Virus record (IMG/VR): IMGVR_UViG_3300036770_007945
Location: 64,001 to 128,000 of that record
DNA: 64,000 bases
Origin: a virus
Lineage: Duplodnaviria; Heunggongvirae; Uroviricota; Caudoviricetes
Direction: 5' to 3' (one strand)
The translations under genes and the position numbers were made by a program. Below the pieces are notes generated by a model that saw nothing but the letters and a program-made list of their open reading frames with translations, searched no databases and was not told the origin of the DNA. Below, in pieces: positions 1 through 64,000 of the stretch (the first letter of the stretch is position 1; every line of letters begins with the position of its first letter).

Positions 1-1273
1 TGATATGGCCGAAAAAATGTAAAGGTCTAGTATTACTAGCCTCTCTTTTTAAGAACTCTAAAGAAGTCTCAAGCTCTTCCTTAATAACACTTCTTGGCTC
101 TTTCCAGTTTCTTTGTTTCTTCTTAGCATAAGGGTCTAGTTTTTCTAAATATTTCTGTTCACAAGGAGAATGAGTGCAAATAAAGTCAGGAGTTTTTACA
201 AAAACAGAACCATTGGAAGTAACTTCTATTAATAAGTCTAAAAACTCTAGATCATCCTTATACTGATCTAAGCAGGTGAAATAGGTTTCAATAATATCTC
301 TCGGAGTCTTACTAACTATCTCCGGAGTTTGAAAACCCTTTAAAATAAAGTTTTCATGGTTTCCTATTACGACAGTGATAAGATCCCTATTAGCCTTAAT
401 CAGTTTTAAAACCTCTTTAGAGTAATTTCCTTTATCTATAAAGTCTCCGCAAAGAATTATACCTTTTTGAAGGCTCTCCTCGGTTCTCTCTATAATATAG
501 TTATCTAATGTTAGGTTTGCTTGGTATATATAATTTAAAGCCTTTATCAAAGTGTGAATGCAACCATGAACATCGCCTACTATGTATAGCTGCTTGAATG
601 TTTGTAAGTGCCTTGTTGTCTTTCCAACATTGTTTAAATCTTTATATGTCTGGGGCTCGATAAGAAAATCCGTAGAAATTGAGTTTAGTTCTACATGTTG
701 AGGTATACTTATAACTCGCTGGTATAAATGTTTTTCTAAATTTGGTAATACATCTCTATAGAAAGTCTCTATACCTCTTGTAGTTACAAACTTATTTGAA
801 GCAAATTTATAAAAATCTTTTCTATCCTTGTAGTTGAAAAGAAGCAAATCCAGTGAATAGTGATTATCTTTGCAAAGACGTATTAGAGCTTCTCTCCAGT
901 CCTTTCTCAATGCTGTGGAGTCTACTAGAATAATATGCCTGTTTACAGGATAAGACATCAATACTTTTAATTGTTCTTCAATTAATTTAAAAGCTTGTTG
1001 ACTTACTTGGGACATCCTTACGTCAAACTTATCTAGAGATCCTGGAGATTCCTGTAGCAAAGCATATCGCATTTCATCGGAAGAAAGAACACTGTAAGTA
1101 AGTTTCGTATCTGTATCCTGCAGTTTCTCATTATACTCTTCAATTTTGCTAACGATGCTTTTTACTAGAAAAGATTTTCCAGCTCCGGAAGGACCGCAAG
1201 TTACTATGACAGAGTAAGGTTTGAAGTTAAACTCTATACTAACTTGTCCACCGTGTTCTTTAAAAATACTCAT
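1..1273 (-). CDS. Polynucleotide kinase-phosphatase (Pnkp-like): AAA_33 kinase plus metallophosphoesterase; runs off the left edge of the window
   Basis: Not in the ORF track; translated by hand from ATG at 1273. MSIFKEHGG...CGPSGAGKS (P-loop), then VGDVHG, CGDFIDKG, IGNHE and FFGHI calcineurin-like motifs, all in the same frame. I checked these motif segments, not every codon. Confidence 0.85.
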   Translation of the reverse strand, partial: MSIFKEHGGQVSIEFNFKPYSVIVTCGPSGAGKSFLVKSIVSKIEEYNEKLQDTDTKLTYSVLSSDEMRYALLQESPGSLDKFDVRMSQVSQQAFKLIEEQLKVLMSYPVNRHIILVDSTALRKDWREALIRLCKDNHYSLDLLLFNYKDRKDFYKFASNKFVTTRGIETFYRDVLPNLEKHLYQRVISIPQHVELNSISTDFLIEPQTYKDLNNVGKTTRHLQTFKQLYIVGDVHGCIHTLIKALNYIYQANLTLDNYIIERTEESLQKGIILCGDFIDKGNYSKEVLKLIKANRDLITVVIGNHENFILKGFQTPEIVSKTPRDIIETYFTCLDQYKDDLEFLDLLIEVTSNGSVFVKTPDFICTHSPCEQKYLEKLDPYAKKKQRNWKEPRSVIKEELETSLEFLKREASNTRPLHFFGHI

Positions 1274-1303
1274 AATTTACTACTTTTATTGTTATTATTG
1301 TTG

Positions 1304-1672
1304 TTAAATTGTAACCACTGAGAGATTTAAGCTATCAAAATATTCTTTAGTGTAACCCAAAGAATCATTAAGAGATTTACTATACTCTTCTTGCTCTGCT
1401 CTATCTTTTATTCTTTTTATCATTGCATCAAAAATTTCATTCTTAAGCACCTTTCTTTTATTGATTCCAGCACCAAGTTTTTCGTAGTAGTAGCAAGACA
1501 CTCCTAAATCTAAGGTTCTTAAATGTAAATGATAAATTGTTCTATAATACAAATCATCTCTTGTAGAATGCCTTTTAAAGCCACTTAAGTGTAAGCGTGA
1601 GATTACTTCCGCATTGTTTTTAGTAGCATAGTCATTAAGACTTACGTAAAGATTAATAAATTTATTTTTCAT
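1304..1672 (-). CDS. Hypothetical protein
   Basis: 122 aa ORF with an upstream sigma70-like promoter. Confidence 0.6.
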   Translation of the reverse strand: MKNKFINLYVSLNDYATKNNAEVISRLHLSGFKRHSTRDDLYYRTIYHLHLRTLDLGVSCYYYEKLGAGINKRKVLKNEIFDAMIKRIKDRAEQEEYSKSLNDSLGYTKEYFDSLNLSVVTI

Positions 1673-1711
1673 ATTTTTTGTTTTTATTGTTATTATTAAT
1701 TATTGACTTTA

Positions 1712-1740
1712 ATAATAAGAACAAAAAAACAAAAAAGCAA
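1712..1740 (-). promoter_or_regulatory. Sigma70-like promoter
   Basis: TTGCTT-N17-TATTAT on the minus strand upstream of 1672. Confidence 0.5.
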
Positions 1741-1921
1741 CTACTTTTTTATAAACTTTGATTCTACATAAAAAATTCTATCTCTTTTTAGTGCTTGGTG
1801 AGGCTTATTCTTGATTGTAAGTTTCTTATATGCAACTCTTAGACTTAGAGAGGTTGTGTTGCTAACTCCTATGACTAATTTTAAAATGATAAATCTTTTA
1901 ACTATCTAAGCTTATATTACA

Positions 1922-3019
1922 GTGAGACAGAATATTACTCAAACCTACGTCGAGAATAATTTTTTACGACCAGATTTTTTACTTAATGGCGGTTTTAACA
2001 GCTGGCAGAGAGGGACTAGTCTTTCTGATTCTGAATTGACGACATTCTCTAACTATTGTGCTGATCAATGGCGATTAACTTTTCCTCCGAGCCAGCAACT
2101 GACAGTATCAAAAGCTACAGATACTTTTACGACCAATTTTAGAAGCCATAGCTGTCTGTCTTTGACCTTGAGTAACGCAACCGTATCTTTGTCAACAAAT
2201 ACACAGTTTGGCCTTTTTCAGCCGATAGAGGGGATCTACGCCCGAAATTTATTATACTCACCTCTCACCTTCGCAGGAAAGATACAGACCAATAGAGGTG
2301 GCAAGTATTCAGCTTTTATCTCTTGGGTAGATACCGCGTCCTCAAACTATTATTATTACGCAGTGCCTATTACCCTTATAGGGAATAACTCTGAAGAAAC
2401 CTTTGTTGTAAACTTTGATCCTTGTCCGACAACATTCACTCCACAAAAAGGGGAAGCTTTGTCTATGAAGGTGGGTATTATTCTAGCAGGAAACGCTTTA
2501 ACTACTTCTGGCGTATATTTAAACTGTCCTGCAGCATCAGAAACCTACTGTGTTTCGGGTCAAGAAAACTTCTTTGCTTCTTCGTCAAATACTTTTAAAA
2601 TCTCACAAGTCACTTTAAATCTTGGAAGAACTCCTAAAAATTATATATTGGATTCTGCTACCTCAGAGCTAGAGTCGTTGTATAGATATATTGAAAGAGT
2701 TAGGTTATCGTCACACTTGGTTAATCTATATAGCAATACTACTTCTCATACAGGTATGTTGAACTATACACGCAAACTAAGTTCTACCCCTAGCTTTAAT
2801 TTTTTACAAACAGATGAATCTAAGAGCTCTATCACGAACTCTTCTGCAGTCTACTACGTAGGCGGGAACACCGCTTTTACTTTAGGCAGTTTTGCCGCCG
2901 CTGCAAGAACTACTAATACCTCTACTAAGTTTAATTTCACAACTACTACAGCAACTCCTGTTGGTGTGGATACAGGAAACATTAACCTAGATGTCTTAGT
3001 GTCTTCAAACTTAGTCTAA
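1922..3019 (+). CDS. Tail fibre / receptor-binding-associated protein
   Basis: N-terminal LLNGGFNSWQRGTS...YCADQW matches the common phage tail-fibre module N.IING.F..WQRG...ADRW; Ser/Thr-rich beta composition. Confidence 0.6.
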   Translation: MRQNITQTYVENNFLRPDFLLNGGFNSWQRGTSLSDSELTTFSNYCADQWRLTFPPSQQLTVSKATDTFTTNFRSHSCLSLTLSNATVSLSTNTQFGLFQPIEGIYARNLLYSPLTFAGKIQTNRGGKYSAFISWVDTASSNYYYYAVPITLIGNNSEETFVVNFDPCPTTFTPQKGEALSMKVGIILAGNALTTSGVYLNCPAASETYCVSGQENFFASSSNTFKISQVTLNLGRTPKNYILDSATSELESLYRYIERVRLSSHLVNLYSNTTSHTGMLNYTRKLSSTPSFNFLQTDESKSSITNSSAVYYVGGNTAFTLGSFAAAARTTNTSTKFNFTTTTATPVGVDTGNINLDVLVSSNLV

Positions 3020-3037
3020 CTTAATTTAATTAAATTT

Positions 3038-3071
3038 AGTCTTGAGTAATAGGGATTTATTACTCAAGACT
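3038..3071. terminator. Bidirectional intrinsic terminator between convergent genes
   Basis: 14-bp perfect stem AGTCTTGAGTAATA/TATTACTCAAGACT, 6-nt loop, A/T-rich flanks. Confidence 0.7.
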
Positions 3072-3084
3072 TTTAGATATGAAT

Positions 3085-5472
3085 CTATAGAGTGCAAGCT
3101 CCCCCAAAACAACCATTCATGCTAGGTGTTTTAGATTCTTCACTTGTAGAGGCTTTCTCTCCAGCGTTTGTTTTAGTAGTATCTGTTTTATCGATACTAT
3201 GTTTTTCTCCTGAACCGTCTTTAGTAGTCGAATAATAAAGAGTCTTAAGGCCCATTTTATACGCATAGAAGATATCTCCGACTAATTCTTTGTATTCGAT
3301 AGGATTATAGTATAAATCAGCACTAATACTTTGATCAATGAACTTTTGAATTACGGCTACTAGATTTATATATGCTTTGTTAGAATAATCAGTATCCCAA
3401 GTTAATTGATAGCTCTTTTTATATTTCGAATAATCTGGGACTACCATTGGGATACTTCCTGAGTTTTTATTATTCTTAATAGAGATGTAAGCTCGCGGAG
3501 CTTCAATCCCGTTTGTTGCATTACTAATAATTGAAGACTTCTCGACAGGCATGATAGCACTTAACACCGTGTGTCTTAATCCATATTCCTTGATTTTGCC
3601 CCGTAACTCTTCCCAATTCTGTCTGAAAGTCTCTTTCGGGTATAGAATGTCTACTGTCTCTTTGTATTTGTCTATAGGCAAGATTCCATCTGCATACTTC
3701 GTTGTATAGAACGCAGCGCATTTTCCTCTCTCTTGGGCTAACGAGTTTGAAGCTTTCAATAAATAGTATTGTAGAGCTTCTGCCATATTATGAACAAGAG
3801 AGATCGCCTCTGGTGAAGAATATTTCAAACCATTCTTTGCAAGATAGTAAGCTAGATTCGAGACGCCAACACCTAAAGATCTATAATCTTTGCCAAACTT
3901 CTCAGCCGCAGGTATAGGATAGTTTTGGTATATCAAAAGGTTATCTAGAGCTCTAACTAGAATTCTTGTAGCTTCCTCCATATCAGTATCTAAGTCCTTG
4001 ATTTTACCTAAGTTCACTGCCCCTAACGTGCATAATGCTATTAAACCTTCAGTATTCGTTTCATCGATTCGTTTTAAAGGTTTTGTTGGAAGTAGTATTT
4101 CCATGCAAAGATTGCTTTGATATACAGGAGCTATCTCAGTTTTGAATGAGCCATACTCATTACTATTGTCTACATTATGAATATAAAGACGTCCAGTCTC
4201 TGAACGAACACGCACAATCAAATCTAGCAAATCTTTTGCAGATATCGTGCGTTTCTTTAATGATTTTTTATTTTCATACTCAGTATAAAGCTGCATAAAT
4301 TTATCTCTATTTTGGAAGAAAGCTTCGTATAGGTCAGGAACTTCAGAAGGGCAAAAAAGAGTAATATCTTGTTTTGTTTTTACTCTTTCATAAAAGAGTC
4401 GGTGCAATTGAACTGCATAGTCTAAACCGTGAATTCTGTTAGATTCCGTTCCTCTAGAATCTTTTAAAGGAATCAAGTCCTCGACTTGTGTGTGCCAAAA
4501 AGGAAAAAATACCGTTGAAGAGCCTTTACGGATACCTCCTTGAGAGCATGAGTTTGTAGCACTCTCCATGAGTTTATAAAAAGGGATGCAACCTGTGCTG
4601 TAACCTAAACCGCTACTTGTGATACTGCCATCTCCACGAATCCTGCCTAAATTTAAGCCAATACCTGCCCCCTTAGTAATATAACGGCCTATCGCATGGG
4701 CTGTTGTAAATATAGACTCAATACTATCGCCACAATCGATTAAAGTGCATGATGCAAACTGCTTAATAGGGGTTCTACAATTAGCCATTATTGGTGTCGG
4801 TAACGAGATTTTAAAAGTTGATAGTGCGTTATATAATTCAATAATTAACTTTAAACGTTTTTCTTTTAGCGTATCTGTAGGAGTAAATAAGGATCCTCGA
4901 GTATCCTCCACAGAGAATATTGTCATTGCTATGACCATGTAAGCAATTTGAGGTGTTTCGTAGTAGAGGTTTTTTGTTTTATGTTTTACTAAGTAGGACT
5001 CTGCAAATTCTTTAAGTCCTGCATAAGCAAAATCCAAATCCCGATCGTATTTGATTGCGCTGTTTAAAGTATCTATTTCTTCTTCTGAATAATTTTTAGT
5101 GAGGTCTCCACTATATACCTTTAAAGAAATATTCTTTTTAAGAATTTCCAAAAGGTGAGGTGGGTTATAAGCTCCGTGAGCTGCTTTACGTAAGTCTGTT
5201 AATAGAAGTCTCGCGGCAACATACTGGTAATCAGGGGCATCCTCTGTGATAAGATTGGCTGCTGCTTGAATTAGAGTGTCATGAATTCTTTTTGTGGGCA
5301 TTTTGTCGTAGAATTGTAAACCTGCAGATACAGCTAATTGAGAAGCAGAAACGTTTTTTAAGTTACTGCAGGCCCAATCAATCATTGTATGTATCTTGTC
5401 GTAGTCTAAGGGCACTACATCTCCAGATCTTTTCGTCACGGTTAAAGATTTTTTATTTGTATTATTTATCAT
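3085..5472 (-). CDS. nrdA: Ribonucleoside-diphosphate reductase class Ia alpha subunit with ATP cone
   Basis: N-terminal VTKRSG ATP cone, SLPTPIM, ASCTLID, QSNLCMEI (radical Cys), MPVEKSS, C-terminal GCFGGAC Cys pair. Confidence 0.97.
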   Translation of the reverse strand: MINNTNKKSLTVTKRSGDVVPLDYDKIHTMIDWACSNLKNVSASQLAVSAGLQFYDKMPTKRIHDTLIQAAANLITEDAPDYQYVAARLLLTDLRKAAHGAYNPPHLLEILKKNISLKVYSGDLTKNYSEEEIDTLNSAIKYDRDLDFAYAGLKEFAESYLVKHKTKNLYYETPQIAYMVIAMTIFSVEDTRGSLFTPTDTLKEKRLKLIIELYNALSTFKISLPTPIMANCRTPIKQFASCTLIDCGDSIESIFTTAHAIGRYITKGAGIGLNLGRIRGDGSITSSGLGYSTGCIPFYKLMESATNSCSQGGIRKGSSTVFFPFWHTQVEDLIPLKDSRGTESNRIHGLDYAVQLHRLFYERVKTKQDITLFCPSEVPDLYEAFFQNRDKFMQLYTEYENKKSLKKRTISAKDLLDLIVRVRSETGRLYIHNVDNSNEYGSFKTEIAPVYQSNLCMEILLPTKPLKRIDETNTEGLIALCTLGAVNLGKIKDLDTDMEEATRILVRALDNLLIYQNYPIPAAEKFGKDYRSLGVGVSNLAYYLAKNGLKYSSPEAISLVHNMAEALQYYLLKASNSLAQERGKCAAFYTTKYADGILPIDKYKETVDILYPKETFRQNWEELRGKIKEYGLRHTVLSAIMPVEKSSIISNATNGIEAPRAYISIKNNKNSGSIPMVVPDYSKYKKSYQLTWDTDYSNKAYINLVAVIQKFIDQSISADLYYNPIEYKELVGDIFYAYKMGLKTLYYSTTKDGSGEKHSIDKTDTTKTNAGEKASTSEESKTPSMNGCFGGACTL

Positions 5473-5562
5473 ATTATGCTTATATTTATGTGTTAAATTG
5501 TTATAGTTATTTTAACGCTGACTCGACCTTTTGATGTCAGCTTCTAAGTCAGTGTTTTAGTA

Positions 5563-5814
5563 TTACTTCCCTTTTATTTGGTTTATCGCCCCTACCAGTT
5601 GATTAACATTAGTGTAATTTCCTGATGAGTTGCCTCCTCTATTAGAGAGTTCTTCGTTAAGAAGCTCATTGTATATATGGTAGTCTAATAAATCCACTTC
5701 ATCTATCGTTAAAGATAGATTAAAGTATCTTGCTAATGAGGCTTGCACATATAGAATCTGTCTTCTTGTTATCTCGTTATTTTGCAAGATATAGTGAGAA
5801 AATAAAGTCATCAA
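5563..5814 (-). CDS. Small baseplate-hub-associated protein (putative)
   Basis: Overlaps the 3' end of the hub-like gene; EVDLLDYHIYNELL resembles the small partner genes in that position in myoviruses. Confidence 0.35.
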   Translation of the reverse strand: MMTLFSHYILQNNEITRRQILYVQASLARYFNLSLTIDEVDLLDYHIYNELLNEELSNRGGNSSGNYTNVNQLVGAINQIKGK

Positions 5815-6859
5815 GTCGAAATCGAAAAGGAATTAACTCCTCTAAAGCCTTTACCTCTTGGCCAGTTGTGAGAGCGTTTCGCAGTCTATCAATCTCTTTT
5901 TGGATAAAATTTTTATCTACTCCTAAAGCTTTATTGGTTTGTAGTAACAAAGATTCATAATCTGTTGTGGATAAAGTGTTCAACTCTTCAAGCCTTTTTT
6001 CAAGATAGCTTATAGCAGGATTAGGCTCAAAAAGTTTATCAGTTACGAGAATCTCGTCTTTGATGCCGTGCTTGCTATATTGAATGAAAGTTGTTAATTT
6101 TTCGTATTCTGGAGAAGCTAGCTCTAAGTCCTCAACAAACTGTAACTGTTCCTCTGGAGTTCCCTTATTGATGTAACAAGCGAATTCCGTATATAAAGCT
6201 AATTTATCTTCAGACCAAGCAGAACCTTCTTCAAGACTCTGTAAGCGTAACTGTTCTTGGATAATTTCATAACTTCTAACTGTTAAAGGTATAAAAGGAA
6301 GACTAGTTAACTCGGGTAGCTTTTCTTGCAAAGTTTTATAATCTAAATCCTCTATTATCAAGTCCGTTATCTTAATAAGATGATGGCTATTAGTGTTTCC
6401 GTAGAAGGAGGTCCAAGTTTTACTATATTCTATGTTTCCCGGATAACTGTTGATTAACAGATCTGTAGTTAGAAAAATAAAATCGTCAATAGTTAAGTCT
6501 CGAACATCTAACACTTCTCCATTAAAGTTTGGTGAAATACAATTTTGAATAGCGTCAATTAAGTAGGTAATTGATTTTTGTTCTATATATAAGCGCAACT
6601 TAACTAAATCCTTAATCTTAAGTTTTCTATAAGATACTGGTGTTTTCTTTTTATAAAAAAACCCTCTAGAAGGTAAGCTAAGTCGGTTAAATTCAGTTGC
6701 ACCTTCCTTAGCTAAACGCTCAATGAACATTGTATCTCCTGTGCCGTCTACACTTGGGGGGTTTATCGGGGGTTTTTGATTGATCAAAGGATTTGTTTTC
6801 GAAGAGGTTTTGCTAACACTCTTCTTAAATTGTTCTTCAGTTATTTGATTTATTTGCAT
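5777..6859 (-). CDS. Baseplate hub assembly protein (T4 gp26-like, putative)
   Basis: LSLPSRGFFY...YRKLKIKD...DVRDLTIDDFIFL resembles the LPS.G..Y / R.M...E / DL...D signature of phage baseplate hub proteins. Confidence 0.5.
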   Translation of the reverse strand: MQINQITEEQFKKSVSKTSSKTNPLINQKPPINPPSVDGTGDTMFIERLAKEGATEFNRLSLPSRGFFYKKKTPVSYRKLKIKDLVKLRLYIEQKSITYLIDAIQNCISPNFNGEVLDVRDLTIDDFIFLTTDLLINSYPGNIEYSKTWTSFYGNTNSHHLIKITDLIIEDLDYKTLQEKLPELTSLPFIPLTVRSYEIIQEQLRLQSLEEGSAWSEDKLALYTEFACYINKGTPEEQLQFVEDLELASPEYEKLTTFIQYSKHGIKDEILVTDKLFEPNPAISYLEKRLEELNTLSTTDYESLLLQTNKALGVDKNFIQKEIDRLRNALTTGQEVKALEELIPFRFRLDDFIFSLYLAK

Positions 6860-7006
6860 AGATTTATTTGCATAAGTTTAGATTAATCTTACTAGTAGAA
6901 TTAAATTCGTTGTATACGAATGTCCTCATAATTTTAGAGGTATAATTTTAATATACAATACTATTTTAGTTCTCATAATAATACTTAAAAATTACAACTA
7001 TATTTT

Positions 7007-8854
7007 GTGCGAGATTCAACTAACGAAAACAAAAAACAAAACTCTAAGGAAAAACAAAAAAAGTTTCAGTGGAAAGCTTTTCTTCTGGAGAAAGGGTTAG
7101 GTATTCCTCCGGAGTTGTTACGGAAAGAAGGCTGGAAAGATTTACTATCTAGCGACATTTTGATCCGAGCCATTAAACCTAAAGCTTTAAAAAAGATTCA
7201 AGGGACTTTTGCTGAGTGGAAAAGAGATTTCTCAAGCGAAGTTACTGTCAACAGAAGGATCCAAGAGAATATACAGAGGAAAAGAATATCTAAAAAAAAG
7301 AACCTCGATAAGTATCAAGATACTTTTTCTTCATTTAGTAATGAGAAAGCTTCACTTTTTCAAGGTAATGACAGCGATAGATTAAAGGCTTTTAAATCCA
7401 CCTTTTCAAACACTTCTTATCCGAGCGTAAGAGATATACAAATTGACTTTAAACCTTTACTTCAATCTCAACAAAGTTTATCCGATTTGGTTGGTAAAAG
7501 CTTCAAAGAAGTAAATACTAATTTAAAAGATATTCTTAAAGCGATCAATAATTTAGATTTGAGTTCTAGTGGAAGTCCTGGTTTCTTCCCCGATAACTTC
7601 TCTCCAGGTAAAAAGGGAAAAGGAACTCCTAAGAAGACAACGCTTAAAAGCAAGGTTGCTAAAGCCGCTAGCGTGCTTTTACCTTTTGCCGGTAAAGTTG
7701 CTACAGCAGGAGCTTTCATTGCACCACCGGCTATAGCCGCTGTTGATGTTTACAGAACGAGAGCCGCTCTTCAAAAGGCGGAAGATCTGGGCGTGCTTTC
7801 TAAAGAGCAAGCTGCTCTACTAAGGCAGAAAACTGCTATCGCTAAAGGCACAGCTGGCGCTGCCGGATTAGCTGGAGGTATCGCAGGAGCCTCCATGTTA
7901 GGTCCTGCAGGAGCCCTTGCAGGTGCTTTTGGTGGTCAATATCTAGGGGAGAAGGTTGGTAAAAGTTTAGGTGATTATTATACTCAGGATAAAATAGATC
8001 GTGAGTCTGCTTATTTAGCAACAGTAGCTAATATTGAAAGCGGTCTTTCAGCACAACCTAAAGCTACAGGCACAAGTAATGCGGCTGGCCTTTATCAGTT
8101 TATTCCTTCAACATGGCAAAGCTTAAATAAAAAATATAATAAGAATTGGGATATTAGTCCTGGCAATGACCCACGACTAGATCCTAAAAAGGCTCTCACG
8201 ATGATGAAGCTACTCACTAGAGAGAATCAAACAATTTTAGAAAAAAAGTTAGGTAGAAAAGTCACAGACGTTGAATTATATGCTGCACACTTCTTAGGTC
8301 CTGAAGATGCTTCTAGACTTTTGCAGGTTTCTCCCGAGGCTTCCGCTACTACCTTGCTTCCAAAAGCTGCCGGAGCCAATCCGCAAATCTTTTATACCCC
8401 TGAAGGTAGAGGTCGGACTACCGGAGAGTTAAAAAACCTCCTCTCAAGTAAATATCAGAAAAGAGCTCTTGAATTAGGGATTACCTCTGATGTTATTTTA
8501 CCTTCAACCTTACCTATCACGCCAATAACTCAGGCAACATTACCAACGGAGCAGGTTCTTAACGCTACACCGCCACCCATTGTTACTGAAAACGTTATAC
8601 AAAGTGTTGCCAAAGCGGAAGGTCAGAAACTGACTCAAGATACTATCACGCAAAACAAGATTCAAAGTTCTTTAGAAAAACTCGCTACTAATTCTAATGC
8701 AACTTTTGAGCTACAAAAAACGCAACAGGCACAAACAAGTAAAGGTGCGCGTCAAGGCGCGTTATTCTTAGGGGGTGCAAATAATCAAAGTATAATGAGC
8801 GATATCAATAGTATACACTTTACGGACGGTATGTTATTAAATATCCTTTTATAA
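7007..8854 (+). CDS. Tail-associated lytic transglycosylase / tape-measure-like protein
   Basis: GTG start; Gly/Ala-rich GA repeats then an SLT domain (NIESG...AAGLYQFIPSTW, LYAAHFLGP). Confidence 0.75.
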   Translation: MRDSTNENKKQNSKEKQKKFQWKAFLLEKGLGIPPELLRKEGWKDLLSSDILIRAIKPKALKKIQGTFAEWKRDFSSEVTVNRRIQENIQRKRISKKKNLDKYQDTFSSFSNEKASLFQGNDSDRLKAFKSTFSNTSYPSVRDIQIDFKPLLQSQQSLSDLVGKSFKEVNTNLKDILKAINNLDLSSSGSPGFFPDNFSPGKKGKGTPKKTTLKSKVAKAASVLLPFAGKVATAGAFIAPPAIAAVDVYRTRAALQKAEDLGVLSKEQAALLRQKTAIAKGTAGAAGLAGGIAGASMLGPAGALAGAFGGQYLGEKVGKSLGDYYTQDKIDRESAYLATVANIESGLSAQPKATGTSNAAGLYQFIPSTWQSLNKKYNKNWDISPGNDPRLDPKKALTMMKLLTRENQTILEKKLGRKVTDVELYAAHFLGPEDASRLLQVSPEASATTLLPKAAGANPQIFYTPEGRGRTTGELKNLLSSKYQKRALELGITSDVILPSTLPITPITQATLPTEQVLNATPPPIVTENVIQSVAKAEGQKLTQDTITQNKIQSSLEKLATNSNATFELQKTQQAQTSKGARQGALFLGGANNQSIMSDINSIHFTDGMLLNILL

Positions 8855-8911
8855 TAGGTTCTACGTTAAGCTTTTTAAAGCTATGCAATTCAAAACATTA
8901 ATTATAAATAT

Positions 8912-9451
8912 ATGTCACAAAATACCAATAACAATAATAATCATAATACTGACTGTAATTTGGTTATACCTTCTATAGAGCAACCTTCTCAGGAAGTTTT
9001 GCAGGTCTCTTCAGAACAAGAGAAAGAAAAAAATCTCTTAACTTTAGAAGAGACTTTGCAAGAAATCCGCTTGACTACCTCTCTACAGTCTGATGCAGAA
9101 ATTGAAAATTTCTCTCAGCAACTCCTAACTCTGGTCAATCAATGTATACCTAAAGCAACCTCTACGTATGAAAACAGCCCTAAGAAGAGTAATGCGGATG
9201 CTTTAAATCTATTTATATCTCAAAGTAGAGAGATAGTTAACGACCTTCGCAGTGTCAGAAATAAAAGAGTTCAGGTCAATAAGATTGTTCAAGAATGTCT
9301 TTCGCCAGCTTTTACTACTATTAGGGACCAGCTTTTATCTGCCCCTATTGCGTATCAAGATCTTGGAGAAGCTCAATATATGCAAGAGGTTGATAATATT
9401 ATGAAACTTCTTGCTAAAAGTGTTGTTGAAAAATTGAAAGAAACTCTTTAA
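8912..9451 (+). CDS. Hypothetical helical protein
   Basis: 179 aa ORF. Confidence 0.55.
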   Translation: MSQNTNNNNNHNTDCNLVIPSIEQPSQEVLQVSSEQEKEKNLLTLEETLQEIRLTTSLQSDAEIENFSQQLLTLVNQCIPKATSTYENSPKKSNADALNLFISQSREIVNDLRSVRNKRVQVNKIVQECLSPAFTTIRDQLLSAPIAYQDLGEAQYMQEVDNIMKLLAKSVVEKLKETL

Positions 9452-9794
9452 AACTGTGAGAGGTTAGGGGCTTTTCCATGCACCCGTCCATACCACAAGA
9501 CTTACAAGCTTCGATTACTTGTTCATATTTACTGGCGGTTAGTGCATAGATTGGAATCCTTTCTCGTTGATCTCTTTTTTCTAATAATCTTATTACTTTT
9601 GTTACTTCATAACCTGAGGAGAAGGGTAGAGATAAGTCCATCAATATTAAATCATATTCAAAATTCTGCTGAATAATCTTATGAAGAGCGGCTACTCCGT
9701 CTGTTGCAATGTCAACTGAATGTTGTTGTGCTTTCAAAGTTTTGTTTGCAACTAAGGCATTTACGTCGTTGTCTTCGCATAGAAGGATTTTCAT
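9414..9794 (-). CDS. Stand-alone response regulator receiver domain (CheY-like)
   Basis: KILLCEDN, YDLILMDLSLP (phospho-Asp), IYALTA and MEKP conserved receiver residues. Confidence 0.9.
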   Translation of the reverse strand: MKILLCEDNDVNALVANKTLKAQQHSVDIATDGVAALHKIIQQNFEYDLILMDLSLPFSSGYEVTKVIRLLEKRDQRERIPIYALTASKYEQVIEACKSCGMDGCMEKPLTSHSFKEFLSIFQQHF

Positions 9795-9916
9795 AAAAGT
9801 AATAAGTAAGTAATGTTGTGATGTAGGTTTCCTTCAGGAAAATAACTTTTAATGTTTAGTTTATAAAGCTATTTATAGTTGTTATAGAAAACTCTTTCTT
9901 TTTAGAAAAATTAGAT

Positions 9917-11155
9917 TTATAGATTAGGTTGTTTAGCTAAATTCTCAACATAATCATAGAAGGCGACAAGACGTTCGTCTGTGATGATTCTACTTGAAGA
10001 GAAAGGTTCTAAATATAAACCGTCGAGGCTTTTAACTCGACTTAAAGCAACGTAAGCTTGACCAGGAGCAAAACATCTACTTAAGTCCACATGCATACTT
10101 GAAAACGTGCACCCTTGAGATTTATGAATAGTTGTTGCCCAAGCAAGCTGCAGTGGATATTGATTAAATTCAAAAATAACTTCTTCATTATCATTCTCTA
10201 TAGACCAGCTTTTAGTTTTAATTTCAAGAACGCTAGCGTTTTCGAATTTAACTACCGGGTTTCCGTTTGCAAAACCTTCAACTACTCCTAAAAGTCCGTT
10301 GATCAAACCCTCTTTTAAGTTTAAATTAAAGTTGAGCATGACTTTAGCCCCAACTTTTAAGGATAGGTTTTCTAAATCACTGAATTGCGATTTGTAGGTT
10401 TCGATGACTTCAGCACTCTCTCCTTCATACTTACCTTTGTAGAAGATAGAGTCTCCTGGCAGTTTTTGTAAAAATTCGTCATTGATACTTTTAGCCGCTT
10501 CTCTGCTTGAAACCAATCGGATAACATCTTGTGGATATTTTACTCCTATTCGTTGAGTTAGTATATTGTAAGACTCTTCTATGTTTCTCCCTTTTCGGAT
10601 GTCTGATAAAACTTGATAGAAAGTGTTATCGTCTTTTTGCCTATAATTGGTCGTCAATAAGAGCACCTCTATTTCTGCGGCTTTCCAAACAGCACTGCCT
10701 AGACATAGTTGTTCTGTATTCTTTAAAACCGGTGGTAGTTGTAAAAAGTCTCCAAATAGAAGTAACTGTATTCCTCCGAAAGGTTTAATATTTTTTCGAA
10801 GCAAAACAAGAACTCTATGTAATAACTCAAGCATTCTATCTGATAGCATTGATATCTCATCAATGGCTAAGTATTTGCAAGTTAGAATTCTCTCGTAAGC
10901 ATTGGAATCCTTCTGTATTGCATGCACAATTCTTTCAGCAGGATAAGAACCTACGCCAAGCTTAGCCCAAGAGTGAATGGTAGATCCTCCGATATTTAAA
11001 GCACTAATTCCGGTAGTCGCAGTTAAATGTAGATCCTTACCAAAATGTTCTTTCAGTTGACGCAATAAATAACTCTTACCGCTTCCTGCATTACCGGTTA
11101 TGAATAGGTTTTTTCCTTTATCTAATCTTTGTAAGGTGTTTGCAAAATTGTCCAT
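9917..11155 (-). CDS. Pif1-family (SF1B) DNA helicase
   Basis: GNAGSGKS, ATTGISA, IDEISML, PFGGIQLLLFGDFLQLPPV, QYPLQLAWATTIHKSQG, GQAYVALSRV. Confidence 0.93.
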   Translation of the reverse strand: MDNFANTLQRLDKGKNLFITGNAGSGKSYLLRQLKEHFGKDLHLTATTGISALNIGGSTIHSWAKLGVGSYPAERIVHAIQKDSNAYERILTCKYLAIDEISMLSDRMLELLHRVLVLLRKNIKPFGGIQLLLFGDFLQLPPVLKNTEQLCLGSAVWKAAEIEVLLLTTNYRQKDDNTFYQVLSDIRKGRNIEESYNILTQRIGVKYPQDVIRLVSSREAAKSINDEFLQKLPGDSIFYKGKYEGESAEVIETYKSQFSDLENLSLKVGAKVMLNFNLNLKEGLINGLLGVVEGFANGNPVVKFENASVLEIKTKSWSIENDNEEVIFEFNQYPLQLAWATTIHKSQGCTFSSMHVDLSRCFAPGQAYVALSRVKSLDGLYLEPFSSSRIITDERLVAFYDYVENLAKQPNL

Positions 11156-11186
11156 ACTATATGAGTTTAAATTTAAATTTTAGTTA

Positions 11187-11214
11187 TTGATAATCAAATT
11201 TTATTTGTTATAAT
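11187..11214 (+). promoter_or_regulatory. Sigma70-like promoter for the helicase N-fragment gene
   Basis: TTGATA-N16-TATAAT with TG close upstream of the -10 box. Confidence 0.45.
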
Positions 11215-11244
11215 AAAAAGATCAATAGAAATTTTAATAATTAT

Positions 11245-12336
11245 ATGCAAAAAATATATATCAAGGATAAATTATATATACCACAAACCCTTATTCCAGA
11301 TCTCAGCCTTTTACAAAAACATTGGGATTTACCTGTTTTTGATGAAAGTCTCTGTAAAAGGTGTGATAATCGTCCACATAGAATTAACAATCAATGTCGT
11401 ATTTGTCCAGGATTACAGCGCATTGTGCGGATGTGGGCGGTCAAGGAAGGAAATAATGGCTTGAAATACTATACATTACCTTGCGGGCAGATTAAACACA
11501 CACTTGCTCGATTGAATATAGATATTAGTAACGTTCAATTTGAAGATCTGCGAGTTGATTTACCTTTTATACATCCTCTAAAATTCACAGGGACTCTCCG
11601 CAGAGGCGAGTTTGTTAATGGAGTGCCTACTGCTAACCAAGAATATCTTGTTCAAAAATGGCTTGAAACTGGTTACGGTTTAATTGAAGCTCCTCCTAGA
11701 ACAGGTAAAACAGTCTTAGGCACTTATTTATCCTGCTTTCTTCAAAAGAAGACAATCATTACTGCACACCAAGAAGAGCTCTTAATGAACTTCTATAAAA
11801 CTTATGTCAATATGACTAACCTTAAAGAGCTTCAAGAGCAGACTGGTAAACATATTGTAAAGGTAATTCAAAAAATAGAAGATTTTGAGCGAGAGGATTA
11901 TGATGTTATTTTAGTCAACTATCAAAAGTTTATTCGTAGTAGCGGGGAAGAGCGCATCGAAAAATACTTAAAATCTAAATTCGCTTTTGTTATTGTTGAC
12001 GAGTGTCATCAGGGGGCTGCGGAATGTTTTTCAAAATTTTTACACAAGTTAGCCCCCAAGTATACACTAGGTCTGAGTGCTACTCCTAAAAGAAAGGATT
12101 GTGTTGAAGAGAGGACACAAATCTATACGGAACAGGGGGTCATGTCTATGGGGGACTTGGTAGATTTACTTAAGCAGGGGCAAAAAATTCGTGTATATTC
12201 AAAAAATCTTGAAACTAATGAAATAGAGTTAAAACCTATTCTAGAAGTGCATGAAAAATATACTAACAGAGTTAAAAAAGCGCTTTTAAGTAATCGGGTT
12301 AGTCTTCTTACGACTACTGACCACTTTCTCTACTAA
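11245..12336 (+). CDS. SF2 (UvsW-like) helicase N-terminal half fused to split-intein N-fragment
   Basis: APPRTGKT (motif I), IVDECHQ (II), GLSATPKRKD (III), then CVEERTQIYTEQG...TTTDHFLY* (intein block A Cys1, block B TxxH). Confidence 0.9.
   Translation: MQKIYIKDKLYIPQTLIPDLSLLQKHWDLPVFDESLCKRCDNRPHRINNQCRICPGLQRIVRMWAVKEGNNGLKYYTLPCGQIKHTLARLNIDISNVQFEDLRVDLPFIHPLKFTGTLRRGEFVNGVPTANQEYLVQKWLETGYGLIEAPPRTGKTVLGTYLSCFLQKKTIITAHQEELLMNFYKTYVNMTNLKELQEQTGKHIVKVIQKIEDFEREDYDVILVNYQKFIRSSGEERIEKYLKSKFAFVIVDECHQGAAECFSKFLHKLAPKYTLGLSATPKRKDCVEERTQIYTEQGVMSMGDLVDLLKQGQKIRVYSKNLETNEIELKPILEVHEKYTNRVKKALLSNRVSLLTTTDHFLY
12100..12333 (+). mobile_element. Split intein N-fragment (IntN, 78 aa)
   Basis: Begins at Cys (TGT 12100) right after motif III; HINT-like VYSKNLETNEIELKPI; TTDH; stop 3 codons after the His. 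Confidence 0.85.
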
Positions 12337-12510
12337 CTTCTTTATTGAGAAGCAAGAGGTTTCTGATGTAAGGCTTGCTTTGTTTATTTTTAAAAGGTTT
12401 TTAGGATTGTTTATCTCTTGTATTTCTTTTCTGGCAGCGTCAATGAGTTTGATCTGCTTGTTAACATAATTTAATACAATCTGTATTCCTTCCTGATTTA
12501 TCTTAGTCAT
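12286..12510 (-). CDS. Hypothetical protein, convergently overlapping IntN
   Basis: 74 aa ORF following the minus-strand structural operon. Confidence 0.35.
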   Translation of the reverse strand: MTKINQEGIQIVLNYVNKQIKLIDAARKEIQEINNPKNLLKINKASLTSETSCFSIKKLVEKVVSSRKKTNPIT

Positions 12511-12555
12511 TCCTTATCCTTATTTACGCTTTAACTAATAAAGTATTTTTCGTTA

Positions 12556-12882
12556 TTAGCTGCCAACAAAGAAAACATCTAAAGCATTCGTGACATCTAA
12601 AGATGTATTTTCTACAGCAATATTAGAATAAGTTCCTGTAAGTAGCAAGGTTTCCGTAATAGGTAACGTTTGCACTACATTATTTGTAGTAGTAATTTTT
12701 ATGACCGCGTTATTAGAACTCTTAATAAAACAAACCTTCTGAATAGCCCCTATTGTGTAAGTTTGTGTTCCAAGAACCTGAAAATTTTCTTGTCGTATCC
12801 TCGAGAGGTTACTAAAGTAGTTCGAAATATTAAAGCTACTCAACTCGAAAGTTAATTTAAGGCTTAAATCTTGTATTGACAT
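12556..12882 (-). CDS. Hypothetical virion-module protein
   Basis: 108 aa beta-rich ORF in the structural operon. Confidence 0.5.
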   Translation of the reverse strand: MSIQDLSLKLTFELSSFNISNYFSNLSRIRQENFQVLGTQTYTIGAIQKVCFIKSSNNAVIKITTTNNVVQTLPITETLLLTGTYSNIAVENTSLDVTNALDVFFVGS

Positions 12883-12929
12883 TGTTAACTTTAATCTTTA
12901 AGGTTCACGGTTTGTAATTTTTAACAAAC

Positions 12930-13400
12930 CTACGCACATTTTAAATTACGTTTTAGAAGGTAAATATTGTTTCTCGTATGAGTTTCTGCAATATTGCCTA
13001 AAAAATTAACTACTGCTATATTTGAACCGTATTGTGTGTTCAAAGCATTAACTGTTTTTAAAACATCTTCTTCTAGTAGAAGGGCGCAAGTTTTAGCTTC
13101 TGCATCGTTCTTACTACAAACACCTTTTAATAAAGGGAAAGCTGAATACGAACCTTTAATGACATCCAAAGTCTCTAAACAACAATCTTCAGTATTTAGT
13201 GCTAAAGCCATCTCTGCTACTGAATCTAATTCAGAGGAGACGTTTGAGTAAAGTTCTTTAAACAGCGCATGATCTTGACCAAAGAAGGCCCCTTTTGATA
13301 ACCAGTGTTTTGATAAATAGAATTGACTCAAGGCTGTTAATTTATATAATAAAAGATGCATATAATAATAATAATAATAGCGAACGTATACTATTCGCAA
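12930..13400 (-). CDS. Dps/ferritin-like protein (likely start at Met14, 13361)
   Basis: HWLSKGAFFGQDHALFKELY...ELDSVAE matches the Dps ferroxidase signature HW..G..F...H..F...Y......D..AE. Confidence 0.75.
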   Translation of the reverse strand: MRIVYVRYYYYYYMHLLLYKLTALSQFYLSKHWLSKGAFFGQDHALFKELYSNVSSELDSVAEMALALNTEDCCLETLDVIKGSYSAFPLLKGVCSKNDAEAKTCALLLEEDVLKTVNALNTQYGSNIAVVNFLGNIAETHTRNNIYLLKRNLKCA

Positions 13401-13444
13401 CTGTTTGAGATAAAATTAGATTGATTATCTATAAAACTTTTTAG

Positions 13445-14206
13445 TTATCTTTGAATAGTTAGTTTAATAACGCTTGGTGGAGATATAGTTGCGGCATCAC
13501 TAAAACCTGTTGTAGAGCTTATAGGGTTTACTGGGAGCACTTCGTCTTTTATTTGCCCTTCTAAAGTTTCCGGTTGTATTGCAGCTCTATCTATAACATT
13601 ACCTACTTGAAGATCTATAGTAGCCGAAAATTCCCCTATATAAATTTTTCCTTTTTCATCGGATAGGTCTAACTCTGGGTAACTTAAATCTTGGGTATTC
13701 GGATGAAAATGAAAAGGGAAGGGTGTTCCTGAATCATCTGCATCAACAACCCCTGAAAGTTTATTTGGGTAAAGTTCATACCAAGCAAGCAAGAATTCCT
13801 CGTATTGACTTGGTTCATTCGTAACAAACCAAAAAGTAATATTTAGGGTAAGAGGAAGTTTTATTGCTGTTTTAATTCTTGTATTGTCTAGTGCATTAGT
13901 AGCATATTCAATCTCATTCAACTGCGGGTAAGGTCTAGCAGTAATGTTGGATAAAGCTAAGCCTTTGTTTCTAGAAACTATTGAGCCAACGGTTTGTTCC
14001 TTGAGACTGGTTGATTTAATTTGATAACAAATAAAGGGGTAGTTAATCGTTGCTTCTTCTTTAAGAAAAGCTTGATTAAACATATCTTGAGGCGTATAAA
14101 CCTGAGTATAGGAATAAACATCAAAGGACATAGACCTTTTTAAAAATAGGTCTAAATTGTTTAGAATTTTTGTAAGGGTATTTCTTATGATAGAATTACT
14201 CATCAA
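13445..14206 (-). CDS. Putative neck / tail-completion protein
   Basis: Position downstream of the capsid genes; beta-rich pattern (LTLNITFWFVT, IYIGEFSATIDL); no firm motif. Confidence 0.3.
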   Translation of the reverse strand: MMSNSIIRNTLTKILNNLDLFLKRSMSFDVYSYTQVYTPQDMFNQAFLKEEATINYPFICYQIKSTSLKEQTVGSIVSRNKGLALSNITARPYPQLNEIEYATNALDNTRIKTAIKLPLTLNITFWFVTNEPSQYEEFLLAWYELYPNKLSGVVDADDSGTPFPFHFHPNTQDLSYPELDLSDEKGKIYIGEFSATIDLQVGNVIDRAAIQPETLEGQIKDEVLPVNPISSTTGFSDAATISPPSVIKLTIQR

Positions 14207-14546
14207 CTTCTTGGGTTAACTCAATTGTAATATCGTCACTTCTAAAGCTTCCTCTATTGAAAGAACTTTTTACATAATCTCTACTAGGAGTTACTCTGCT
14301 GCGAACTGTAGAAGGTAATCGTAGACCTGAAGGAGAACCACTGTAGAATGTTTTTCCATTAGTGTCTAAAGTGTCTAATTCGATTTCAAAGTCACTATCA
14401 AAAGTTTTCGTCTTAAGAGAATCCTCAAAGGCTTTATCAATATCGCTTTCTAACAAGCGAATTCTCTCATCAGTGTATTGTGAAGAGGCTGTTCTATTCT
14501 TACGGACAGCAACATGTGTTTTAAACTTTGTTTCAAATCTACGCAT
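14196..14546 (-). CDS. Hypothetical virion-module protein
   Basis: 116 aa ORF coupled to the next gene; contains RTASS. Confidence 0.5.
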   Translation of the reverse strand: MRRFETKFKTHVAVRKNRTASSQYTDERIRLLESDIDKAFEDSLKTKTFDSDFEIELDTLDTNGKTFYSGSPSGLRLPSTVRSRVTPSRDYVKSSFNRGSFRSDDITIELTQEVDE

Positions 14547-14583
14547 TTCTTTGACTGGTTATTTATTTATAATTCTTATATAA

Positions 14584-14614
14584 CAAAACGGAGGTTGATG
14601 AAGCCTCCGTTTTG
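14584..14614 (-). terminator. Intrinsic terminator after the major capsid gene
   Basis: CAAAACGGAGG(C)TT-loop-AACCTCCGTTTTG stem directly downstream of the MCP stop. Confidence 0.75.
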
Positions 14615-14640
14615 GGTAATGTGGTGATATTCTTTTAAAG

Positions 14641-15753
14641 TTAGCTAATCAAACCCTTAACAACAGAACGTCCGTTAGAGACGATCATTGAAAGGATTTC
14701 ATGATTTAACCAACCTTTACCAGTTTTGCCATTTTCAGTCATAGCTGGATTGTATTCAGTAACACTTAAACCAGATCTATCTGAATAAGCGCCATGGAAT
14801 TCAGGATTACCTATAACATAAGCTTCACCTGCATTTAAAACTTTTTGAGTTGTAACGCGAGTAGCATCAGTTATAACGGTTAAACCTGCAATCTGTCCTA
14901 ACATACCGGTTTCCAAAATTTGATAGTAGTGGAATAAGTCGATAGAAGTTGCAAGTGGGCCGTAGAAGTCTTTAACCAAGTTAGCAGCAATCAATAAATA
15001 TTGAGCTGGGATGTTGGTGTTGTCTAATACCGCACGCATATTACCGATAGCTGAAGCAGTCAAACCTGTATTATAAATTTGAAGTTCATTACCGCTATTT
15101 AATGCACCGATAGTAGCGTCAGCAAGAGCTTTCCAACGTTTGTCTTCCTGAACTAAAACAGCTTCTTTCATTTCTGCTAGTTTTCTTTCAGCAAAGTCAG
15201 GAGCAGCCTGATGAACTTCAATAGCATCCATGAAAACTTTCACGATGATTTCAAACTCTTGTAAAAAGAATTTTTTCTCGCGTGTAACAACTGGAACAAC
15301 GTTTACACCGCCAGCATCGTAAGTATAACCAATGATAGTTTTAGTATCGTTAGTTAACATAGGAAGTTGACCTTGAGTTACTGGAATTTGTTTCAAAAAC
15401 TTACGAGCAAAGCCATCGCGTTGTGCGTATTCTTGAACCATATTAGTCATAGCAGCAACAGTTGTTTCTGCACTTCTCTTGTCATTGCTTTTAATAGCAG
15501 CTAACAATTGATTGTTCAAAGCTTTCAAAGCAGCTTTTTCAGCACTACCTTGATAGTTTTTGGTTGAAGCGACAGCTTGACCAGATGATAATGCTTGTAA
15601 GAACTGTTTTTGTCCCATAGCAACATCAGCTTTATCAGTAGCATTCATTTCACCTTTTGAGTTGAATAAGTATTCAGCTGAACCTTCGCGCTTCAACTCA
15701 GATGGATGTAGGCCCGCTTGAGCTTTATATCCTTTATTAAAATCTATTTTCAT
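14641..15753 (-). CDS. Major capsid protein (HK97-fold)
   Basis: 370 aa; synteny terminase-portal-protease-scaffold-decoration-MCP; strong terminator; RDGFARKFL, LVQEDKRW, GMLGQIAGLTVITD, GWLNHEILSM patterns typical of large-myovirus MCPs. Confidence 0.8.
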   Translation of the reverse strand: MKIDFNKGYKAQAGLHPSELKREGSAEYLFNSKGEMNATDKADVAMGQKQFLQALSSGQAVASTKNYQGSAEKAALKALNNQLLAAIKSNDKRSAETTVAAMTNMVQEYAQRDGFARKFLKQIPVTQGQLPMLTNDTKTIIGYTYDAGGVNVVPVVTREKKFFLQEFEIIVKVFMDAIEVHQAAPDFAERKLAEMKEAVLVQEDKRWKALADATIGALNSGNELQIYNTGLTASAIGNMRAVLDNTNIPAQYLLIAANLVKDFYGPLATSIDLFHYYQILETGMLGQIAGLTVITDATRVTTQKVLNAGEAYVIGNPEFHGAYSDRSGLSVTEYNPAMTENGKTGKGWLNHEILSMIVSNGRSVVKGLIS

Positions 15754-15784
15754 ATTTTATAAAAATTTGTTGAGTTGTTATTAA

Positions 15785-16513
15785 TTAGCTACGAAGTTCA
15801 ATAGTCAAGAAAGGCTTGCTTACTGTTGGGATCTCTCTAACTAAAGCGTTTGGAATAGAAGTTCCAGAACCACTCTTAGTTAAGTATCCAGTAGTAGCAA
15901 TCTTAATTGCGTTTGAATCTGACCAATCAGAAGTTGGATCATAGTTAGTAGTAACGATAATGCCTCTTGTGATGACGTTGATAACACCTAAGCTTGAAGT
16001 GTTATTCAAACCTGGGCGAATGTCGCCAAAGAAATCACGAGCTTCAAAAGCTGAAGGCGTGTAGCTGTAAACAACTTGAATTGATTTACCGCTGTGCGTG
16101 CCATCTACTGTAACGATATTACCAGAAACAGTAAATTGCGTAGCATTTACTGTATCAGCATGATAAGTCAATACAGTTGAAACTCCTAAAGCCGTAGTTA
16201 CAACAACTCTCATTTCTGAACCTGGAGCTACTGGGGTCTTCGAAAGAGTGAAAGTGTAAGGACCAGAGGCAGGAACAGTTCCTGCATCTACTTTGTTCAA
16301 TTTAGTTGGGAGAACACGGTGTTGGTAATAAGAAATACCTGCAAAAACGTCAGTGCTAGCGGTAGAGCCTTTTTTAACTTTAGCAAGACCACCCTCTAAA
16401 GGATACTTGAAAGTTAAAGCTAGACCTTCTTCGATAGCTGAGCTTAACTCGCTTTCAGCGAGATTGTAGGATCTTACTACTTCAGCACCAAACCCATAAC
16501 CTGGAAAAATCAT
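15785..16513 (-). CDS. Capsid decoration / cement protein
   Basis: Beta-rich 242 aa protein directly upstream of the MCP (EEGLALT, FAGIS, GVINVITRGIIVTTNYD). Confidence 0.55.
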   Translation of the reverse strand: MIFPGYGFGAEVVRSYNLAESELSSAIEEGLALTFKYPLEGGLAKVKKGSTASTDVFAGISYYQHRVLPTKLNKVDAGTVPASGPYTFTLSKTPVAPGSEMRVVVTTALGVSTVLTYHADTVNATQFTVSGNIVTVDGTHSGKSIQVVYSYTPSAFEARDFFGDIRPGLNNTSSLGVINVITRGIIVTTNYDPTSDWSDSNAIKIATTGYLTKSGSGTSIPNALVREIPTVSKPFLTIELRS

Positions 16514-16540
16514 AGTTGGAAAAATTTAAATTAAAATAAA

Positions 16541-18196
16541 TTAAAGCGTTCCTTTTCGAATCGCTTCGATAAGGGTGCTTACAACACTATCTTCTGATAC
16601 TGAAGAAGTGTTGGCTTCTACTGAATGCTCGAAAGTAGCTTCAGTTTTTTGTGCTGTATTAGAAACAAGAGCAGAGTCAGCCTTATAAGCAGCTTGATTC
16701 ACGAAGTCTCGGACTTCTTTTCTTGCATCGGGTGTCTTCTTAAATAAAGACAAAGCTTCTTCAAAGATTGTAGCATAATCTCTGAGAATGCCTTTCACAA
16801 AAGCTTCTTCAATTAAAACTTCACTATTCTGTATTCCTACAGATTTTAAAGCTTCATTTAAAATTGCTTTTGTTGAAAGAGATTTTTTATGACCTAAAGA
16901 GCTTTTCTCTTGTAGGTTTTTACAATACATGACTGCAGCAGTAGAGAAAGCTTCTCTAAAGTCATTAAACATCTGTTTTTCTTTAGCTTCATAAACATCT
17001 TGCAAGGCTTTAGTGGCTTTGACTACATTAGAAGCTACAGCCGCTTTCTTGGTAATTATAGGAGCACTAATTGCTTTAATTCCAAAATCCTTCAATCTAA
17101 AGTTTGTTTCTTGAGATTCGCAGGCTGTTAAAGCTGTGTGTAAACTTTGCATAAATAAATTTCGATCGGTAAAGATCGCTTTAACTCCATCAGACGCGCG
17201 TTGAAAAGATGCTGTTGCAATAGGAACATGCTTAACCATTAAGTAGTAGGTAGGTAACTCTTCTCTAACTGAAGAAGCAACCAACTCTATTGAATCACTA
17301 TATCTATCATCAGCTAAGAGGTTAGCAAGATTATAAGATAATTGTTTATCTTGTAGAGCTTCTTCAACGGTTTCTGGAAGTGAGTCTAGAGTTTCATGCA
17401 ACTCAGAAGGTATCTGTGAAACATCTAAATCCTCTGGTGCAATAATTACAGACTCAGGATCGTTTATTTCAATTGAAACTTGAGGATTGTCTAAAGAAGT
17501 GGAAGGCTCTGAATATTCAATGCTGTTATCTATTTCGTCTTCGCCAGGCGTTTCAATTCCTACGGGAAGAGTTTCTATATCTTCAAGAGTATCCATAACA
17601 AGCTGAATATCGTTATCTTGTAAACTATCTTCTAAATCAGAGTCATCAGAACTATTTATTGAAGTATCGTTAAAGGACTCTGCACAATGTTCTGCGCTGA
17701 TGTCTTCTAGTGTTGCTGAAGTCTCTTTTGTTACTTCTTCTTCTGAATCATTATCATTTATTTTAATAATAATGCCTTCGGATTCATCAGATTCATCCAT
17801 GTCAATAACATCTTCATCAGATTCATCCATGTCAATAACATCTTCATCAGATTCATCCATGTCAATAACATCTTCATCAGATTCATCCATGTCAATAACA
17901 TCTTCATCAGATTCATCAGATTCATCCATGTCAATAACATCTTCATCAGATTCATCCATGTCAATAACATCTTCATCAGATTCATCAGATTCATCCATGT
18001 CAATAACATCTTCATCAGATTCATCCATATCGATGTCTTTTATATTAGTTTCCATATCAATATCGATATCCTCGAGCGTATTATCAGAATTTGGAGCAAA
18101 ATCGTCTTCTTCGTCGCGAAGCTCTAGAACGATGTCATCTTCTTGAGTTTTCATATCACGGGCCCTTGTATATTTTTGGAATTTACGGTTAAGCAT
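16541..18196 (-). CDS. Acidic scaffold-like prohead protein
   Basis: Lies between protease and decoration/MCP; very acidic N-half with tandem repeats and a helical C-half. Confidence 0.5.
   Translation of the reverse strand: MLNRKFQKYTRARDMKTQEDDIVLELRDEEDDFAPNSDNTLEDIDIDMETNIKDIDMDESDEDVIDMDESDESDEDVIDMDESDEDVIDMDESDESDEDVIDMDESDEDVIDMDESDEDVIDMDESDEDVIDMDESDESEGIIIKINDNDSEEEVTKETSATLEDISAEHCAESFNDTSINSSDDSDLEDSLQDNDIQLVMDTLEDIETLPVGIETPGEDEIDNSIEYSEPSTSLDNPQVSIEINDPESVIIAPEDLDVSQIPSELHETLDSLPETVEEALQDKQLSYNLANLLADDRYSDSIELVASSVREELPTYYLMVKHVPIATASFQRASDGVKAIFTDRNLFMQSLHTALTACESQETNFRLKDFGIKAISAPIITKKAAVASNVVKATKALQDVYEAKEKQMFNDFREAFSTAAVMYCKNLQEKSSLGHKKSLSTKAILNEALKSVGIQNSEVLIEEAFVKGILRDYATIFEEALSLFKKTPDARKEVRDFVNQAAYKADSALVSNTAQKTEATFEHSVEANTSSVSEDSVVSTLIEAIRKGTL
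17778..18032 (-). repeat. Coding tandem repeat, 8 units of DMDES(DES)DEDVI (30/39 nt)
   Basis: GATTCATCCATGTCAATAACATCTTCATCA repeated near-perfectly, with 9-nt GATTCATCA variants. Confidence 0.95.
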
Positions 18197-18318
18197 ATAT
18201 TTTTGTGTCTTTTACATTTAGAAACGTTAAATAAACCATTTAAACGTTTCGGTATAAAATTAATTAAGTATTTCTAATACTTAAACTGTTTGGTTTAAAA
18301 TTAGTCAGAGTCTTATCT

Positions 18319-19107
18319 TTAGCTAAGTTTGAGGAGATATTCATTTTGAGCAGACACGTAGGCGGGAGTCTCTACAGCACTAACTTCAAAACCACATACA
18401 TTGACTGTTTCATAGTAGCCTAGTTTTTTTCCATGCTTGGTATCAAAGACGGTAAAACTAGGATTATTGATATCTACGTGATTGCACCCCCCAGCTTCAA
18501 AACTAGTTCCACATATACTGCATACATAGTCGTCTACATATGCACCCATACTGTAGGTTGTTAGATCTCCTCTCAAAATCCTATTGTATAACTGGGTATC
18601 TTTGGTTCTATCAAAACCACATAAGGTAGTAAGTTTGTATAAATTTCCTACGGAATTTTTAATCGGCGACATAGAAGTTGCGAATACAACACCTTTAGCT
18701 TTTTCGTAATCTTCGTTTGCATGCTCGTAGAATGTAGGAGCACCTTCCCATGTTTGATAAGCTACTCTCTTGACATGAGGATTTGGATTAAAAGAGGTTA
18801 AAGCATGATAAGGAAAAGCTACACCATTTCTGTTCGGCAAGTCCGAAGGCATAATAATCACAGGAACGCAGATATAATCTTCTAGCTTAGGGGATATCTT
18901 GTATTGTTCTGCAGCCAAAGCTAACCAATTTCCTATAGTCGAGGCATTCATAGTCTCTGTCACTACACTAGCAGTTGATTTTTTTAAAGGTCTAGTATTA
19001 TTACCCTTACGCGTTATAGAATACATATCAATAACGTTATCCGATTGCTCTCCTGGATGACTGAAGCATGAATATTTTCCTACTGTTCTATTTTTATGTA
19101 TTTTCAT
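18319..19107 (-). CDS. Prohead (capsid maturation) protease
   Basis: PNRNGVAFP, FYEHAN...AKGVVF, YSMGAYVDDYVCSICG...CNH, FEVSAVETPA: HK97-like protease with a Zn-ribbon insert. Confidence 0.8.
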   Translation of the reverse strand: MKIHKNRTVGKYSCFSHPGEQSDNVIDMYSITRKGNNTRPLKKSTASVVTETMNASTIGNWLALAAEQYKISPKLEDYICVPVIIMPSDLPNRNGVAFPYHALTSFNPNPHVKRVAYQTWEGAPTFYEHANEDYEKAKGVVFATSMSPIKNSVGNLYKLTTLCGFDRTKDTQLYNRILRGDLTTYSMGAYVDDYVCSICGTSFEAGGCNHVDINNPSFTVFDTKHGKKLGYYETVNVCGFEVSAVETPAYVSAQNEYLLKLS

Positions 19108-19114
19108 ATTTAGG

Positions 19115-19339
19115 TTACTTTGTTAATGAGATATCAAACTCTTTTTGAAGCTGTTTCATTAAATTTTTATATCTCGGGCTATTTAAAAACATGGCAATGT
19201 TTCTCGCTTGCTTTACCTTTGCTTGAGGACTTAAAGTTAATGCCTTCTGAATAGGTTTAGGGTCAAACACTACTCTCCTACCAGTAACAAAACTTTTACA
19301 GACTTGTTCTATATTGTTTGTAACTGTTCCTCCTAGCAT
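19115..19339 (-). CDS. Hypothetical protein
   Basis: 74 aa ORF in the head operon. Confidence 0.5.
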   Translation of the reverse strand: MLGGTVTNNIEQVCKSFVTGRRVVFDPKPIQKALTLSPQAKVKQARNIAMFLNSPRYKNLMKQLQKEFDISLTK

Positions 19340-19345
19340 GTATGT

Positions 19346-19966
19346 CTAATCGTTATTATAAGTTAAGTCTGCGTTATTCAAAGTCTTTAAAATTCTATTT
19401 AAAGCCTCTTGGATGCCTACGTGTTCTTCAGAGTCTTTATCGATTAGATTAATAACTTTACTAGCTAAAGTTTTAGAGATGTTTTCAGATAGAGATCTAC
19501 TAATTAAGTGTTGCGCGTCATATAAATGATCGAGACATTCGTTTAATGCATTTCTCGCTTGAGTTAACATTATAACAGCTTCATCTCTTACCTCTCCTGG
19601 ATTAGAAGACTCATCTACTCTAGCTCCTACCTTAAGAGAAGCATAATTTATCGGAGCTTTCAATTCTTCTTCGGATGCGTATAAAATATAATCTTCATCA
19701 CTCTCCATATCACTTAAGATACTGTCGGTTCGGTTTTCTAGAGTCAAGTATATTTTAGGATTTCCTTGTATAGAGTGTTTATTAAAAAAATCTGAAATTA
19801 TTTCAGCAAACTCCTCTTCAAGCATTGATAACTCTTCGTCGGTAGCTTCCGCGCCAAAATCATCTATAATTTTGATTGCTAAAGCTCCGCGAGGCTTAAC
19901 ATCGATTAAAACATCTTCAACTCCTAGCAAAGTTTCTAGTTTTTGTTGTATTATTTTATAATTCAT
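19346..19966 (-). CDS. Hypothetical acidic head-module protein
   Basis: 206 aa ORF in the head operon. Confidence 0.55.
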   Translation of the reverse strand: MNYKIIQQKLETLLGVEDVLIDVKPRGALAIKIIDDFGAEATDEELSMLEEEFAEIISDFFNKHSIQGNPKIYLTLENRTDSILSDMESDEDYILYASEEELKAPINYASLKVGARVDESSNPGEVRDEAVIMLTQARNALNECLDHLYDAQHLISRSLSENISKTLASKVINLIDKDSEEHVGIQEALNRILKTLNNADLTYNND

Positions 19967-20048
19967 ATATTGTCAAATTCTAAAGTGTTTATGTATATGT
20001 TAAAAGAGTAAACTTATATAAAATTAAGTAATAAAGCTCCTAGCCATT

Positions 20049-22163
20049 CTAGATAATTCTTCGACTTGTATGTTCTTTGTATTCTTTATTTTGTTTTATC
20101 ACTTCTTGTTTATCTCTTTCTGCTAATTGTGTAGCTAATATGGTATTTACTTTTTCGTCTATTCTTCTAACCTCTTCTTTTGAAGCTTTTCTACTTCCAG
20201 TGGCTGTTTGTATTAAAGGAGTAAAAGCAGATTGCACACTATCGCTATTTAAATCTCCTATCTTTTTTCTGTTCTTCAAACCAATAAGATTTAGACTTGA
20301 ACCTTGAAATAGTTGAGGGTTCTCATTAGAGCTTCCTCTTTTAAGGCTTGGTGTTTGAGGGTTAACCATTGTTGGCGTAGTTGGGGTTAAAGGCACTTCA
20401 GGAGTCTCAATAGTAGCCTCCTTACCTTCTTCTGAAATACTTAAATCTTCAGTAGGAACTTCAGGAAAGAGGTCTTCCGAGTTTTTCTCTTCTGTATTTT
20501 CTTCTCCAAAGTCAGAATCCTCGAATTGAGATTGATAATCAGAAGACTCGTCTGTTTGAAAAGTCTCTTTATATTTTTGTGCTCTTATTTCAACAGCCTC
20601 TTCGGGAGGTGTATCATACTCTCGCAATAGGTCATCGACATCAACGTTTGCTGCAGTCAACCACATTCTATACGGTATAGGTATCCCTTGCTCTTTTAAC
20701 GCCATTAAAGTTTCCATCCAGTCTTTATCTACACGAGGTTTCAAGGCCTTGTGCCACATGATGGTTGGTATTTGGTATTTATCTTTCTCTTTGCGGGGTC
20801 TTTGAGAGAGCAACGGGTCATTTCGTAAACTTTCTTCTTCTATTCCTAAAACAATGTTAGAAGCTGTTACTTTATTGTTAGAGGTAGCTGTTTTATCTTT
20901 TAGATTATTTTGCTTTGCAAGATAAGGAAAAATAGTTTTATAGAAAACTTGATCTGTAATGTAAGTTCTATCCCATAGTAATTGTTCAGAAAATACCGAT
21001 AGAGCAGATTCCATACTTGCGTAATTCATTTCACCACTTAAGAATTGCTCATTTATGCCTAAGGCAACGATTTTCCCTCTGTTAATAAAATCGGATATTT
21101 CGTCCCAGCGCCAAAAATCCGTAGGGGTTCTTATTTCGTTTGTTTGAACATAGTTGTGTGTTGCTACTATTGCATCTGTAGGATCTAAATTGGCGGTTTT
21201 AAATGCATTACTAATTTCTCCCAGCGTTTCTGAATTAGGAAGAATAGTATCGTTACCAATCATTATATGCAGAATACTTTTTAATCTCTTTTCAGCTAAA
21301 TCTAAAGTGCCTCTGAAAATTCTTTTTTCATATTCATAATACTTTAAAGCTCTTGCGAAATAAGATACTGAACGTTTAGGAGAGTAAGATAGATCATTTC
21401 TTTCAATATATAGCGTTAGCTCTGGATCTAAAGGAATTCTAAAGTCGTCTCCGCAGGTATCTATAAAAGCTTTTAATCCTTTGTTATTATCTAGATATTT
21501 TGTAACTCTTACATCACCAGATTTTACCTTAGCTATAAAGGCTTTTAAGCTATCATCTAGATTGTAGTCAATGAGCGGAGGATCATTTAACACAGGGGTA
21601 TCTGTTAAATCGCATCTATCTAATTCAAGAGGCAATAAGCCTGTGAATTCTTTATCCTCTGGGTCAAACAGTAACGACTGTATGCCATTTCCGTATACAA
21701 AGTAATCCGCTAGAAGCCTACGCAATAGGTTTAAAGGTTTTAGATTCTCTAAGGATCTTTCATACACTCTTAAAACCTCTGGATCTGAAATACCACTTAA
21801 AGTAAAATCGGAGAATGGTAATTCTGATCTCAAATCTGCGGCGGTGCCACAAATATTATCAAAATAATACATGTCCTTATACTTTGTTCTTAATATCGTT
21901 GGATTAAAAACATCAACGAAGCCGTCTAGAAAGTTTGTTGTTGCGTGTTGTGGAGATGTTGGATTTGCAAAATTGACTTGTTGTTGGTATGAGGTCGCAT
22001 TATAACTACCGCCATAAAAAGCTGTAGTCTTTAACGGTTGTTCTTCTCCCTTCTTCAAAGAAATTACTTTAGCTGTTTCTGCTTTTTCTCTATCAACTTT
22101 GAGAAAACTCTTAGTCCCGTTGGTAGTTGTGACCATCTTGTATTGACCTATTTTTTCAAACAT
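20049..22163 (-). CDS. Portal protein
   Basis: Follows the terminase; ICGTAADLRSELPFSDF, ADYFVYGN, ALGINEQFLSGEMNYAS patterns of large-phage portals. Confidence 0.75.
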   Translation of the reverse strand: MFEKIGQYKMVTTTNGTKSFLKVDREKAETAKVISLKKGEEQPLKTTAFYGGSYNATSYQQQVNFANPTSPQHATTNFLDGFVDVFNPTILRTKYKDMYYFDNICGTAADLRSELPFSDFTLSGISDPEVLRVYERSLENLKPLNLLRRLLADYFVYGNGIQSLLFDPEDKEFTGLLPLELDRCDLTDTPVLNDPPLIDYNLDDSLKAFIAKVKSGDVRVTKYLDNNKGLKAFIDTCGDDFRIPLDPELTLYIERNDLSYSPKRSVSYFARALKYYEYEKRIFRGTLDLAEKRLKSILHIMIGNDTILPNSETLGEISNAFKTANLDPTDAIVATHNYVQTNEIRTPTDFWRWDEISDFINRGKIVALGINEQFLSGEMNYASMESALSVFSEQLLWDRTYITDQVFYKTIFPYLAKQNNLKDKTATSNNKVTASNIVLGIEEESLRNDPLLSQRPRKEKDKYQIPTIMWHKALKPRVDKDWMETLMALKEQGIPIPYRMWLTAANVDVDDLLREYDTPPEEAVEIRAQKYKETFQTDESSDYQSQFEDSDFGEENTEEKNSEDLFPEVPTEDLSISEEGKEATIETPEVPLTPTTPTMVNPQTPSLKRGSSNENPQLFQGSSLNLIGLKNRKKIGDLNSDSVQSAFTPLIQTATGSRKASKEEVRRIDEKVNTILATQLAERDKQEVIKQNKEYKEHTSRRII

Positions 22164-22203
22164 TAAGTTTTAATCCTAGTTAAATTGTTATCTCTTATTT
22201 GTC

Positions 22204-22488
22204 TTACTCTTCCTGAATTAACGGTAGACATATTCTTTCATTTACGTCAACTAAAGCATAGAAAGGGGTCTTATTGTGTGAACCGACAAGAACCTTTTGC
22301 AAATTCAACCCTTTGATAAGAGTATCGTAAGCAGTTGTAGTTGCGGCCTTAGTAGTTTTTTTATTATTTATATTTCTATTATTTAAGCTTTTATTCAAAT
22401 AGCCAGTAGTTGTATTCCTGTCCTGAGATTTTGTTGTTGCAGTTGCAAAACTCTCTTTGAGAAGAACGTCGTAATAATGATAGTGCAT
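22204..22488 (-). CDS. Hypothetical protein
   Basis: 94 aa ORF between terminase and portal. Confidence 0.4.
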   Translation of the reverse strand: MHYHYYDVLLKESFATATTKSQDRNTTTGYLNKSLNNRNINNKKTTKAATTTAYDTLIKGLNLQKVLVGSHNKTPFYALVDVNERICLPLIQEE

Positions 22489-22554
22489 ATAATAAACTTT
22501 TTATTCTTGTTAATTAAGATATTTTAAAATTAAGAGTGTAGTAGATACAAACAC

Positions 22555-24846
22555 CTACATAACTACTACACTTGTTCCTGTATATTTGGGTGTTCCTACG
22601 GCCTGATTGCTTGTTCCTCTAACAGACTGCACATAAGCAACCGGACCTCCTTGATTCAAAACAGGAGAGTTATTCTTAAGTTTCTCTCGGTATTGAGGGT
22701 TATTTAAAATATGAGCCATTAAAACGTTAGCCCTAAAAAGATCATCTGTTGTCTTTTCTCCTTTCTGAACTGTTTTATTTATTTCATCCACCACTGTCAT
22801 ACATTGGAAGAAGAAGTGTGTTATAGGGAGGTTGTAATATATATGAGGGTAAGAGTCTTCAGGGCAGGAAAGAAGTAAGTTCATACCACTAAACTGTTTC
22901 GTATCTTCTAGGGCAGGAAAAATCATCTGACTTGATAACATATTTTGCTTGTAGACATAGAAGTCTTCATACTTCAAAGAGTATGTCAATACTTCAATAC
23001 CGCTTAGTTGCTTTAACTCTTGTAAAAGTGATACAGACTGCCATCGATCAGCAGTCACTAGTTTAATGTTTAACCGCTCAATTAAAGGTTTAATAACTTG
23101 ATCCTTAAGAGCTAAAAAGTTTACTTCTGATTCTCGTGTTGGTATAATCTCACACAATCCCTCTGTAATAACTTTGTTAGTTTGCTCATCAAAATAACCA
23201 ATGGATATTGCTGTCGAGTTATTCTTCAAACCTAAATCTAAAGCTAGAACTCTCGGTAGTTTGTTATCATATTCTGCGTGTATGTTAATCGTGTAAGGAG
23301 AACCTCTGTCACCTATAGTGTAGTCAATGGTTATTAAATTTTTTAAATGCTTATGAAAATTATCTTGTAAGAGGCTTGGATTATCGAAGAAGGGGTTCTC
23401 ACTTAGAGGAGGTCTAGCGCCAAAATCTCTTTCTGCTTCGTTTGCATTATCTTTAAACTTAGACTGAATGAAAGCGCTCTTTCTAGAGAACATAGGATTA
23501 ATATCCCACGTCGGATAGACTACAGCGTAACGCCTAAGCTGTCTAGTTTTGTTTTCTGGCTCCTCTTTCTGTTTTGTTATATTTTTCACTAAGGTGCATA
23601 TTTTATCTGTAGCATGAGAAGGGCTAGAGATATTGACGAAGAGTGGAGTTGGTAAGTCTCGGTGTCTAGAATTTAAAGTTTCGAAAGCAGTGTTAAGGGT
23701 AGCCATTCGGTTATTTAGGGCTGCATATACTTCATCCGCTGTGATTACTCTCCCTTCAGTGTCCTTTGCCTTTAGAAATCCTATCTCGTCTATTACACCT
23801 ATGAATCCAGTTCTTCCTCTGAGAGCTGAAGGTCGTGGAGCTGCCATATTTAGTTTCAAATTTTTATGAAAGAACTCTATTGTTTCGACTTTATCGATGT
23901 CTACAAGCTTTCTTCCATACTTTCTACCATAAAACTTTAACATATCACAATACGAAGTGAACCAAGGGGATGCTTTAATGATATTGACTAAGTAGCCCCA
24001 AGTGCTTTCTTGAATTTGACTTTTATCTAAGGCAACGAAGGTTCCTAGAAAAATTGTAGGCTTTGCAACACTATAAGCATCAGCTACACAAGGTAATTTT
24101 AAAAACCTGTGTAAGGTGTAGGCTGCAAAAATTGCTGCCATAAGAGATTTTCCACTTCTTTGACCACAGAGAGCTGCCAACTCTGTATTATACCAACTTT
24201 CGTGAGTCTTCACAAACTCACGTTTTTCAGTTTTACATTTCGGGCAAACTCCATGCTCAAATAAAGTTACTCTCGTTAAAATAGTCTCGATCGAGTCTAG
24301 AACTTCAAAATTGTTTGCAACATAGTTTAGATCTGAACATTTAGGGCAGTATTCAGTGAATAAATTTAAACCTATACCTAACTGCCTTGCAAAAAGACCT
24401 GTCGCTCCAAGATTTAAGAACCTTCTACTGAAAACAAACTCGTGTAAATTTTTAGCTAGAGGAAAATCATCTTCAGGAAGACTTAATCTCAAAGTATCGT
24501 CTAGTAAGTAATTACTATAATCCTCGTCGCTGTTTTCGAGATCCCCGTTTAGATCAAACAAAACCTCTTTTTTCTGCTTTGAATGTTTTTTCGACTTCTC
24601 TTTAGAATTTGTTACTTCGGGGTTAAAATTTGTGTCAAGTTTTTCATTAGATTTCTTTTGTAGGCTAGGAGAGAGTCCTTTTTCGTTGCTGCCTTCTTCT
24701 CCTTTCGTTAACAATGCTTTATCTTTATTGCTGAGAAAGTTAACACAGCCTTTTCCTGCTCGCTTCTCTTCTCTGTGGCATGTCCAGTAAGCACTGCAAG
24801 CTAAACACGATTTTGTTGAGATCTCTATCTTTTTAATACTATCCAT
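22555..24846 (-). CDS. Terminase large subunit
   Basis: CGQRSGKS (Walker A), VIDEIG (Walker B), NISSP (motif III), LALDLGLKNNSTA (RNase H nuclease), ADRWQS, TDDLF. Confidence 0.9.
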   Translation of the reverse strand: MDSIKKIEISTKSCLACSAYWTCHREEKRAGKGCVNFLSNKDKALLTKGEEGSNEKGLSPSLQKKSNEKLDTNFNPEVTNSKEKSKKHSKQKKEVLFDLNGDLENSDEDYSNYLLDDTLRLSLPEDDFPLAKNLHEFVFSRRFLNLGATGLFARQLGIGLNLFTEYCPKCSDLNYVANNFEVLDSIETILTRVTLFEHGVCPKCKTEKREFVKTHESWYNTELAALCGQRSGKSLMAAIFAAYTLHRFLKLPCVADAYSVAKPTIFLGTFVALDKSQIQESTWGYLVNIIKASPWFTSYCDMLKFYGRKYGRKLVDIDKVETIEFFHKNLKLNMAAPRPSALRGRTGFIGVIDEIGFLKAKDTEGRVITADEVYAALNNRMATLNTAFETLNSRHRDLPTPLFVNISSPSHATDKICTLVKNITKQKEEPENKTRQLRRYAVVYPTWDINPMFSRKSAFIQSKFKDNANEAERDFGARPPLSENPFFDNPSLLQDNFHKHLKNLITIDYTIGDRGSPYTINIHAEYDNKLPRVLALDLGLKNNSTAISIGYFDEQTNKVITEGLCEIIPTRESEVNFLALKDQVIKPLIERLNIKLVTADRWQSVSLLQELKQLSGIEVLTYSLKYEDFYVYKQNMLSSQMIFPALEDTKQFSGMNLLLSCPEDSYPHIYYNLPITHFFFQCMTVVDEINKTVQKGEKTTDDLFRANVLMAHILNNPQYREKLKNNSPVLNQGGPVAYVQSVRGTSNQAVGTPKYTGTSVVVM

Positions 24847-24847
24847 A

Positions 24848-25549
24848 CTACTTTTTAATACCTTTAGTGTTATTACTCTCTCTTTTAGAAGTGTTATGAG
24901 GTTTAAAGAGATTTTGTTTAAGTAGGAGTTCCTCTAAGGTGTTCAACTTTTGAACGATGTTGCTTTTAAAACTCGTGTCCTCTGTATCTATGATACTTTT
25001 GTCGAAGCCAAAGTAGTTAAGCAGAGCCTTCCTGTAAAGTTCAAATTCTAATTCTTCTACCTGTGACTCTTTCTCTCCTTTAGTCAATAACTTCAAAAAC
25101 AATATTGATGTTTTAATGTCAGCAATTCTATCAACAACTCTCTGCAGAGCTTCTACTTTAACCTTAATATCCCCGAGGTTAAAATCGATTCTTAAAGCTT
25201 CTTCAATTTTTTCCAGTCCTCCTCGGAAGCCTAAAATGACGCTGAAAAGATCTAATACTTCCTTGAACACTCTATCTTCATTTCCACTTACTTTTGAATA
25301 AACACTCTCTAACTCAATTTTTTGGTTTTCTTGCTCTTCCGATTTTTTTCTTTTTGAGTTTTTTTGTTTCTCTGATGCTTCAGTTATTTTTTCTTCTCGC
25401 GAATCTTGTTCGTTTCCTGAGTGTGCCTCAGATTTAACTCCTACAACTCCTCTACTACGAGTGAAACCTTCATTCAGCATGTCAAGTATTTGGTTATCGA
25501 TTTTTTTTAGAGTTAATTCGGTATCTTCAGAACCATTTCTGTTATCCAT
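24848..25549 (-). CDS. Hypothetical protein, possible terminase small subunit
   Basis: Helical ORF abutting the terL start; call is positional only. Confidence 0.3.
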   Translation of the reverse strand: MDNRNGSEDTELTLKKIDNQILDMLNEGFTRSRGVVGVKSEAHSGNEQDSREEKITEASEKQKNSKRKKSEEQENQKIELESVYSKVSGNEDRVFKEVLDLFSVILGFRGGLEKIEEALRIDFNLGDIKVKVEALQRVVDRIADIKTSILFLKLLTKGEKESQVEELEFELYRKALLNYFGFDKSIIDTEDTSFKSNIVQKLNTLEELLLKQNLFKPHNTSKRESNNTKGIKK

Positions 25550-25607
25550 ATAATATAAATTAAAGTTTTTCTTTTTCTGTTATTAATAGTAGTTTAAATA
25601 AAATTCG

Positions 25608-26984
25608 TTAATCCTTAAAGAAAGATGTTCTTCTACTAACGTATTTTGCATCTCCTTTATTTTCTCCCTCTTTTGCGTATAAATGTTGTTTTCCTTCATC
25701 ATCACTAACCTCTGAAATTGTCATTGTTGAAAAGTTCATTTTGATATAGAAGGGGAAAGCTTCCGCCATTCTTGCTTTCTTCTGCTCGATTTCAACAATT
25801 CCGGATTCCCTACCTTTCTTTGTCATGACCCAGCTAAACGCATTGTTTGCATGCTCCAGCATACCCTTACTGTAACGTAATTCTCCTTCTTTATCGACTT
25901 GAGCAAGAGCAATAACCTGGATATTATTATCTGCAGCAAACACTTTACAAAATCTGGCGGCTTCCGACATTTTTCTCCACTGGTCTTCACCACCAAAACC
26001 TTTAAGCAATCCTAAATAATCTATAATAATAACGTCGTAGTTGAAGGGTTTCAACCCGTATAAAAGCTCCTCAATAGTTAAATTATTCATCTTGCATTTA
26101 TAGTCTTCGCAACCGCCTACCTCTAATAATCTATCTTGATACTTTAAAAAAGTTTCTCTTGCTCTCTCTTTTTCCCGTTTCGTCAGGTTTAATATATTTT
26201 TTAGACTCGTTAATGTTAGCCCCGTGACAGAACTAAATCTTCTCTCCATCAACTCAAAATCATCCATTTCAAGACTAACTAAACAAACGCGAAGCCCGGC
26301 TTCTGCCTGCGTCTTAGCCATATGCAAAGCTGTCAAACTCTTACCTCCACCAGTTGAAGCGGCTACTAAGGTTAAACCTCCTCTAGGCAAACCTTTATTG
26401 ATTGCATCAAATTTAGCAAAACCTGTTGGTATATAAATGTTATCTCTACTGCTAAGAATTTTGTCGATTAATTTACCGCTTTCTTCCTTATCCGTTACCT
26501 TCAATATGGAAGATATAAAATCGTCGTTGTTTGTGTTTAAAGCACTTAACTTATCACTTAAAGATTGAACCACTGATTTCGTATCAAAAGCTCCTTTGAT
26601 TAGAGTCTCTCCTAGAGAACTATGAAATTCGTGCAGTTTACGCTTTTTTTGATAATCTACAAGCTTTTCCGTAGCCGACCTACAGCTATCTAAATCTGTA
26701 ATAACTGGCTGTTCTCCTAAATAAAAAGCGCTGGCCTTCAAAGCACTTTTTATCTCAGAAGTAATGACAGGATCATGTAAGATGTCTATATCATTGGGCA
26801 GTTTGTTTCTTTCTTTTACTAATGTTTTTATCCTAACGTATACCTCTCTCCAATGAGGAATATAAAACATATCCGTTTTGGTTGTTCCAAGCAGAAAATC
26901 TCTTACTTGTTCAGGACCTTTTAGAAGAGATAAAATCGCTAACTCCTCTAGATCCGTATCATATAATATTATTTCGCTATCCAT
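25608..26984 (-). CDS. dnaB: Replicative DnaB-like helicase
   Basis: IPTGFAKFD, ASTGGGKS, VSLEMD, IIDYLGL, ALAQV, LEHAN. Confidence 0.9.
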   Translation of the reverse strand: MDSEIILYDTDLEELAILSLLKGPEQVRDFLLGTTKTDMFYIPHWREVYVRIKTLVKERNKLPNDIDILHDPVITSEIKSALKASAFYLGEQPVITDLDSCRSATEKLVDYQKKRKLHEFHSSLGETLIKGAFDTKSVVQSLSDKLSALNTNNDDFISSILKVTDKEESGKLIDKILSSRDNIYIPTGFAKFDAINKGLPRGGLTLVAASTGGGKSLTALHMAKTQAEAGLRVCLVSLEMDDFELMERRFSSVTGLTLTSLKNILNLTKREKERARETFLKYQDRLLEVGGCEDYKCKMNNLTIEELLYGLKPFNYDVIIIDYLGLLKGFGGEDQWRKMSEAARFCKVFAADNNIQVIALAQVDKEGELRYSKGMLEHANNAFSWVMTKKGRESGIVEIEQKKARMAEAFPFYIKMNFSTMTISEVSDDEGKQHLYAKEGENKGDAKYVSRRTSFFKD

Positions 26985-26987
26985 AAA

Positions 26988-27752
26988 TTACTCCATTGAA
27001 ACTATTAAACCTTCATCTAAAAATAATCCTGCCTCAAAAGTAGTGTTTAACACCTGAGAAGCTACTGCTAAAGGATCGAGACCTGCGGCTAAAACTATTA
27101 TATCTATAGGTTTTTGGGTAGCACTATATAAATTCAATATATCATTAAACTTTTCTAGTTTTAATTTAGAACTGTTCAAAGTTAAACCGTCTAGAATTAA
27201 AAGCTCACAATTACCCTTTGTTAGTCTATAATCTTCAGAGTCTCTTAGAATGTCATCAAAACCTCCTTTAACTGTATGCCATAGAGGATTTCGATATTGA
27301 AAATCTTTTTGCCCTTTTTTTGCGTTAGCTGCTACCGAGAAAAACGCAATCAATCCAGCAAGGAAACGAGCCTTCTGAAAATCTGTCACTCCTGCTATGA
27401 CATACAAATCATTATAAAGTTTCTCAGAGGAGGGCTTAACTACTTTTTCTAAAACTTGTTCTAGAAATTGTAATTGTTTCTCTGAGGAAACTGTTAATAA
27501 TCTATTATCTCTCTTTCCTCTTTTTACATACTCATATTTATACTCTAAAAGAGAGGTCCGCACGTCGAATGCAGGACATGAGGTTAAGTGCCTTATAGGA
27601 AAGTCATTAACTGCTAAAGAATCTATAAGCTTCTGAGATTTACTGTCTGAAAAGAGCTTATCTCTTGCATCTAAATCCTTACACCAATTCATAAAATGCG
27701 TTAGTTTAACACTACGAACACTCTCATTCGAGTTATTACTAGCTGTTTTCAT
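26988..27752 (-). CDS. Hypothetical protein, possible degenerate helicase loader
   Basis: Adjacent to DnaB; LLILDG Walker-B-like segment but no clear Walker A. Confidence 0.25.
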   Translation of the reverse strand: MKTASNNSNESVRSVKLTHFMNWCKDLDARDKLFSDSKSQKLIDSLAVNDFPIRHLTSCPAFDVRTSLLEYKYEYVKRGKRDNRLLTVSSEKQLQFLEQVLEKVVKPSSEKLYNDLYVIAGVTDFQKARFLAGLIAFFSVAANAKKGQKDFQYRNPLWHTVKGGFDDILRDSEDYRLTKGNCELLILDGLTLNSSKLKLEKFNDILNLYSATQKPIDIIVLAAGLDPLAVASQVLNTTFEAGLFLDEGLIVSME

Positions 27753-27828
27753 TTCTTTTAATTACTTTTATTCTTAATTTTACTGTAAATATAATTCTAA
27801 AGAAGTAAATTAATAAATCAATTAAAAT

Positions 27829-28251
27829 ATGCCTTTATCTACTAAAGAGCTTGTTCGCAATATTCCTAGAGAGCCCGACGCTAGAAATGCTCGATACGTT
27901 CACGTTTTTGCTCGAAAAGTTTTAGGGGTAGCCTCTTATTTATTTACTACTGTTACTAAGATTCCAGGAGACTTCACGAGAAAACACCGAATATGGATTA
28001 AAGACTTGAACGGCAAAGATGTAATGTCTACAAATAATGTTTGGGTCAGCTGTGATTGTGATAGGTTCACTTATGCTTGGGAAGTAGCTTTAACACGGAG
28101 AGGAGCTTCTTCTGTTCGTTTTAGTAATGGAGAGCCTCCTGTTAAGATTAATCCTCGTATGCATCCAGCCGCTTGCAAACACGTCTACAGGGTTCTTGCT
28201 GATATAGCACAAAATAAACGTAAGAACTCTAAAAAGAAACCTCCTCTATAA
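27829..28251 (+). CDS. SWIM-type zinc finger protein
   Basis: VSCDCDRF...ACKHV (CxC-xn-CxH). Confidence 0.7.
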   Translation: MPLSTKELVRNIPREPDARNARYVHVFARKVLGVASYLFTTVTKIPGDFTRKHRIWIKDLNGKDVMSTNNVWVSCDCDRFTYAWEVALTRRGASSVRFSNGEPPVKINPRMHPAACKHVYRVLADIAQNKRKNSKKKPPL

Positions 28252-28287
28252 ATAGAAAGGTTTCTTTTCAAAAATAAATCGATGCTC

Positions 28288-28962
28288 TTATGTTAGAGGT
28301 TTTTGTTCTATGAAATCTTCAACAACTTCCTCGATACGAACAGGAAGCTCCTCATTTAGTTCACGGACAGTGCGTTTTACTAAGTCTTCCTGATTTTTTA
28401 AAAATTTTAAAACTTTTTTCGCAAAATCCGCACGTAGTTGTAAATCTTTCTCTGTGATATCATTTTCCTTAACATAGTCTACAGAGATATTTCTAAAGTC
28501 CTCTAGATCAAAAGGACGAAGCAAGTCAGATACATCTATACAAAACCAACCACCACTTCTACCTTCGGCTACTACGGTTAACTCTTTACCTGTTAACTTT
28601 TCCCACAAATTTTGAACTTTAGTTTTTGTAGTATTAAAAGTTTCTACTAACTGACGTTCAACTTCACTAGCAACTAACATGTCAAAATCTCTCTCTGTTA
28701 TTGAGCCTTCGTAGTCCTTAAAATCTGGTGAAGAAAATAAATATACTTTTTGGTTAAAAGCTACATAATTAGTGTGTCCATAACGTCTTTGATGTTCTTC
28801 AATATATTCGAATAACTCTTCTATCACGGTATTTGTATACTCTAGAGAAGACTTCAAGCTAGATTTAACGCTTTTAATATCTCTCTTCATTACTTCTACC
28901 TCTTTTTTGATTTTCTCTTGGAGCTTTGTTGAAAGAGAAGTTAATAATATTTCATGTGTCAT
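28288..28962 (-). CDS. Leader-family protein A (paralog of 54011..54823)
   Basis: N-terminal LTSLSTKLQEKIKKEV leader; GWFCID...LRPF core. Confidence 0.6.
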   Translation of the reverse strand: MTHEILLTSLSTKLQEKIKKEVEVMKRDIKSVKSSLKSSLEYTNTVIEELFEYIEEHQRRYGHTNYVAFNQKVYLFSSPDFKDYEGSITERDFDMLVASEVERQLVETFNTTKTKVQNLWEKLTGKELTVVAEGRSGGWFCIDVSDLLRPFDLEDFRNISVDYVKENDITEKDLQLRADFAKKVLKFLKNQEDLVKRTVRELNEELPVRIEEVVEDFIEQKPLT

Positions 28963-28997
28963 ATTGTTTGTATTTTGAAAATTTTAATTAAATAATA

Positions 28998-29696
28998 CTA
29001 ATTTAAAATTAGAGACTTTTGTTTTATGAATAAATTCGCTTCTCTAGACCTTCGAGACTGTAAACCTGATAAGACTCTACTCTCTGGATTTCTAACTCTA
29101 ACCCAGCGACTGAACTCCGAGTATATTTTTCCCTCTAAGGTGTTTAGTCTTTGCACTTGTGTATCTCTTTGTATTTTTACCTGCAGATAAGAATCTATTA
29201 GTGCCCGTAGTTTCGAACTTTTAAAAGCGGCTTCACCTATATTATAAGTCAAAGATATTAAAGACGTTAGTTGGCTTACGTCAAGAAGTTCATAATAACT
29301 ATAATACTTGTCTTTGTTTTCCGGGCTTGTTATTCTATAACTTTTGAGGTTTTTGATAAGTTTTTCAACTCGCTCCTGGAGAAGTTTTCTTGCTTGTTCC
29401 TCTGTTATACGCCCGTGCATAAACTTTAAGTCTTTCTGGAGTTTAACTCCTACGGTTTCACCATAGCCTATAGTTAATACTCCTGCGCCGCAGTTATAGG
29501 CACGGCTTCTAAAACCTTCTTCTTTCATTAGAAAGGCTGTAGCTCTATCCAACAAAAGCTCTTGTTTAAGTCTCAAAGCTTCTAACCTTTGAGATTCCTG
29601 TTTGTAGTTTTTAACTAAAGGAAGAATTTTATAAAAAACTAACCACGAAGTTAGGAGGATCATTAACCCTGACAAAATGAGATAAACTTTATGCAT
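28998..29696 (-). CDS. GH24 phage lysozyme with N-terminal TM segment (SAR-type endolysin)
   Basis: YLILSGLMILLTSWLVFY anchor; EEGFRSRAYNCGAGVLTIGYG gives an E-x8-C-x5-T triad; SLTYNIG; GLQSRRSRE. Confidence 0.85.
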   Translation of the reverse strand: MHKVYLILSGLMILLTSWLVFYKILPLVKNYKQESQRLEALRLKQELLLDRATAFLMKEEGFRSRAYNCGAGVLTIGYGETVGVKLQKDLKFMHGRITEEQARKLLQERVEKLIKNLKSYRITSPENKDKYYSYYELLDVSQLTSLISLTYNIGEAAFKSSKLRALIDSYLQVKIQRDTQVQRLNTLEGKIYSEFSRWVRVRNPESRVLSGLQSRRSREANLFIKQKSLILN

Positions 29697-29768
29697 ACAG
29701 ATTTTATTATTTATGTTATTGTTGGTTTTATATTATTTGTTTATTTTTTAAAATCCAGAAAAAGAAGC

Positions 29769-29796
29769 TTGATTCGAAAAACTATAGTTTTATAAT
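29769..29796 (+). promoter_or_regulatory. Sigma70-like promoter
   Basis: TTGATT-N16-TATAAT upstream of 29834. Confidence 0.45.
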
Positions 29797-29833
29797 TATA
29801 TACTATCAATGATTAACCTTATTTAAATATATT

Positions 29834-30400
29834 ATGGCTATACCTTTTACTTCTACATCTACGTTGAACTCTATTCCTCAGATAGAAAATTTTGTATTCG
29901 ATAATATTGAAAATTATATTACTTCTTTGCAGAAGGAGTATCAAAAAAACCCTGCACAGAGATTCTCACGAATTTTATCTAATGTAGGACACAATGTCTA
30001 TTTCTTACCTAAAGAGACATTCTTAAGTTATTTGTTAAACACCGATATAGAGTTAACTGCTTATCTCAATAAAGGTTTTTGTCTTCTTACACCTATTAAT
30101 CTCAAAGACTTTATCGGTAGAATGTATGAAGTTAATTATTACCCTCGGGGTGTTAGGCTAGCACAAAAGAATCTTAACATCTTAGGACACATCTTCATTG
30201 TTGATAAAGAAGATTTGTATAAAGACAACACTTTTAGTTTGCTTTTGGAAAGAAGCTTACATTCGTTTGACAAAGGTTTGTTGCAGGTAAATACTACAGC
30301 GAAAAAGACTTTAGTTGAACTTTCTAAAGGACTTTTCATCTTAAGCACAACAACCACAGATAAACAGGCATTAATCATCAACAACAATATTCAAGACTAA
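29834..30400 (+). CDS. Hypothetical protein
   Basis: 188 aa ORF. Confidence 0.6.
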   Translation: MAIPFTSTSTLNSIPQIENFVFDNIENYITSLQKEYQKNPAQRFSRILSNVGHNVYFLPKETFLSYLLNTDIELTAYLNKGFCLLTPINLKDFIGRMYEVNYYPRGVRLAQKNLNILGHIFIVDKEDLYKDNTFSLLLERSLHSFDKGLLQVNTTAKKTLVELSKGLFILSTTTTDKQALIINNNIQD

Positions 30401-30416
30401 CATTAATTTCTTTTTT

Positions 30417-30956
30417 ATGAGCATAGATCGCGTTTTTTCCTTCTTGTATCAAGACCCGCGTTACATCGATTTCTATAAATACTACGAAAGAATCAAAACA
30501 ACTATTAATACCGTAACCATCGAAATCGAAGTAGAGGAGAGACTCAATAAGAGGGTCCGCCTCCGAGAGTTAACTACTGGAGAGGACATAGACTACGCTC
30601 TTCTCAAAGATACTATCATAGTAAATTCTTCTGAAAGTCAAAGATTGAGATCGCGTCTTTGTCACCTACGCATAGAGGTTTTCTCTAAATTGAAAACTCT
30701 TAGAGAGAGGACAGAAACTCTTAAAAAATATCTATTTATTTCTTATAAAACCGATTTAGATAGTTTTGGTTTGAAAACACAAGCAGATAAGAATTATATT
30801 CTAGACTCTTGCTTCATTGATGTTACGCAGTTTATCTGTGAATTAGAAACGCTTGAACAGTCGTTGGTTTTCTTTATTGAAGATTTAGATAAGAATTCCT
30901 GGACTATGAAAAATCTAACAGATTTATTAGAGTTAACTTTCCGGGCGAAGATATAA
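30417..30956 (+). CDS. Hypothetical coiled-coil protein
   Basis: 179 aa helical ORF. Confidence 0.6.
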   Translation: MSIDRVFSFLYQDPRYIDFYKYYERIKTTINTVTIEIEVEERLNKRVRLRELTTGEDIDYALLKDTIIVNSSESQRLRSRLCHLRIEVFSKLKTLRERTETLKKYLFISYKTDLDSFGLKTQADKNYILDSCFIDVTQFICELETLEQSLVFFIEDLDKNSWTMKNLTDLLELTFRAKI

Positions 30957-30986
30957 CTAGATCTTACTTGAAGCCTTATTATATTC

Positions 30987-31649
30987 TTATCTATAAGTGT
31001 CTCTAATTCGTTTGAGGGGTTTTAGTAACTGTCTTTCAATTTCCTGTGTCGATGTTTCTAACAAATCTGTCATGAGAGTATTGAAGTAAGAATAGTTAAA
31101 CTCTTCTAAGCTTCTTGGCACCTTATACAAGTCAAGGATTCCTTTGTTGAGACTATAGAAAGTTCTGAATTCTGTCTTCTTTAACTGCCGTGCTTTAATT
31201 AGGCCTTCCTGATGAGTATCTCTGAAAAGTAAGGCTTCTTCTACTCTAACTATGAAGTCATCATAGCGGCTTCTTACCTGTCTAACTACACCACTGAAAT
31301 TATATTCGGATATAAAATTAATATCTACTCCAGAAGACAAGACACTTGTTTTAGGGTGATCTGATACTCTTACTTGAAAATATCTTCTTGAAAAACAGGA
31401 TTCATAGAATCGTTTGATTTCTATGTTACTAATAGAAGGACGCAACTCTATCTCAAAGGTAAAGTAGGAGGATTTGCCATAAGCATTTTCATAATTCTCA
31501 ATCGGTTTTACGAGAGTAATTTCGTATTTTGAACCTACGATATCTTTTAAAATTGCTTGTGCCGCTTCGTGAGAGTCTTCAAAACAGAAGTTTGTATTTT
31601 TCGCTAATGCTACTCGTAAACGTCGTTTTCTACTATAATGATTAAACAT
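30987..31649 (-). CDS. Hypothetical protein
   Basis: 220 aa ORF. Confidence 0.6.
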   Translation of the reverse strand: MFNHYSRKRRLRVALAKNTNFCFEDSHEAAQAILKDIVGSKYEITLVKPIENYENAYGKSSYFTFEIELRPSISNIEIKRFYESCFSRRYFQVRVSDHPKTSVLSSGVDINFISEYNFSGVVRQVRSRYDDFIVRVEEALLFRDTHQEGLIKARQLKKTEFRTFYSLNKGILDLYKVPRSLEEFNYSYFNTLMTDLLETSTQEIERQLLKPLKRIRDTYR

Positions 31650-31676
31650 TTTTTATAATTTTAGAATTATCTTCTC

Positions 31677-32474
31677 TTAAAAATTAACAATAGTTTGTTC
31701 AGAAGTTTCCTCCAAAGGTTTCTTCTTTTTTTGGTAATCTCTTAAATAAGCTTTTAAATAGTTTACATCGAAATAATCTAGATTACTCTCATTCAATCTT
31801 TTTGTAACTTCAACCGGATTTTGCTCTTCTACCAACTCTCTCAACACCTCTAAGTTTGTTGAATTTATAAAGGTTTTAATTGGTTTAAATCTGTCGCTGT
31901 GATTCTTGTGTAACTCTTTTTCGAGATGTTGAAACTTCTCCCTACAATCTCTTGCAGATATAGTCTTACTAAAATACAAATATAAAACTTCTTCTAGATG
32001 ACTTCTGACATTTTTTGGGGCTGAATATTTAAAAGTATTGAAATGTTCAAAAAAAGAAACTTTGTTATAAGAATGCAATACGTTTTGATAGTAGTTTTTA
32101 ATATCTATGTTGAGTTTTATACTATAATCCTTGAATGGGATTTCTTCCCAAACAGATGTTAAATTCATCGCTCTCTTAGTTGTTACATTTAAGGTTTTTA
32201 AATTAATTCTCGTATCTGCTAAGGTGATCTCCTTATGAATTTCTGCAATAATAGCATATTCAGGTAAGTCCGTAATAATTACGCCTCCTTGTAATCTTAT
32301 AAGTGTTTCATTGTCTGTAGTAGATTTTAGTTTCTGTAAAAAGTCATTATAAACTCCTACAAAGAAACAGGAATCTCTTATTTCAGGCATTTCATTTATC
32401 TTATTAAAGTTGTGTTTTTGTCCTAACCACATTATCTTCGTGTGTATATTTTTTATATTATTAAGATCTTGCAT
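31677..32474 (-). CDS. Hypothetical protein
   Basis: 265 aa ORF. Confidence 0.6.
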   Translation of the reverse strand: MQDLNNIKNIHTKIMWLGQKHNFNKINEMPEIRDSCFFVGVYNDFLQKLKSTTDNETLIRLQGGVIITDLPEYAIIAEIHKEITLADTRINLKTLNVTTKRAMNLTSVWEEIPFKDYSIKLNIDIKNYYQNVLHSYNKVSFFEHFNTFKYSAPKNVRSHLEEVLYLYFSKTISARDCREKFQHLEKELHKNHSDRFKPIKTFINSTNLEVLRELVEEQNPVEVTKRLNESNLDYFDVNYLKAYLRDYQKKKKPLEETSEQTIVNF

Positions 32475-32495
32475 AATATTAATTAAGGTTAAAGG

Positions 32496-35159
32496 TTATA
32501 CGTTAAATTCTTGTATAGAGGATACTCCATCCACTTTTCTCACGAAGTAGTTGTGATCCTCTTTTATATAATAGCCATTATCCTTAAGAGGTGTAATGAC
32601 TGTAATAGAAGGCACGATATTTCTTAATTCGGGTAAGAAGTGTTCGTAAAACATTCTTGTAGTATTCTCATCACAACCAGCATCCATCTCATCTAAGATA
32701 CAAATATTTGCGCGCTTGTGTTGTGGAAGTAGTGCTAATATTGAGATTAAACACAGTAGTTGAAAACATCGGGATTCAGAACCTGATAAGTATCTAACAT
32801 CGGAGGCTTTTTCAGACCGAGTAGCTATAATTTGCAAATCTCTTTTTTCTACATTGATTGTAAAGGTGAAAGGCTCCATAAACAAAAAAGGTGAAAACTT
32901 ATTCAACATAGCTTCAAAAACTTTTGTGAAATGTTTTATTTTTTCTAGTCTAAACCCTTTAGTATGAAATACATTTACTAACTTAGAAATTAAGGGGGCT
33001 TGCTCGCAATGTTTTTCTAGTTGCTTGCATTTCTCTTCTTGATGCTTTAGTAGTATAATCTCTTTTTGTAAAGAGGCTTCAGTTATACTGAAGTTGGTAA
33101 TACTGCTTTGTAGTTGTGTATTCTCTGTGGTGCAGTTTGAAATCTTTTGATCTAAAACGTTTCTAATCTTATCAAGCAGCTCTACAGAACTTTTTTCATT
33201 AACATCAGATTCTAAACCTTGTAGTTGGGGGTGTTTAATAATAAGATCGTTTATAGCTTTTAATTTCACCGTCTCCTTGTCTTTAATTGGCGTATAGTTT
33301 TTTCTCAAGTGTAAGAAAGACCTTAACGTATCAATCTTTGTCTGTATCTCTTTACTGCTTTGTTGCCGACTATCACTGTTGTTAGCTTCTCGGTGACTTT
33401 GTAGTGTTGTTAGTTTTTGCTTGAGATTCTCGACAAGAGTTTTTTGTTGTTGGTAAGCTCTCTTCTGTGGAATGAAGGAAGTAACGTTTACTAATAACTC
33501 TTTTAGTCTACTAATCTCCAAATCATTGCTTTGTAAAATTTCTAGATCTGGTATACTTTGTAGTTGTTCTTTCGAACTCTTATAGTTTGATAGTAGTGTT
33601 TGTGCTTGCGAGTAGAGTTGTTTCTCCTTCACTATAGCCTCTATATCTTGCGTTAGTGTTACTAAATACCTGTCAAGCTGGTCAGCAGGCATTACACTCA
33701 AACAAGTAGGACATTGTATATCCGGTTCAACATTAGCGTGGCTCTCATGACTAACCGCTCCTGCTACTTTAAGATTCTTTTCTTTCAGGTTCCTGATAGT
33801 TTCTTTTTGTTTTTGTTTCGCCTCGAGACTATATTGAGCTTTAATCATGCTTGTTTGACAGCTTGACGAGGCCTGCATAATACTTTCTAGACTAGGTGGA
33901 CTACTTAAAAAAGTCTTGAAGGTTTCTTGTAATGCAAAACCTTCAAGACTTCTACAAAAATCCTGAAGAGTTTTCTCTACAATAAGGATATTTTCTTGAG
34001 CCTGCTGCTGCAAGGACAACCAGGCACTTAAGGATTTATTATTAAAAGGTATTTGAAGATTTCTTACAGAACTCTCTAAGGACCGTTTATAATCTTCTAA
34101 TCCTTCAATAGGCATCTTCACAACCTCTTTATCTAAAACTTCTAAAAAGCCTTTCAAAGTGTTTTGTAAGGTATTTAATTCAGTCTCAGCTGTTTTAATA
34201 TCTTGTTCAGTATTTTGTATTAGAGCTAAACTCTTCTCTTCTTCTGTCAGCAGGTTATGTAAAGAGGAGAGCTGATTTATCTCTTCTTGCACAAGCTCCG
34301 ATGCTTCATTTTTCTTTAGGTTTAAATTAAGTTCAGGGTGTTTGTTGATCAAAGCATCTAAATCAGTTTGAACCCTCGTCAAATCCTTTCTTATATCTAA
34401 AAGAATTAAAACTTCTAAACGGAGATTTGTATACACGCTTAAATCTCCTTGTAAAACATCTCGTCTACCCTTCAATTCTAATAATGTCTGTTTTGTTTGC
34501 ATCAAATCTTGTTCCTTTCGCGGAAGTTCAAGCAATGCAGACTTCAGGGTCTGTAGCTCTAAAAGATTGTTTTCCTGAATTTTTTGTTCTTTAGAAAAGT
34601 GTTCATGTAGATAATCTAAGAAGTCAAAATTGAAAAGCTTCTCAAAAAACTCGTATCTTTGTGCGGTGGATCCATGTAGTAGAGGATGATTTCTGTAAGA
34701 GGTCAGGTAAGTGCTAGTGAAAAATATATCTTCTGGCTGCTCAAAAATACCTTCAATAAGATCCTTTGATAACGCAATAGTCCTACTCCCCAGATCAACA
34801 TTGTTTTCGCTTACTTGATAAGTTACACTATCCTTAATAGCTTTTTGTTTAATCAAGAAAAGCTTCTGTCCTGTTTCTATCTCCAGAGATATTGAAGAAC
34901 CTTCAGATTTACTCTTACTTTCTGCAGACAAGTTTTCTTTATTTTGAAGGGAATTTTGTGAAGAACTCAATAAACTTTTAACGTCTTTCTTTTCCGCTAA
35001 GGGGTGAGAAAAATATAGTAGATTCGCAATTGAAGAGAACAGAAGGGACTTGCCTGCGCGATTTTCGCCCTTCACTAAAGATAAACCAGGCTTAAATTCA
35101 AAATACTGCTCTTTGTAGGTAACAATATTTTTCAACGTAATACTTTTAAGGTTAAACAT
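32496..35159 (-). CDS. SbcC/Rad50 (T4 gp46-like) recombination ATPase
   Basis: GENRAGKS, long coiled coil with CPTC zinc hook, LSGSE signature, ILDEMD. Confidence 0.92.
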   Translation of the reverse strand: MFNLKSITLKNIVTYKEQYFEFKPGLSLVKGENRAGKSLLFSSIANLLYFSHPLAEKKDVKSLLSSSQNSLQNKENLSAESKSKSEGSSISLEIETGQKLFLIKQKAIKDSVTYQVSENNVDLGSRTIALSKDLIEGIFEQPEDIFFTSTYLTSYRNHPLLHGSTAQRYEFFEKLFNFDFLDYLHEHFSKEQKIQENNLLELQTLKSALLELPRKEQDLMQTKQTLLELKGRRDVLQGDLSVYTNLRLEVLILLDIRKDLTRVQTDLDALINKHPELNLNLKKNEASELVQEEINQLSSLHNLLTEEEKSLALIQNTEQDIKTAETELNTLQNTLKGFLEVLDKEVVKMPIEGLEDYKRSLESSVRNLQIPFNNKSLSAWLSLQQQAQENILIVEKTLQDFCRSLEGFALQETFKTFLSSPPSLESIMQASSSCQTSMIKAQYSLEAKQKQKETIRNLKEKNLKVAGAVSHESHANVEPDIQCPTCLSVMPADQLDRYLVTLTQDIEAIVKEKQLYSQAQTLLSNYKSSKEQLQSIPDLEILQSNDLEISRLKELLVNVTSFIPQKRAYQQQKTLVENLKQKLTTLQSHREANNSDSRQQSSKEIQTKIDTLRSFLHLRKNYTPIKDKETVKLKAINDLIIKHPQLQGLESDVNEKSSVELLDKIRNVLDQKISNCTTENTQLQSSITNFSITEASLQKEIILLKHQEEKCKQLEKHCEQAPLISKLVNVFHTKGFRLEKIKHFTKVFEAMLNKFSPFLFMEPFTFTINVEKRDLQIIATRSEKASDVRYLSGSESRCFQLLCLISILALLPQHKRANICILDEMDAGCDENTTRMFYEHFLPELRNIVPSITVITPLKDNGYYIKEDHNYFVRKVDGVSSIQEFNV

Positions 35160-35330
35160 AGATTCGTGAGTTAACTGTTAATATGTAACTACTATATTAA
35201 TCCTTGAGAAAATAAAAGCTATAAGAGATTCCGTAAATACTGAAGGTTTTTTATTTTTGTTTGTTTTATAAATTTTCGTAAAAATTTCTATCTTAATTGT
35301 CAGTTTATAGCTAAGATAGAGGTTTAAACT

Positions 35331-35630
35331 TTATCTTAACTCTTTTAGAGATGCTGCTAAATCTTGTAAAACTTCAGGCAAGCTTTGAGTTATTTCCTTT
35401 ATAAAAGCTTTTTGGACATCTGATGAATATATTCCTTCATCTTCAAAGAAAGCTTCAAGATAATCTTCAAAAGAGGTGTAGTCTTCGTGTATTTCTACTA
35501 AAACATTTAAACGTTGTCTCCAGAAAGCTGTTCTCAAATCTGATAATTCTATGGTTTCTCTTGGAGAGAGGCGGCTTGCCTCGCTTCTGCGCGATAAATC
35601 TTTTTTAGAGTCTGTTCGAAGTCTATGCAT
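35331..35630 (-). CDS. Hypothetical protein
   Basis: 99 aa ORF. Confidence 0.5.
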   Translation of the reverse strand: MHRLRTDSKKDLSRRSEASRLSPRETIELSDLRTAFWRQRLNVLVEIHEDYTSFEDYLEAFFEDEGIYSSDVQKAFIKEITQSLPEVLQDLAASLKELR

Positions 35631-35694
35631 AAGTTTGCTTGATTTTTATAATTACGAAGAATTTATAATCCTCTTGTAGTAGAAAATTAGAAAG

Positions 35695-35945
35695 TTAAGG
35701 CTGCTTTAACTTTCTAAAATACAGTTGCAATGATTTTAGATCAGAGTTTACCTCACCTTTAACTTCACCAATTCCTTCTAAAGAGGCAAGTTCGTTGTGT
35801 TTCTGGTAAGAAGTCGTTTTTGCTTTTTTAAAGCTCCTTTGAACGAAGCGGGTTTGGTAAAGTTACAATCAAAACCTTCATTAACTCTACCTAAAATATT
35901 TTAGGTAGAGTTAATGTTTCTGTTAACCTTACTATCAGTCTTTTT
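35695..35945 (-). pseudogene. Degenerate remnant of an LRR-like paralog
   Basis: Hand translation gives ILGRVNEGFDCN...NELASLEGIGEVKGEV. This copies the end of the upstream repeat gene (CTTCACCAATTCCTTCTAAAGA shared) but has an in-frame upstream stop and no start. Confidence 0.6.
35879..35916. repeat. Perfect 38-bp palindrome
   Basis: CATTAACTCTACCTAAAAT|ATTTTAGGTAGAGTTAATG. Confidence 0.9.
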
Positions 35946-35961
35946 TTTGCAGCCTGAATAT

Positions 35962-37329
35962 CTAATAACGTCTTAGTCTCTCTTTTTTTAATTCTTGTAA
36001 ACGATATTGTGCAGCTGACTGTAGGTCTGGAATAAAATCTTTCCAATTCTCATCATCAACCATACAGGTTCCTTCTATCATAGAGGCTCCATCTAGAGCA
36101 GACTGTAAGTAAGATTTTGTTTTCTCTAAGAAATAAACGAGTCCTGTAATAGAAGTAAACTCTGTAAATAACTGTTGCGTAATATAATCACGAATCTTAG
36201 CATCGTTGCGTTTACCTGTGGTTTCGTAGTTGCGGTAAGCAGGAGCTGTCTTTTTAATTAGGTTAAATAAAGCTTCTTCTAGTTCAGCAGCAGCTTCATC
36301 AGTCATTTCTTCTCTGCTTGTAGGCTTGCTTTTTAGATTAGAGTATATCGTTCCTTTTAGATTAGAGTATATCGTTCCTTTGACTTCACCAATTCCTTCT
36401 AAAGAAGTTAGTTTTTCATTATCTTTGCACCAAAAATCCCCTCCTACATACTCAGATGCTCCTTCAAGTGAGGTGAGGTTGTTACTGCTACAGTTAAAAT
36501 TTCCTCCTACATACTTAGGACAACCTTCAAGGGAAGTAAGATTGTTTTCTTGACACCAAAAACCTCCTTTTATTTTTTTGGGTGCTCCTTCGAGTGAGGT
36601 GAGGTTGTTTCTAGAACAAATAAAATCCCTTTCTACATACTCAGGACATCCTTCAAGTGAGGTGAGGTTGTTTTCAGAGCAATAAAAAACACCTTCTACT
36701 TCTTTCGGTGCTCCTTCAAGTGAGGTGAGGTTGTTTTTAGAGCAGTAAAAACCTCCTTTTACTTCTTTCGGTGCCCCTTCGAGTGAAGTAAGGTTGTTTT
36801 CAGAACAATTAAAACCTCCTCCTACATATTCTGGACAGCCTTCTAGAGAGGTGAGTCTATTACCATCACAATTAAAATCCTTTCCTACATATTCTGGACA
36901 GCCTTCTAGAGAGGTGAGTCTATTACCATCACAATTAAAATCCCCTCCTACATATTCTGGACAGCCTTCTAGAGAGGTGAGTTCTTTATTAGCACAATTA
37001 AAATCTCTACTAACTTTACCAAAGAAAATTTCTTTACCTAATACTCTCTCTACAAGAAGACTCTTCTTAAGCTTTACAAAACCTTTTACATCAATCTTAC
37101 CATCTGCTCTTTGAGTCCAACTTCCTTTTACGACAGTTTCTAAAAAGGCTTCAGCTAAATCTGACAGAGGTTTCTTCTGAGCTTGAGTTTTCAAATTAGA
37201 GTTTCTTAATTTAGAAACTTCTTTTCTAATTTCTCTTTGAAGTTCTGGTGATAACTGTTTTGTTTTTATTTTCATATTATTATATTTATTATTGTTATTA
37301 AGAGTTGTATTTACAACTTCTATTTTCAT
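35962..37329 (-). CDS. Leucine-rich-repeat-like protein with the shared N-terminal leader (likely start Met19, 37275)
   Basis: Ten 21-aa (63-nt) repeats VGGDFNCxxNxLTSLEGCPEY; leader KQLSPELQREIRKEV. Confidence 0.85.
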   Translation of the reverse strand: MKIEVVNTTLNNNNKYNNMKIKTKQLSPELQREIRKEVSKLRNSNLKTQAQKKPLSDLAEAFLETVVKGSWTQRADGKIDVKGFVKLKKSLLVERVLGKEIFFGKVSRDFNCANKELTSLEGCPEYVGGDFNCDGNRLTSLEGCPEYVGKDFNCDGNRLTSLEGCPEYVGGGFNCSENNLTSLEGAPKEVKGGFYCSKNNLTSLEGAPKEVEGVFYCSENNLTSLEGCPEYVERDFICSRNNLTSLEGAPKKIKGGFWCQENNLTSLEGCPKYVGGNFNCSSNNLTSLEGASEYVGGDFWCKDNEKLTSLEGIGEVKGTIYSNLKGTIYSNLKSKPTSREEMTDEAAAELEEALFNLIKKTAPAYRNYETTGKRNDAKIRDYITQQLFTEFTSITGLVYFLEKTKSYLQSALDGASMIEGTCMVDDENWKDFIPDLQSAAQYRLQELKKERLRRY

Positions 37330-37432
37330 TAAGAATTTTTATAATGCAACTAGTATTTTAATCTATAGATTTTTTGCATTTAATATACAGAAAATTAGGT
37401 AATTAAAAACCTCTTAGGTTTAGGTGCTTATT

Positions 37433-38143
37433 CTAATCTTCATAATCTTCATAATCTTCATCATCAGTTTCATCATCGTGTGTAGGATCAGACCACTTCA
37501 TTCCATTTATAGTTAATATTCCTCGGATTTTATCAGAGGTTACGACTTCATACCACGAAAAGTCCAGGCATGTAGAGCCAATCGTCGACGGTTTTTCAAT
37601 TATGCCCTTCTTTAAAAAAGTCTCTTTTAAGTATTTAGTCTCCTCCTCTGTTATAAGTCTGTTCAATTTTAAATCAATAATCGCTTCATTATCTCCATGT
37701 TGTTTTCCCCCTGCATCATACTCAGAACCTAGAGCCTCCCCGTAATTTTCGAACTTATAGTCAACATCTACTATTTCAATACTTTTACTCTTCAGGAATT
37801 CAAAAAGAGGTTTGTTGTATTCTGGTAATTTAGAAAGAACTTGTTTTTGCTCTAGTAATGCCACTTTAGAATAACCAATAGTGTTAAAAGAAAGATCTTG
37901 GTCGTCGAGGCTAGACTCCACGTCTTTATAGTTCTCTTCAATACCCGCTTTAATATACTTTTCAATCTTAGCGTTAACAGCAGAGTCACTCAAACTAGCT
38001 TTAGTTTTAAGAGTTCTAGATTTAAAGCTTTTAGACTTAAAGCTTTTTTGCGGTTGAGAACTATACTCTTGAAAAGCAACCTCCTTTTTAATAGCTGCTT
38101 GAATTTTTAGAGGTAAATCTGATAATTTAATATATTTAGTCAT
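37433..38143 (-). CDS. Leader-family protein
   Basis: MTKYIKLSDLPLKIQAAIKKEV leader; acidic C-terminus. Confidence 0.65.
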   Translation of the reverse strand: MTKYIKLSDLPLKIQAAIKKEVAFQEYSSQPQKSFKSKSFKSRTLKTKASLSDSAVNAKIEKYIKAGIEENYKDVESSLDDQDLSFNTIGYSKVALLEQKQVLSKLPEYNKPLFEFLKSKSIEIVDVDYKFENYGEALGSEYDAGGKQHGDNEAIIDLKLNRLITEEETKYLKETFLKKGIIEKPSTIGSTCLDFSWYEVVTSDKIRGILTINGMKWSDPTHDDETDDEDYEDYED

Positions 38144-38295
38144 AAGTTGTTTACTGTTATTTGTCAGTGTTAGTTAGTAAGTAGTTACTCATAAATTAAA
38201 ATAAGAGGCTAACTATTATTTTAATTTATAAAATTTTTACTCTTAGTATGTAGAAAATTAGAAAACATTTATTATATTTTTCGTCTAGACTTCTC

Positions 38296-38919
38296 TTACT
38301 TAGTTTTTAAAATTTCTCCTACAAACAAGCTACAAAATCTATCAGTATCAAAGAATATCGGTTTTGCAAAGTCTACGTAGTAATCTGCTCCAATCTTCTC
38401 AGCAATTGCAAAGTAACCGATAAAATCGTGGGTGACCTCTTTAGGGTTCACATTGATACATATCGAACCTAAAGAATTTACGGCGTTCGGCTGATATATT
38501 TTAATGTTTTTACTATCGGTTTTTTTTTCGGATGCAAGATGTGAGAGTTTGCGACGACTCATTATGCGGATCTTCATTACTTCCTGAGAGTAAAGTTTTC
38601 CTGGATTTATGATAATATAATAATCTGCTTTAGAACTTGTAATCCCGCTAGGATCTCCGTTAGCCCGAGAGATCTCTATACTATATAATAAAGAGGACAT
38701 AATTTTTAACTCGAAAAGCAAGTCTTTTAATCTGAAATCAAAGCTTGCATCACACCCTTGAGAGAATTCCACATCCTTTTCTTCTAAGTTATAAAGTATC
38801 TTAAAATTCTCAACAAGAACTTGTTCAACCTGCTTTGAGATAGAGTAATCTTTATTGATATATAAATCTTTTAAACAAAATATCAAATTCATAAAATCCT
38901 TAATTTCGGTAATTCTCAA
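38296..38919 (-). CDS. Putative PD-(D/E)XK nuclease
   Basis: TTG start; DASFDF...FELKI motif and SGITSSKADYY segment. Confidence 0.45.
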   Translation of the reverse strand: MRITEIKDFMNLIFCLKDLYINKDYSISKQVEQVLVENFKILYNLEEKDVEFSQGCDASFDFRLKDLLFELKIMSSLLYSIEISRANGDPSGITSSKADYYIIINPGKLYSQEVMKIRIMSRRKLSHLASEKKTDSKNIKIYQPNAVNSLGSICINVNPKEVTHDFIGYFAIAEKIGADYYVDFAKPIFFDTDRFCSLFVGEILKTK

Positions 38920-38933
38920 AGTTTTCTAAAGTA

Positions 38934-39704
38934 TTAGTCATACCAAAAGGCAAGCCATTTTTTCGTGTTTAAGACTTTCCCAATTATAATATTATAATTG
39001 TGTGTAACACTATTAAGCTTCTTCTTTACCTCGTTTAGCCTTTTTAAATCTTTAATGAATAAAAAAACATACTGAACTGGATTCTCAAAATAAATACAAG
39101 AGGATAAACTTTTATGTATTTTTCTCAAAGTTCTTCCAGTGTCTACTAAGTCATCTATTACAAACACCATATCTAAAGATTTTCTTCTAATCTTTTTTGT
39201 TAAGTTATTTAACTCGCGTTTAAGTTTCAGTAAGCTTTCTTTATCCTCAACATCCTTGTCTTTGTAAGTATTCATATTTACATACAATGTGTGAATTTTT
39301 ATCTCACCTGTTGCTAAAGATTTATTCTTTGAAATCCACTTACTTATCTGGTAATCTATCAAAGTTGTAGGAATAGTTCCTCCTCGCACTACCGCGATTA
39401 AACATATATGGAATGTCTTAGACGAGTTTACTCTTCTGTGTGGGAAAAAGGCAGCATAAGAAGAAGAAGGAAAGCATTCAAGAAGGTCTCCAGAAACTTT
39501 AGAAAGTCCCGACCAATCTCTGAGTATTTGTATTTCTTCCTTAATACCATCTAAGACTTTATCTACAGCTTCTAAATAAAGTTCTAAACTGACTTTATAA
39601 GGAAAAGTTTTTCTATAGAGTAAAGATAGTTTTCTCTTTCCTATCTTATAATACAAAACTATTTTTTCTGAAACAGATTTAACTCTCTTTTTTTGAAATA
39701 ACAT
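38934..39704 (-). CDS. Type I phosphoribosyltransferase
   Basis: IAVVRGG and the PRPP-binding loop VFVIDDLVDTGRTL. Confidence 0.85.
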   Translation of the reverse strand: MLFQKKRVKSVSEKIVLYYKIGKRKLSLLYRKTFPYKVSLELYLEAVDKVLDGIKEEIQILRDWSGLSKVSGDLLECFPSSSYAAFFPHRRVNSSKTFHICLIAVVRGGTIPTTLIDYQISKWISKNKSLATGEIKIHTLYVNMNTYKDKDVEDKESLLKLKRELNNLTKKIRRKSLDMVFVIDDLVDTGRTLRKIHKSLSSCIYFENPVQYVFLFIKDLKRLNEVKKKLNSVTHNYNIIIGKVLNTKKWLAFWYD

Positions 39705-39717
39705 AAATCTCCTATTA

Positions 39718-40728
39718 TTAAAATGTGTTTTTGATAGTTATATAATCTTCGTAACCTTTCTTACGAAGTTTGCAAGAAGGACACTCTCCACAACCATAAC
39801 CCCAAGGATGTCTAAACTCACGATTCCCTATATAACAAGTATGACTATCTTCTAAAACTGTATTTAGGATACCAACTTTTTCTGCTAGATAGAATGTTTG
39901 AGCTTTAGTTAAATACATTAACGGCGTATGTATTTTAATAAAGCCTTCTAAGAAAAGTGTAGGTAATTCATTGCTTAAATTTGCAAAAATTCTCCGTAGA
40001 AAGTTTCCCTCGTAGACATTACTTAATAATTTAGGTTCATAGGAGGTTCCTTGTAAGATATAATAAGGAATCTTTCTATCGTCTCCTTGAATCTTATATG
40101 CGGATCTATCGGTTTTAACCCAACTATCTCTTACAATCTCTCCTACACCACCAAAGAAATTTTTGATTTCCTCTATAGCTGGGTGTCTTATTAGTATGAA
40201 GTCCTCATTGTGTATTGTGCAAGTATTATCTACTAAGATAGCTCGAATTTCGTTGAGGCTTAGGCGAGAAATATTTGTTGCAGCAAACAAAGAACTCTCT
40301 AACTCATCTATAAAAAGTCTTCTACAATCAGGATAGCCTGCGTCATCAGTTTGGCAAGTTCCTGTCACGAGGTTTTCTAAACCTGCTTTCTGTGCATAAG
40401 TGTTTGCTAAGGATAATAAGATTAGATTTCTATTAGGAACAAAGCTTGCAGGCAGCGTTTTCAGCCGTGAGTGTTTTACAGTTACATCTCCTCCTACTGA
40501 GGTTAGTGCACTATCACAGATATCTTTTAAGAAAGAAATATCTACTACTGTTCGCTTAATACCTAAATCCTTACAGATTTTCGCTCCTTGTTCTAACTCT
40601 ATTGAGTGTTGTTGTCCGTAATTAAAACTTATAGCCTCTACGTAATTAAATTGTTGTTTAGCCCAACCAAGACAGGTTGTAGAATCTTGTCCTCCTGAGA
40701 AGGTCACTAAAGCTGAAGAATTTTTCAT
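39718..40728 (-). CDS. queC: 7-cyano-7-deazaguanine (preQ0) synthase with a ~110 aa insertion
   Basis: SGGQDSTTC, FNYGQQH, FVPNRN, YPDCR, TPLM, SHTCY...CGECPSC. Confidence 0.93.
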   Translation of the reverse strand: MKNSSALVTFSGGQDSTTCLGWAKQQFNYVEAISFNYGQQHSIELEQGAKICKDLGIKRTVVDISFLKDICDSALTSVGGDVTVKHSRLKTLPASFVPNRNLILLSLANTYAQKAGLENLVTGTCQTDDAGYPDCRRLFIDELESSLFAATNISRLSLNEIRAILVDNTCTIHNEDFILIRHPAIEEIKNFFGGVGEIVRDSWVKTDRSAYKIQGDDRKIPYYILQGTSYEPKLLSNVYEGNFLRRIFANLSNELPTLFLEGFIKIHTPLMYLTKAQTFYLAEKVGILNTVLEDSHTCYIGNREFRHPWGYGCGECPSCKLRKKGYEDYITIKNTF

Positions 40729-40771
40729 AATTTTTATTAATTATAGTTATTATTATTACTTACTAAGCGTT

Positions 40772-41698
40772 TCAAAAATTTTTATTTACAATACTTCTAA
40801 AAGCTGCAATATTATACTTTATAAAAGTTTCCTGTGTTATATCTTGTTTTTGGATTAAGGTTTTCATCTTTTGTTTATCTTTATAAAGCAATCCGAACTG
40901 CTTACTATAAGGAATCTCTTTCAACCCATGCAGAACTGGAGAGCTTGTATCTATAGTATCTACAATCTTTTCTAAACTTATATTATCTTTTTGATATTGT
41001 AGAAACTCAAAAAGTAAATCTACGCCTAAAAAATGATGTTTACGATCTTCTCGTAGCTCTCCGGTTTGCACGAGGAATTTAATGAAATCTACTCTTCCAT
41101 TTCGCGGCACCACGATCTTGGTTAAGTCTATACCACTATAATATAACACTCCTTGCTGCATTATTAAGTTACTCCACTCTTGAGCTTCTACGCGCTCACT
41201 TTCTGTATAATTCTCAGTGATAAAATCTGACAAGTATTCCGATCTCACTAACTCTCTATCTACAGATAAATCTACAGGAAGATCGTAAGGAATTGCAACT
41301 TTCTCAAACATAGAGGTTAATTCTCGATAACATAAAAATTGCTCTTCAAGAGTTCTACCTTGAACGACTCCTATTGGAGTTGCTTCTATTTTCTCTACCT
41401 CTATAAGCTTCAACCAAGACTTAGCTGCTTGTAGAGTCTTATCTTTCTCAAAGAGATGGTCTGGCACTACGAATTCAGTCGGTCTTATGGCCTTGATGTA
41501 TTTTAAATAATCTTCATCTGCCATAGGAAAACCTTCCTCGAAGGTTCCGCAATCAAGTATTTTAAATTTAGTATCTACACAAGCATGTTTAAAATACTTT
41601 TCGTCTTGTGCAGCGATAGTAGAAATATAGTAGTTATAATCTGTTAGACTCTCAACAAGTCCTGCTATACTGAGAGGGTGTTCGTGCGCTATTTTCAT
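40772..41698 (-). CDS. TGT/DpdA-like TIM-barrel protein (candidate deazaguanine transferase)
   Basis: ILDCGTF, VVPD, IGVVQG, HFLG and IDTSSP correspond to TGT-fold motifs; embedded in the queC/queF/folE cluster. Confidence 0.6.
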   Translation of the reverse strand: MKIAHEHPLSIAGLVESLTDYNYYISTIAAQDEKYFKHACVDTKFKILDCGTFEEGFPMADEDYLKYIKAIRPTEFVVPDHLFEKDKTLQAAKSWLKLIEVEKIEATPIGVVQGRTLEEQFLCYRELTSMFEKVAIPYDLPVDLSVDRELVRSEYLSDFITENYTESERVEAQEWSNLIMQQGVLYYSGIDLTKIVVPRNGRVDFIKFLVQTGELREDRKHHFLGVDLLFEFLQYQKDNISLEKIVDTIDTSSPVLHGLKEIPYSKQFGLLYKDKQKMKTLIQKQDITQETFIKYNIAAFRSIVNKNF

Positions 41699-42297
41699 AA
41701 GGTCTTTAAGTTTAAATTATTGTAAATGTAAGTCACTCGTTCTTCTAAATCTTCCATACACAGTAGTTTTATATTATATTTTTCTTTATATTCCTCATAA
41801 AATTCTAAGAATAAAGTATTTATTCGTTCTCTACTAGTCTCATCCATTGCAAACTTATCTCTATCTATAAAACTAATCGAAGGAAGTGTAGGAAGTATGT
41901 ATATAATACTATAAGGTTTTAAATCTAAAAGATTTAAAACTTGTCTTTCTATACCTTGATAATCTTGGAGACTCAAACTCTCTTGCTCGTAAAAATACTT
42001 ACTATAGATTAAAGTATCTACAAAACCTCTATCTTTCAGTATCAAACTATTTCGGCAACTGTCATAACTATTTAGTATTGCTTGTTCTCTTTGTATTAGA
42101 AGGCTCTGTTTCTCTAAAAGATCGATATTCGCAAGCTTAATATCATTAAAAGCCGAAGGTGTTAAAACTAACTCTTTATCTAAAGATTTAAACTCTCCAT
42201 ACTTAACAAGTAATCTATTTATTAAAGTAGTTTTTCCAGTGCAGTGACTTCCAGAGAAGACTATAATATCGTTGTTATTATTACGTTCTAGACACAT
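41695..42297 (-). CDS. Nucleoside monophosphate kinase (AAA_28 / TMPK-like)
   Basis: FSGSHCTGKTT, DRGFVDTLIY; 4-nt overlap with the downstream gene. Confidence 0.8.
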   Translation of the reverse strand: MCLERNNNNDIIVFSGSHCTGKTTLINRLLVKYGEFKSLDKELVLTPSAFNDIKLANIDLLEKQSLLIQREQAILNSYDSCRNSLILKDRGFVDTLIYSKYFYEQESLSLQDYQGIERQVLNLLDLKPYSIIYILPTLPSISFIDRDKFAMDETSRERINTLFLEFYEEYKEKYNIKLLCMEDLEERVTYIYNNLNLKTL

Positions 42298-42347
42298 ATT
42301 ATTTTTTAATGTATTATATTTTTAATCATACTCTCTCTTTACTATTC

Positions 42348-42941
42348 TCAATTAAAGAGATCCGGGTAATTACCCTTAAAGAAAGATATCCAGGCTTCTA
42401 TAGAAGTCTCTTTCAAAGTATTATAGTAAGTCTCTCTTAGAGTGCTACTAGAATTTATACTTTTCGATATCGCTGTATAAACTGGACCATTATCCAATTC
42501 AGCTGTGCATCTATGGACAATACTACCAACAACTTTTAAACTTTTTGAAAAAGCTTTCTCTTGTGGATCCTTACCTTTCAAGTCTGGATACATAGTTATT
42601 AAGCCTGGATGTCCATTATAGATCTCAAATCTCTGACAAATACTCGCTGGTATAATTCTTAAATAACCATGTAAAGTGATTAAGTCGCTTTCTTGAAAAA
42701 CCTTTTCATAGTCAAATTCGTTTTGTTTAAACTCAGGTAATTTCCTAACTAAAGGAGTATTCGTATCTTTATCTAGTAAACTTACTAACTCTTCTACTGT
42801 TTTAGTAGAAGAGTCTTCTTTTTTATTAGTAAAAATGTAGTCAGGGTAGCGATTAAGAACTTTACTTATTGCCACTATCTCTGAACCTGTTTGAGAGAAT
42901 AAAGCAACCCACCTCTGTTTTCTTTGTTTAGAGTTAGTCAT
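42348..42941 (-). CDS. PurN-like formyltransferase (DpdN-like)
   Basis: ALFSQTGSE, LHGYLRII, NGHPGL...LKGKDP, GSIVH, LDNGP. Confidence 0.85.
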   Translation of the reverse strand: MTNSKQRKQRWVALFSQTGSEIVAISKVLNRYPDYIFTNKKEDSSTKTVEELVSLLDKDTNTPLVRKLPEFKQNEFDYEKVFQESDLITLHGYLRIIPASICQRFEIYNGHPGLITMYPDLKGKDPQEKAFSKSLKVVGSIVHRCTAELDNGPVYTAISKSINSSSTLRETYYNTLKETSIEAWISFFKGNYPDLFN

Positions 42942-42947
42942 GTATGC

Positions 42948-43877
42948 TTATTGTTGAGCTGTTCTTTCAAACAGATAATCTACATTGTTGTAATTATTAA
43001 CTACTTTATCTAAAACCTCCTGCGATGATGCTCGGATACTATGTATATCTAGCCCTCCTCGTCGATTGTAGATATTCGCTACTAATAACTCTTGACAATT
43101 GTAACGGTTCATTAAAGTATCAAACAACAGTTCTGTAATATTTTCGTGGAAGTGTTGAGCATCTCTCATCGAAAACACGTATTTAGCTAAACCTTCTAAA
43201 GAAGGTAGAGTTTTACCCTTCATGTATATATAACTGTTACCTGTATCTTTTTGACGTGTAATCTCACAAAGACTTCTTAGATTTGTTGTATGAAAAGTTA
43301 ATGTATCTTCATTTCCGGACGCTTCATCTAATAAGGAGGTATCTTCTTTAAAAGTGTCGATTTTAAAATTTTTTTTGTCTATATTTGTGAAAGGTATTTT
43401 AAAAATAGGATTTAACTTAACTAAACCACAGTTATCTTCAGCAAGATGTAACTTTACTTGCACGTCTGTCTGTAAGCTTGTAGATAAAGCTTCTTTAATA
43501 ACTCTCTCTACTTCCTCTACACTTGCAAATCGCTCTAAATCGAAAGAGTTTAAGAATAGTTTGTGAGATTTAGATTCTACCATTGCATAAGAAGTGTGTG
43601 GATACGTAACTTTAAGAATTCCTGTAACTGGTTGCCCAGAACTGCTTAAGAAAGACATCTCGTAAGCATGCCAGACTTCATAACCAACAAACTTTCTAAC
43701 GTCAATCTTATTCTCTTCTCTACCTAGAACTCTTGGGATAGCAACCAGTAAAGAAGTATCGTGTTTATCAGGTGTTAAGTAAGGAGCCATAAAGCCTCCG
43801 TCTGAAGTTCGACCTAAATGTTTCCCTGCTATATCTTTAACACTTTGTTTTTTAATCTCGTTTATATTTGTTTTCAT
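42948..43877 (-). CDS. queF: NADPH-dependent preQ0 reductase (two-domain QueF)
   Basis: WHAYEMSFL, VESKSHKLFLNSF, LRSLCEITRQKD (catalytic Cys/Asp), HFHE, YNRRGGLDI. Confidence 0.9.
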   Translation of the reverse strand: MKTNINEIKKQSVKDIAGKHLGRTSDGGFMAPYLTPDKHDTSLLVAIPRVLGREENKIDVRKFVGYEVWHAYEMSFLSSSGQPVTGILKVTYPHTSYAMVESKSHKLFLNSFDLERFASVEEVERVIKEALSTSLQTDVQVKLHLAEDNCGLVKLNPIFKIPFTNIDKKNFKIDTFKEDTSLLDEASGNEDTLTFHTTNLRSLCEITRQKDTGNSYIYMKGKTLPSLEGLAKYVFSMRDAQHFHENITELLFDTLMNRYNCQELLVANIYNRRGGLDIHSIRASSQEVLDKVVNNYNNVDYLFERTAQQ

Positions 43878-43894
43878 ATGAACTTTTTTTGAAA

Positions 43895-44560
43895 TTATTT
43901 GTTTTTAATTAAGTTTAGAAATTCAGCTCTCAAAGAAGATTCTGTTTTGAATCTCCCTCCTAACTTACTTGTAGTTGTTGTTGAATTCGTATCGTTTACT
44001 CCTCGCATAGCAACACAATAATGTTTGCCGTTCAAGACTACTGCTACGTCTTCTGTGCCCAGAATAAAAACTAAAGCGTGAAAAATTTGTTCTGCTAATC
44101 TTTCTTGCACTTGTGGACGTTTGCAAAAGAACTCTACAATTCTATTTATTTTTGACAATCCTAATACCTTGTCTTTAGGAATATAGCCGACATTAGCTAA
44201 ACCATCTATCACTACAAAGTGGTGTTCACAGTTAGAAATAGCAGTGATATTTTTCTCAACAACAACCTCATCGTAACGCATTTTATTTTCTATGACGGTG
44301 CATTTTGGAAAATTCTTATAATCTAACCCGGAGAATATCTCTCGAACAAACATCTTTGAAACCCTCTTTGGCGTATCCATTAGAGAATCGTCTTTTAAAT
44401 CTAAACCTAAAATCTCCATAATCTGTTTAAAGTTTTCAGTGATCTTTTCGATCTTTTCTTCTTCAGTATAATTACTTGCAACAGTCGGGGTTTCTACTCC
44501 ACAAGCTTTTAAATAATCTTGCACTTTTTTTCCTAAATCGAAATCGGTTTTATCTTTCAT
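43895..44560 (-). CDS. folE: GTP cyclohydrolase I
   Basis: DTPKRVSKM, SNCEHHF, GLSKINRIVE...RPQVQERL, HYCVAMRGV. Confidence 0.97.
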   Translation of the reverse strand: MKDKTDFDLGKKVQDYLKACGVETPTVASNYTEEEKIEKITENFKQIMEILGLDLKDDSLMDTPKRVSKMFVREIFSGLDYKNFPKCTVIENKMRYDEVVVEKNITAISNCEHHFVVIDGLANVGYIPKDKVLGLSKINRIVEFFCKRPQVQERLAEQIFHALVFILGTEDVAVVLNGKHYCVAMRGVNDTNSTTTTSKLGGRFKTESSLRAEFLNLIKNK

Positions 44561-44631
44561 ATGTATAATAATTTAAGTTAGTAATAATTCTTATTTTAAA
44601 TCTTTTTATTTCGAGAAGCCACTAGTTTAAG

Positions 44632-45561
44632 TTAAAAAACTTCAGAAGCATTAAACTTTGTAAAGTAATCTATTGCACTCTCACTCTTAGCTTTTAACAA
44701 CTCATAAGCGATTTTTAAGCTCTCTTCGTTTAATTTATAACGCACAGTATAGTTGTTTGCCACGTTAGCTACTAAATTCGGTTTAATTTCTTTTAAAAAT
44801 AAAGATTTGAAACAAGCATGTGATAAATTTGTATTGTCAACGAAAATCTTCACTACTGGTTGCTTCTTATTCAAGTGTGGGGTGCAAGGTCTATTAGATA
44901 GTTGCAAGAACATCGGACTTCCTGCCTCTACTGTTGCAGTTTCCGGTATTATTGAATATAACATTGTTGGTATTTTAAGATCTATGCCTTGTTTAATCAT
45001 CGACCTCATAGAAACTAATACTTTGCAAGAACCTTCGTCTACTCGCTTCAACACCTCACTCTTCTCTTTAGAAAGCATTGCCCCATAAAAGCCTGAAGCG
45101 ATTGCATTTTCTGGAGTAGTTAAATTTCTTTTAACCGCCTCTTTATTTATTAAATCTAATAAAGTTCGAAGATGTTCTACTCTGTCTGTAGGTATAATTA
45201 TGCAAGGATGTTCTTTTAAATCTATAAATAAATGCTCAAGGAGTAAATTATTTTTTGCTTCAGATTTCAACATATTTGATATACTGTGCGCCCACAATTT
45301 AGACTCTTTCCAAGATACTCCTGTATTTACCACTTGTATTTCAGGCACCAGAGAAGTTGTTCGACTAACAACAACAACCGGCCCTAAGATCTCCTGGATT
45401 ACAAATTCAAGGCAGTTGTGAGATAATATATCTACGTTTCCAGCCTTAATAAAATAATTGTGGTTATCCTGAACGGTTATGTCTAAAACTCTTACAGGTA
45501 TATTCACTACTGTTTCATTAAGCAGCACTTCATGTATTTTTGTTTCGTTTACAGGTTTCAT
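44632..45561 (-). CDS. Split-intein C-fragment fused to the SF2 helicase C-terminal half
   Basis: VLDITVQDNHNYF...ILSHN|C intein blocks F/G, then LEFVIQEILGPVV, DRVEH, KVLVSMRSMIKQGIDL (RecA2 domain, motif V). Confidence 0.9.
   Translation of the reverse strand: MKPVNETKIHEVLLNETVVNIPVRVLDITVQDNHNYFIKAGNVDILSHNCLEFVIQEILGPVVVVSRTTSLVPEIQVVNTGVSWKESKLWAHSISNMLKSEAKNNLLLEHLFIDLKEHPCIIIPTDRVEHLRTLLDLINKEAVKRNLTTPENAIASGFYGAMLSKEKSEVLKRVDEGSCKVLVSMRSMIKQGIDLKIPTMLYSIIPETATVEAGSPMFLQLSNRPCTPHLNKKQPVVKIFVDNTNLSHACFKSLFLKEIKPNLVANVANNYTVRYKLNEESLKIAYELLKAKSESAIDYFTKFNASEVF
45415..45561 (-). mobile_element. Split intein C-fragment (IntC, 49 aa)
   Basis: Own ATG with an in-frame TAA 3 codons upstream; ends His-Asn followed by Cys+1 (TGC at 45412-45414). 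Confidence 0.88.
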
Positions 45562-45713
45562 ACTAGATTAAAGTTATTACGGTTTTTAATTTTAATGTAT
45601 ATAAAAAAGAAAACTACAGTTTTTTGAATAAAAATATTTATATTTACCTGTTGCACTTTAAATTTATATACCTATATTTTAGCTTATAAAGGACGGAACC
45701 TACGTTCCTAGTA

Positions 45714-45845
45714 AATTTTTTAGACATTTTATTTCAATTTTTTAGACATTTTATTTCAATTTTTTAGACATTTTATTTCAATTTTTTAGACATTTTATTT
45801 CAATTTTTTAGACATTTTATTTCAATTTTTTAGACATTTTATTTC
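45714..45845. repeat. Six perfect 22-bp tandem repeats (iteron-like; putative replication origin)
   Basis: AATTTTTTAGACATTTTATTTC x6 (AGACA at 45722, 45744, 45766, 45788, 45810, 45832), no spacers, at the gene-strand switch. Confidence 0.85.
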
Positions 45846-46274
45846 AATTTTTTTAAATATTCAGGCCCTAATAGAAGGAATGCTACCTCAATAAACAAGA
45901 GCATGTCCCCGTCAAGTGGTGCGGTAAGCACGAAAAACTTCGGACATCCTTCGCACGCCAAAAGTGTATTTATTATATACCTATATCTTTCAACATAGAG
46001 GTGTATAATAGAGAAACTTCATAAGAGGATAGAATGTGATACAACCCTTATTGTCGTCTGTTTGGCTTTAAGGATTAAGTGGGTGAGATTCCCGACCGTT
46101 GCATATTACAGTAGTGAAAAGGGAGACCGAGTAACCAGCCCGCATCTACATATTTAAGAAATTAAAAAGTTTTAAATAACTTCGTGATTCAGAAAGAAAC
46201 ACGCAGAGAGAGATGTCTACTAAACAGATTTCCTCCTTTACGACACTATAACTTGCTATACCAAGAAACTTTGA

Positions 46275-46351
46275 GTAGCTTGAATAGAAGAGTAAGACTA
46301 AATAGTCCTTTTGATGGGATTATTTCAGCCTTACTCCTCTATTCAAGCTAC
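46275..46351. other. Long imperfect hairpin (~34 bp stem)
   Basis: GTAGCTTGAATAGAAGAGTAAGACTAAATAGTCC pairs with GGATTATTTCAGCCTTACTCCTCTATTCAAGCTAC; flanked by direct CCAAGAAAC repeats. Confidence 0.8.
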
Positions 46352-46550
46352 CCAAGAAACCTACAACAATCTCATTTCTTTTAAAAAATTTTGAAAAATT
46401 TAAAAAAACTAAAATTTAAAATAAAAGGAATTAAAAAAAAAAAGAAATTTTCTAATTGTCAATATCTACTTAGATAAGAAAGCTCTTATCTAATTTTTTA
46501 GTAAAAGTTTAATTTTATAAAAGTAACTTCTTATTAACTATCTTATTATT

Positions 46551-46946
46551 ATGTCAAGATTCACTATTTCAAAATTCTCTCCGAGATTACAAAAACGCAT
46601 TAAAGAAGAGCTTTCTAATATCAAGGAAATGAAAACTGCAACTTCGTCTTCTGCAGAAATTCTCACTAATATGAAAAATATTAAAAAAACCGTGCTTGAT
46701 TTACAAGTTGCTGCAAATAACAAATTAACCGAAGCATTACATCCTATTATTATAGAATTAATGAACTTGCAGGATAACATTACTCTTGATCCAGAAGAAG
46801 CCACTAGCTATGAAATAACTCTTCACGGAGAAATTGAAGATGTTATAACACAACTCAGAAAAATTCCTGCAGAAATTGCAAACGGAACTTTAGGAGGTCT
46901 AAAAGTAACTCTTCGTAGATTAATCAACAGAATAGAGACTGACTAA
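46551..46946 (+). CDS. Leader-family protein
   Basis: MSRFTISKFSPRLQKRIKEEL leader, then KTATSSS. Confidence 0.65.
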   Translation: MSRFTISKFSPRLQKRIKEELSNIKEMKTATSSSAEILTNMKNIKKTVLDLQVAANNKLTEALHPIIIELMNLQDNITLDPEEATSYEITLHGEIEDVITQLRKIPAEIANGTLGGLKVTLRRLINRIETD

Positions 46947-47070
46947 AACATTCAAATTTTTTCTCTTTCTAGATAAAAAGGCTAATTGCGCAGAATTATT
47001 ATCGTTGCCTTTTAAAAAATATGAGATAAATTCATAGTTACTAAATAATAACTATAATATATTTACCGCT

Positions 47071-47433
47071 ATGAAAAAAATTACATACACTGTTCGGGGA
47101 ACGGAGTCAAATTCTAGATACTTAGTTAACTTTCGAATAAATCAGAACATTTCAAAAGAACATTTTAAAGAACTCGTTAAACGGGCTGCTTACAACAATC
47201 AACGTAAAAAAGGTTTAGTCATTCTTCATAAGTTAGAAGACTTGAAACCTTTTACGGATTTTCTAGACACTATAAATGAGGAAGTTACCCCTTATAGAGT
47301 TGAAGTTATAAAAGAAGAAAAACAATACAAAACTAAACAAGGTATTTCTTGCAATTTTCACGATTATTGCGTAGATCTCTTAAATTTAAAACCACACTTA
47401 CACTCAACACTAGAATTAAAAACATCTCGTTAA
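47071..47433 (+). CDS. Hypothetical protein
   Basis: 120 aa ORF. Confidence 0.55.
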   Translation: MKKITYTVRGTESNSRYLVNFRINQNISKEHFKELVKRAAYNNQRKKGLVILHKLEDLKPFTDFLDTINEEVTPYRVEVIKEEKQYKTKQGISCNFHDYCVDLLNLKPHLHSTLELKTSR

Positions 47434-47523
47434 CGTAAAGGTGTAGGAACTTTTGTTTAATATCTTTAATTTTGTTTTAAAAGGATATTCAATACCTTTT
47501 TTTCTTTTTATCTATAAAACTCA

Positions 47524-47859
47524 TTGTGTATGACTACTATAAAACTTTCTGAATTATCTCCACGCTTGAGATTAAAAATCGAAGAAGCTTATCATAAAAA
47601 TAAACGCAAACAAATCGCTTCTCCTACTGTGCCTTTTTATCTTAAATGGGTAGAGGCTTTAAAAGATCTACCTACAGAGGAACTAGTAGATTTGGTAAAA
47701 GACTTTGAAATCACTGCTGGTGCCGGGGAACTTGATTATATTCGTAAAGCCTTAGAATCCTCCGATAACAATCAACGCGATATAGCTATAAGAGCTCTAA
47801 AAACTCATAAAAATTATATAGATGCTTTAGAAAAAATTGGCATGACTCATCTACGCTAA
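47524..47859 (+). CDS. Leader-family protein
   Basis: MTTIKLSELSPRLRLKIEEA leader, then KQIASP. Confidence 0.65.
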   Translation: MCMTTIKLSELSPRLRLKIEEAYHKNKRKQIASPTVPFYLKWVEALKDLPTEELVDLVKDFEITAGAGELDYIRKALESSDNNQRDIAIRALKTHKNYIDALEKIGMTHLR

Positions 47860-47930
47860 CCACACTTAAAAACTTTTTTATTTCAAGAGCACCAAAGTAA
47901 TTAACCTTTAGTATTCTTTACCTAATAAAA

Positions 47931-47980
47931 ATTCTATTAAATCGAAAAAAAATATTAATACTTTTTCGATTTAATAGAAT
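47931..47980. terminator. 19-bp perfect inverted repeat (terminator or operator)
   Basis: ATTCTATTAAATCGAAAAA / TTTTTCGATTTAATAGAAT. Confidence 0.55.
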
Positions 47981-48107
47981 CTTAAAATTTACACAGAACC
48001 TTTAGTTACAACTCTTTTTTAGCGCATTTAATAAACTTCTGGACATTTTATTTTATTATTAAATAATTAAGTAACTTAATTTAATTTAATTTAATTTAAT
48101 TAAAAAT

Positions 48108-49205
48108 ATGTTCGACATTAAAAATAATCAAAGTTCAGGTCTCTTCCTCAAAGGCGATTTAGGTCTGAGTCGGTTTGATAACCCGCGATATAAATGGTTA
48201 AAAAAGCTTTGGGGAGATCAAGTTGCATACTTTTGGAAACCTGAAGAGATTAATTTAACAAAAGACTCTACCGATTTTAAAAATCTTTTTGAACACGAAA
48301 AAAGAATTTTTTTAAGCAATATCAAATATCAAGTATTATTAGACAGTGTTCAGAGTGTTTCTCCTGGACAGGCGTTGAAGCCTTTCGTTTCTGACGCTAT
48401 GCTTGGTCAGTGGATTACCGCTTGGGAGTTCTTCGAATCTATACATTCTTACTCCTATTCTTATATCATTCAGCAGGTTTTCGGAGATCCTACTCCTGTG
48501 TTTGACAGCATTAACTTAGATGAAGAGATTGTAGCTAGAGCCAACCCTTTAATTAGTTACTATGAAAAGCTAGTGAAATGCTCTTTTGAAATTAAATACG
48601 ATAAGCAGAACAACTTATTATTGACACAAGAGAGAAAGGAAGAGATCATGAAGATTTTATACCTAACCTTGATTAGTGTATATTGTTTAGAAGGAATAAG
48701 ATTTTATTTGAGCTTTGCTTGCTCCTTTATTTTCGCTGAGAATAAAAAAATGGAAGGTAACGCTAAGATTATTACGTTAATTGCAAAAGATGAAGCATTA
48801 CACTTTAATGTGGTTAAACATATAATCAATCTTCTACAAGAAGGTAAAGAAGGAGAGGAGTGGGTTAAAGTAACACAAGCTTGCGCCCAAGAGGTTAAGG
48901 ACTTGTTTAATGCTGTAGAAGAACAGGAGACTAGATGGGCACAATATCTATTCAAAGATGGACCTCTACTTGGCTTTAATCTTGAGGTAGCAAAAGACTA
49001 TTTGAAATATCTGGTTCATGATAGAGCTAGAGAAATAGGGGTCTCTCTTAGTAACAGTAAACCAAAAAACCCGCTGACTTGGATGAGAAGCTATCTAGAC
49101 AGCAGCGTGCGTCAAGTATCTCCTCAGGAAACCGAAATAACTTCTTATCGAGTAGGAGAGATCAATGTCTCTGTGCCTATAGATGATTTAGATCTCGACA
49201 TTTAA
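48108..49205 (+). CDS. nrdB: Ribonucleoside-diphosphate reductase class Ia beta subunit
   Basis: FWKPEEI, LLDSVQ, FESIHSYSY (tyrosyl-radical Tyr), LEGIRFYLSF, DEALH, SPQETEITSY. Confidence 0.97.
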   Translation: MFDIKNNQSSGLFLKGDLGLSRFDNPRYKWLKKLWGDQVAYFWKPEEINLTKDSTDFKNLFEHEKRIFLSNIKYQVLLDSVQSVSPGQALKPFVSDAMLGQWITAWEFFESIHSYSYSYIIQQVFGDPTPVFDSINLDEEIVARANPLISYYEKLVKCSFEIKYDKQNNLLLTQERKEEIMKILYLTLISVYCLEGIRFYLSFACSFIFAENKKMEGNAKIITLIAKDEALHFNVVKHIINLLQEGKEGEEWVKVTQACAQEVKDLFNAVEEQETRWAQYLFKDGPLLGFNLEVAKDYLKYLVHDRAREIGVSLSNSKPKNPLTWMRSYLDSSVRQVSPQETEITSYRVGEINVSVPIDDLDLDI

Positions 49206-49230
49206 ACTCTTTAACTCCAATATGTAATTT

Positions 49231-49758
49231 ATGTTAAAAATAAATAAAAGCTTTTCTGGTAAAAATACAATTAACACAGAATCCTTATCTTTATTACTAA
49301 GTGGGGCCTTAGCTCGTCAATTAGAGAGAGATAAGTTACTAACCTTAGCTTTAAAATGTCATCTTACTCAACACATCCTCCAGAGCTTTGAATGTTCCGT
49401 AGATCCTTTAATTACTGAATTCAATTCTACAGATCTACAAAAACCTCAAGGCTTACAATCCTTAAAAGTAGAAAGACGAATAACCTATAAATATAAGAAT
49501 AGCTACGATTTAGATTATAAAAGGTTGTCCGAAGTGATTTCATCAGGTTTAGATTCAGGTTTAAAAGAGTGGAGTCAGAATTTCAGGCTCGAAGAAAGAC
49601 TTCAAGAAGGACTTCAAGAGAAATCCTTAAAACCCTTTAAAAAGCTCAGCAGAATCTTAGTGTTTCCCCTTTTAGTATCTAAACTTATTAGAGTTGCTAG
49701 AAACTCATTTAAACGTGAGCTTAAACATCCTAACCTTACACCTAACAACTCCCTTTAA
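49231..49758 (+). CDS. Hypothetical protein
   Basis: 175 aa ORF. Confidence 0.5.
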   Translation: MLKINKSFSGKNTINTESLSLLLSGALARQLERDKLLTLALKCHLTQHILQSFECSVDPLITEFNSTDLQKPQGLQSLKVERRITYKYKNSYDLDYKRLSEVISSGLDSGLKEWSQNFRLEERLQEGLQEKSLKPFKKLSRILVFPLLVSKLIRVARNSFKRELKHPNLTPNNSL

Positions 49759-49793
49759 TTTTAATATAATTAATAAAGAACTTACTAGAGAAC

Positions 49794-50369
49794 ATGACTA
49801 TACCAAATCAATATTTTGAAGCAATTTTTTCTTCCTCTTTGGGAGAAATAAGTTCAAGCAAGAAAGAACTTTTTTATAAAAAATATGATGAATTTAAAAG
49901 CACAACTCCTTTTGACATAGCGCGATTTGCAAGAGAGTTGGGTATTAATCTTTTTGGATCAAAAGATTTTAAGGATTCTCAAAGTGGTAAGATAGAATAT
50001 GATGCGGTCACAAAGAACTACAGTATATACATAAACGCCAATCATTCTATGAATAGAATTATTTTTACTTTAGCTCACGAAATAGGGCATTTTTTCTGTG
50101 ACCAAGACTATTTAGAAAAAAATTCATTTATCTTAGAAGATCAGAAAATAATTAATTCTCTTGGGCGAGACTCTGCGGTAGTCGATGAAGATATTATTAG
50201 AAGGGAGGTAAGGGCAAATAAATTTGCAGCGGAACTTTTGGTGCCTACAGAAAAATTTAAAGAAGGTTGGAAAAGTGGAAAAACAATCGAAGAGATTGCA
50301 AAAACATATGGAGTCTCGCAAGAAACAATAAAATATAGAGCGGCTAATGTGCTAGGAGTTATTCTATGA
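49794..50369 (+). CDS. ImmA/IrrE-family metallopeptidase
   Basis: IYINANHS..RIIFTLAHEIGH, EVRANKFAAELLVP, C-terminal HTH-like IAKTYGVS. Confidence 0.9.
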   Translation: MTIPNQYFEAIFSSSLGEISSSKKELFYKKYDEFKSTTPFDIARFARELGINLFGSKDFKDSQSGKIEYDAVTKNYSIYINANHSMNRIIFTLAHEIGHFFCDQDYLEKNSFILEDQKIINSLGRDSAVVDEDIIRREVRANKFAAELLVPTEKFKEGWKSGKTIEEIAKTYGVSQETIKYRAANVLGVIL

Positions 50370-50677
50370 ACACTAGTCTAAATAGCTTTAAAGTAGATAC
50401 GCTAGATGATCTAAAAAAACATAAAGATATATCGAATCATCAGCTTTTAGAAAAAGTCAAAAATTGCGCTGTAAATGTTTTAAGATTTGGTATGTGGACG
50501 ATTTCTATCGCTTTCACAATTTATATTGTTCGGTTTTTATATCTAACATCCTTCACAGATAACGAGGCAATGATAACAAGAATGCAGGATATAATTGTTA
50601 AAGTGTCTGGTTGGGCACTTTTTGTATTAAGCCAAGCAGGTCTTATAAAGAGAGATGGTAAAAATGAAGAAAAATAG
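50366..50677 (+). CDS. Two-TM membrane protein coupled to the ImmA/IrrE gene
   Basis: ATGA overlap; two hydrophobic segments. Confidence 0.6.
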   Translation: MNTSLNSFKVDTLDDLKKHKDISNHQLLEKVKNCAVNVLRFGMWTISIAFTIYIVRFLYLTSFTDNEAMITRMQDIIVKVSGWALFVLSQAGLIKRDGKNEEK

Positions 50678-50813
50678 CAAAACCAAACAGCCTAAAAAAT
50701 CTCAACACGATCTCTTTAAAGAGACAACTAAAGAGCATGGCTGCAACGAAAATTTCGACCTAAAAAAAGCTATTAAAAAAATCTCAAAAGTCGAAATGAT
50801 TTTTAATTTTTAG
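50664..50813 (+). CDS. Small basic protein (49 aa, hand-called)
   Basis: MKKNSKTKQPKKSQHDLFKETTKEHGCNENFD..., overlapping the previous gene. Confidence 0.4.
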   Translation: MKKNSKTKQPKKSQHDLFKETTKEHGCNENFDLKKAIKKISKVEMIFNF

Positions 50814-50856
50814 TAATGTCAAGTATATAAACGCGATTAATTTTAGTTTCCCCTTT

Positions 50857-51324
50857 ATGAACAAGAAACATATAAAACTTCAAAGCAATCAGAAAAAAGC
50901 GTCTTCTAAAGAAAAGACCTCTAAAGCTAAGACTCGGAAAAAGTTTGTAGTTAGCGAAAAAGAAAACTCTTTATCTAAAACACCTCTTAAGACATCTCAA
51001 CTACCTGATAATGTTATACAATTCCCTACAGACCGGATCAAACCTTTAGTGACTATTTCGCCTGAAAAAAGTAAAGTTGCTCTTGAAGATGAAGAGTTAG
51101 AATTTTGTATTAAGCAATTAGTGTTAACAGAGAATCTTGCTAATCATATAAGAAATTTGATAGAGGAATTGACTTACGCTTATGAAAACTCGCTGTTAAG
51201 GGACTCATTGATTCTAACAAAGGAATTTCCGGTAGTTAAGGTTAAAGAAGGAAGAAAACCAGAGAAAATCGAAGATTTTGACGTCAAACCTTTTATTTTA
51301 TCTCTGCGAGTAGAACGCAAATAA
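50857..51324 (+). CDS. Hypothetical protein
   Basis: 155 aa ORF, Lys-rich N-terminus. Confidence 0.55.
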   Translation: MNKKHIKLQSNQKKASSKEKTSKAKTRKKFVVSEKENSLSKTPLKTSQLPDNVIQFPTDRIKPLVTISPEKSKVALEDEELEFCIKQLVLTENLANHIRNLIEELTYAYENSLLRDSLILTKEFPVVKVKEGRKPEKIEDFDVKPFILSLRVERK

Positions 51325-51369
51325 CTTTATTTATTTACTTATTTATTACTAACAATTAAAAAAAATAAT

Positions 51370-51690
51370 ATGTCATCTGAAATAAACTATACTACTATCA
51401 AAACTGCAGCCATCACAACCTTGAAAAGGGCTATTACTATACAAGATAAAATAAACAGTCTTCTGATGTCTTTTTGGGTCAAGCTTTTAGATCAGCAGAA
51501 AGATAATCGCATCACTAGAGGTTTAAAAATTTTAATTAAGAATTCCGCAACAGCCCTCTTTCTAAATACCTTACTTTTTGCTGCTATCGGCCATATCTTT
51601 GGAGGTTTAATAAACAATATATTATTCTATGCTAGCGCGTTGAATATTATAGTTTTCCTAGCTCGTATCTTGAAATGGGAGGATAAGTAA
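51370..51690 (+). CDS. Small membrane protein
   Basis: Two C-terminal hydrophobic segments. Confidence 0.55.
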   Translation: MSSEINYTTIKTAAITTLKRAITIQDKINSLLMSFWVKLLDQQKDNRITRGLKILIKNSATALFLNTLLFAAIGHIFGGLINNILFYASALNIIVFLARILKWEDK

Positions 51691-51854
51691 TGAAGTTTAT
51701 TCTTATAGGCGGCATAATAGTAATAACTTTAGTTTCTATTGGAGTTAAGAAAGAGTTGGAGAGTTTTTCAGCCTCCTCTAGTCGTGAAAACTTGAAAGCG
51801 AAAAGAGTTCTCGAAGAGCTACAAAAAGATCTCAAGAAAAACCTCAATAATTAG

Positions 51855-51882
51855 TTGACTTTTAAAATTACCGCTTCATAAT
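51855..51882 (+). promoter_or_regulatory. Sigma70-like promoter
   Basis: TTGACT-N16-CATAAT upstream of 51920. Confidence 0.45.
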
Positions 51883-51919
51883 AAGAGATAATTTATTTTT
51901 TAAATCAATCTACTAAATT

Positions 51920-52177
51920 ATGAACAAAAGTCAAAGAATATCATTTATAATAAAAGTTGTCTTACTGTTACTATCTCTAATAGTTTCGTCAATCATTTAT
52001 AAACAGCAAACAGAGATCTCTCGCTTAAATATCTTGCTCGATGGATGCCCTGCAGTAAAAGAGTTACGAGACTTTGATGTAGAATTCGTAGACGACTCTG
52101 CCGACGCTGAAGTAGACTATCTTTATCAGAATTATGATACAAAGTCTGATAAAGATTTCGGAAGTAATGAAAATTAA
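51920..52177 (+). CDS. Small single-TM protein
   Basis: N-terminal hydrophobic helix and acidic tail. Confidence 0.55.
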   Translation: MNKSQRISFIIKVVLLLLSLIVSSIIYKQQTEISRLNILLDGCPAVKELRDFDVEFVDDSADAEVDYLYQNYDTKSDKDFGSNEN

Positions 52178-52696
52178 AAGTAACAAATAATGACTAAAGA
52201 ACTATTAAAATTTATTCTGTTAATAATTATGTTTAGTTATCTTCTACATATGTTGTATTTTAAAAATAGATATATAGAAGAGCCTTACACTATTAGATAT
52301 CCAGCGGAATTTAAAAAGAACCTTACTAATTAATATTTATATTTATGAAAGAGACGTTGATACTATATTTATTTGCCTTATGCTGTTTCGGTTTTATCTT
52401 GTATTGGGCTCCCCTTCTAAGTTATATCTTTTTAACTTTAGGGATTTTACTGGTTTCCGGGATACTTGTAAATGCGTTGCGAGAGCTTTATACTTACTTC
52501 AAAGAGTCCGATTAATTTTAAAATAGTGGTAGCTTTACTTACAGTAGTATAGATTTATTTATTACCTATTAGATAAAATACCTAATTAAACTAGGATATA
52601 AAATATTGTTGATTAATTTATTAAAATTTTTAAATATCATAGGATTTTTCAACGATATTACTATTAATATTATTTATAACGTAAAGCTCTTCTCCC

Positions 52697-53566
52697 ATGT
52701 TAAATAAAATACTTTCTTTCTTAGTAGCTTCTGTTTTTGTTAGTCACCTCTTTTTAACGGATAATGCCTTAGCATTTAAACTTAGTGGGGTGTCTCCCTC
52801 ACAACCCGCAAGTTATTGTCTGTATGAGATTTATAATCTACGTCTAAATAGTGGCCAAAAAAGATTTCAAGATAAAGTCATTTCGGATTGTAGAAAAGCT
52901 TATATGAGTTACTTCGATACGGAAGCGAGGATTCCTTTAGTAGTCTATTACAAGGTAGATAAAAACAAAGTATTAGGTTGTGCAAAAAGGGCTGAAAGTT
53001 TTCGAGCAAATCCTTACATTAATTCATCAGTAGACCCTTCAATCTATAAGAAATCTGGCTTTGATAAAGGTCATATGGCTCCCAGCAGTGATATGGCTTG
53101 GAGTTTGGAAATAGAGGAAGAGTCATACTTAACAACAAACATTGTTCCGCAGCTTCCGAACTTCAATAGAGGTTTATGGAGAAGCTTGGAAAGTGCCATT
53201 AGAAACCACATAATAACTTCTAACGAAGACTTTATAGTCATCGTTGGAAGCTTATACAATAAAGAATCTAAGCTCCTGAAAAATAAAGTAGTAATCCCTG
53301 ATGCTTTTTTCAAAATACTGATTAACGAAGACAAAAAAACTATACGTGCGTGGAAAATACAGCACAAAGCCTTTCTAGAAGAAGTTGTCGAAGAACACTC
53401 GCTAAATAACTATAGAGTAACTATCAACGACCTACAGCGAAATATCTACGAACTTCAAGGCTACAGACTAGCAATACCTCCTACTTATCAGGAGGAAGGT
53501 TTAATGGTAGGTTTACAGGGAAGCACCTCTTTTTATAATAAAACGAAGCAGCAGAAATGCCATTAA
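52697..53566 (+). CDS. DNA/RNA non-specific endonuclease (NucA/EndoG family) with signal peptide
   Basis: Hydrophobic N-terminus ending NALA; GFDKGHMAP, TNIVPQ..NFNRGLW..LE, IPDAFFKI. Confidence 0.9.
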   Translation: MLNKILSFLVASVFVSHLFLTDNALAFKLSGVSPSQPASYCLYEIYNLRLNSGQKRFQDKVISDCRKAYMSYFDTEARIPLVVYYKVDKNKVLGCAKRAESFRANPYINSSVDPSIYKKSGFDKGHMAPSSDMAWSLEIEEESYLTTNIVPQLPNFNRGLWRSLESAIRNHIITSNEDFIVIVGSLYNKESKLLKNKVVIPDAFFKILINEDKKTIRAWKIQHKAFLEEVVEEHSLNNYRVTINDLQRNIYELQGYRLAIPPTYQEEGLMVGLQGSTSFYNKTKQQKCH

Positions 53567-53627
53567 TGTTTAGTAGATAGAAAGCCAGAAATTTAAAATT
53601 TAAACTTTATTTATAGTATTTTAGTTT

Positions 53628-54014
53628 ATGATTCTAATCTTAGAAGATTCCATAGTTAATTTAATGACCTTTATAAGAGCCTTTACCTTGAGATATAAGG
53701 ATCTAGTAGTGTTAGGAGTGAGAACTCCTACTGATGCAATAAAAGCAGTAGAGGAAAACGCTGATAAACTAAGAGGTGTATTGATAGACTACCACCTTAA
53801 TATGCCTGATTATAGAGGGAGTGATTTTGCATCTTATCTAGACAACAATTATCCTGAGTTGCCTTACGTCTTCGCCTCATCGCATAGTGATTTACCTCTT
53901 GCAGGGGTCAAACATACTTTAAACATAGGGAAAACTTTGAATGATAGCTTTTTTTCTCACGTTGAATCTTGGCTTGTTGTGAAAGAAACACAAGAAAATT
54001 CTGAGAAGAGTTAA
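53628..54014 (+). CDS. Second stand-alone receiver domain
   Basis: ILILEDS, GVLIDYHL (phospho-Asp), FASS, IGK. Confidence 0.75.
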   Translation: MILILEDSIVNLMTFIRAFTLRYKDLVVLGVRTPTDAIKAVEENADKLRGVLIDYHLNMPDYRGSDFASYLDNNYPELPYVFASSHSDLPLAGVKHTLNIGKTLNDSFFSHVESWLVVKETQENSEKS

Positions 54015-54823
54015 TCAGCCTTTTTCTGAGCCCCGAATAGCTTTTTTCTTTTAGGGTAATATCGTGTCGGATTCGCTCCAGAGTTTAAAACTCCTGGTGA
54101 AGTTAGATAGTCTAGGTTATCTTTAAAGAAAGGAATCACTTCTTGTTTAATTTGTTGAACACGCGATTGTAAACGTTTAAGGTAAGCAAGTAAGGTTTGA
54201 GCGTAGATTGCAAGATATCGGACATTACCTTCGTAAATATCGAAACCATAATACATCAAGATTTCTAAAGATTTAAGAGTATTTTTTTCAACAATAGTTA
54301 AATGTTCAGGGTGATGAATTAAATCTACTAATTCCTCAAAAGGTCTTAACATTTCTTCGGCATCAATAACAAACCACCCAAATTTATCACCTTTATTAGT
54401 AATTTTAGGATTGCTTGCACTAAATAGATTTCTTGAGGTTTCCCAAATTGAAGTAGCTTCTTGTAAGAAGTCTGAAGCCTTAAGGTTGATGAATGCCTGC
54501 CAAGCTTTCTCTAGAGTATCGGCGTCGAATTCAATAGAATCTACCTGCCTCGGATTAAAATTTTTAATTTTTTGGTCAATAGCAAACCAACGCTTACCGT
54601 CGTAAGACTTACAATTACTTTCTATAAATAAAACAGCTTCTTTTATACATTTAAAATCCTTAATCCAGTTAGGAGCCTTGAGTGAGTATAAGGAGATTGA
54701 TTCAGGATCATTCTGCAATGCGTTAGGAGATAAATCTCTAGCCAGTTCTTTTAAGATGGCTTGACGTGTTGACGCTTTGAGGTCAGAAATTTTTATAATC
54801 TTGGACATGGATTTATTTGGCAT
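54011..54823 (-). CDS. Leader-family protein B (paralog of 28288..28962)
   Basis: MSKIIKISDLKASTRQAILKEL leader; GWFVID...LRPF core. Confidence 0.6.
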   Translation of the reverse strand: MPNKSMSKIIKISDLKASTRQAILKELARDLSPNALQNDPESISLYSLKAPNWIKDFKCIKEAVLFIESNCKSYDGKRWFAIDQKIKNFNPRQVDSIEFDADTLEKAWQAFINLKASDFLQEATSIWETSRNLFSASNPKITNKGDKFGWFVIDAEEMLRPFEELVDLIHHPEHLTIVEKNTLKSLEILMYYGFDIYEGNVRYLAIYAQTLLAYLKRLQSRVQQIKQEVIPFFKDNLDYLTSPGVLNSGANPTRYYPKRKKLFGAQKKAD

Positions 54824-54884
54824 TAGTTTAGCAAAAACTTGTTTAAAAATTAGAAAGCTTAGACAATATCTAATTTATGTGGTA

Positions 54885-55664
54885 TTAAATAGTAATTAAA
54901 ACTCCTTTAGGATCAAAACCCTTATTTACTTGGTGTAGGTGATAACCATAAGGATTGGAAACGATTATAAGTTGATCTCCTAAAGACCTATAATCAGATT
55001 CGTGGGTGTGTCCATAAAACCACAAGGAGTTAGTAGGCAATTCGTAGAACAAATCCTGTATTCCTGTTGCACAAAAGGCAGATGTGAAATCCGAGACAGG
55101 AAAAATGGAATCTGGATTGATTATCGGTGAGTAGTGCGTGATAACAACTACAGGTTTGTTTTTATCAGAAGATTGGAGGAAAGAGGAGAGTTTATCTCGA
55201 AAAACCCAATATAGGTTATATTGATCATGCACAGACATCTTATATGTAGCGGAAGCTTGTATCTTTTTAAAATCATTAATACTACCTTGAATACGTTGCA
55301 TTATTACAGGGTTGCCTTTTTGAAAATCTGTCCACATAGTGCCCCCAAAAAACGTAACCCCTTCAATAGTAATGCTTTCGTTATCAAGAAAATAGATTTG
55401 AGGTAAATGTTTATAGATAAAATCTCGGAATTTTTGATTACTATCCGCGATTGACTCTCTATTATTATAATATTCATGATTTCCTGCAACAAACAAGATA
55501 GGTTTATCCCAAGTTTTAACAAGATTTAAGAGGGCTTCTGGATACTCAAAAGAGATAATATCTCCCGCAAGTATTAAAATATCAGCAGCCTTTTGAGTAT
55601 CCTTCGGAATCGCGAAAGGGTTGTTAAACTCTAAATGTAGATCACTGTATAGTGCACAAATCAT
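54885..55664 (-). CDS. Calcineurin-like metallophosphoesterase
   Basis: SDLHLEF, AGDI, AGNHEYY, THYSP, GHTH. Confidence 0.9.
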   Translation of the reverse strand: MICALYSDLHLEFNNPFAIPKDTQKAADILILAGDIISFEYPEALLNLVKTWDKPILFVAGNHEYYNNRESIADSNQKFRDFIYKHLPQIYFLDNESITIEGVTFFGGTMWTDFQKGNPVIMQRIQGSINDFKKIQASATYKMSVHDQYNLYWVFRDKLSSFLQSSDKNKPVVVITHYSPIINPDSIFPVSDFTSAFCATGIQDLFYELPTNSLWFYGHTHESDYRSLGDQLIIVSNPYGYHLHQVNKGFDPKGVLITI

Positions 55665-55699
55665 AAACGATGCTTAAAATATTTAAAAGTAAAACAATT

Positions 55700-55764
55700 A
55701 TTTTAGTTTTTCTTTCTCTAAAAAGCAATAAGAAGTTGCTTTCAATTTTCATATACTTTATTAT
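55700..55764. promoter_or_regulatory. Back-to-back divergent sigma70-like promoters
   Basis: Minus strand TTGCTT-N17-TAAAAT (55728->55700); plus strand TTGCTT-N17-TATTAT (55736->55764). Confidence 0.6.
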
Positions 55765-55799
55765 AAAAACATTATATAAATCTTAATAAGCGAACGTTT

Positions 55800-56228
55800 A
55801 TGCCTCTTGAGAATCAACTCAACTCGTGGTTACATAAAAATAAGAATACCTGTAGATACAGAGTCTGTTATGCGCAAGGCTGTTTCTTATTCTTTACCGA
55901 TATAGGAGAACTACAGAATTTATCTGGAGATTTTTGGGAAGAATCAGACTGGAACTTTTACGCAACACAACCTTTAAGATATTGTGAAGGACTTCAAATA
56001 AAATTATTACAGGATACCGATTTTTTAATAGTAGCCGTGAAAAACCAAAATTTTCAAGTTAACCTTCGACCTGATATCACTTTCAAAGATATTCTTAAGA
56101 AAGATCACCCTTTATTCTTTTATCAGGGTCAAGGTATATACGTAGGAGAGTGTCTAGAAAGTATTCTTTCTCTCCCAGAGATAAGTATTTATATAAATAT
56201 GTGGGATTTAAAAGCTATTAATAATTAA
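55800..56228 (+). CDS. Hypothetical protein
   Basis: 142 aa ORF. Confidence 0.55.
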   Translation: MPLENQLNSWLHKNKNTCRYRVCYAQGCFLFFTDIGELQNLSGDFWEESDWNFYATQPLRYCEGLQIKLLQDTDFLIVAVKNQNFQVNLRPDITFKDILKKDHPLFFYQGQGIYVGECLESILSLPEISIYINMWDLKAINN

Positions 56229-56233
56229 CTAAA

Positions 56234-57862
56234 GTGGTAATAACTATGTCAAATACAATTAATGAAGTTTTATTCGCAGAACAGGTGCGAGAAAAGATTA
56301 AGCAGGGAGCTAACGTAGTTGCAGACGCAGTAAAAGTAACCTTAGGGCCCAAAGGACGCAACGTAGTCTTAGAAAGAATTTATGGAGTCCCAAGAATTAC
56401 AAAAGACGGCGTAAGTGTAGCTCAGGCCATCGAAACCTTAGAAGATAAGTATAGAAATCTCGGAGCCCAACTCATAAAAGAGGTGGCTATAAAAACTAAC
56501 GAGGTTGCCGGAGACGGAACTACAACTTCGATAGTGATTGCTCAAGCTATTTTGAATTCAGGCCTGAAGATGATTACCGCAGGAGTAAACCCTGTAGATA
56601 TCAAGAAAGGATTAGATCTTGCTGTTGCAGATGCTGTAATCAAACTAAAAGACTTTGCAAAACCAGTTAAAGATATTGAGGTTATAAAGCAAGTAGCAAC
56701 TATTTCTGCAAACGGCGATTTAGAGGTAGGAGAAAAAATCGCTAAAGCTATAGAAGAAGTAGGAGCAACGGCGCCAATAACGGTGGAAGAGAATACTAAA
56801 CCAGAGTTAGAACTGAAGATTATTCAAGGTTTTCAATTCAACAAGGGTTATTTATTACCTCATTTCATAACAAATACTAATAAATTAACAGTAGATTTTG
56901 AGAACCCTTTACTATTTCTTTGTGATCGCAGAATACACTCTCTACAACTCTTAGTTCCTGCATTAGAGATAGCGATAAAACAACAAAGGCCTTTAGTAAT
57001 CATAGCAGAAGAGGTATTAGGAGAAGCTTTAAAAGGTTTATTGGTTAATAAAATGCAGAATGGTTTGATGGTATGTGTTGTGAAATGTCCAGGACAAGGT
57101 CATAGACGGTTAGAGTTATTAGAAGATCTGGCTACAGCGACAGGAGGCAAAGCCTTTACTAATTTGAGTTTAAAGGATTTATCCGCAATTTCTCTAGAGG
57201 ACTTTGGAACTTGTAGAAAGATTATAATTAGCAAAGAAGAAACTCTTATTATCGAAGGAGGAGCAAACCTCGAGACGCTAGCTCCCTATTGTCAACAATT
57301 AACAAGCCAGTTAGAGGAGTCGGTTTCCGAATATGAAAAAGACAGATTAAAAGAGCGATTAGCTAGGTTATTAAGTGGCGCTGCAACCTTAAAAGTTGGT
57401 GGAGTAACTGAAGCAGAAATAAAAGAAAAGAAAGATAGAGTTGAAGATGCCTTATATGCAACTAAATGTGCAATGCAAGAAGGGGTGGTTGCCGGAGGAG
57501 GAGTAGCCTTACTCAAAGTATCTCTCTACCTTGAAAATCTACTAAATACTTTGAAAAACAAAGATCAAAAAGTAGGGGTTGAGATTTTAAAAGAAGCTTT
57601 GCAGAAACCTTTAAAGCAGATTGTTGATAACGCAGGTAAGTATGGGCAGGGCGTTCTTGAGAAAATAATAACGGACAAGGAGTATACCTCAAGCATAAAC
57701 TATGGTTACGATGTCGCAGAGGACCAGTATGGAGATATGGCAGAGTTAGGGATCTTAGATCCTGTTAAAGTAACAAGGACTGCTTTAGAGACCGCTGTAT
57801 CGATTGCAGGTTTGTTGTTGACTACTGAAGCTGCCGTTATAAATAAAATAGAAAACAAATAA
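56234..57862 (+). CDS. groEL: Phage-encoded GroEL-like chaperonin
   Basis: VTLGPKGRNV, TKDGVSVA, AGDGTTT, KDRVEDAL, GVVAGGG, ILDPVKV; no GGM tail. Confidence 0.97.
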   Translation: MVITMSNTINEVLFAEQVREKIKQGANVVADAVKVTLGPKGRNVVLERIYGVPRITKDGVSVAQAIETLEDKYRNLGAQLIKEVAIKTNEVAGDGTTTSIVIAQAILNSGLKMITAGVNPVDIKKGLDLAVADAVIKLKDFAKPVKDIEVIKQVATISANGDLEVGEKIAKAIEEVGATAPITVEENTKPELELKIIQGFQFNKGYLLPHFITNTNKLTVDFENPLLFLCDRRIHSLQLLVPALEIAIKQQRPLVIIAEEVLGEALKGLLVNKMQNGLMVCVVKCPGQGHRRLELLEDLATATGGKAFTNLSLKDLSAISLEDFGTCRKIIISKEETLIIEGGANLETLAPYCQQLTSQLEESVSEYEKDRLKERLARLLSGAATLKVGGVTEAEIKEKKDRVEDALYATKCAMQEGVVAGGGVALLKVSLYLENLLNTLKNKDQKVGVEILKEALQKPLKQIVDNAGKYGQGVLEKIITDKEYTSSINYGYDVAEDQYGDMAELGILDPVKVTRTALETAVSIAGLLLTTEAAVINKIENK

Positions 57863-57894
57863 ACAACTTTAATTAACTTTAACTAACTTTACCT

Positions 57895-58173
57895 ATGTTT
57901 TTAGAAAAACTTATTACTAATATTTACAGAAGTTTTCCTTTCGAGGAAGCTCAAAGATTTGAAAAATTCTTACGAAGTCTAAATCAAGAAAGCCTATTAC
58001 TTGCTTTCGGAAAAGAAACTCTAGAAGCCTCCTTAAAAGCCTCCGTAGACGATTTAGAAGATTTGTTAGAATTAGCTCGAGATATTAGAAATAATTTAGA
58101 AAGTAGTGTAGGAGATGTAGAATCTGGAATTGAGGATTTAATTAAGACTTTAAAACGAACAAGGCTTGATTAA
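57895..58173 (+). CDS. Hypothetical protein
   Basis: 92 aa ORF. Confidence 0.5.
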   Translation: MFLEKLITNIYRSFPFEEAQRFEKFLRSLNQESLLLAFGKETLEASLKASVDDLEDLLELARDIRNNLESSVGDVESGIEDLIKTLKRTRLD

Positions 58174-58230
58174 AAAATTTAATGTTATAATATATTAAAA
58201 ACCTATTAATAATCTTAATTCCTTATAAGT

Positions 58231-58611
58231 ATGAAAAAAAATAAATATACAATATCAGCGGCTGAAAGACACGCGTTAAACACTTTAAAGATTTTAGTAA
58301 CTAAAGATAAAAAATATGAAAGTTTAAACGAAAAGATAGCAAAGATACAAGGTAGAGATTTTCAAACTTACCTTCGACCTGCTGATGTCGAAATTCTTTC
58401 ATCTACTTTAGAGTTACTAGATTTAATTCTAGGACACTCAATCGCTACCTATTTCTTCTACGAATGTCAGAATAAGGACGGAGGATCCGTGACTATAAAT
58501 AATTTATCGTTCCGAATAAAGACGTTAGAGGATGTTGAGAGTTTTATTGTATGTGTCAAAGAGTTGAACGATAAAAGCCAAAGAAAGAGAAAAAATAAGA
58601 AAAGAAGTTAA
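58231..58611 (+). CDS. Hypothetical protein
   Basis: 126 aa ORF. Confidence 0.55.
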   Translation: MKKNKYTISAAERHALNTLKILVTKDKKYESLNEKIAKIQGRDFQTYLRPADVEILSSTLELLDLILGHSIATYFFYECQNKDGGSVTINNLSFRIKTLEDVESFIVCVKELNDKSQRKRKNKKRS

Positions 58612-58613
58612 TT

Positions 58614-58928
58614 ATGAATATATTTAAAGATTTACTGAGTTACTATAGAATTAAGTATTATATAAAAAAGAATATAAGTTCTCAAAACCTCAGATACAGA
58701 GAATACTATCCTCTTCAAGAAGGAGATCAGCACTTCATTGTTAAAAGCTACATTGTTGGAGACTTCGAAGTAGAGCGCAGAGTAAACACACCTTTATCTA
58801 TGTGGAATTATATAGATACCTATACTTGTTATTGTAAGAATACTAAAGTTAAAATAAAGCAGAAATATCTCAGAAAATTGTTTAATTATTTACTTGAAAA
58901 ATTTAAAACACAGAATTATGCAAAGTAA
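58614..58928 (+). CDS. Hypothetical protein
   Basis: 104 aa ORF. Confidence 0.5.
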   Translation: MNIFKDLLSYYRIKYYIKKNISSQNLRYREYYPLQEGDQHFIVKSYIVGDFEVERRVNTPLSMWNYIDTYTCYCKNTKVKIKQKYLRKLFNYLLEKFKTQNYAK

Positions 58929-60288
58929 CAACACATCTCTTTTAAGATCTATAAAACTTATTCAGAGTTTAGAACAAACTTCCTCAAGAAATCAAAAGAT
59001 TGCTTTATTAAAACAGGAAGCCGCGTATCCAGATACTGTTTTCTTTCACGGAGCAGGATTAGCTTTAAACTCTCTTATAACTTTCGGTATAAAGCAGATC
59101 CCTACGGTCTCTGAGGAAGAGTCTATAGAGTTATCAAAGGACTCTTGGCAAGACTTTTTACACCTAACAGACAACTTGCGCACGCGACAGTTAACAGGAA
59201 GCGCCGCGAAAACAGCGGTAGAGAGTTTGATTAAAGTTACGCCTATAGCTGTTTGGAATTACTGGTATAGAAGAATTTTAATGAAAGATTTAGCCTGCGG
59301 TGTTGATGTTTCTACTATAAATAAAGCATTAGTTGAGATAAAACCAGAAAGCTTAATTCCAGTTTTTGAATGTCAGTTAGCACAAGATGGTGCAAAACAT
59401 GAAGCTAAGATGAAAGGAAAGAAGTATGTAGAAACGAAATTAGACGGTGTAAGAGTTTTGACTATACTATATCCCGATGGTCAAGTAATACAGTATAGTC
59501 GCAATGGAAAAGAGTTATTAAATTTTACGAATATTATAAATCAATTTAAAGACTTATTGAAGTATGACGACTTCTTAAAAGATATAGGAAACGAACCTAT
59601 AGTATTAGATGGGGAGATCACTTCAGGATCTTTTCGGGATTTAATGAAACAGGTTCATAGAAAGGAACAAGTAGAGACTAGTGATGCTATTTTACATCTA
59701 TTCGACATTTTTCCTTTAAAACAGTTTTTGAAAGGTGTTTGTGCAAACACTCAGGAGGTTCGAAGCAATACTATTTACTACTTACATAAGAAATACAAAG
59801 ACTGTTTACCGAACGTTTTGGTAGTAGGGCACGAATTAGTAGACTTAGATACCGTTGACGGAAAAAGACGTTTTTCAGAGTTAAACAGGCTTGCTCTCGC
59901 AGGAGGTTATGAAGGATTGATGTTAAAAGATCCTGCAGCTCTTTACGAGTGTAAAAGAAGTGTTAACTGGCTTAAAATAAAACCTTATATAGAAGTATCT
60001 CTTAAAGTTGTGGGTTTCGAAGAAGGAACTGGAAAGAATAAGCAAAAGTTAGGTGCATTACTTTGTCAGGGTTATGACGAGGATAGAGAAATTATAGTCA
60101 GTGTAGGAGGCGGTTTCACTGATGAGCAACGAGAGCTATTTTGGAAACAAAAAGAAAGTTTATTAGAACAAATCGTTGAGATTCGCGCAGACACAGTAAC
60201 ACAGAATCAACAAGAGCTTAATAGTTATTCATTAAGGTTTCCGAGGTTTCTACATTTCAGAGGATTCAAACCTGGAGAGAAATTATAA
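58894..60288 (+). CDS. ATP-dependent DNA ligase (likely start 58918)
   Basis: ETKLDGVR, LDGEI, LFDI, EGLMLK, WLKIKP, SLRFPRF. Confidence 0.95.
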   Translation: MKNLKHRIMQSNNTSLLRSIKLIQSLEQTSSRNQKIALLKQEAAYPDTVFFHGAGLALNSLITFGIKQIPTVSEEESIELSKDSWQDFLHLTDNLRTRQLTGSAAKTAVESLIKVTPIAVWNYWYRRILMKDLACGVDVSTINKALVEIKPESLIPVFECQLAQDGAKHEAKMKGKKYVETKLDGVRVLTILYPDGQVIQYSRNGKELLNFTNIINQFKDLLKYDDFLKDIGNEPIVLDGEITSGSFRDLMKQVHRKEQVETSDAILHLFDIFPLKQFLKGVCANTQEVRSNTIYYLHKKYKDCLPNVLVVGHELVDLDTVDGKRRFSELNRLALAGGYEGLMLKDPAALYECKRSVNWLKIKPYIEVSLKVVGFEEGTGKNKQKLGALLCQGYDEDREIIVSVGGGFTDEQRELFWKQKESLLEQIVEIRADTVTQNQQELNSYSLRFPRFLHFRGFKPGEKL

Positions 60289-60291
60289 GGA

Positions 60292-60903
60292 TTAGCCTAT
60301 AGCTAACAAATAGTAATAAGAGCCCCACAGGACTGCACCAAAAAATATTTCGCCCCATTGCCAGCCAGATTGACGATTTCCGAAATGTTCACAGATAATA
60401 GCAGGAATTAAATAACAAGAGCCCATTGTAAGACCTACAAGGCCCATAAGGAACCAAAATTTTGTATAGAATATAAAGGGAACTGCTAAAACAGCGGTTA
60501 ACATTAATCCTCTTAAAGATAAAGCGGCCCAACCATTAAAGACTGGAAACTTCTCTCCTCTAAACCACTTATCTAAGATTAAAATGTCTCGACGGTCTTT
60601 GTATATTTTACGGTCAAGAATAGCGCCAATATAACCGCCCCATCCAGGAGCGAAGGCTAAACGAAGGACTAAAGCGTGTATAGGAATAAGATAGGGGTTT
60701 GTAAGAAGTCCGAAAACAATACCAAAGACAGCAGCGTTAAGCATTTTAACACCTACCATTTCTCCTTCCTTCATGAGTTTAAATCTTTCAAGAAGCTTGA
60801 TACGTTCTGGATAAGGGTAGATGAAATCGGCTAACCATCCTCCACGAATACGATTCATGACAGCACCCAAAAGAGTAATAAGTATTAATAATGTAAAAGA
60901 CAT
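60292..60903 (-). CDS. Polytopic membrane protein
   Basis: About 5 hydrophobic segments; NRIRGG motif. Confidence 0.65.
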   Translation of the reverse strand: MSFTLLILITLLGAVMNRIRGGWLADFIYPYPERIKLLERFKLMKEGEMVGVKMLNAAVFGIVFGLLTNPYLIPIHALVLRLAFAPGWGGYIGAILDRKIYKDRRDILILDKWFRGEKFPVFNGWAALSLRGLMLTAVLAVPFIFYTKFWFLMGLVGLTMGSCYLIPAIICEHFGNRQSGWQWGEIFFGAVLWGSYYYLLAIG

Positions 60904-61037
60904 AGATATTAAAAAAAAAAGATTTTAGATGTTTATTGTGGTGGTTTAAAAAAATTAAGAATACGCTAAATTGAGGTAGATTTTAAAAGTATTCAAAGTT
61001 ACACTACTATTTTCTTTAATAATAAAACTAAAAAATT

Positions 61038-61745
61038 ATGACAACTACCCAAGAACGTCTAATAGTTAAAGCTGTAGTAGGTTCCCAATTATATGGAACT
61101 GCGAGTGAATCTTCAGATTTAGATTATAGAGGGGTTTACCTGCCAACACTTAAGGATTGTATTACAAATAGCATTGAAGGGAGTATTGTGTGTAATACTA
61201 AAGTTACAGCGGGCGAGCGAAACAGCAAAGGCGATGTGGATTACACTATTTTTTCTTTACAGCATTTCTTAAAAAACCTCGAAAGAGATACCTTAGGTAT
61301 TGAAATGTTACATGCAAGTGACATACATTTAAAAATTTCAAGTCCTCTCTGGGAAGAGTTAAGACGTAACAGACATAGATTTTATACCAGAGACTTTAAA
61401 TGTTTCTTTGGTTTTATCCTAAAGAGAAGAGCATTACTAATAAAAGAGTTGGAAACTGATAATATTCTACATCCAAAAGGTATTAGTCATGCTTTTAGAA
61501 TGGGTATGCAATTAAAACAAATTTATAAGTCAGGAGATCTCTCCTTCCCTTTTAATAAAGAGGAAAGTTTATTCCTAAAGGAGTTGAAAGTAGCTTCAAA
61601 TATAACAAGAGATACTTTAGATTTACTAAATAGCTTAATCTCAGAGTTAGAGGTGTATAGAGATAAGAGTTCCTACCCCGAAAGAGTTTCTCCTGAGTGG
61701 ATCGATAGCTTTATTTACCAGAGTTATTCGAAGTATCTTTTATAG
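61038..61745 (+). CDS. Pol-beta-superfamily nucleotidyltransferase
   Basis: VVGSQLYG..SESSDLDYRGVY (GS...DxD); helical C-domain SHAFR. Confidence 0.85.
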   Translation: MTTTQERLIVKAVVGSQLYGTASESSDLDYRGVYLPTLKDCITNSIEGSIVCNTKVTAGERNSKGDVDYTIFSLQHFLKNLERDTLGIEMLHASDIHLKISSPLWEELRRNRHRFYTRDFKCFFGFILKRRALLIKELETDNILHPKGISHAFRMGMQLKQIYKSGDLSFPFNKEESLFLKELKVASNITRDTLDLLNSLISELEVYRDKSSYPERVSPEWIDSFIYQSYSKYLL

Positions 61746-62067
61746 TGTCTGTGGTTATACCAACAGAGGTTTCTTCAGAGAGAGCTTTAGGATTTTCTTG
61801 AATATTGCTAGAAGAACAAACACTATCCCAAATATCGTTATGATCTACAAGCTGACGAATAAAAGTTTTAGAAATATTAGAAGAGCGTAAAGATTTCTTA
61901 TCTTCGTTACTTGTTATGAATTTTGTAGACAATAAGCATAAATCTCTCCCACAATTTTGTATTACCGGTTTAGAAGCTTTACAACTTGTCAATAAGAGCG
62001 TCACGCTCAAGGCTAGAGTTTTTACGAATGATACTTTTTGTTGTTTGAAGGTGCTGAATGTTTTCAT
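61711..62067 (-). CDS. Outer-membrane spanin (Rz1-like lipoprotein)
   Basis: From MKTFSTF: basic N-terminus, hydrophobic core, lipobox LLTS-C; overlaps the 3' end of the i-spanin in another frame. Confidence 0.65.
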   Translation of the reverse strand: MKTFSTFKQQKVSFVKTLALSVTLLLTSCKASKPVIQNCGRDLCLLSTKFITSNEDKKSLRSSNISKTFIRQLVDHNDIWDSVCSSSNIQENPKALSEETSVGITTDTIKDTSNNSGK

Positions 62068-62251
62068 TTTGAATAATAATTTGGTTTTCTGATTTTTCTT
62101 TTTCACAGGCTTCACGAACAGAAGCTTCTCCTTTGATTCTACCGATATAGAAAGCAACGCCTACAGAAGCGAATAAGGAGGATGCAAGAAACAGATATAT
62201 ATAAACTTTAGGAGGTATTTTAGAAGTTATAGATACTAAGAAGCTAGACAT
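61979..62251 (-). CDS. Inner-membrane spanin (Rz-like)
   Basis: N-terminal TM, then a periplasmic helical segment with Cys; overlapped by the lipoprotein gene. Confidence 0.6.
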   Translation of the reverse strand: MSSFLVSITSKIPPKVYIYLFLASSLFASVGVAFYIGRIKGEASVREACEKEKSENQIIIQNENIQHLQTTKSIIRKNSSLERDALIDKL

Positions 62252-62292
62252 ATCGAGTTAAAATTATTAAAAGATTATCAACATATTTTAAG

Positions 62293-62574
62293 TTACTTTG
62301 TTGAAGTATCCAAAGGCTTTTCTACATTTTTAAGAGGAGTGTTCCTAGTAACCCTCTCAATAGTAGACATACCGAGTAAACTACCTCCAAAGGCCACCAT
62401 TACCCACAAAATTTCAAGTAAACTATCAAAATCTCTATTGACTATTGCAAAAACACCACCAACCCAGCAGAGTAAATCAAAACTAAGACCAATTTTAACT
62501 CCTATAAGGCGTTTGCTTGATTTTTCGTTATCAATACCAGTCAAGTATTCAGCTACCCAAGTAGAAAGGAACAT
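62293..62574 (-). CDS. Holin candidate (2 TM)
   Basis: Two TM segments, charged C-terminus, directly upstream of the spanins. Confidence 0.45.
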   Translation of the reverse strand: MFLSTWVAEYLTGIDNEKSSKRLIGVKIGLSFDLLCWVGGVFAIVNRDFDSLLEILWVMVAFGGSLLGMSTIERVTRNTPLKNVEKPLDTSTK

Positions 62575-62575
62575 A

Positions 62576-63010
62576 TTAAAAATCCTTAGAATTATGTTGT
62601 GAATCTTGTTGTGGAAGTTTTCCCAACGTATTCAAAATCTCTTGTAGAACACTGTCTTCTTTAGCGTGATAAGCTTTCGTATTTTTATTTGTTTCTGCCT
62701 GCTCTCTAACAACAGTATCTAAACGTAAGTTAATCTCTTTAGCGTGAGTTTCGAGTCTTTTTTCGAGACTATGCTCTAAATCCGCTTTATGAACGCGTAA
62801 TTGCTCTTCAACTCTTTCTGTTAATCTTTTGTGAACATCAGTGAGAAACCTGTCGATTTCGCGCAAGGCAAACCATTTAAGGAATCTAACTACTCCATAA
62901 AGGATACCTACTAAACCAGCCCAAAGACCTAAAGTCAAATCATGCCACGTGATGGCAGCGCGAACTTTAGATGAATCAATAAGCGGTTGCAATTTATCGA
63001 TGGAATCCAT
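62576..63010 (-). CDS. Holin/antiholin candidate (1 TM plus coiled coil)
   Basis: Single TM followed by a soluble helical domain; first gene of the lysis-like cassette. Confidence 0.4.
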   Translation of the reverse strand: MDSIDKLQPLIDSSKVRAAITWHDLTLGLWAGLVGILYGVVRFLKWFALREIDRFLTDVHKRLTERVEEQLRVHKADLEHSLEKRLETHAKEINLRLDTVVREQAETNKNTKAYHAKEDSVLQEILNTLGKLPQQDSQHNSKDF

Positions 63011-63144
63011 AGGATAATGTTTTGTTAAAAACCTTGTAATTTAAAATAATTGAAATAAAATTAGTAAAGAGTAAAGAGTTTCAAACTTTGCTTTGACTTT
63101 ATTTCAATTATTTCAATTTCATTTAAACTTTAACCTTTAATATT

Positions 63145-63639
63145 ATGTTTATAAATCCAAAAGAAATCCTTGACAAAGGTATATTAGAATTACCTTCTAG
63201 CATAGACGTAGAGAAAGTATTACAGCCAAACGGTATAGATCTAAGTATTTCCGAAATTTTTAAAATTGTTAAAAGTTCTTTGATTTTAGGAGATGAGATT
63301 GGAACTAAACATAGCACTTTAGAAAAACTAAAAGGGGTAGGAATGAGAGAACAGCATTTTGAATTAGAGGCAGGAACCGCCTATAAAGTAGAAACAGATT
63401 ACTACTTGACTCTACCTCATGATGTAGCCGCTTACGTTTTCACCCGTTCTACGCTAAACCGAAACGGAATTTTGGTTGGTAGTGGACTCTGGGATTCTGG
63501 TTATTCCGGCGGTGTAGGAACTACGATTTACCCATTTCAAAACTTACTTTTAGACCTTCCTTGTAGAGTAGCACAAATAGTGTTTATCAAAGCAGAAAGC
63601 TCTCATCTTTATAAAGGCACGTATAACAAACCTTATTAA
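63145..63639 (+). CDS. dCTP deaminase / trimeric dUTPase family protein
   Basis: QPNGIDL, TRSTLNRNG, WDSGYSG, VAQIVF. Confidence 0.85.
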   Translation: MFINPKEILDKGILELPSSIDVEKVLQPNGIDLSISEIFKIVKSSLILGDEIGTKHSTLEKLKGVGMREQHFELEAGTAYKVETDYYLTLPHDVAAYVFTRSTLNRNGILVGSGLWDSGYSGGVGTTIYPFQNLLLDLPCRVAQIVFIKAESSHLYKGTYNKPY

Positions 63640-63645
63640 ATTAAT

Positions 63646-64000
63646 ATGCAAATACTAAATACAGTAGTGATTGATTCTACTCAAGAATTGTCTAGGTTTT
63701 GCACAGATCTGGGATTTAATTCCTGGGGGCTGAGACTGCCGCAAGTAGAGTATGATATTGAAGAAGGTGAGAGGTTACTAGTCATTTTATCTCACGCAAT
63801 GGAAGAGGACGTAGTTAGTAGAAGTCTGGGTAAGTCCCCTCAAGGTTTACTTGTAAAGAATCTAATTGAGCAACTTGCAAGAGACTTAAAAGAAGGTAGA
63901 AGAAAAGATTTCCCTTTGCCAAAACATGTTTCTTTAATTAACTACCGAGATAGAAGCGGTGAGAGGTTAGTAGGAAAAGCCGCTGATTTTGAGACCGATT
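63646..64000 (+). CDS. Hypothetical protein truncated by the right edge of the window
   Basis: Open frame from ATG 63646 (MQILNTVVIDSTQEL...) to the end of the window. Confidence 0.6.
   Translation, partial: MQILNTVVIDSTQELSRFCTDLGFNSWGLRLPQVEYDIEEGERLLVILSHAMEEDVVSRSLGKSPQGLLVKNLIEQLARDLKEGRRKDFPLPKHVSLINYRDRSGERLVGKAADFETD

Follow-up and report, generated by a model that had tools for sequence, protein, structure and literature searches.

The record IMGVR_UViG_3300036770_007945 is a short-read metagenome assembly of an uncultured phage, 140,400 bp long with direct terminal repeats and a CheckV completeness of 100%, and the window analysed here is a stretch of 64,000 nucleotides from it. 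Two genes on opposite strands of this window together make up one SF2 helicase, as the earlier note had read from their open reading frames. The N-half gene (11245..12336, plus strand) encodes 363 amino acids, comprising a Cys-rich N-terminal domain, RecA1 motifs I-III and an intein N-fragment (IntN). The C-half gene (44632..45561, minus strand) encodes 309 amino acids, comprising an intein C-fragment (IntC), a Cys+1 residue, the RecA2 half and a C-terminal tail. Between the two genes lie 32,295 bp (12337..44631), in agreement with the distance of ~32 kb given before, and the entire 140,400-bp genome contains one copy of each half.

The N-extein (residues 1-285; 11245..12099, plus strand) carries APPRTGKT as motif I, VDECH as motif II and SATP as motif III, ends in SATPKRKD and is colinear with contiguous relatives. 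Pfam ResIII covers residues 131-283 of the N-half (E 8e-17), and XPB/Rad25 profiles match the N-extein as well. The sequence GLSATPKRKD is followed by a cysteine and 77 further residues up to TTTDHFLY and the stop codon. This 78-aa IntN (12100..12333, plus strand) begins with Cys1 (Cys286), directly after RKD, and ends three residues past the histidine of block B, a T-x-D-H motif. NCBIfam intein_Nterm aligned to residues 286-362 with 22.0 bits, slightly under the cut-off of 24.5, and matched 13/13 N-halves of the clade described below, with a best E of 2.4e-12. Cys1 is invariant in all 13, as are T357, D359 and H360 of block B across the clade, and the length of IntN stays at 77-78 aa in 13/13. 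At the genome level TIGR01445 missed IntN, which the protein-level scan detects, and the Pfam Hint models reached threshold for neither half. Compared singly with solved structures, the IntN and IntC sequences gave nothing significant, and clade profiles were required; the IntN profile aligned to NrdJ-1 (E 1e-6, the best solved match) and to DnaE IntN chains. The DnaE IntN continues for ~28 residues after block B (the N4 region), which are missing from the unusually short IntN in the window.

The open frame of the C-half reaches just two codons upstream of its ATG, from which the 49-aa IntC (45415..45561, minus strand) runs through block F (DITVQDNHNY) to block G (SHN). The intein_Cterm model matched residues 27-50 with 23.1 bits, over the cut-off of 15.6, and also matched 14/14 clade C-halves; in a scan of the genome this was the sole intein C-terminal element. 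Residues D27, I28, T29, D32-Y36, S47, H48, N49 and C50 are invariant in 14/14 C-halves, in which IntC measures 48-59 aa, and the IntC in the window is ~10 residues longer than that of DnaE. The C-extein (residues 50-309; 44635..45414, minus strand) starts with CLEFVIQEILGP and was assigned from a weak Helicase_C match (residues 104-196, 20.5 bits, under the cut-off of 23.5) and from its alignment, along its length, to the C-terminal half of contiguous helicases. With intein models matching both ends throughout the clade, the proposal of a naturally split intein after motif III is borne out.

Joining the exteins in silico gives the 545-aa product that had been proposed (285+260), with the junction ...RKD-CLEF.... 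Aligned to six intein-free relatives, this product shows zero gaps within 15 columns on either side of the junction, and two of the six naturally have a cysteine at the +1 position. Identity to contiguous relatives is 36-44% over 520-528 aa. The clade profile matched XPB and XPBII chains (E 5e-10 to 1e-7), and 12/13 members matched repair_heli_XPB, far below its equivalog cut-off. Judged by these sequence matches, the helicase is an XPB/Rad25/ResIII-like SF2 enzyme that groups with the "DNA repair helicase" of PaBG-, Erwinia-, Dickeya- and Rhizobium-type jumbo phages, and we infer that it acts in phage replication or repair. Of the UvsW/ResIII helicases against which the earlier note had suggested a search, UvsW was rejected, being unsupported by every family search.

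The association of the two intein fragments was modelled as a complex of IntN (residues 279-363) with IntC (residues 1-58), together with three controls. The median score was 0.80 and the best of the three controls reached 0.01; in the benchmark for this score 58 of 80 solved complexes attained as much, as did 2 of 110 mismatched pairs. Contact agreement between runs was at least 92%, with a partner pLDDT of at least 65. As solved split-intein complexes exist, this pass demonstrates likeness to them and may reflect structures already known to the predictor, and the completeness of the fold rests on prediction because IntN is without N4 and IntC is only ~10 residues longer than that of DnaE.

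We consider it very probable that the phage encodes a naturally split class-1 mini-intein in its helicase, with the halves of the host gene dispersed and trans-splicing yielding the 545-aa enzyme. From the sequence, the helicase is most likely joined after translation, each gene carrying half an intein. The N-half would be translated into a 363-aa precursor with a zinc-ribbon-like N-domain, RecA1 motifs I-III and the 78-aa IntN, and the C-half, translated separately, into a 309-aa precursor in which the 49-aa IntC precedes RecA2. In the predicted association IntN and IntC would form one HINT fold, in which Cys1 (N-half residue 286) would undergo an acyl shift, with subsequent transfer to Cys+1 (C-half residue 50) and cyclisation of Asn49, aided by His48. 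Rearrangement to a peptide bond would then release the XPB/Rad25-like SF2 helicase of 545 aa.

The intervening 32.3 kb are coded nearly entirely on the minus strand, in a block of which the C-half is the first gene. Here are found genes for the major head protein, protease, portal, TerL, a DnaB-like helicase, an endolysin and an SbcC-like protein, in addition to a 7-deazaguanine cluster; FolE and QueF are the labels of genes that follow the C-half in relatives. This matches the earlier description of head, recombination and DNA-modification modules lying between the halves. Upstream of the C-half is a non-coding strand-switch region of 1 kb (45562..46550, no strand) with six 22-bp tandem units at ~45718-45849. 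No tRNA, no Rfam family above threshold and no endonuclease remnant were found in this stretch, only sub-threshold hairpin noise. Thirty nucleotides before the N-half ATG, a sigma70-like promoter match (TTGATA-16-TG-TATAAT, 11/12) is located at 11187..11214 on the plus strand. A Response_reg gene, considered as a synteny marker joining the contexts of the two halves, was rejected at only 24% identity.

Relatives of both halves were collected. A DNA-level search of cultured phages gave no match to the phage in the window, and IMG/VR held no C-half relative and N-half matches of merely 26-61% identity; close relatives of both halves were found only in a large protein collection. This yielded 13 N-half relatives of 363-371 aa and 13 C-half relatives of 300-317 aa, and the dispersed layout is present in at least 13 N-halves and at least 14 C-halves, 47-69% identical and from independent metagenomes. 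Two independent contigs carry both halves, on the same strand and 27.6 kb apart in SRR3569300_3904, and on opposite strands and 16.3 kb apart in ERR14794625_2079. As one relative carries both halves on the same strand, the opposite-strand geometry of the window is not a fixed feature; the distance, orientation and neighbours of the halves all differ among relatives. In sample SRR21894925 each half has a contig of its own, whose 7-10 kb of flanking sequence does not contain the other half, and the local context of each half is kept in further samples and assemblers. The halves are truly far apart and, by prediction, separately expressed, as the earlier note had claimed. Synonymous sites are saturated across the clade (pS 0.72-1.09), with pN at 0.28-0.39 for IntN, 0.18-0.25 for the IntC core and 0.16-0.30 for the exteins; the intein codons are under purifying selection.

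Among known systems, the cyanobacterial split DnaE intein (Ssp/Npu DnaE) resembles the window in being naturally split, of class 1 (Cys1, TxxH, HN, Cys+1) and without an endonuclease gene, and its halves occupy separate loci (Dassa et al. 2009, PMC2677866). It differs in belonging to a cellular chromosome and a polymerase, instead of a phage and a helicase, and in its fragments, the DnaE IntN extending ~28 residues further past block B and the DnaE IntC being ~10 residues shorter. Fractured phage genes, as described by the same authors, consist of adjacent, co-oriented halves with a free-standing homing-endonuclease gene between them (PMC2677866), which agrees with the background given in the earlier note. 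Those genes (gp41-1, NrdJ-1, IMPDH-1 and others) share with the window clade small split inteins in phage-type replication and repair genes, whereas in the clade 16-32 kb separate the halves, which occur in either orientation, and no endonuclease gene was found. The "putative DNA repair helicase" of Dickeya phage JA33/JA11 (JA33_156 and JA33_155) belongs to the same family as the helicase in the window, at 31% identity, and its interruption site is identical (RKD|C ... HN|C). Its halves are nevertheless neighbours on a single strand, separated by a 375-aa DUF7487/TnsA-like ORF that lacks annotation and lies on the opposite strand; the IntN of this helicase is ~95 aa long, includes the N4 region and has weak similarity to the intein in the window. 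Yersinia phage fHe-Yen9-02 and Vibrio phage GR11A also have a split intein in this helicase family, with a nuclease-like gene between the halves; these halves are adjacent, and the split is at motif II (DE|C...HN|CH), not motif III.

Read together, these systems suggest a history in which an intein would have inserted itself behind motif III, at the conserved site, the gene would then have been fractured with a nuclease gene between its halves, as now in Dickeya phage JA33, and the nuclease gene would have been lost, with a rearrangement whose breakpoint fell between the halves separating them. The earlier stage of an intact gene, which the earlier note had suggested looking for, was found: the helicase is contiguous in cultured jumbo phages of Rhizobium, with 582 aa in phage RHph_I42, and so is the 555-aa P0020, which is located between primase and DnaB. 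A fractured ancestor of the JA33 kind is a model, because IntN similarity at the same site is weak (E 0.017) and the Yersinia phage motif II intein is closer, being the closest cultured-phage IntN to that of the window (28% over 76 aa, E 1e-8). Orthology with the same-site intein of JA33 was therefore not accepted, the similarity being too weak. Among longer relatives no fused, contiguous motif III intein was found, the long forms bearing a LAGLIDADG intein at motif I, and a search of the window phage genome for a homologue of the intervening JA33 ORF was empty, which is weak evidence. A single inversion of ~12.3-45.6 kb would place the C-half directly behind the N-half, and would leave every gene between 11.2 and 54 kb running in the same direction.

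That single inversion, in a record that is a metagenome assembly, is also what would be expected if the halves were truly adjacent and the assembler had inverted the 33-kb segment between them. No inverted repeats beyond chance AT-rich matches were found at the 12.3-kb and 45.6-kb boundaries, and the lack of long inverted repeats there gives no sign of an invertible segment or of repeat-driven misassembly. In relatives from other samples, built by other assemblers (Logan, MEGAHIT, SPAdes), the partner half is never found within 3-10 kb, and the halves are far apart on the two contigs that bear both, making such an artefact, named in the earlier note as one way in which its reading could fail, exceedingly improbable. 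Another way named there was a full-length copy of the helicase elsewhere, and no second copy exists in the complete 140.4-kb genome. This bears on the proposal that both ORFs are decaying, functionless remnants of a broken helicase gene, for which the broken state of the gene is the sole argument: this otherwise widely conserved helicase has no other copy here, all motifs are intact, and across 13-14 diverged relatives both ORFs are open and keep the same length, while pN stays far under pS. We regard the probability of decay as negligible. A further alternative is that the intein halves splice no longer and instead clamp the helicase halves non-covalently into a two-subunit enzyme, given that IntN, without N4, is shorter than in canonical split inteins and that Aeh1 NrdA is described as a fractured phage enzyme assembling in a non-covalent manner (PMC3045599). 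A clamp would not need the splicing residues, yet Cys1, the Thr and His of block B, the penultimate His, the terminal Asn and Cys+1 are all invariant in 13 or 14 sequences at synonymous saturation, which disfavours it and leaves it very unlikely.

A different question is whether the separation is adaptive, with differently timed transcription units making helicase assembly a post-translational AND gate, as the earlier note had proposed. In its favour, the halves lie in separate transcription units, in the window the N-half as an isolated gene on the plus strand behind a near-consensus promoter and the C-half at the head of a long minus-strand block, and they stay separated throughout a diverged clade. 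The strong promoter of the N-half, the only one of its kind, is, however, not shared by three relatives, and nothing resembling a promoter was seen before the C-half; the variable distance, orientation and neighbours of the halves fit neutral rearrangement. The AND gate is unsupported; a need for both genes follows trivially from any split gene, and we judge adaptive separation quite unlikely. Since re-fusion is improbable after dispersal, persistence of the dispersed state needs no selective advantage. The broader proposal, that dispersal is functional (with different expression programmes and a natural AND gate) or, alternatively or additionally, that the 78+49-aa intein without N4 represents a minimal class of split intein that differs in structure and assembles by a pathway of its own, is unlikely. 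The simplest explanation of the arrangement is that genome rearrangement produced it neutrally; the Dassa model predicts this as its stage IV, in which halves dislocate into separate loci after loss of the endonuclease, a stage illustrated in that work only by cellular DnaE (PMC2677866).

We found no description of this "drifted-apart" stage of split-intein evolution for a virus. Separate loci for split-intein halves are already known in cellular genomes, for example in cyanobacterial DnaE. Annotation is affected, as such halves are now called as unrelated "helicase" and "hypothetical" genes. Over a dozen natural variants of a very small split intein of the Cys1/Cys+1 kind (77-78 + 48-59 aa), divided at an unusual place immediately behind block B, are available from the clade, and these variants are candidates for new orthogonal protein-ligation tools; that the intein in the window may itself be a new orthogonal split-intein pair, as had been suggested, is plausible. 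In total, one helicase family displays an intact gene, a fractured gene with a nuclease gene and a dispersed, nuclease-free state. The last of these is fixed throughout a clade of uncultured phages, and the comparison directly supports the final step in the gene-breaking model of Dassa et al. It also shows that genome rearrangement is no longer constrained by the host gene after a split intein has become established.

The earlier note described an SF2 helicase split into two distant half-genes by an intein, and on re-examination its coordinates, its fragment lengths of 78 and 49 aa, and its spliced length of 545 aa were all correct. The N-half, a 363-aa open reading frame (window 11245-12336, plus strand), carries a RecA1 domain of the ResIII/DEAD type (Pfam ResIII, residues 131-283, E 8e-17) that includes the Walker A, DExH and SAT motifs. 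Its helicase part closes with ...SATPKRKD, followed by a cysteine (Cys1, the first intein residue) and 77 further residues, with the stop codon three residues past the block B histidine. The C-half, of 309 aa (window 45561-44632, minus strand), opens with 49 residues ending in SHN and continues with a cysteine (Cys+1, the first C-extein residue) and the remaining helicase, for which the Pfam Helicase_C match is weak. Of these 49 residues, the last 24 score 23.1 bits against the intein C-terminal model (cut-off 15.6). Residues 286-362 of the N-half match the NCBIfam intein N-terminal model slightly below its cut-off (22.0 bits; cut-off 24.5), yet intein_Nterm is matched by 13/13 N-halves of the clade (best E 2.4e-12) and intein_Cterm by 14/14 C-halves. 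The window covers bases 64001-128000 of the source record (140,400 bp, direct terminal repeats, rated complete), which contains one copy of each half and only one intein C-terminal element.

When N-half residue 285 was joined to C-half residue 50 by script, the product aligned over 520-528 residues (36-44% identity) with six contiguous intein-free relatives, among them that of Rhizobium phage RHph_I42 (582 aa). All six were colinear across the junction, with zero gaps within 15 columns. The insertion point lies directly 3' of motif III, and two of the six naturally have cysteine at the +1 position. As to which helicase this is, family and structure-sequence searches gave no support for UvsW and instead grouped the protein with XPB/Rad25/ResIII enzymes and with the jumbo-phage "DNA repair helicase" of PaBG, Erwinia Y3-like, Dickeya JA11/JA33, Ralstonia RSL1 and Rhizobium phages. 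The window TerL is distantly related to the same jumbo-phage group (31-34%). It aligns to the Erwinia/Dickeya terminase genes (e.g. MZ443777.1 2765-5356) in two pieces, with ~2.6 kb for ~640 residues, which suggests that those genes carry an intron, intein or other insertion.

A large protein collection added 12 N-halves (363-371 aa; identity 47-65%) and 13 C-halves (300-317 aa; identity 51-65%), none of which varies at Cys1, block B (T, D, H), block F, the S-H-N end or Cys+1. Every member has an N-terminal intein fragment (IntN) of 77-78 aa; the C-terminal fragment (IntC) is 48-59 aa long. Complex prediction for IntN (residues 279-363) and IntC (1-58), each with its clade alignment, gave a median score of 0.80 over three runs, compared with 0.01 for the best of three controls, with at least 92% of contacts agreeing between runs and partner pLDDT of at least 65. 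Of 80 solved complexes, 58 attained that mark, as did 2 of 110 mismatched pairs; as solved split-intein complexes exist, passing it denotes likeness to them rather than independent proof of binding. Among solved split inteins, the clade IntN profile hits NrdJ-1 (E 1e-6) and DnaE (E 3e-6). Its alignment to DnaE IntN covers residues 1-74 of the latter and stops there, whereas the DnaE chains run on for ~28 residues, the N4 region; the clade IntC profile begins ~10 residues earlier than the 36-aa DnaE IntC. The window intein is therefore small (127 aa) and split unusually near block B, a trait fixed in the clade. Taken together, the sequence, comparative and predictive evidence strongly supports a split intein, which we consider very probable.

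Two other explanations of the layout are that misassembly separated the halves and that they are pseudogene remnants. In an independent 50.9-kb assembly (SRR3569300_3904), the N-half (9528-10625, plus) and C-half (38201-39109, plus) share a strand and lie 27.6 kb apart; in a 29.2-kb assembly (ERR14794625_2079), they lie on opposite strands (4834-5934, plus; 22209-23120, minus), 16.3 kb apart; and in sample SRR21894925 they occupy separate contigs of 14.3 and 17.1 kb, with no partner in the 7-10 kb flank. Across several other samples and assemblers, a partner half was never seen within 3 kb: the N-half always has a divergent Dda/PIF1-type helicase on one side and convergent minus-strand genes on the other, and the C-half is always first in either a FolE-QueF-formyltransferase or a DnaB-TerL block. 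In the window, the intervening segment is not bordered by long inverted repeats. Regarding decay, pairs among the four lineages with DNA sequence are saturated at synonymous sites (pS 0.72-1.09), with lower non-synonymous differences in IntN (0.28-0.39), the IntC core (0.18-0.25) and the exteins (0.16-0.30). The intein parts have been under purifying selection throughout the clade's existence. Given this clade-wide conservation, the independently separated layouts and the absence of flanking repeats, both explanations were rejected.

The earlier note further proposed that the separation serves as a post-translational AND gate. The need for both halves is true of any split gene. A near-consensus sigma70-type promoter lies 30 nt upstream of the window N-half, but three relatives lack it, nothing similar stands before the C-half in the window or those relatives, and the distance, orientation and neighbours of the halves differ among relatives. 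An adaptive AND gate is thus unlikely. Upstream of the C-half, at the strand-switch, are six perfect 22-bp tandem units (TTTTAGACATTTTATTTCAATT; window 45718-45849) and, 400 nt beyond, a 32-nt inverted repeat (46271-46355, 88% complementary). This 1-kb stretch, possibly an origin or regulatory region, contains no ORF or tRNA, and no Rfam family exceeds the threshold there. At the other locus, a putative 74-aa ORF (12286-12510, minus) covers the final 51 nt of the sequence encoding IntN; relatives instead have a 103-139-aa gene directly after the N-half stop. A stand-alone response-regulator receiver protein (9414-9794, minus; 126 aa, Pfam E 1e-17) adjoins the Dda-like helicase; a 24% identical protein adjoins the C-half in a 173-kb relative (L045:2517-2903).

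The helicase family is a hot spot for inteins, which occur at three insertion sites. Large contiguous LAGLIDADG inteins occupy motif I (Walker A; GK-C...HN-S/T) in proteins P0138-P0148 and Vibrio phage GR11A. Motif II (DExH; DE-C...HN-CH) holds a contiguous mini-intein in protein P0012; in Yersinia phage fHe-Yen9-02 and GR11A it holds a split intein whose halves flank a nuclease-like gene, and P0137 is a C-half of the same kind. After motif III (RKD-C...HN-C), every intein found is split (the window clade, P0012, P0145 and Dickeya phage JA33). P0012 carries two inteins at once, the motif II mini-intein and a split IntN at motif III, and P0145 and GR11A (L003:706-3096) each combine a large motif I intein with a split one. 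The window IntN is only weakly similar to that of JA33 (E 0.017) and closer to the Yersinia motif II IntN (E 1e-8); a single origin of the motif III inteins therefore does not follow. In a relative from sample SRR21894925, the second gene downstream of the C-half encodes a 628-aa DnaB-like helicase (L056:8795-10681) with an Intein_splicing domain, and that phage therefore has a second intein, in its replicative helicase; the window DnaB (25608-26984, 458 aa) has none.

Unlike the dispersed window halves, those of JA33 are adjacent, separated by an unannotated 375-aa ORF on the opposite strand (L001:1953-3080, plus; record 129452-130579). This ORF contains a TnsA-like endonuclease N-terminal domain, DUF7487 and treble-clef zinc fingers. 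It probably encodes a PD-(D/E)xK-type homing endonuclease of the free-standing kind, and its homologue fHeYen902_060 lies between the helicase halves of fHe-Yen9-02. In the contiguous relative P0020, the helicase gene sits in a replication module between primase and DnaB, an order resembled by the most divergent split relative, whose C-half is directly upstream of a 241-aa/DnaB/TerL block. The window has an extra 17 kb there, including a 7-deazaguanine cluster (FolE-QueF-formyltransferase-kinase; 38934-44560, minus) directly after the C-half. The cluster follows the C-half in most close relatives (including L045 and L048), in either cassette orientation, and is absent from more distant split relatives, where DnaB follows. 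We infer that one inversion, spanning ~12.3-45.6 kb, would bring the window halves back together and leave every gene between 11.2 and 54 kb pointing the same way; the same-strand relative (SRR3569300_3904) would need at least one further event.

Full-text literature searches returned the fractured-gene paper and its derivatives, engineering papers, and a report of a PolB split intein accompanied by an HNH gene in jumbo phage MIJ3 (PMC6892783). None of these describes a phage split intein whose halves are dispersed, an absence that is weak evidence given the incomplete coverage. The mechanism itself is standard. What appears new, judged from sequence, is a phage clade in which dispersed, endonuclease-free split-intein halves have become fixed and in which the IntN is unusually short. 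In the proposal of Dassa et al. (PMC2677866), a fractured gene can go on to lose its endonuclease gene and have its parts moved to different loci, and the window clade represents this separate-loci state in a virus.
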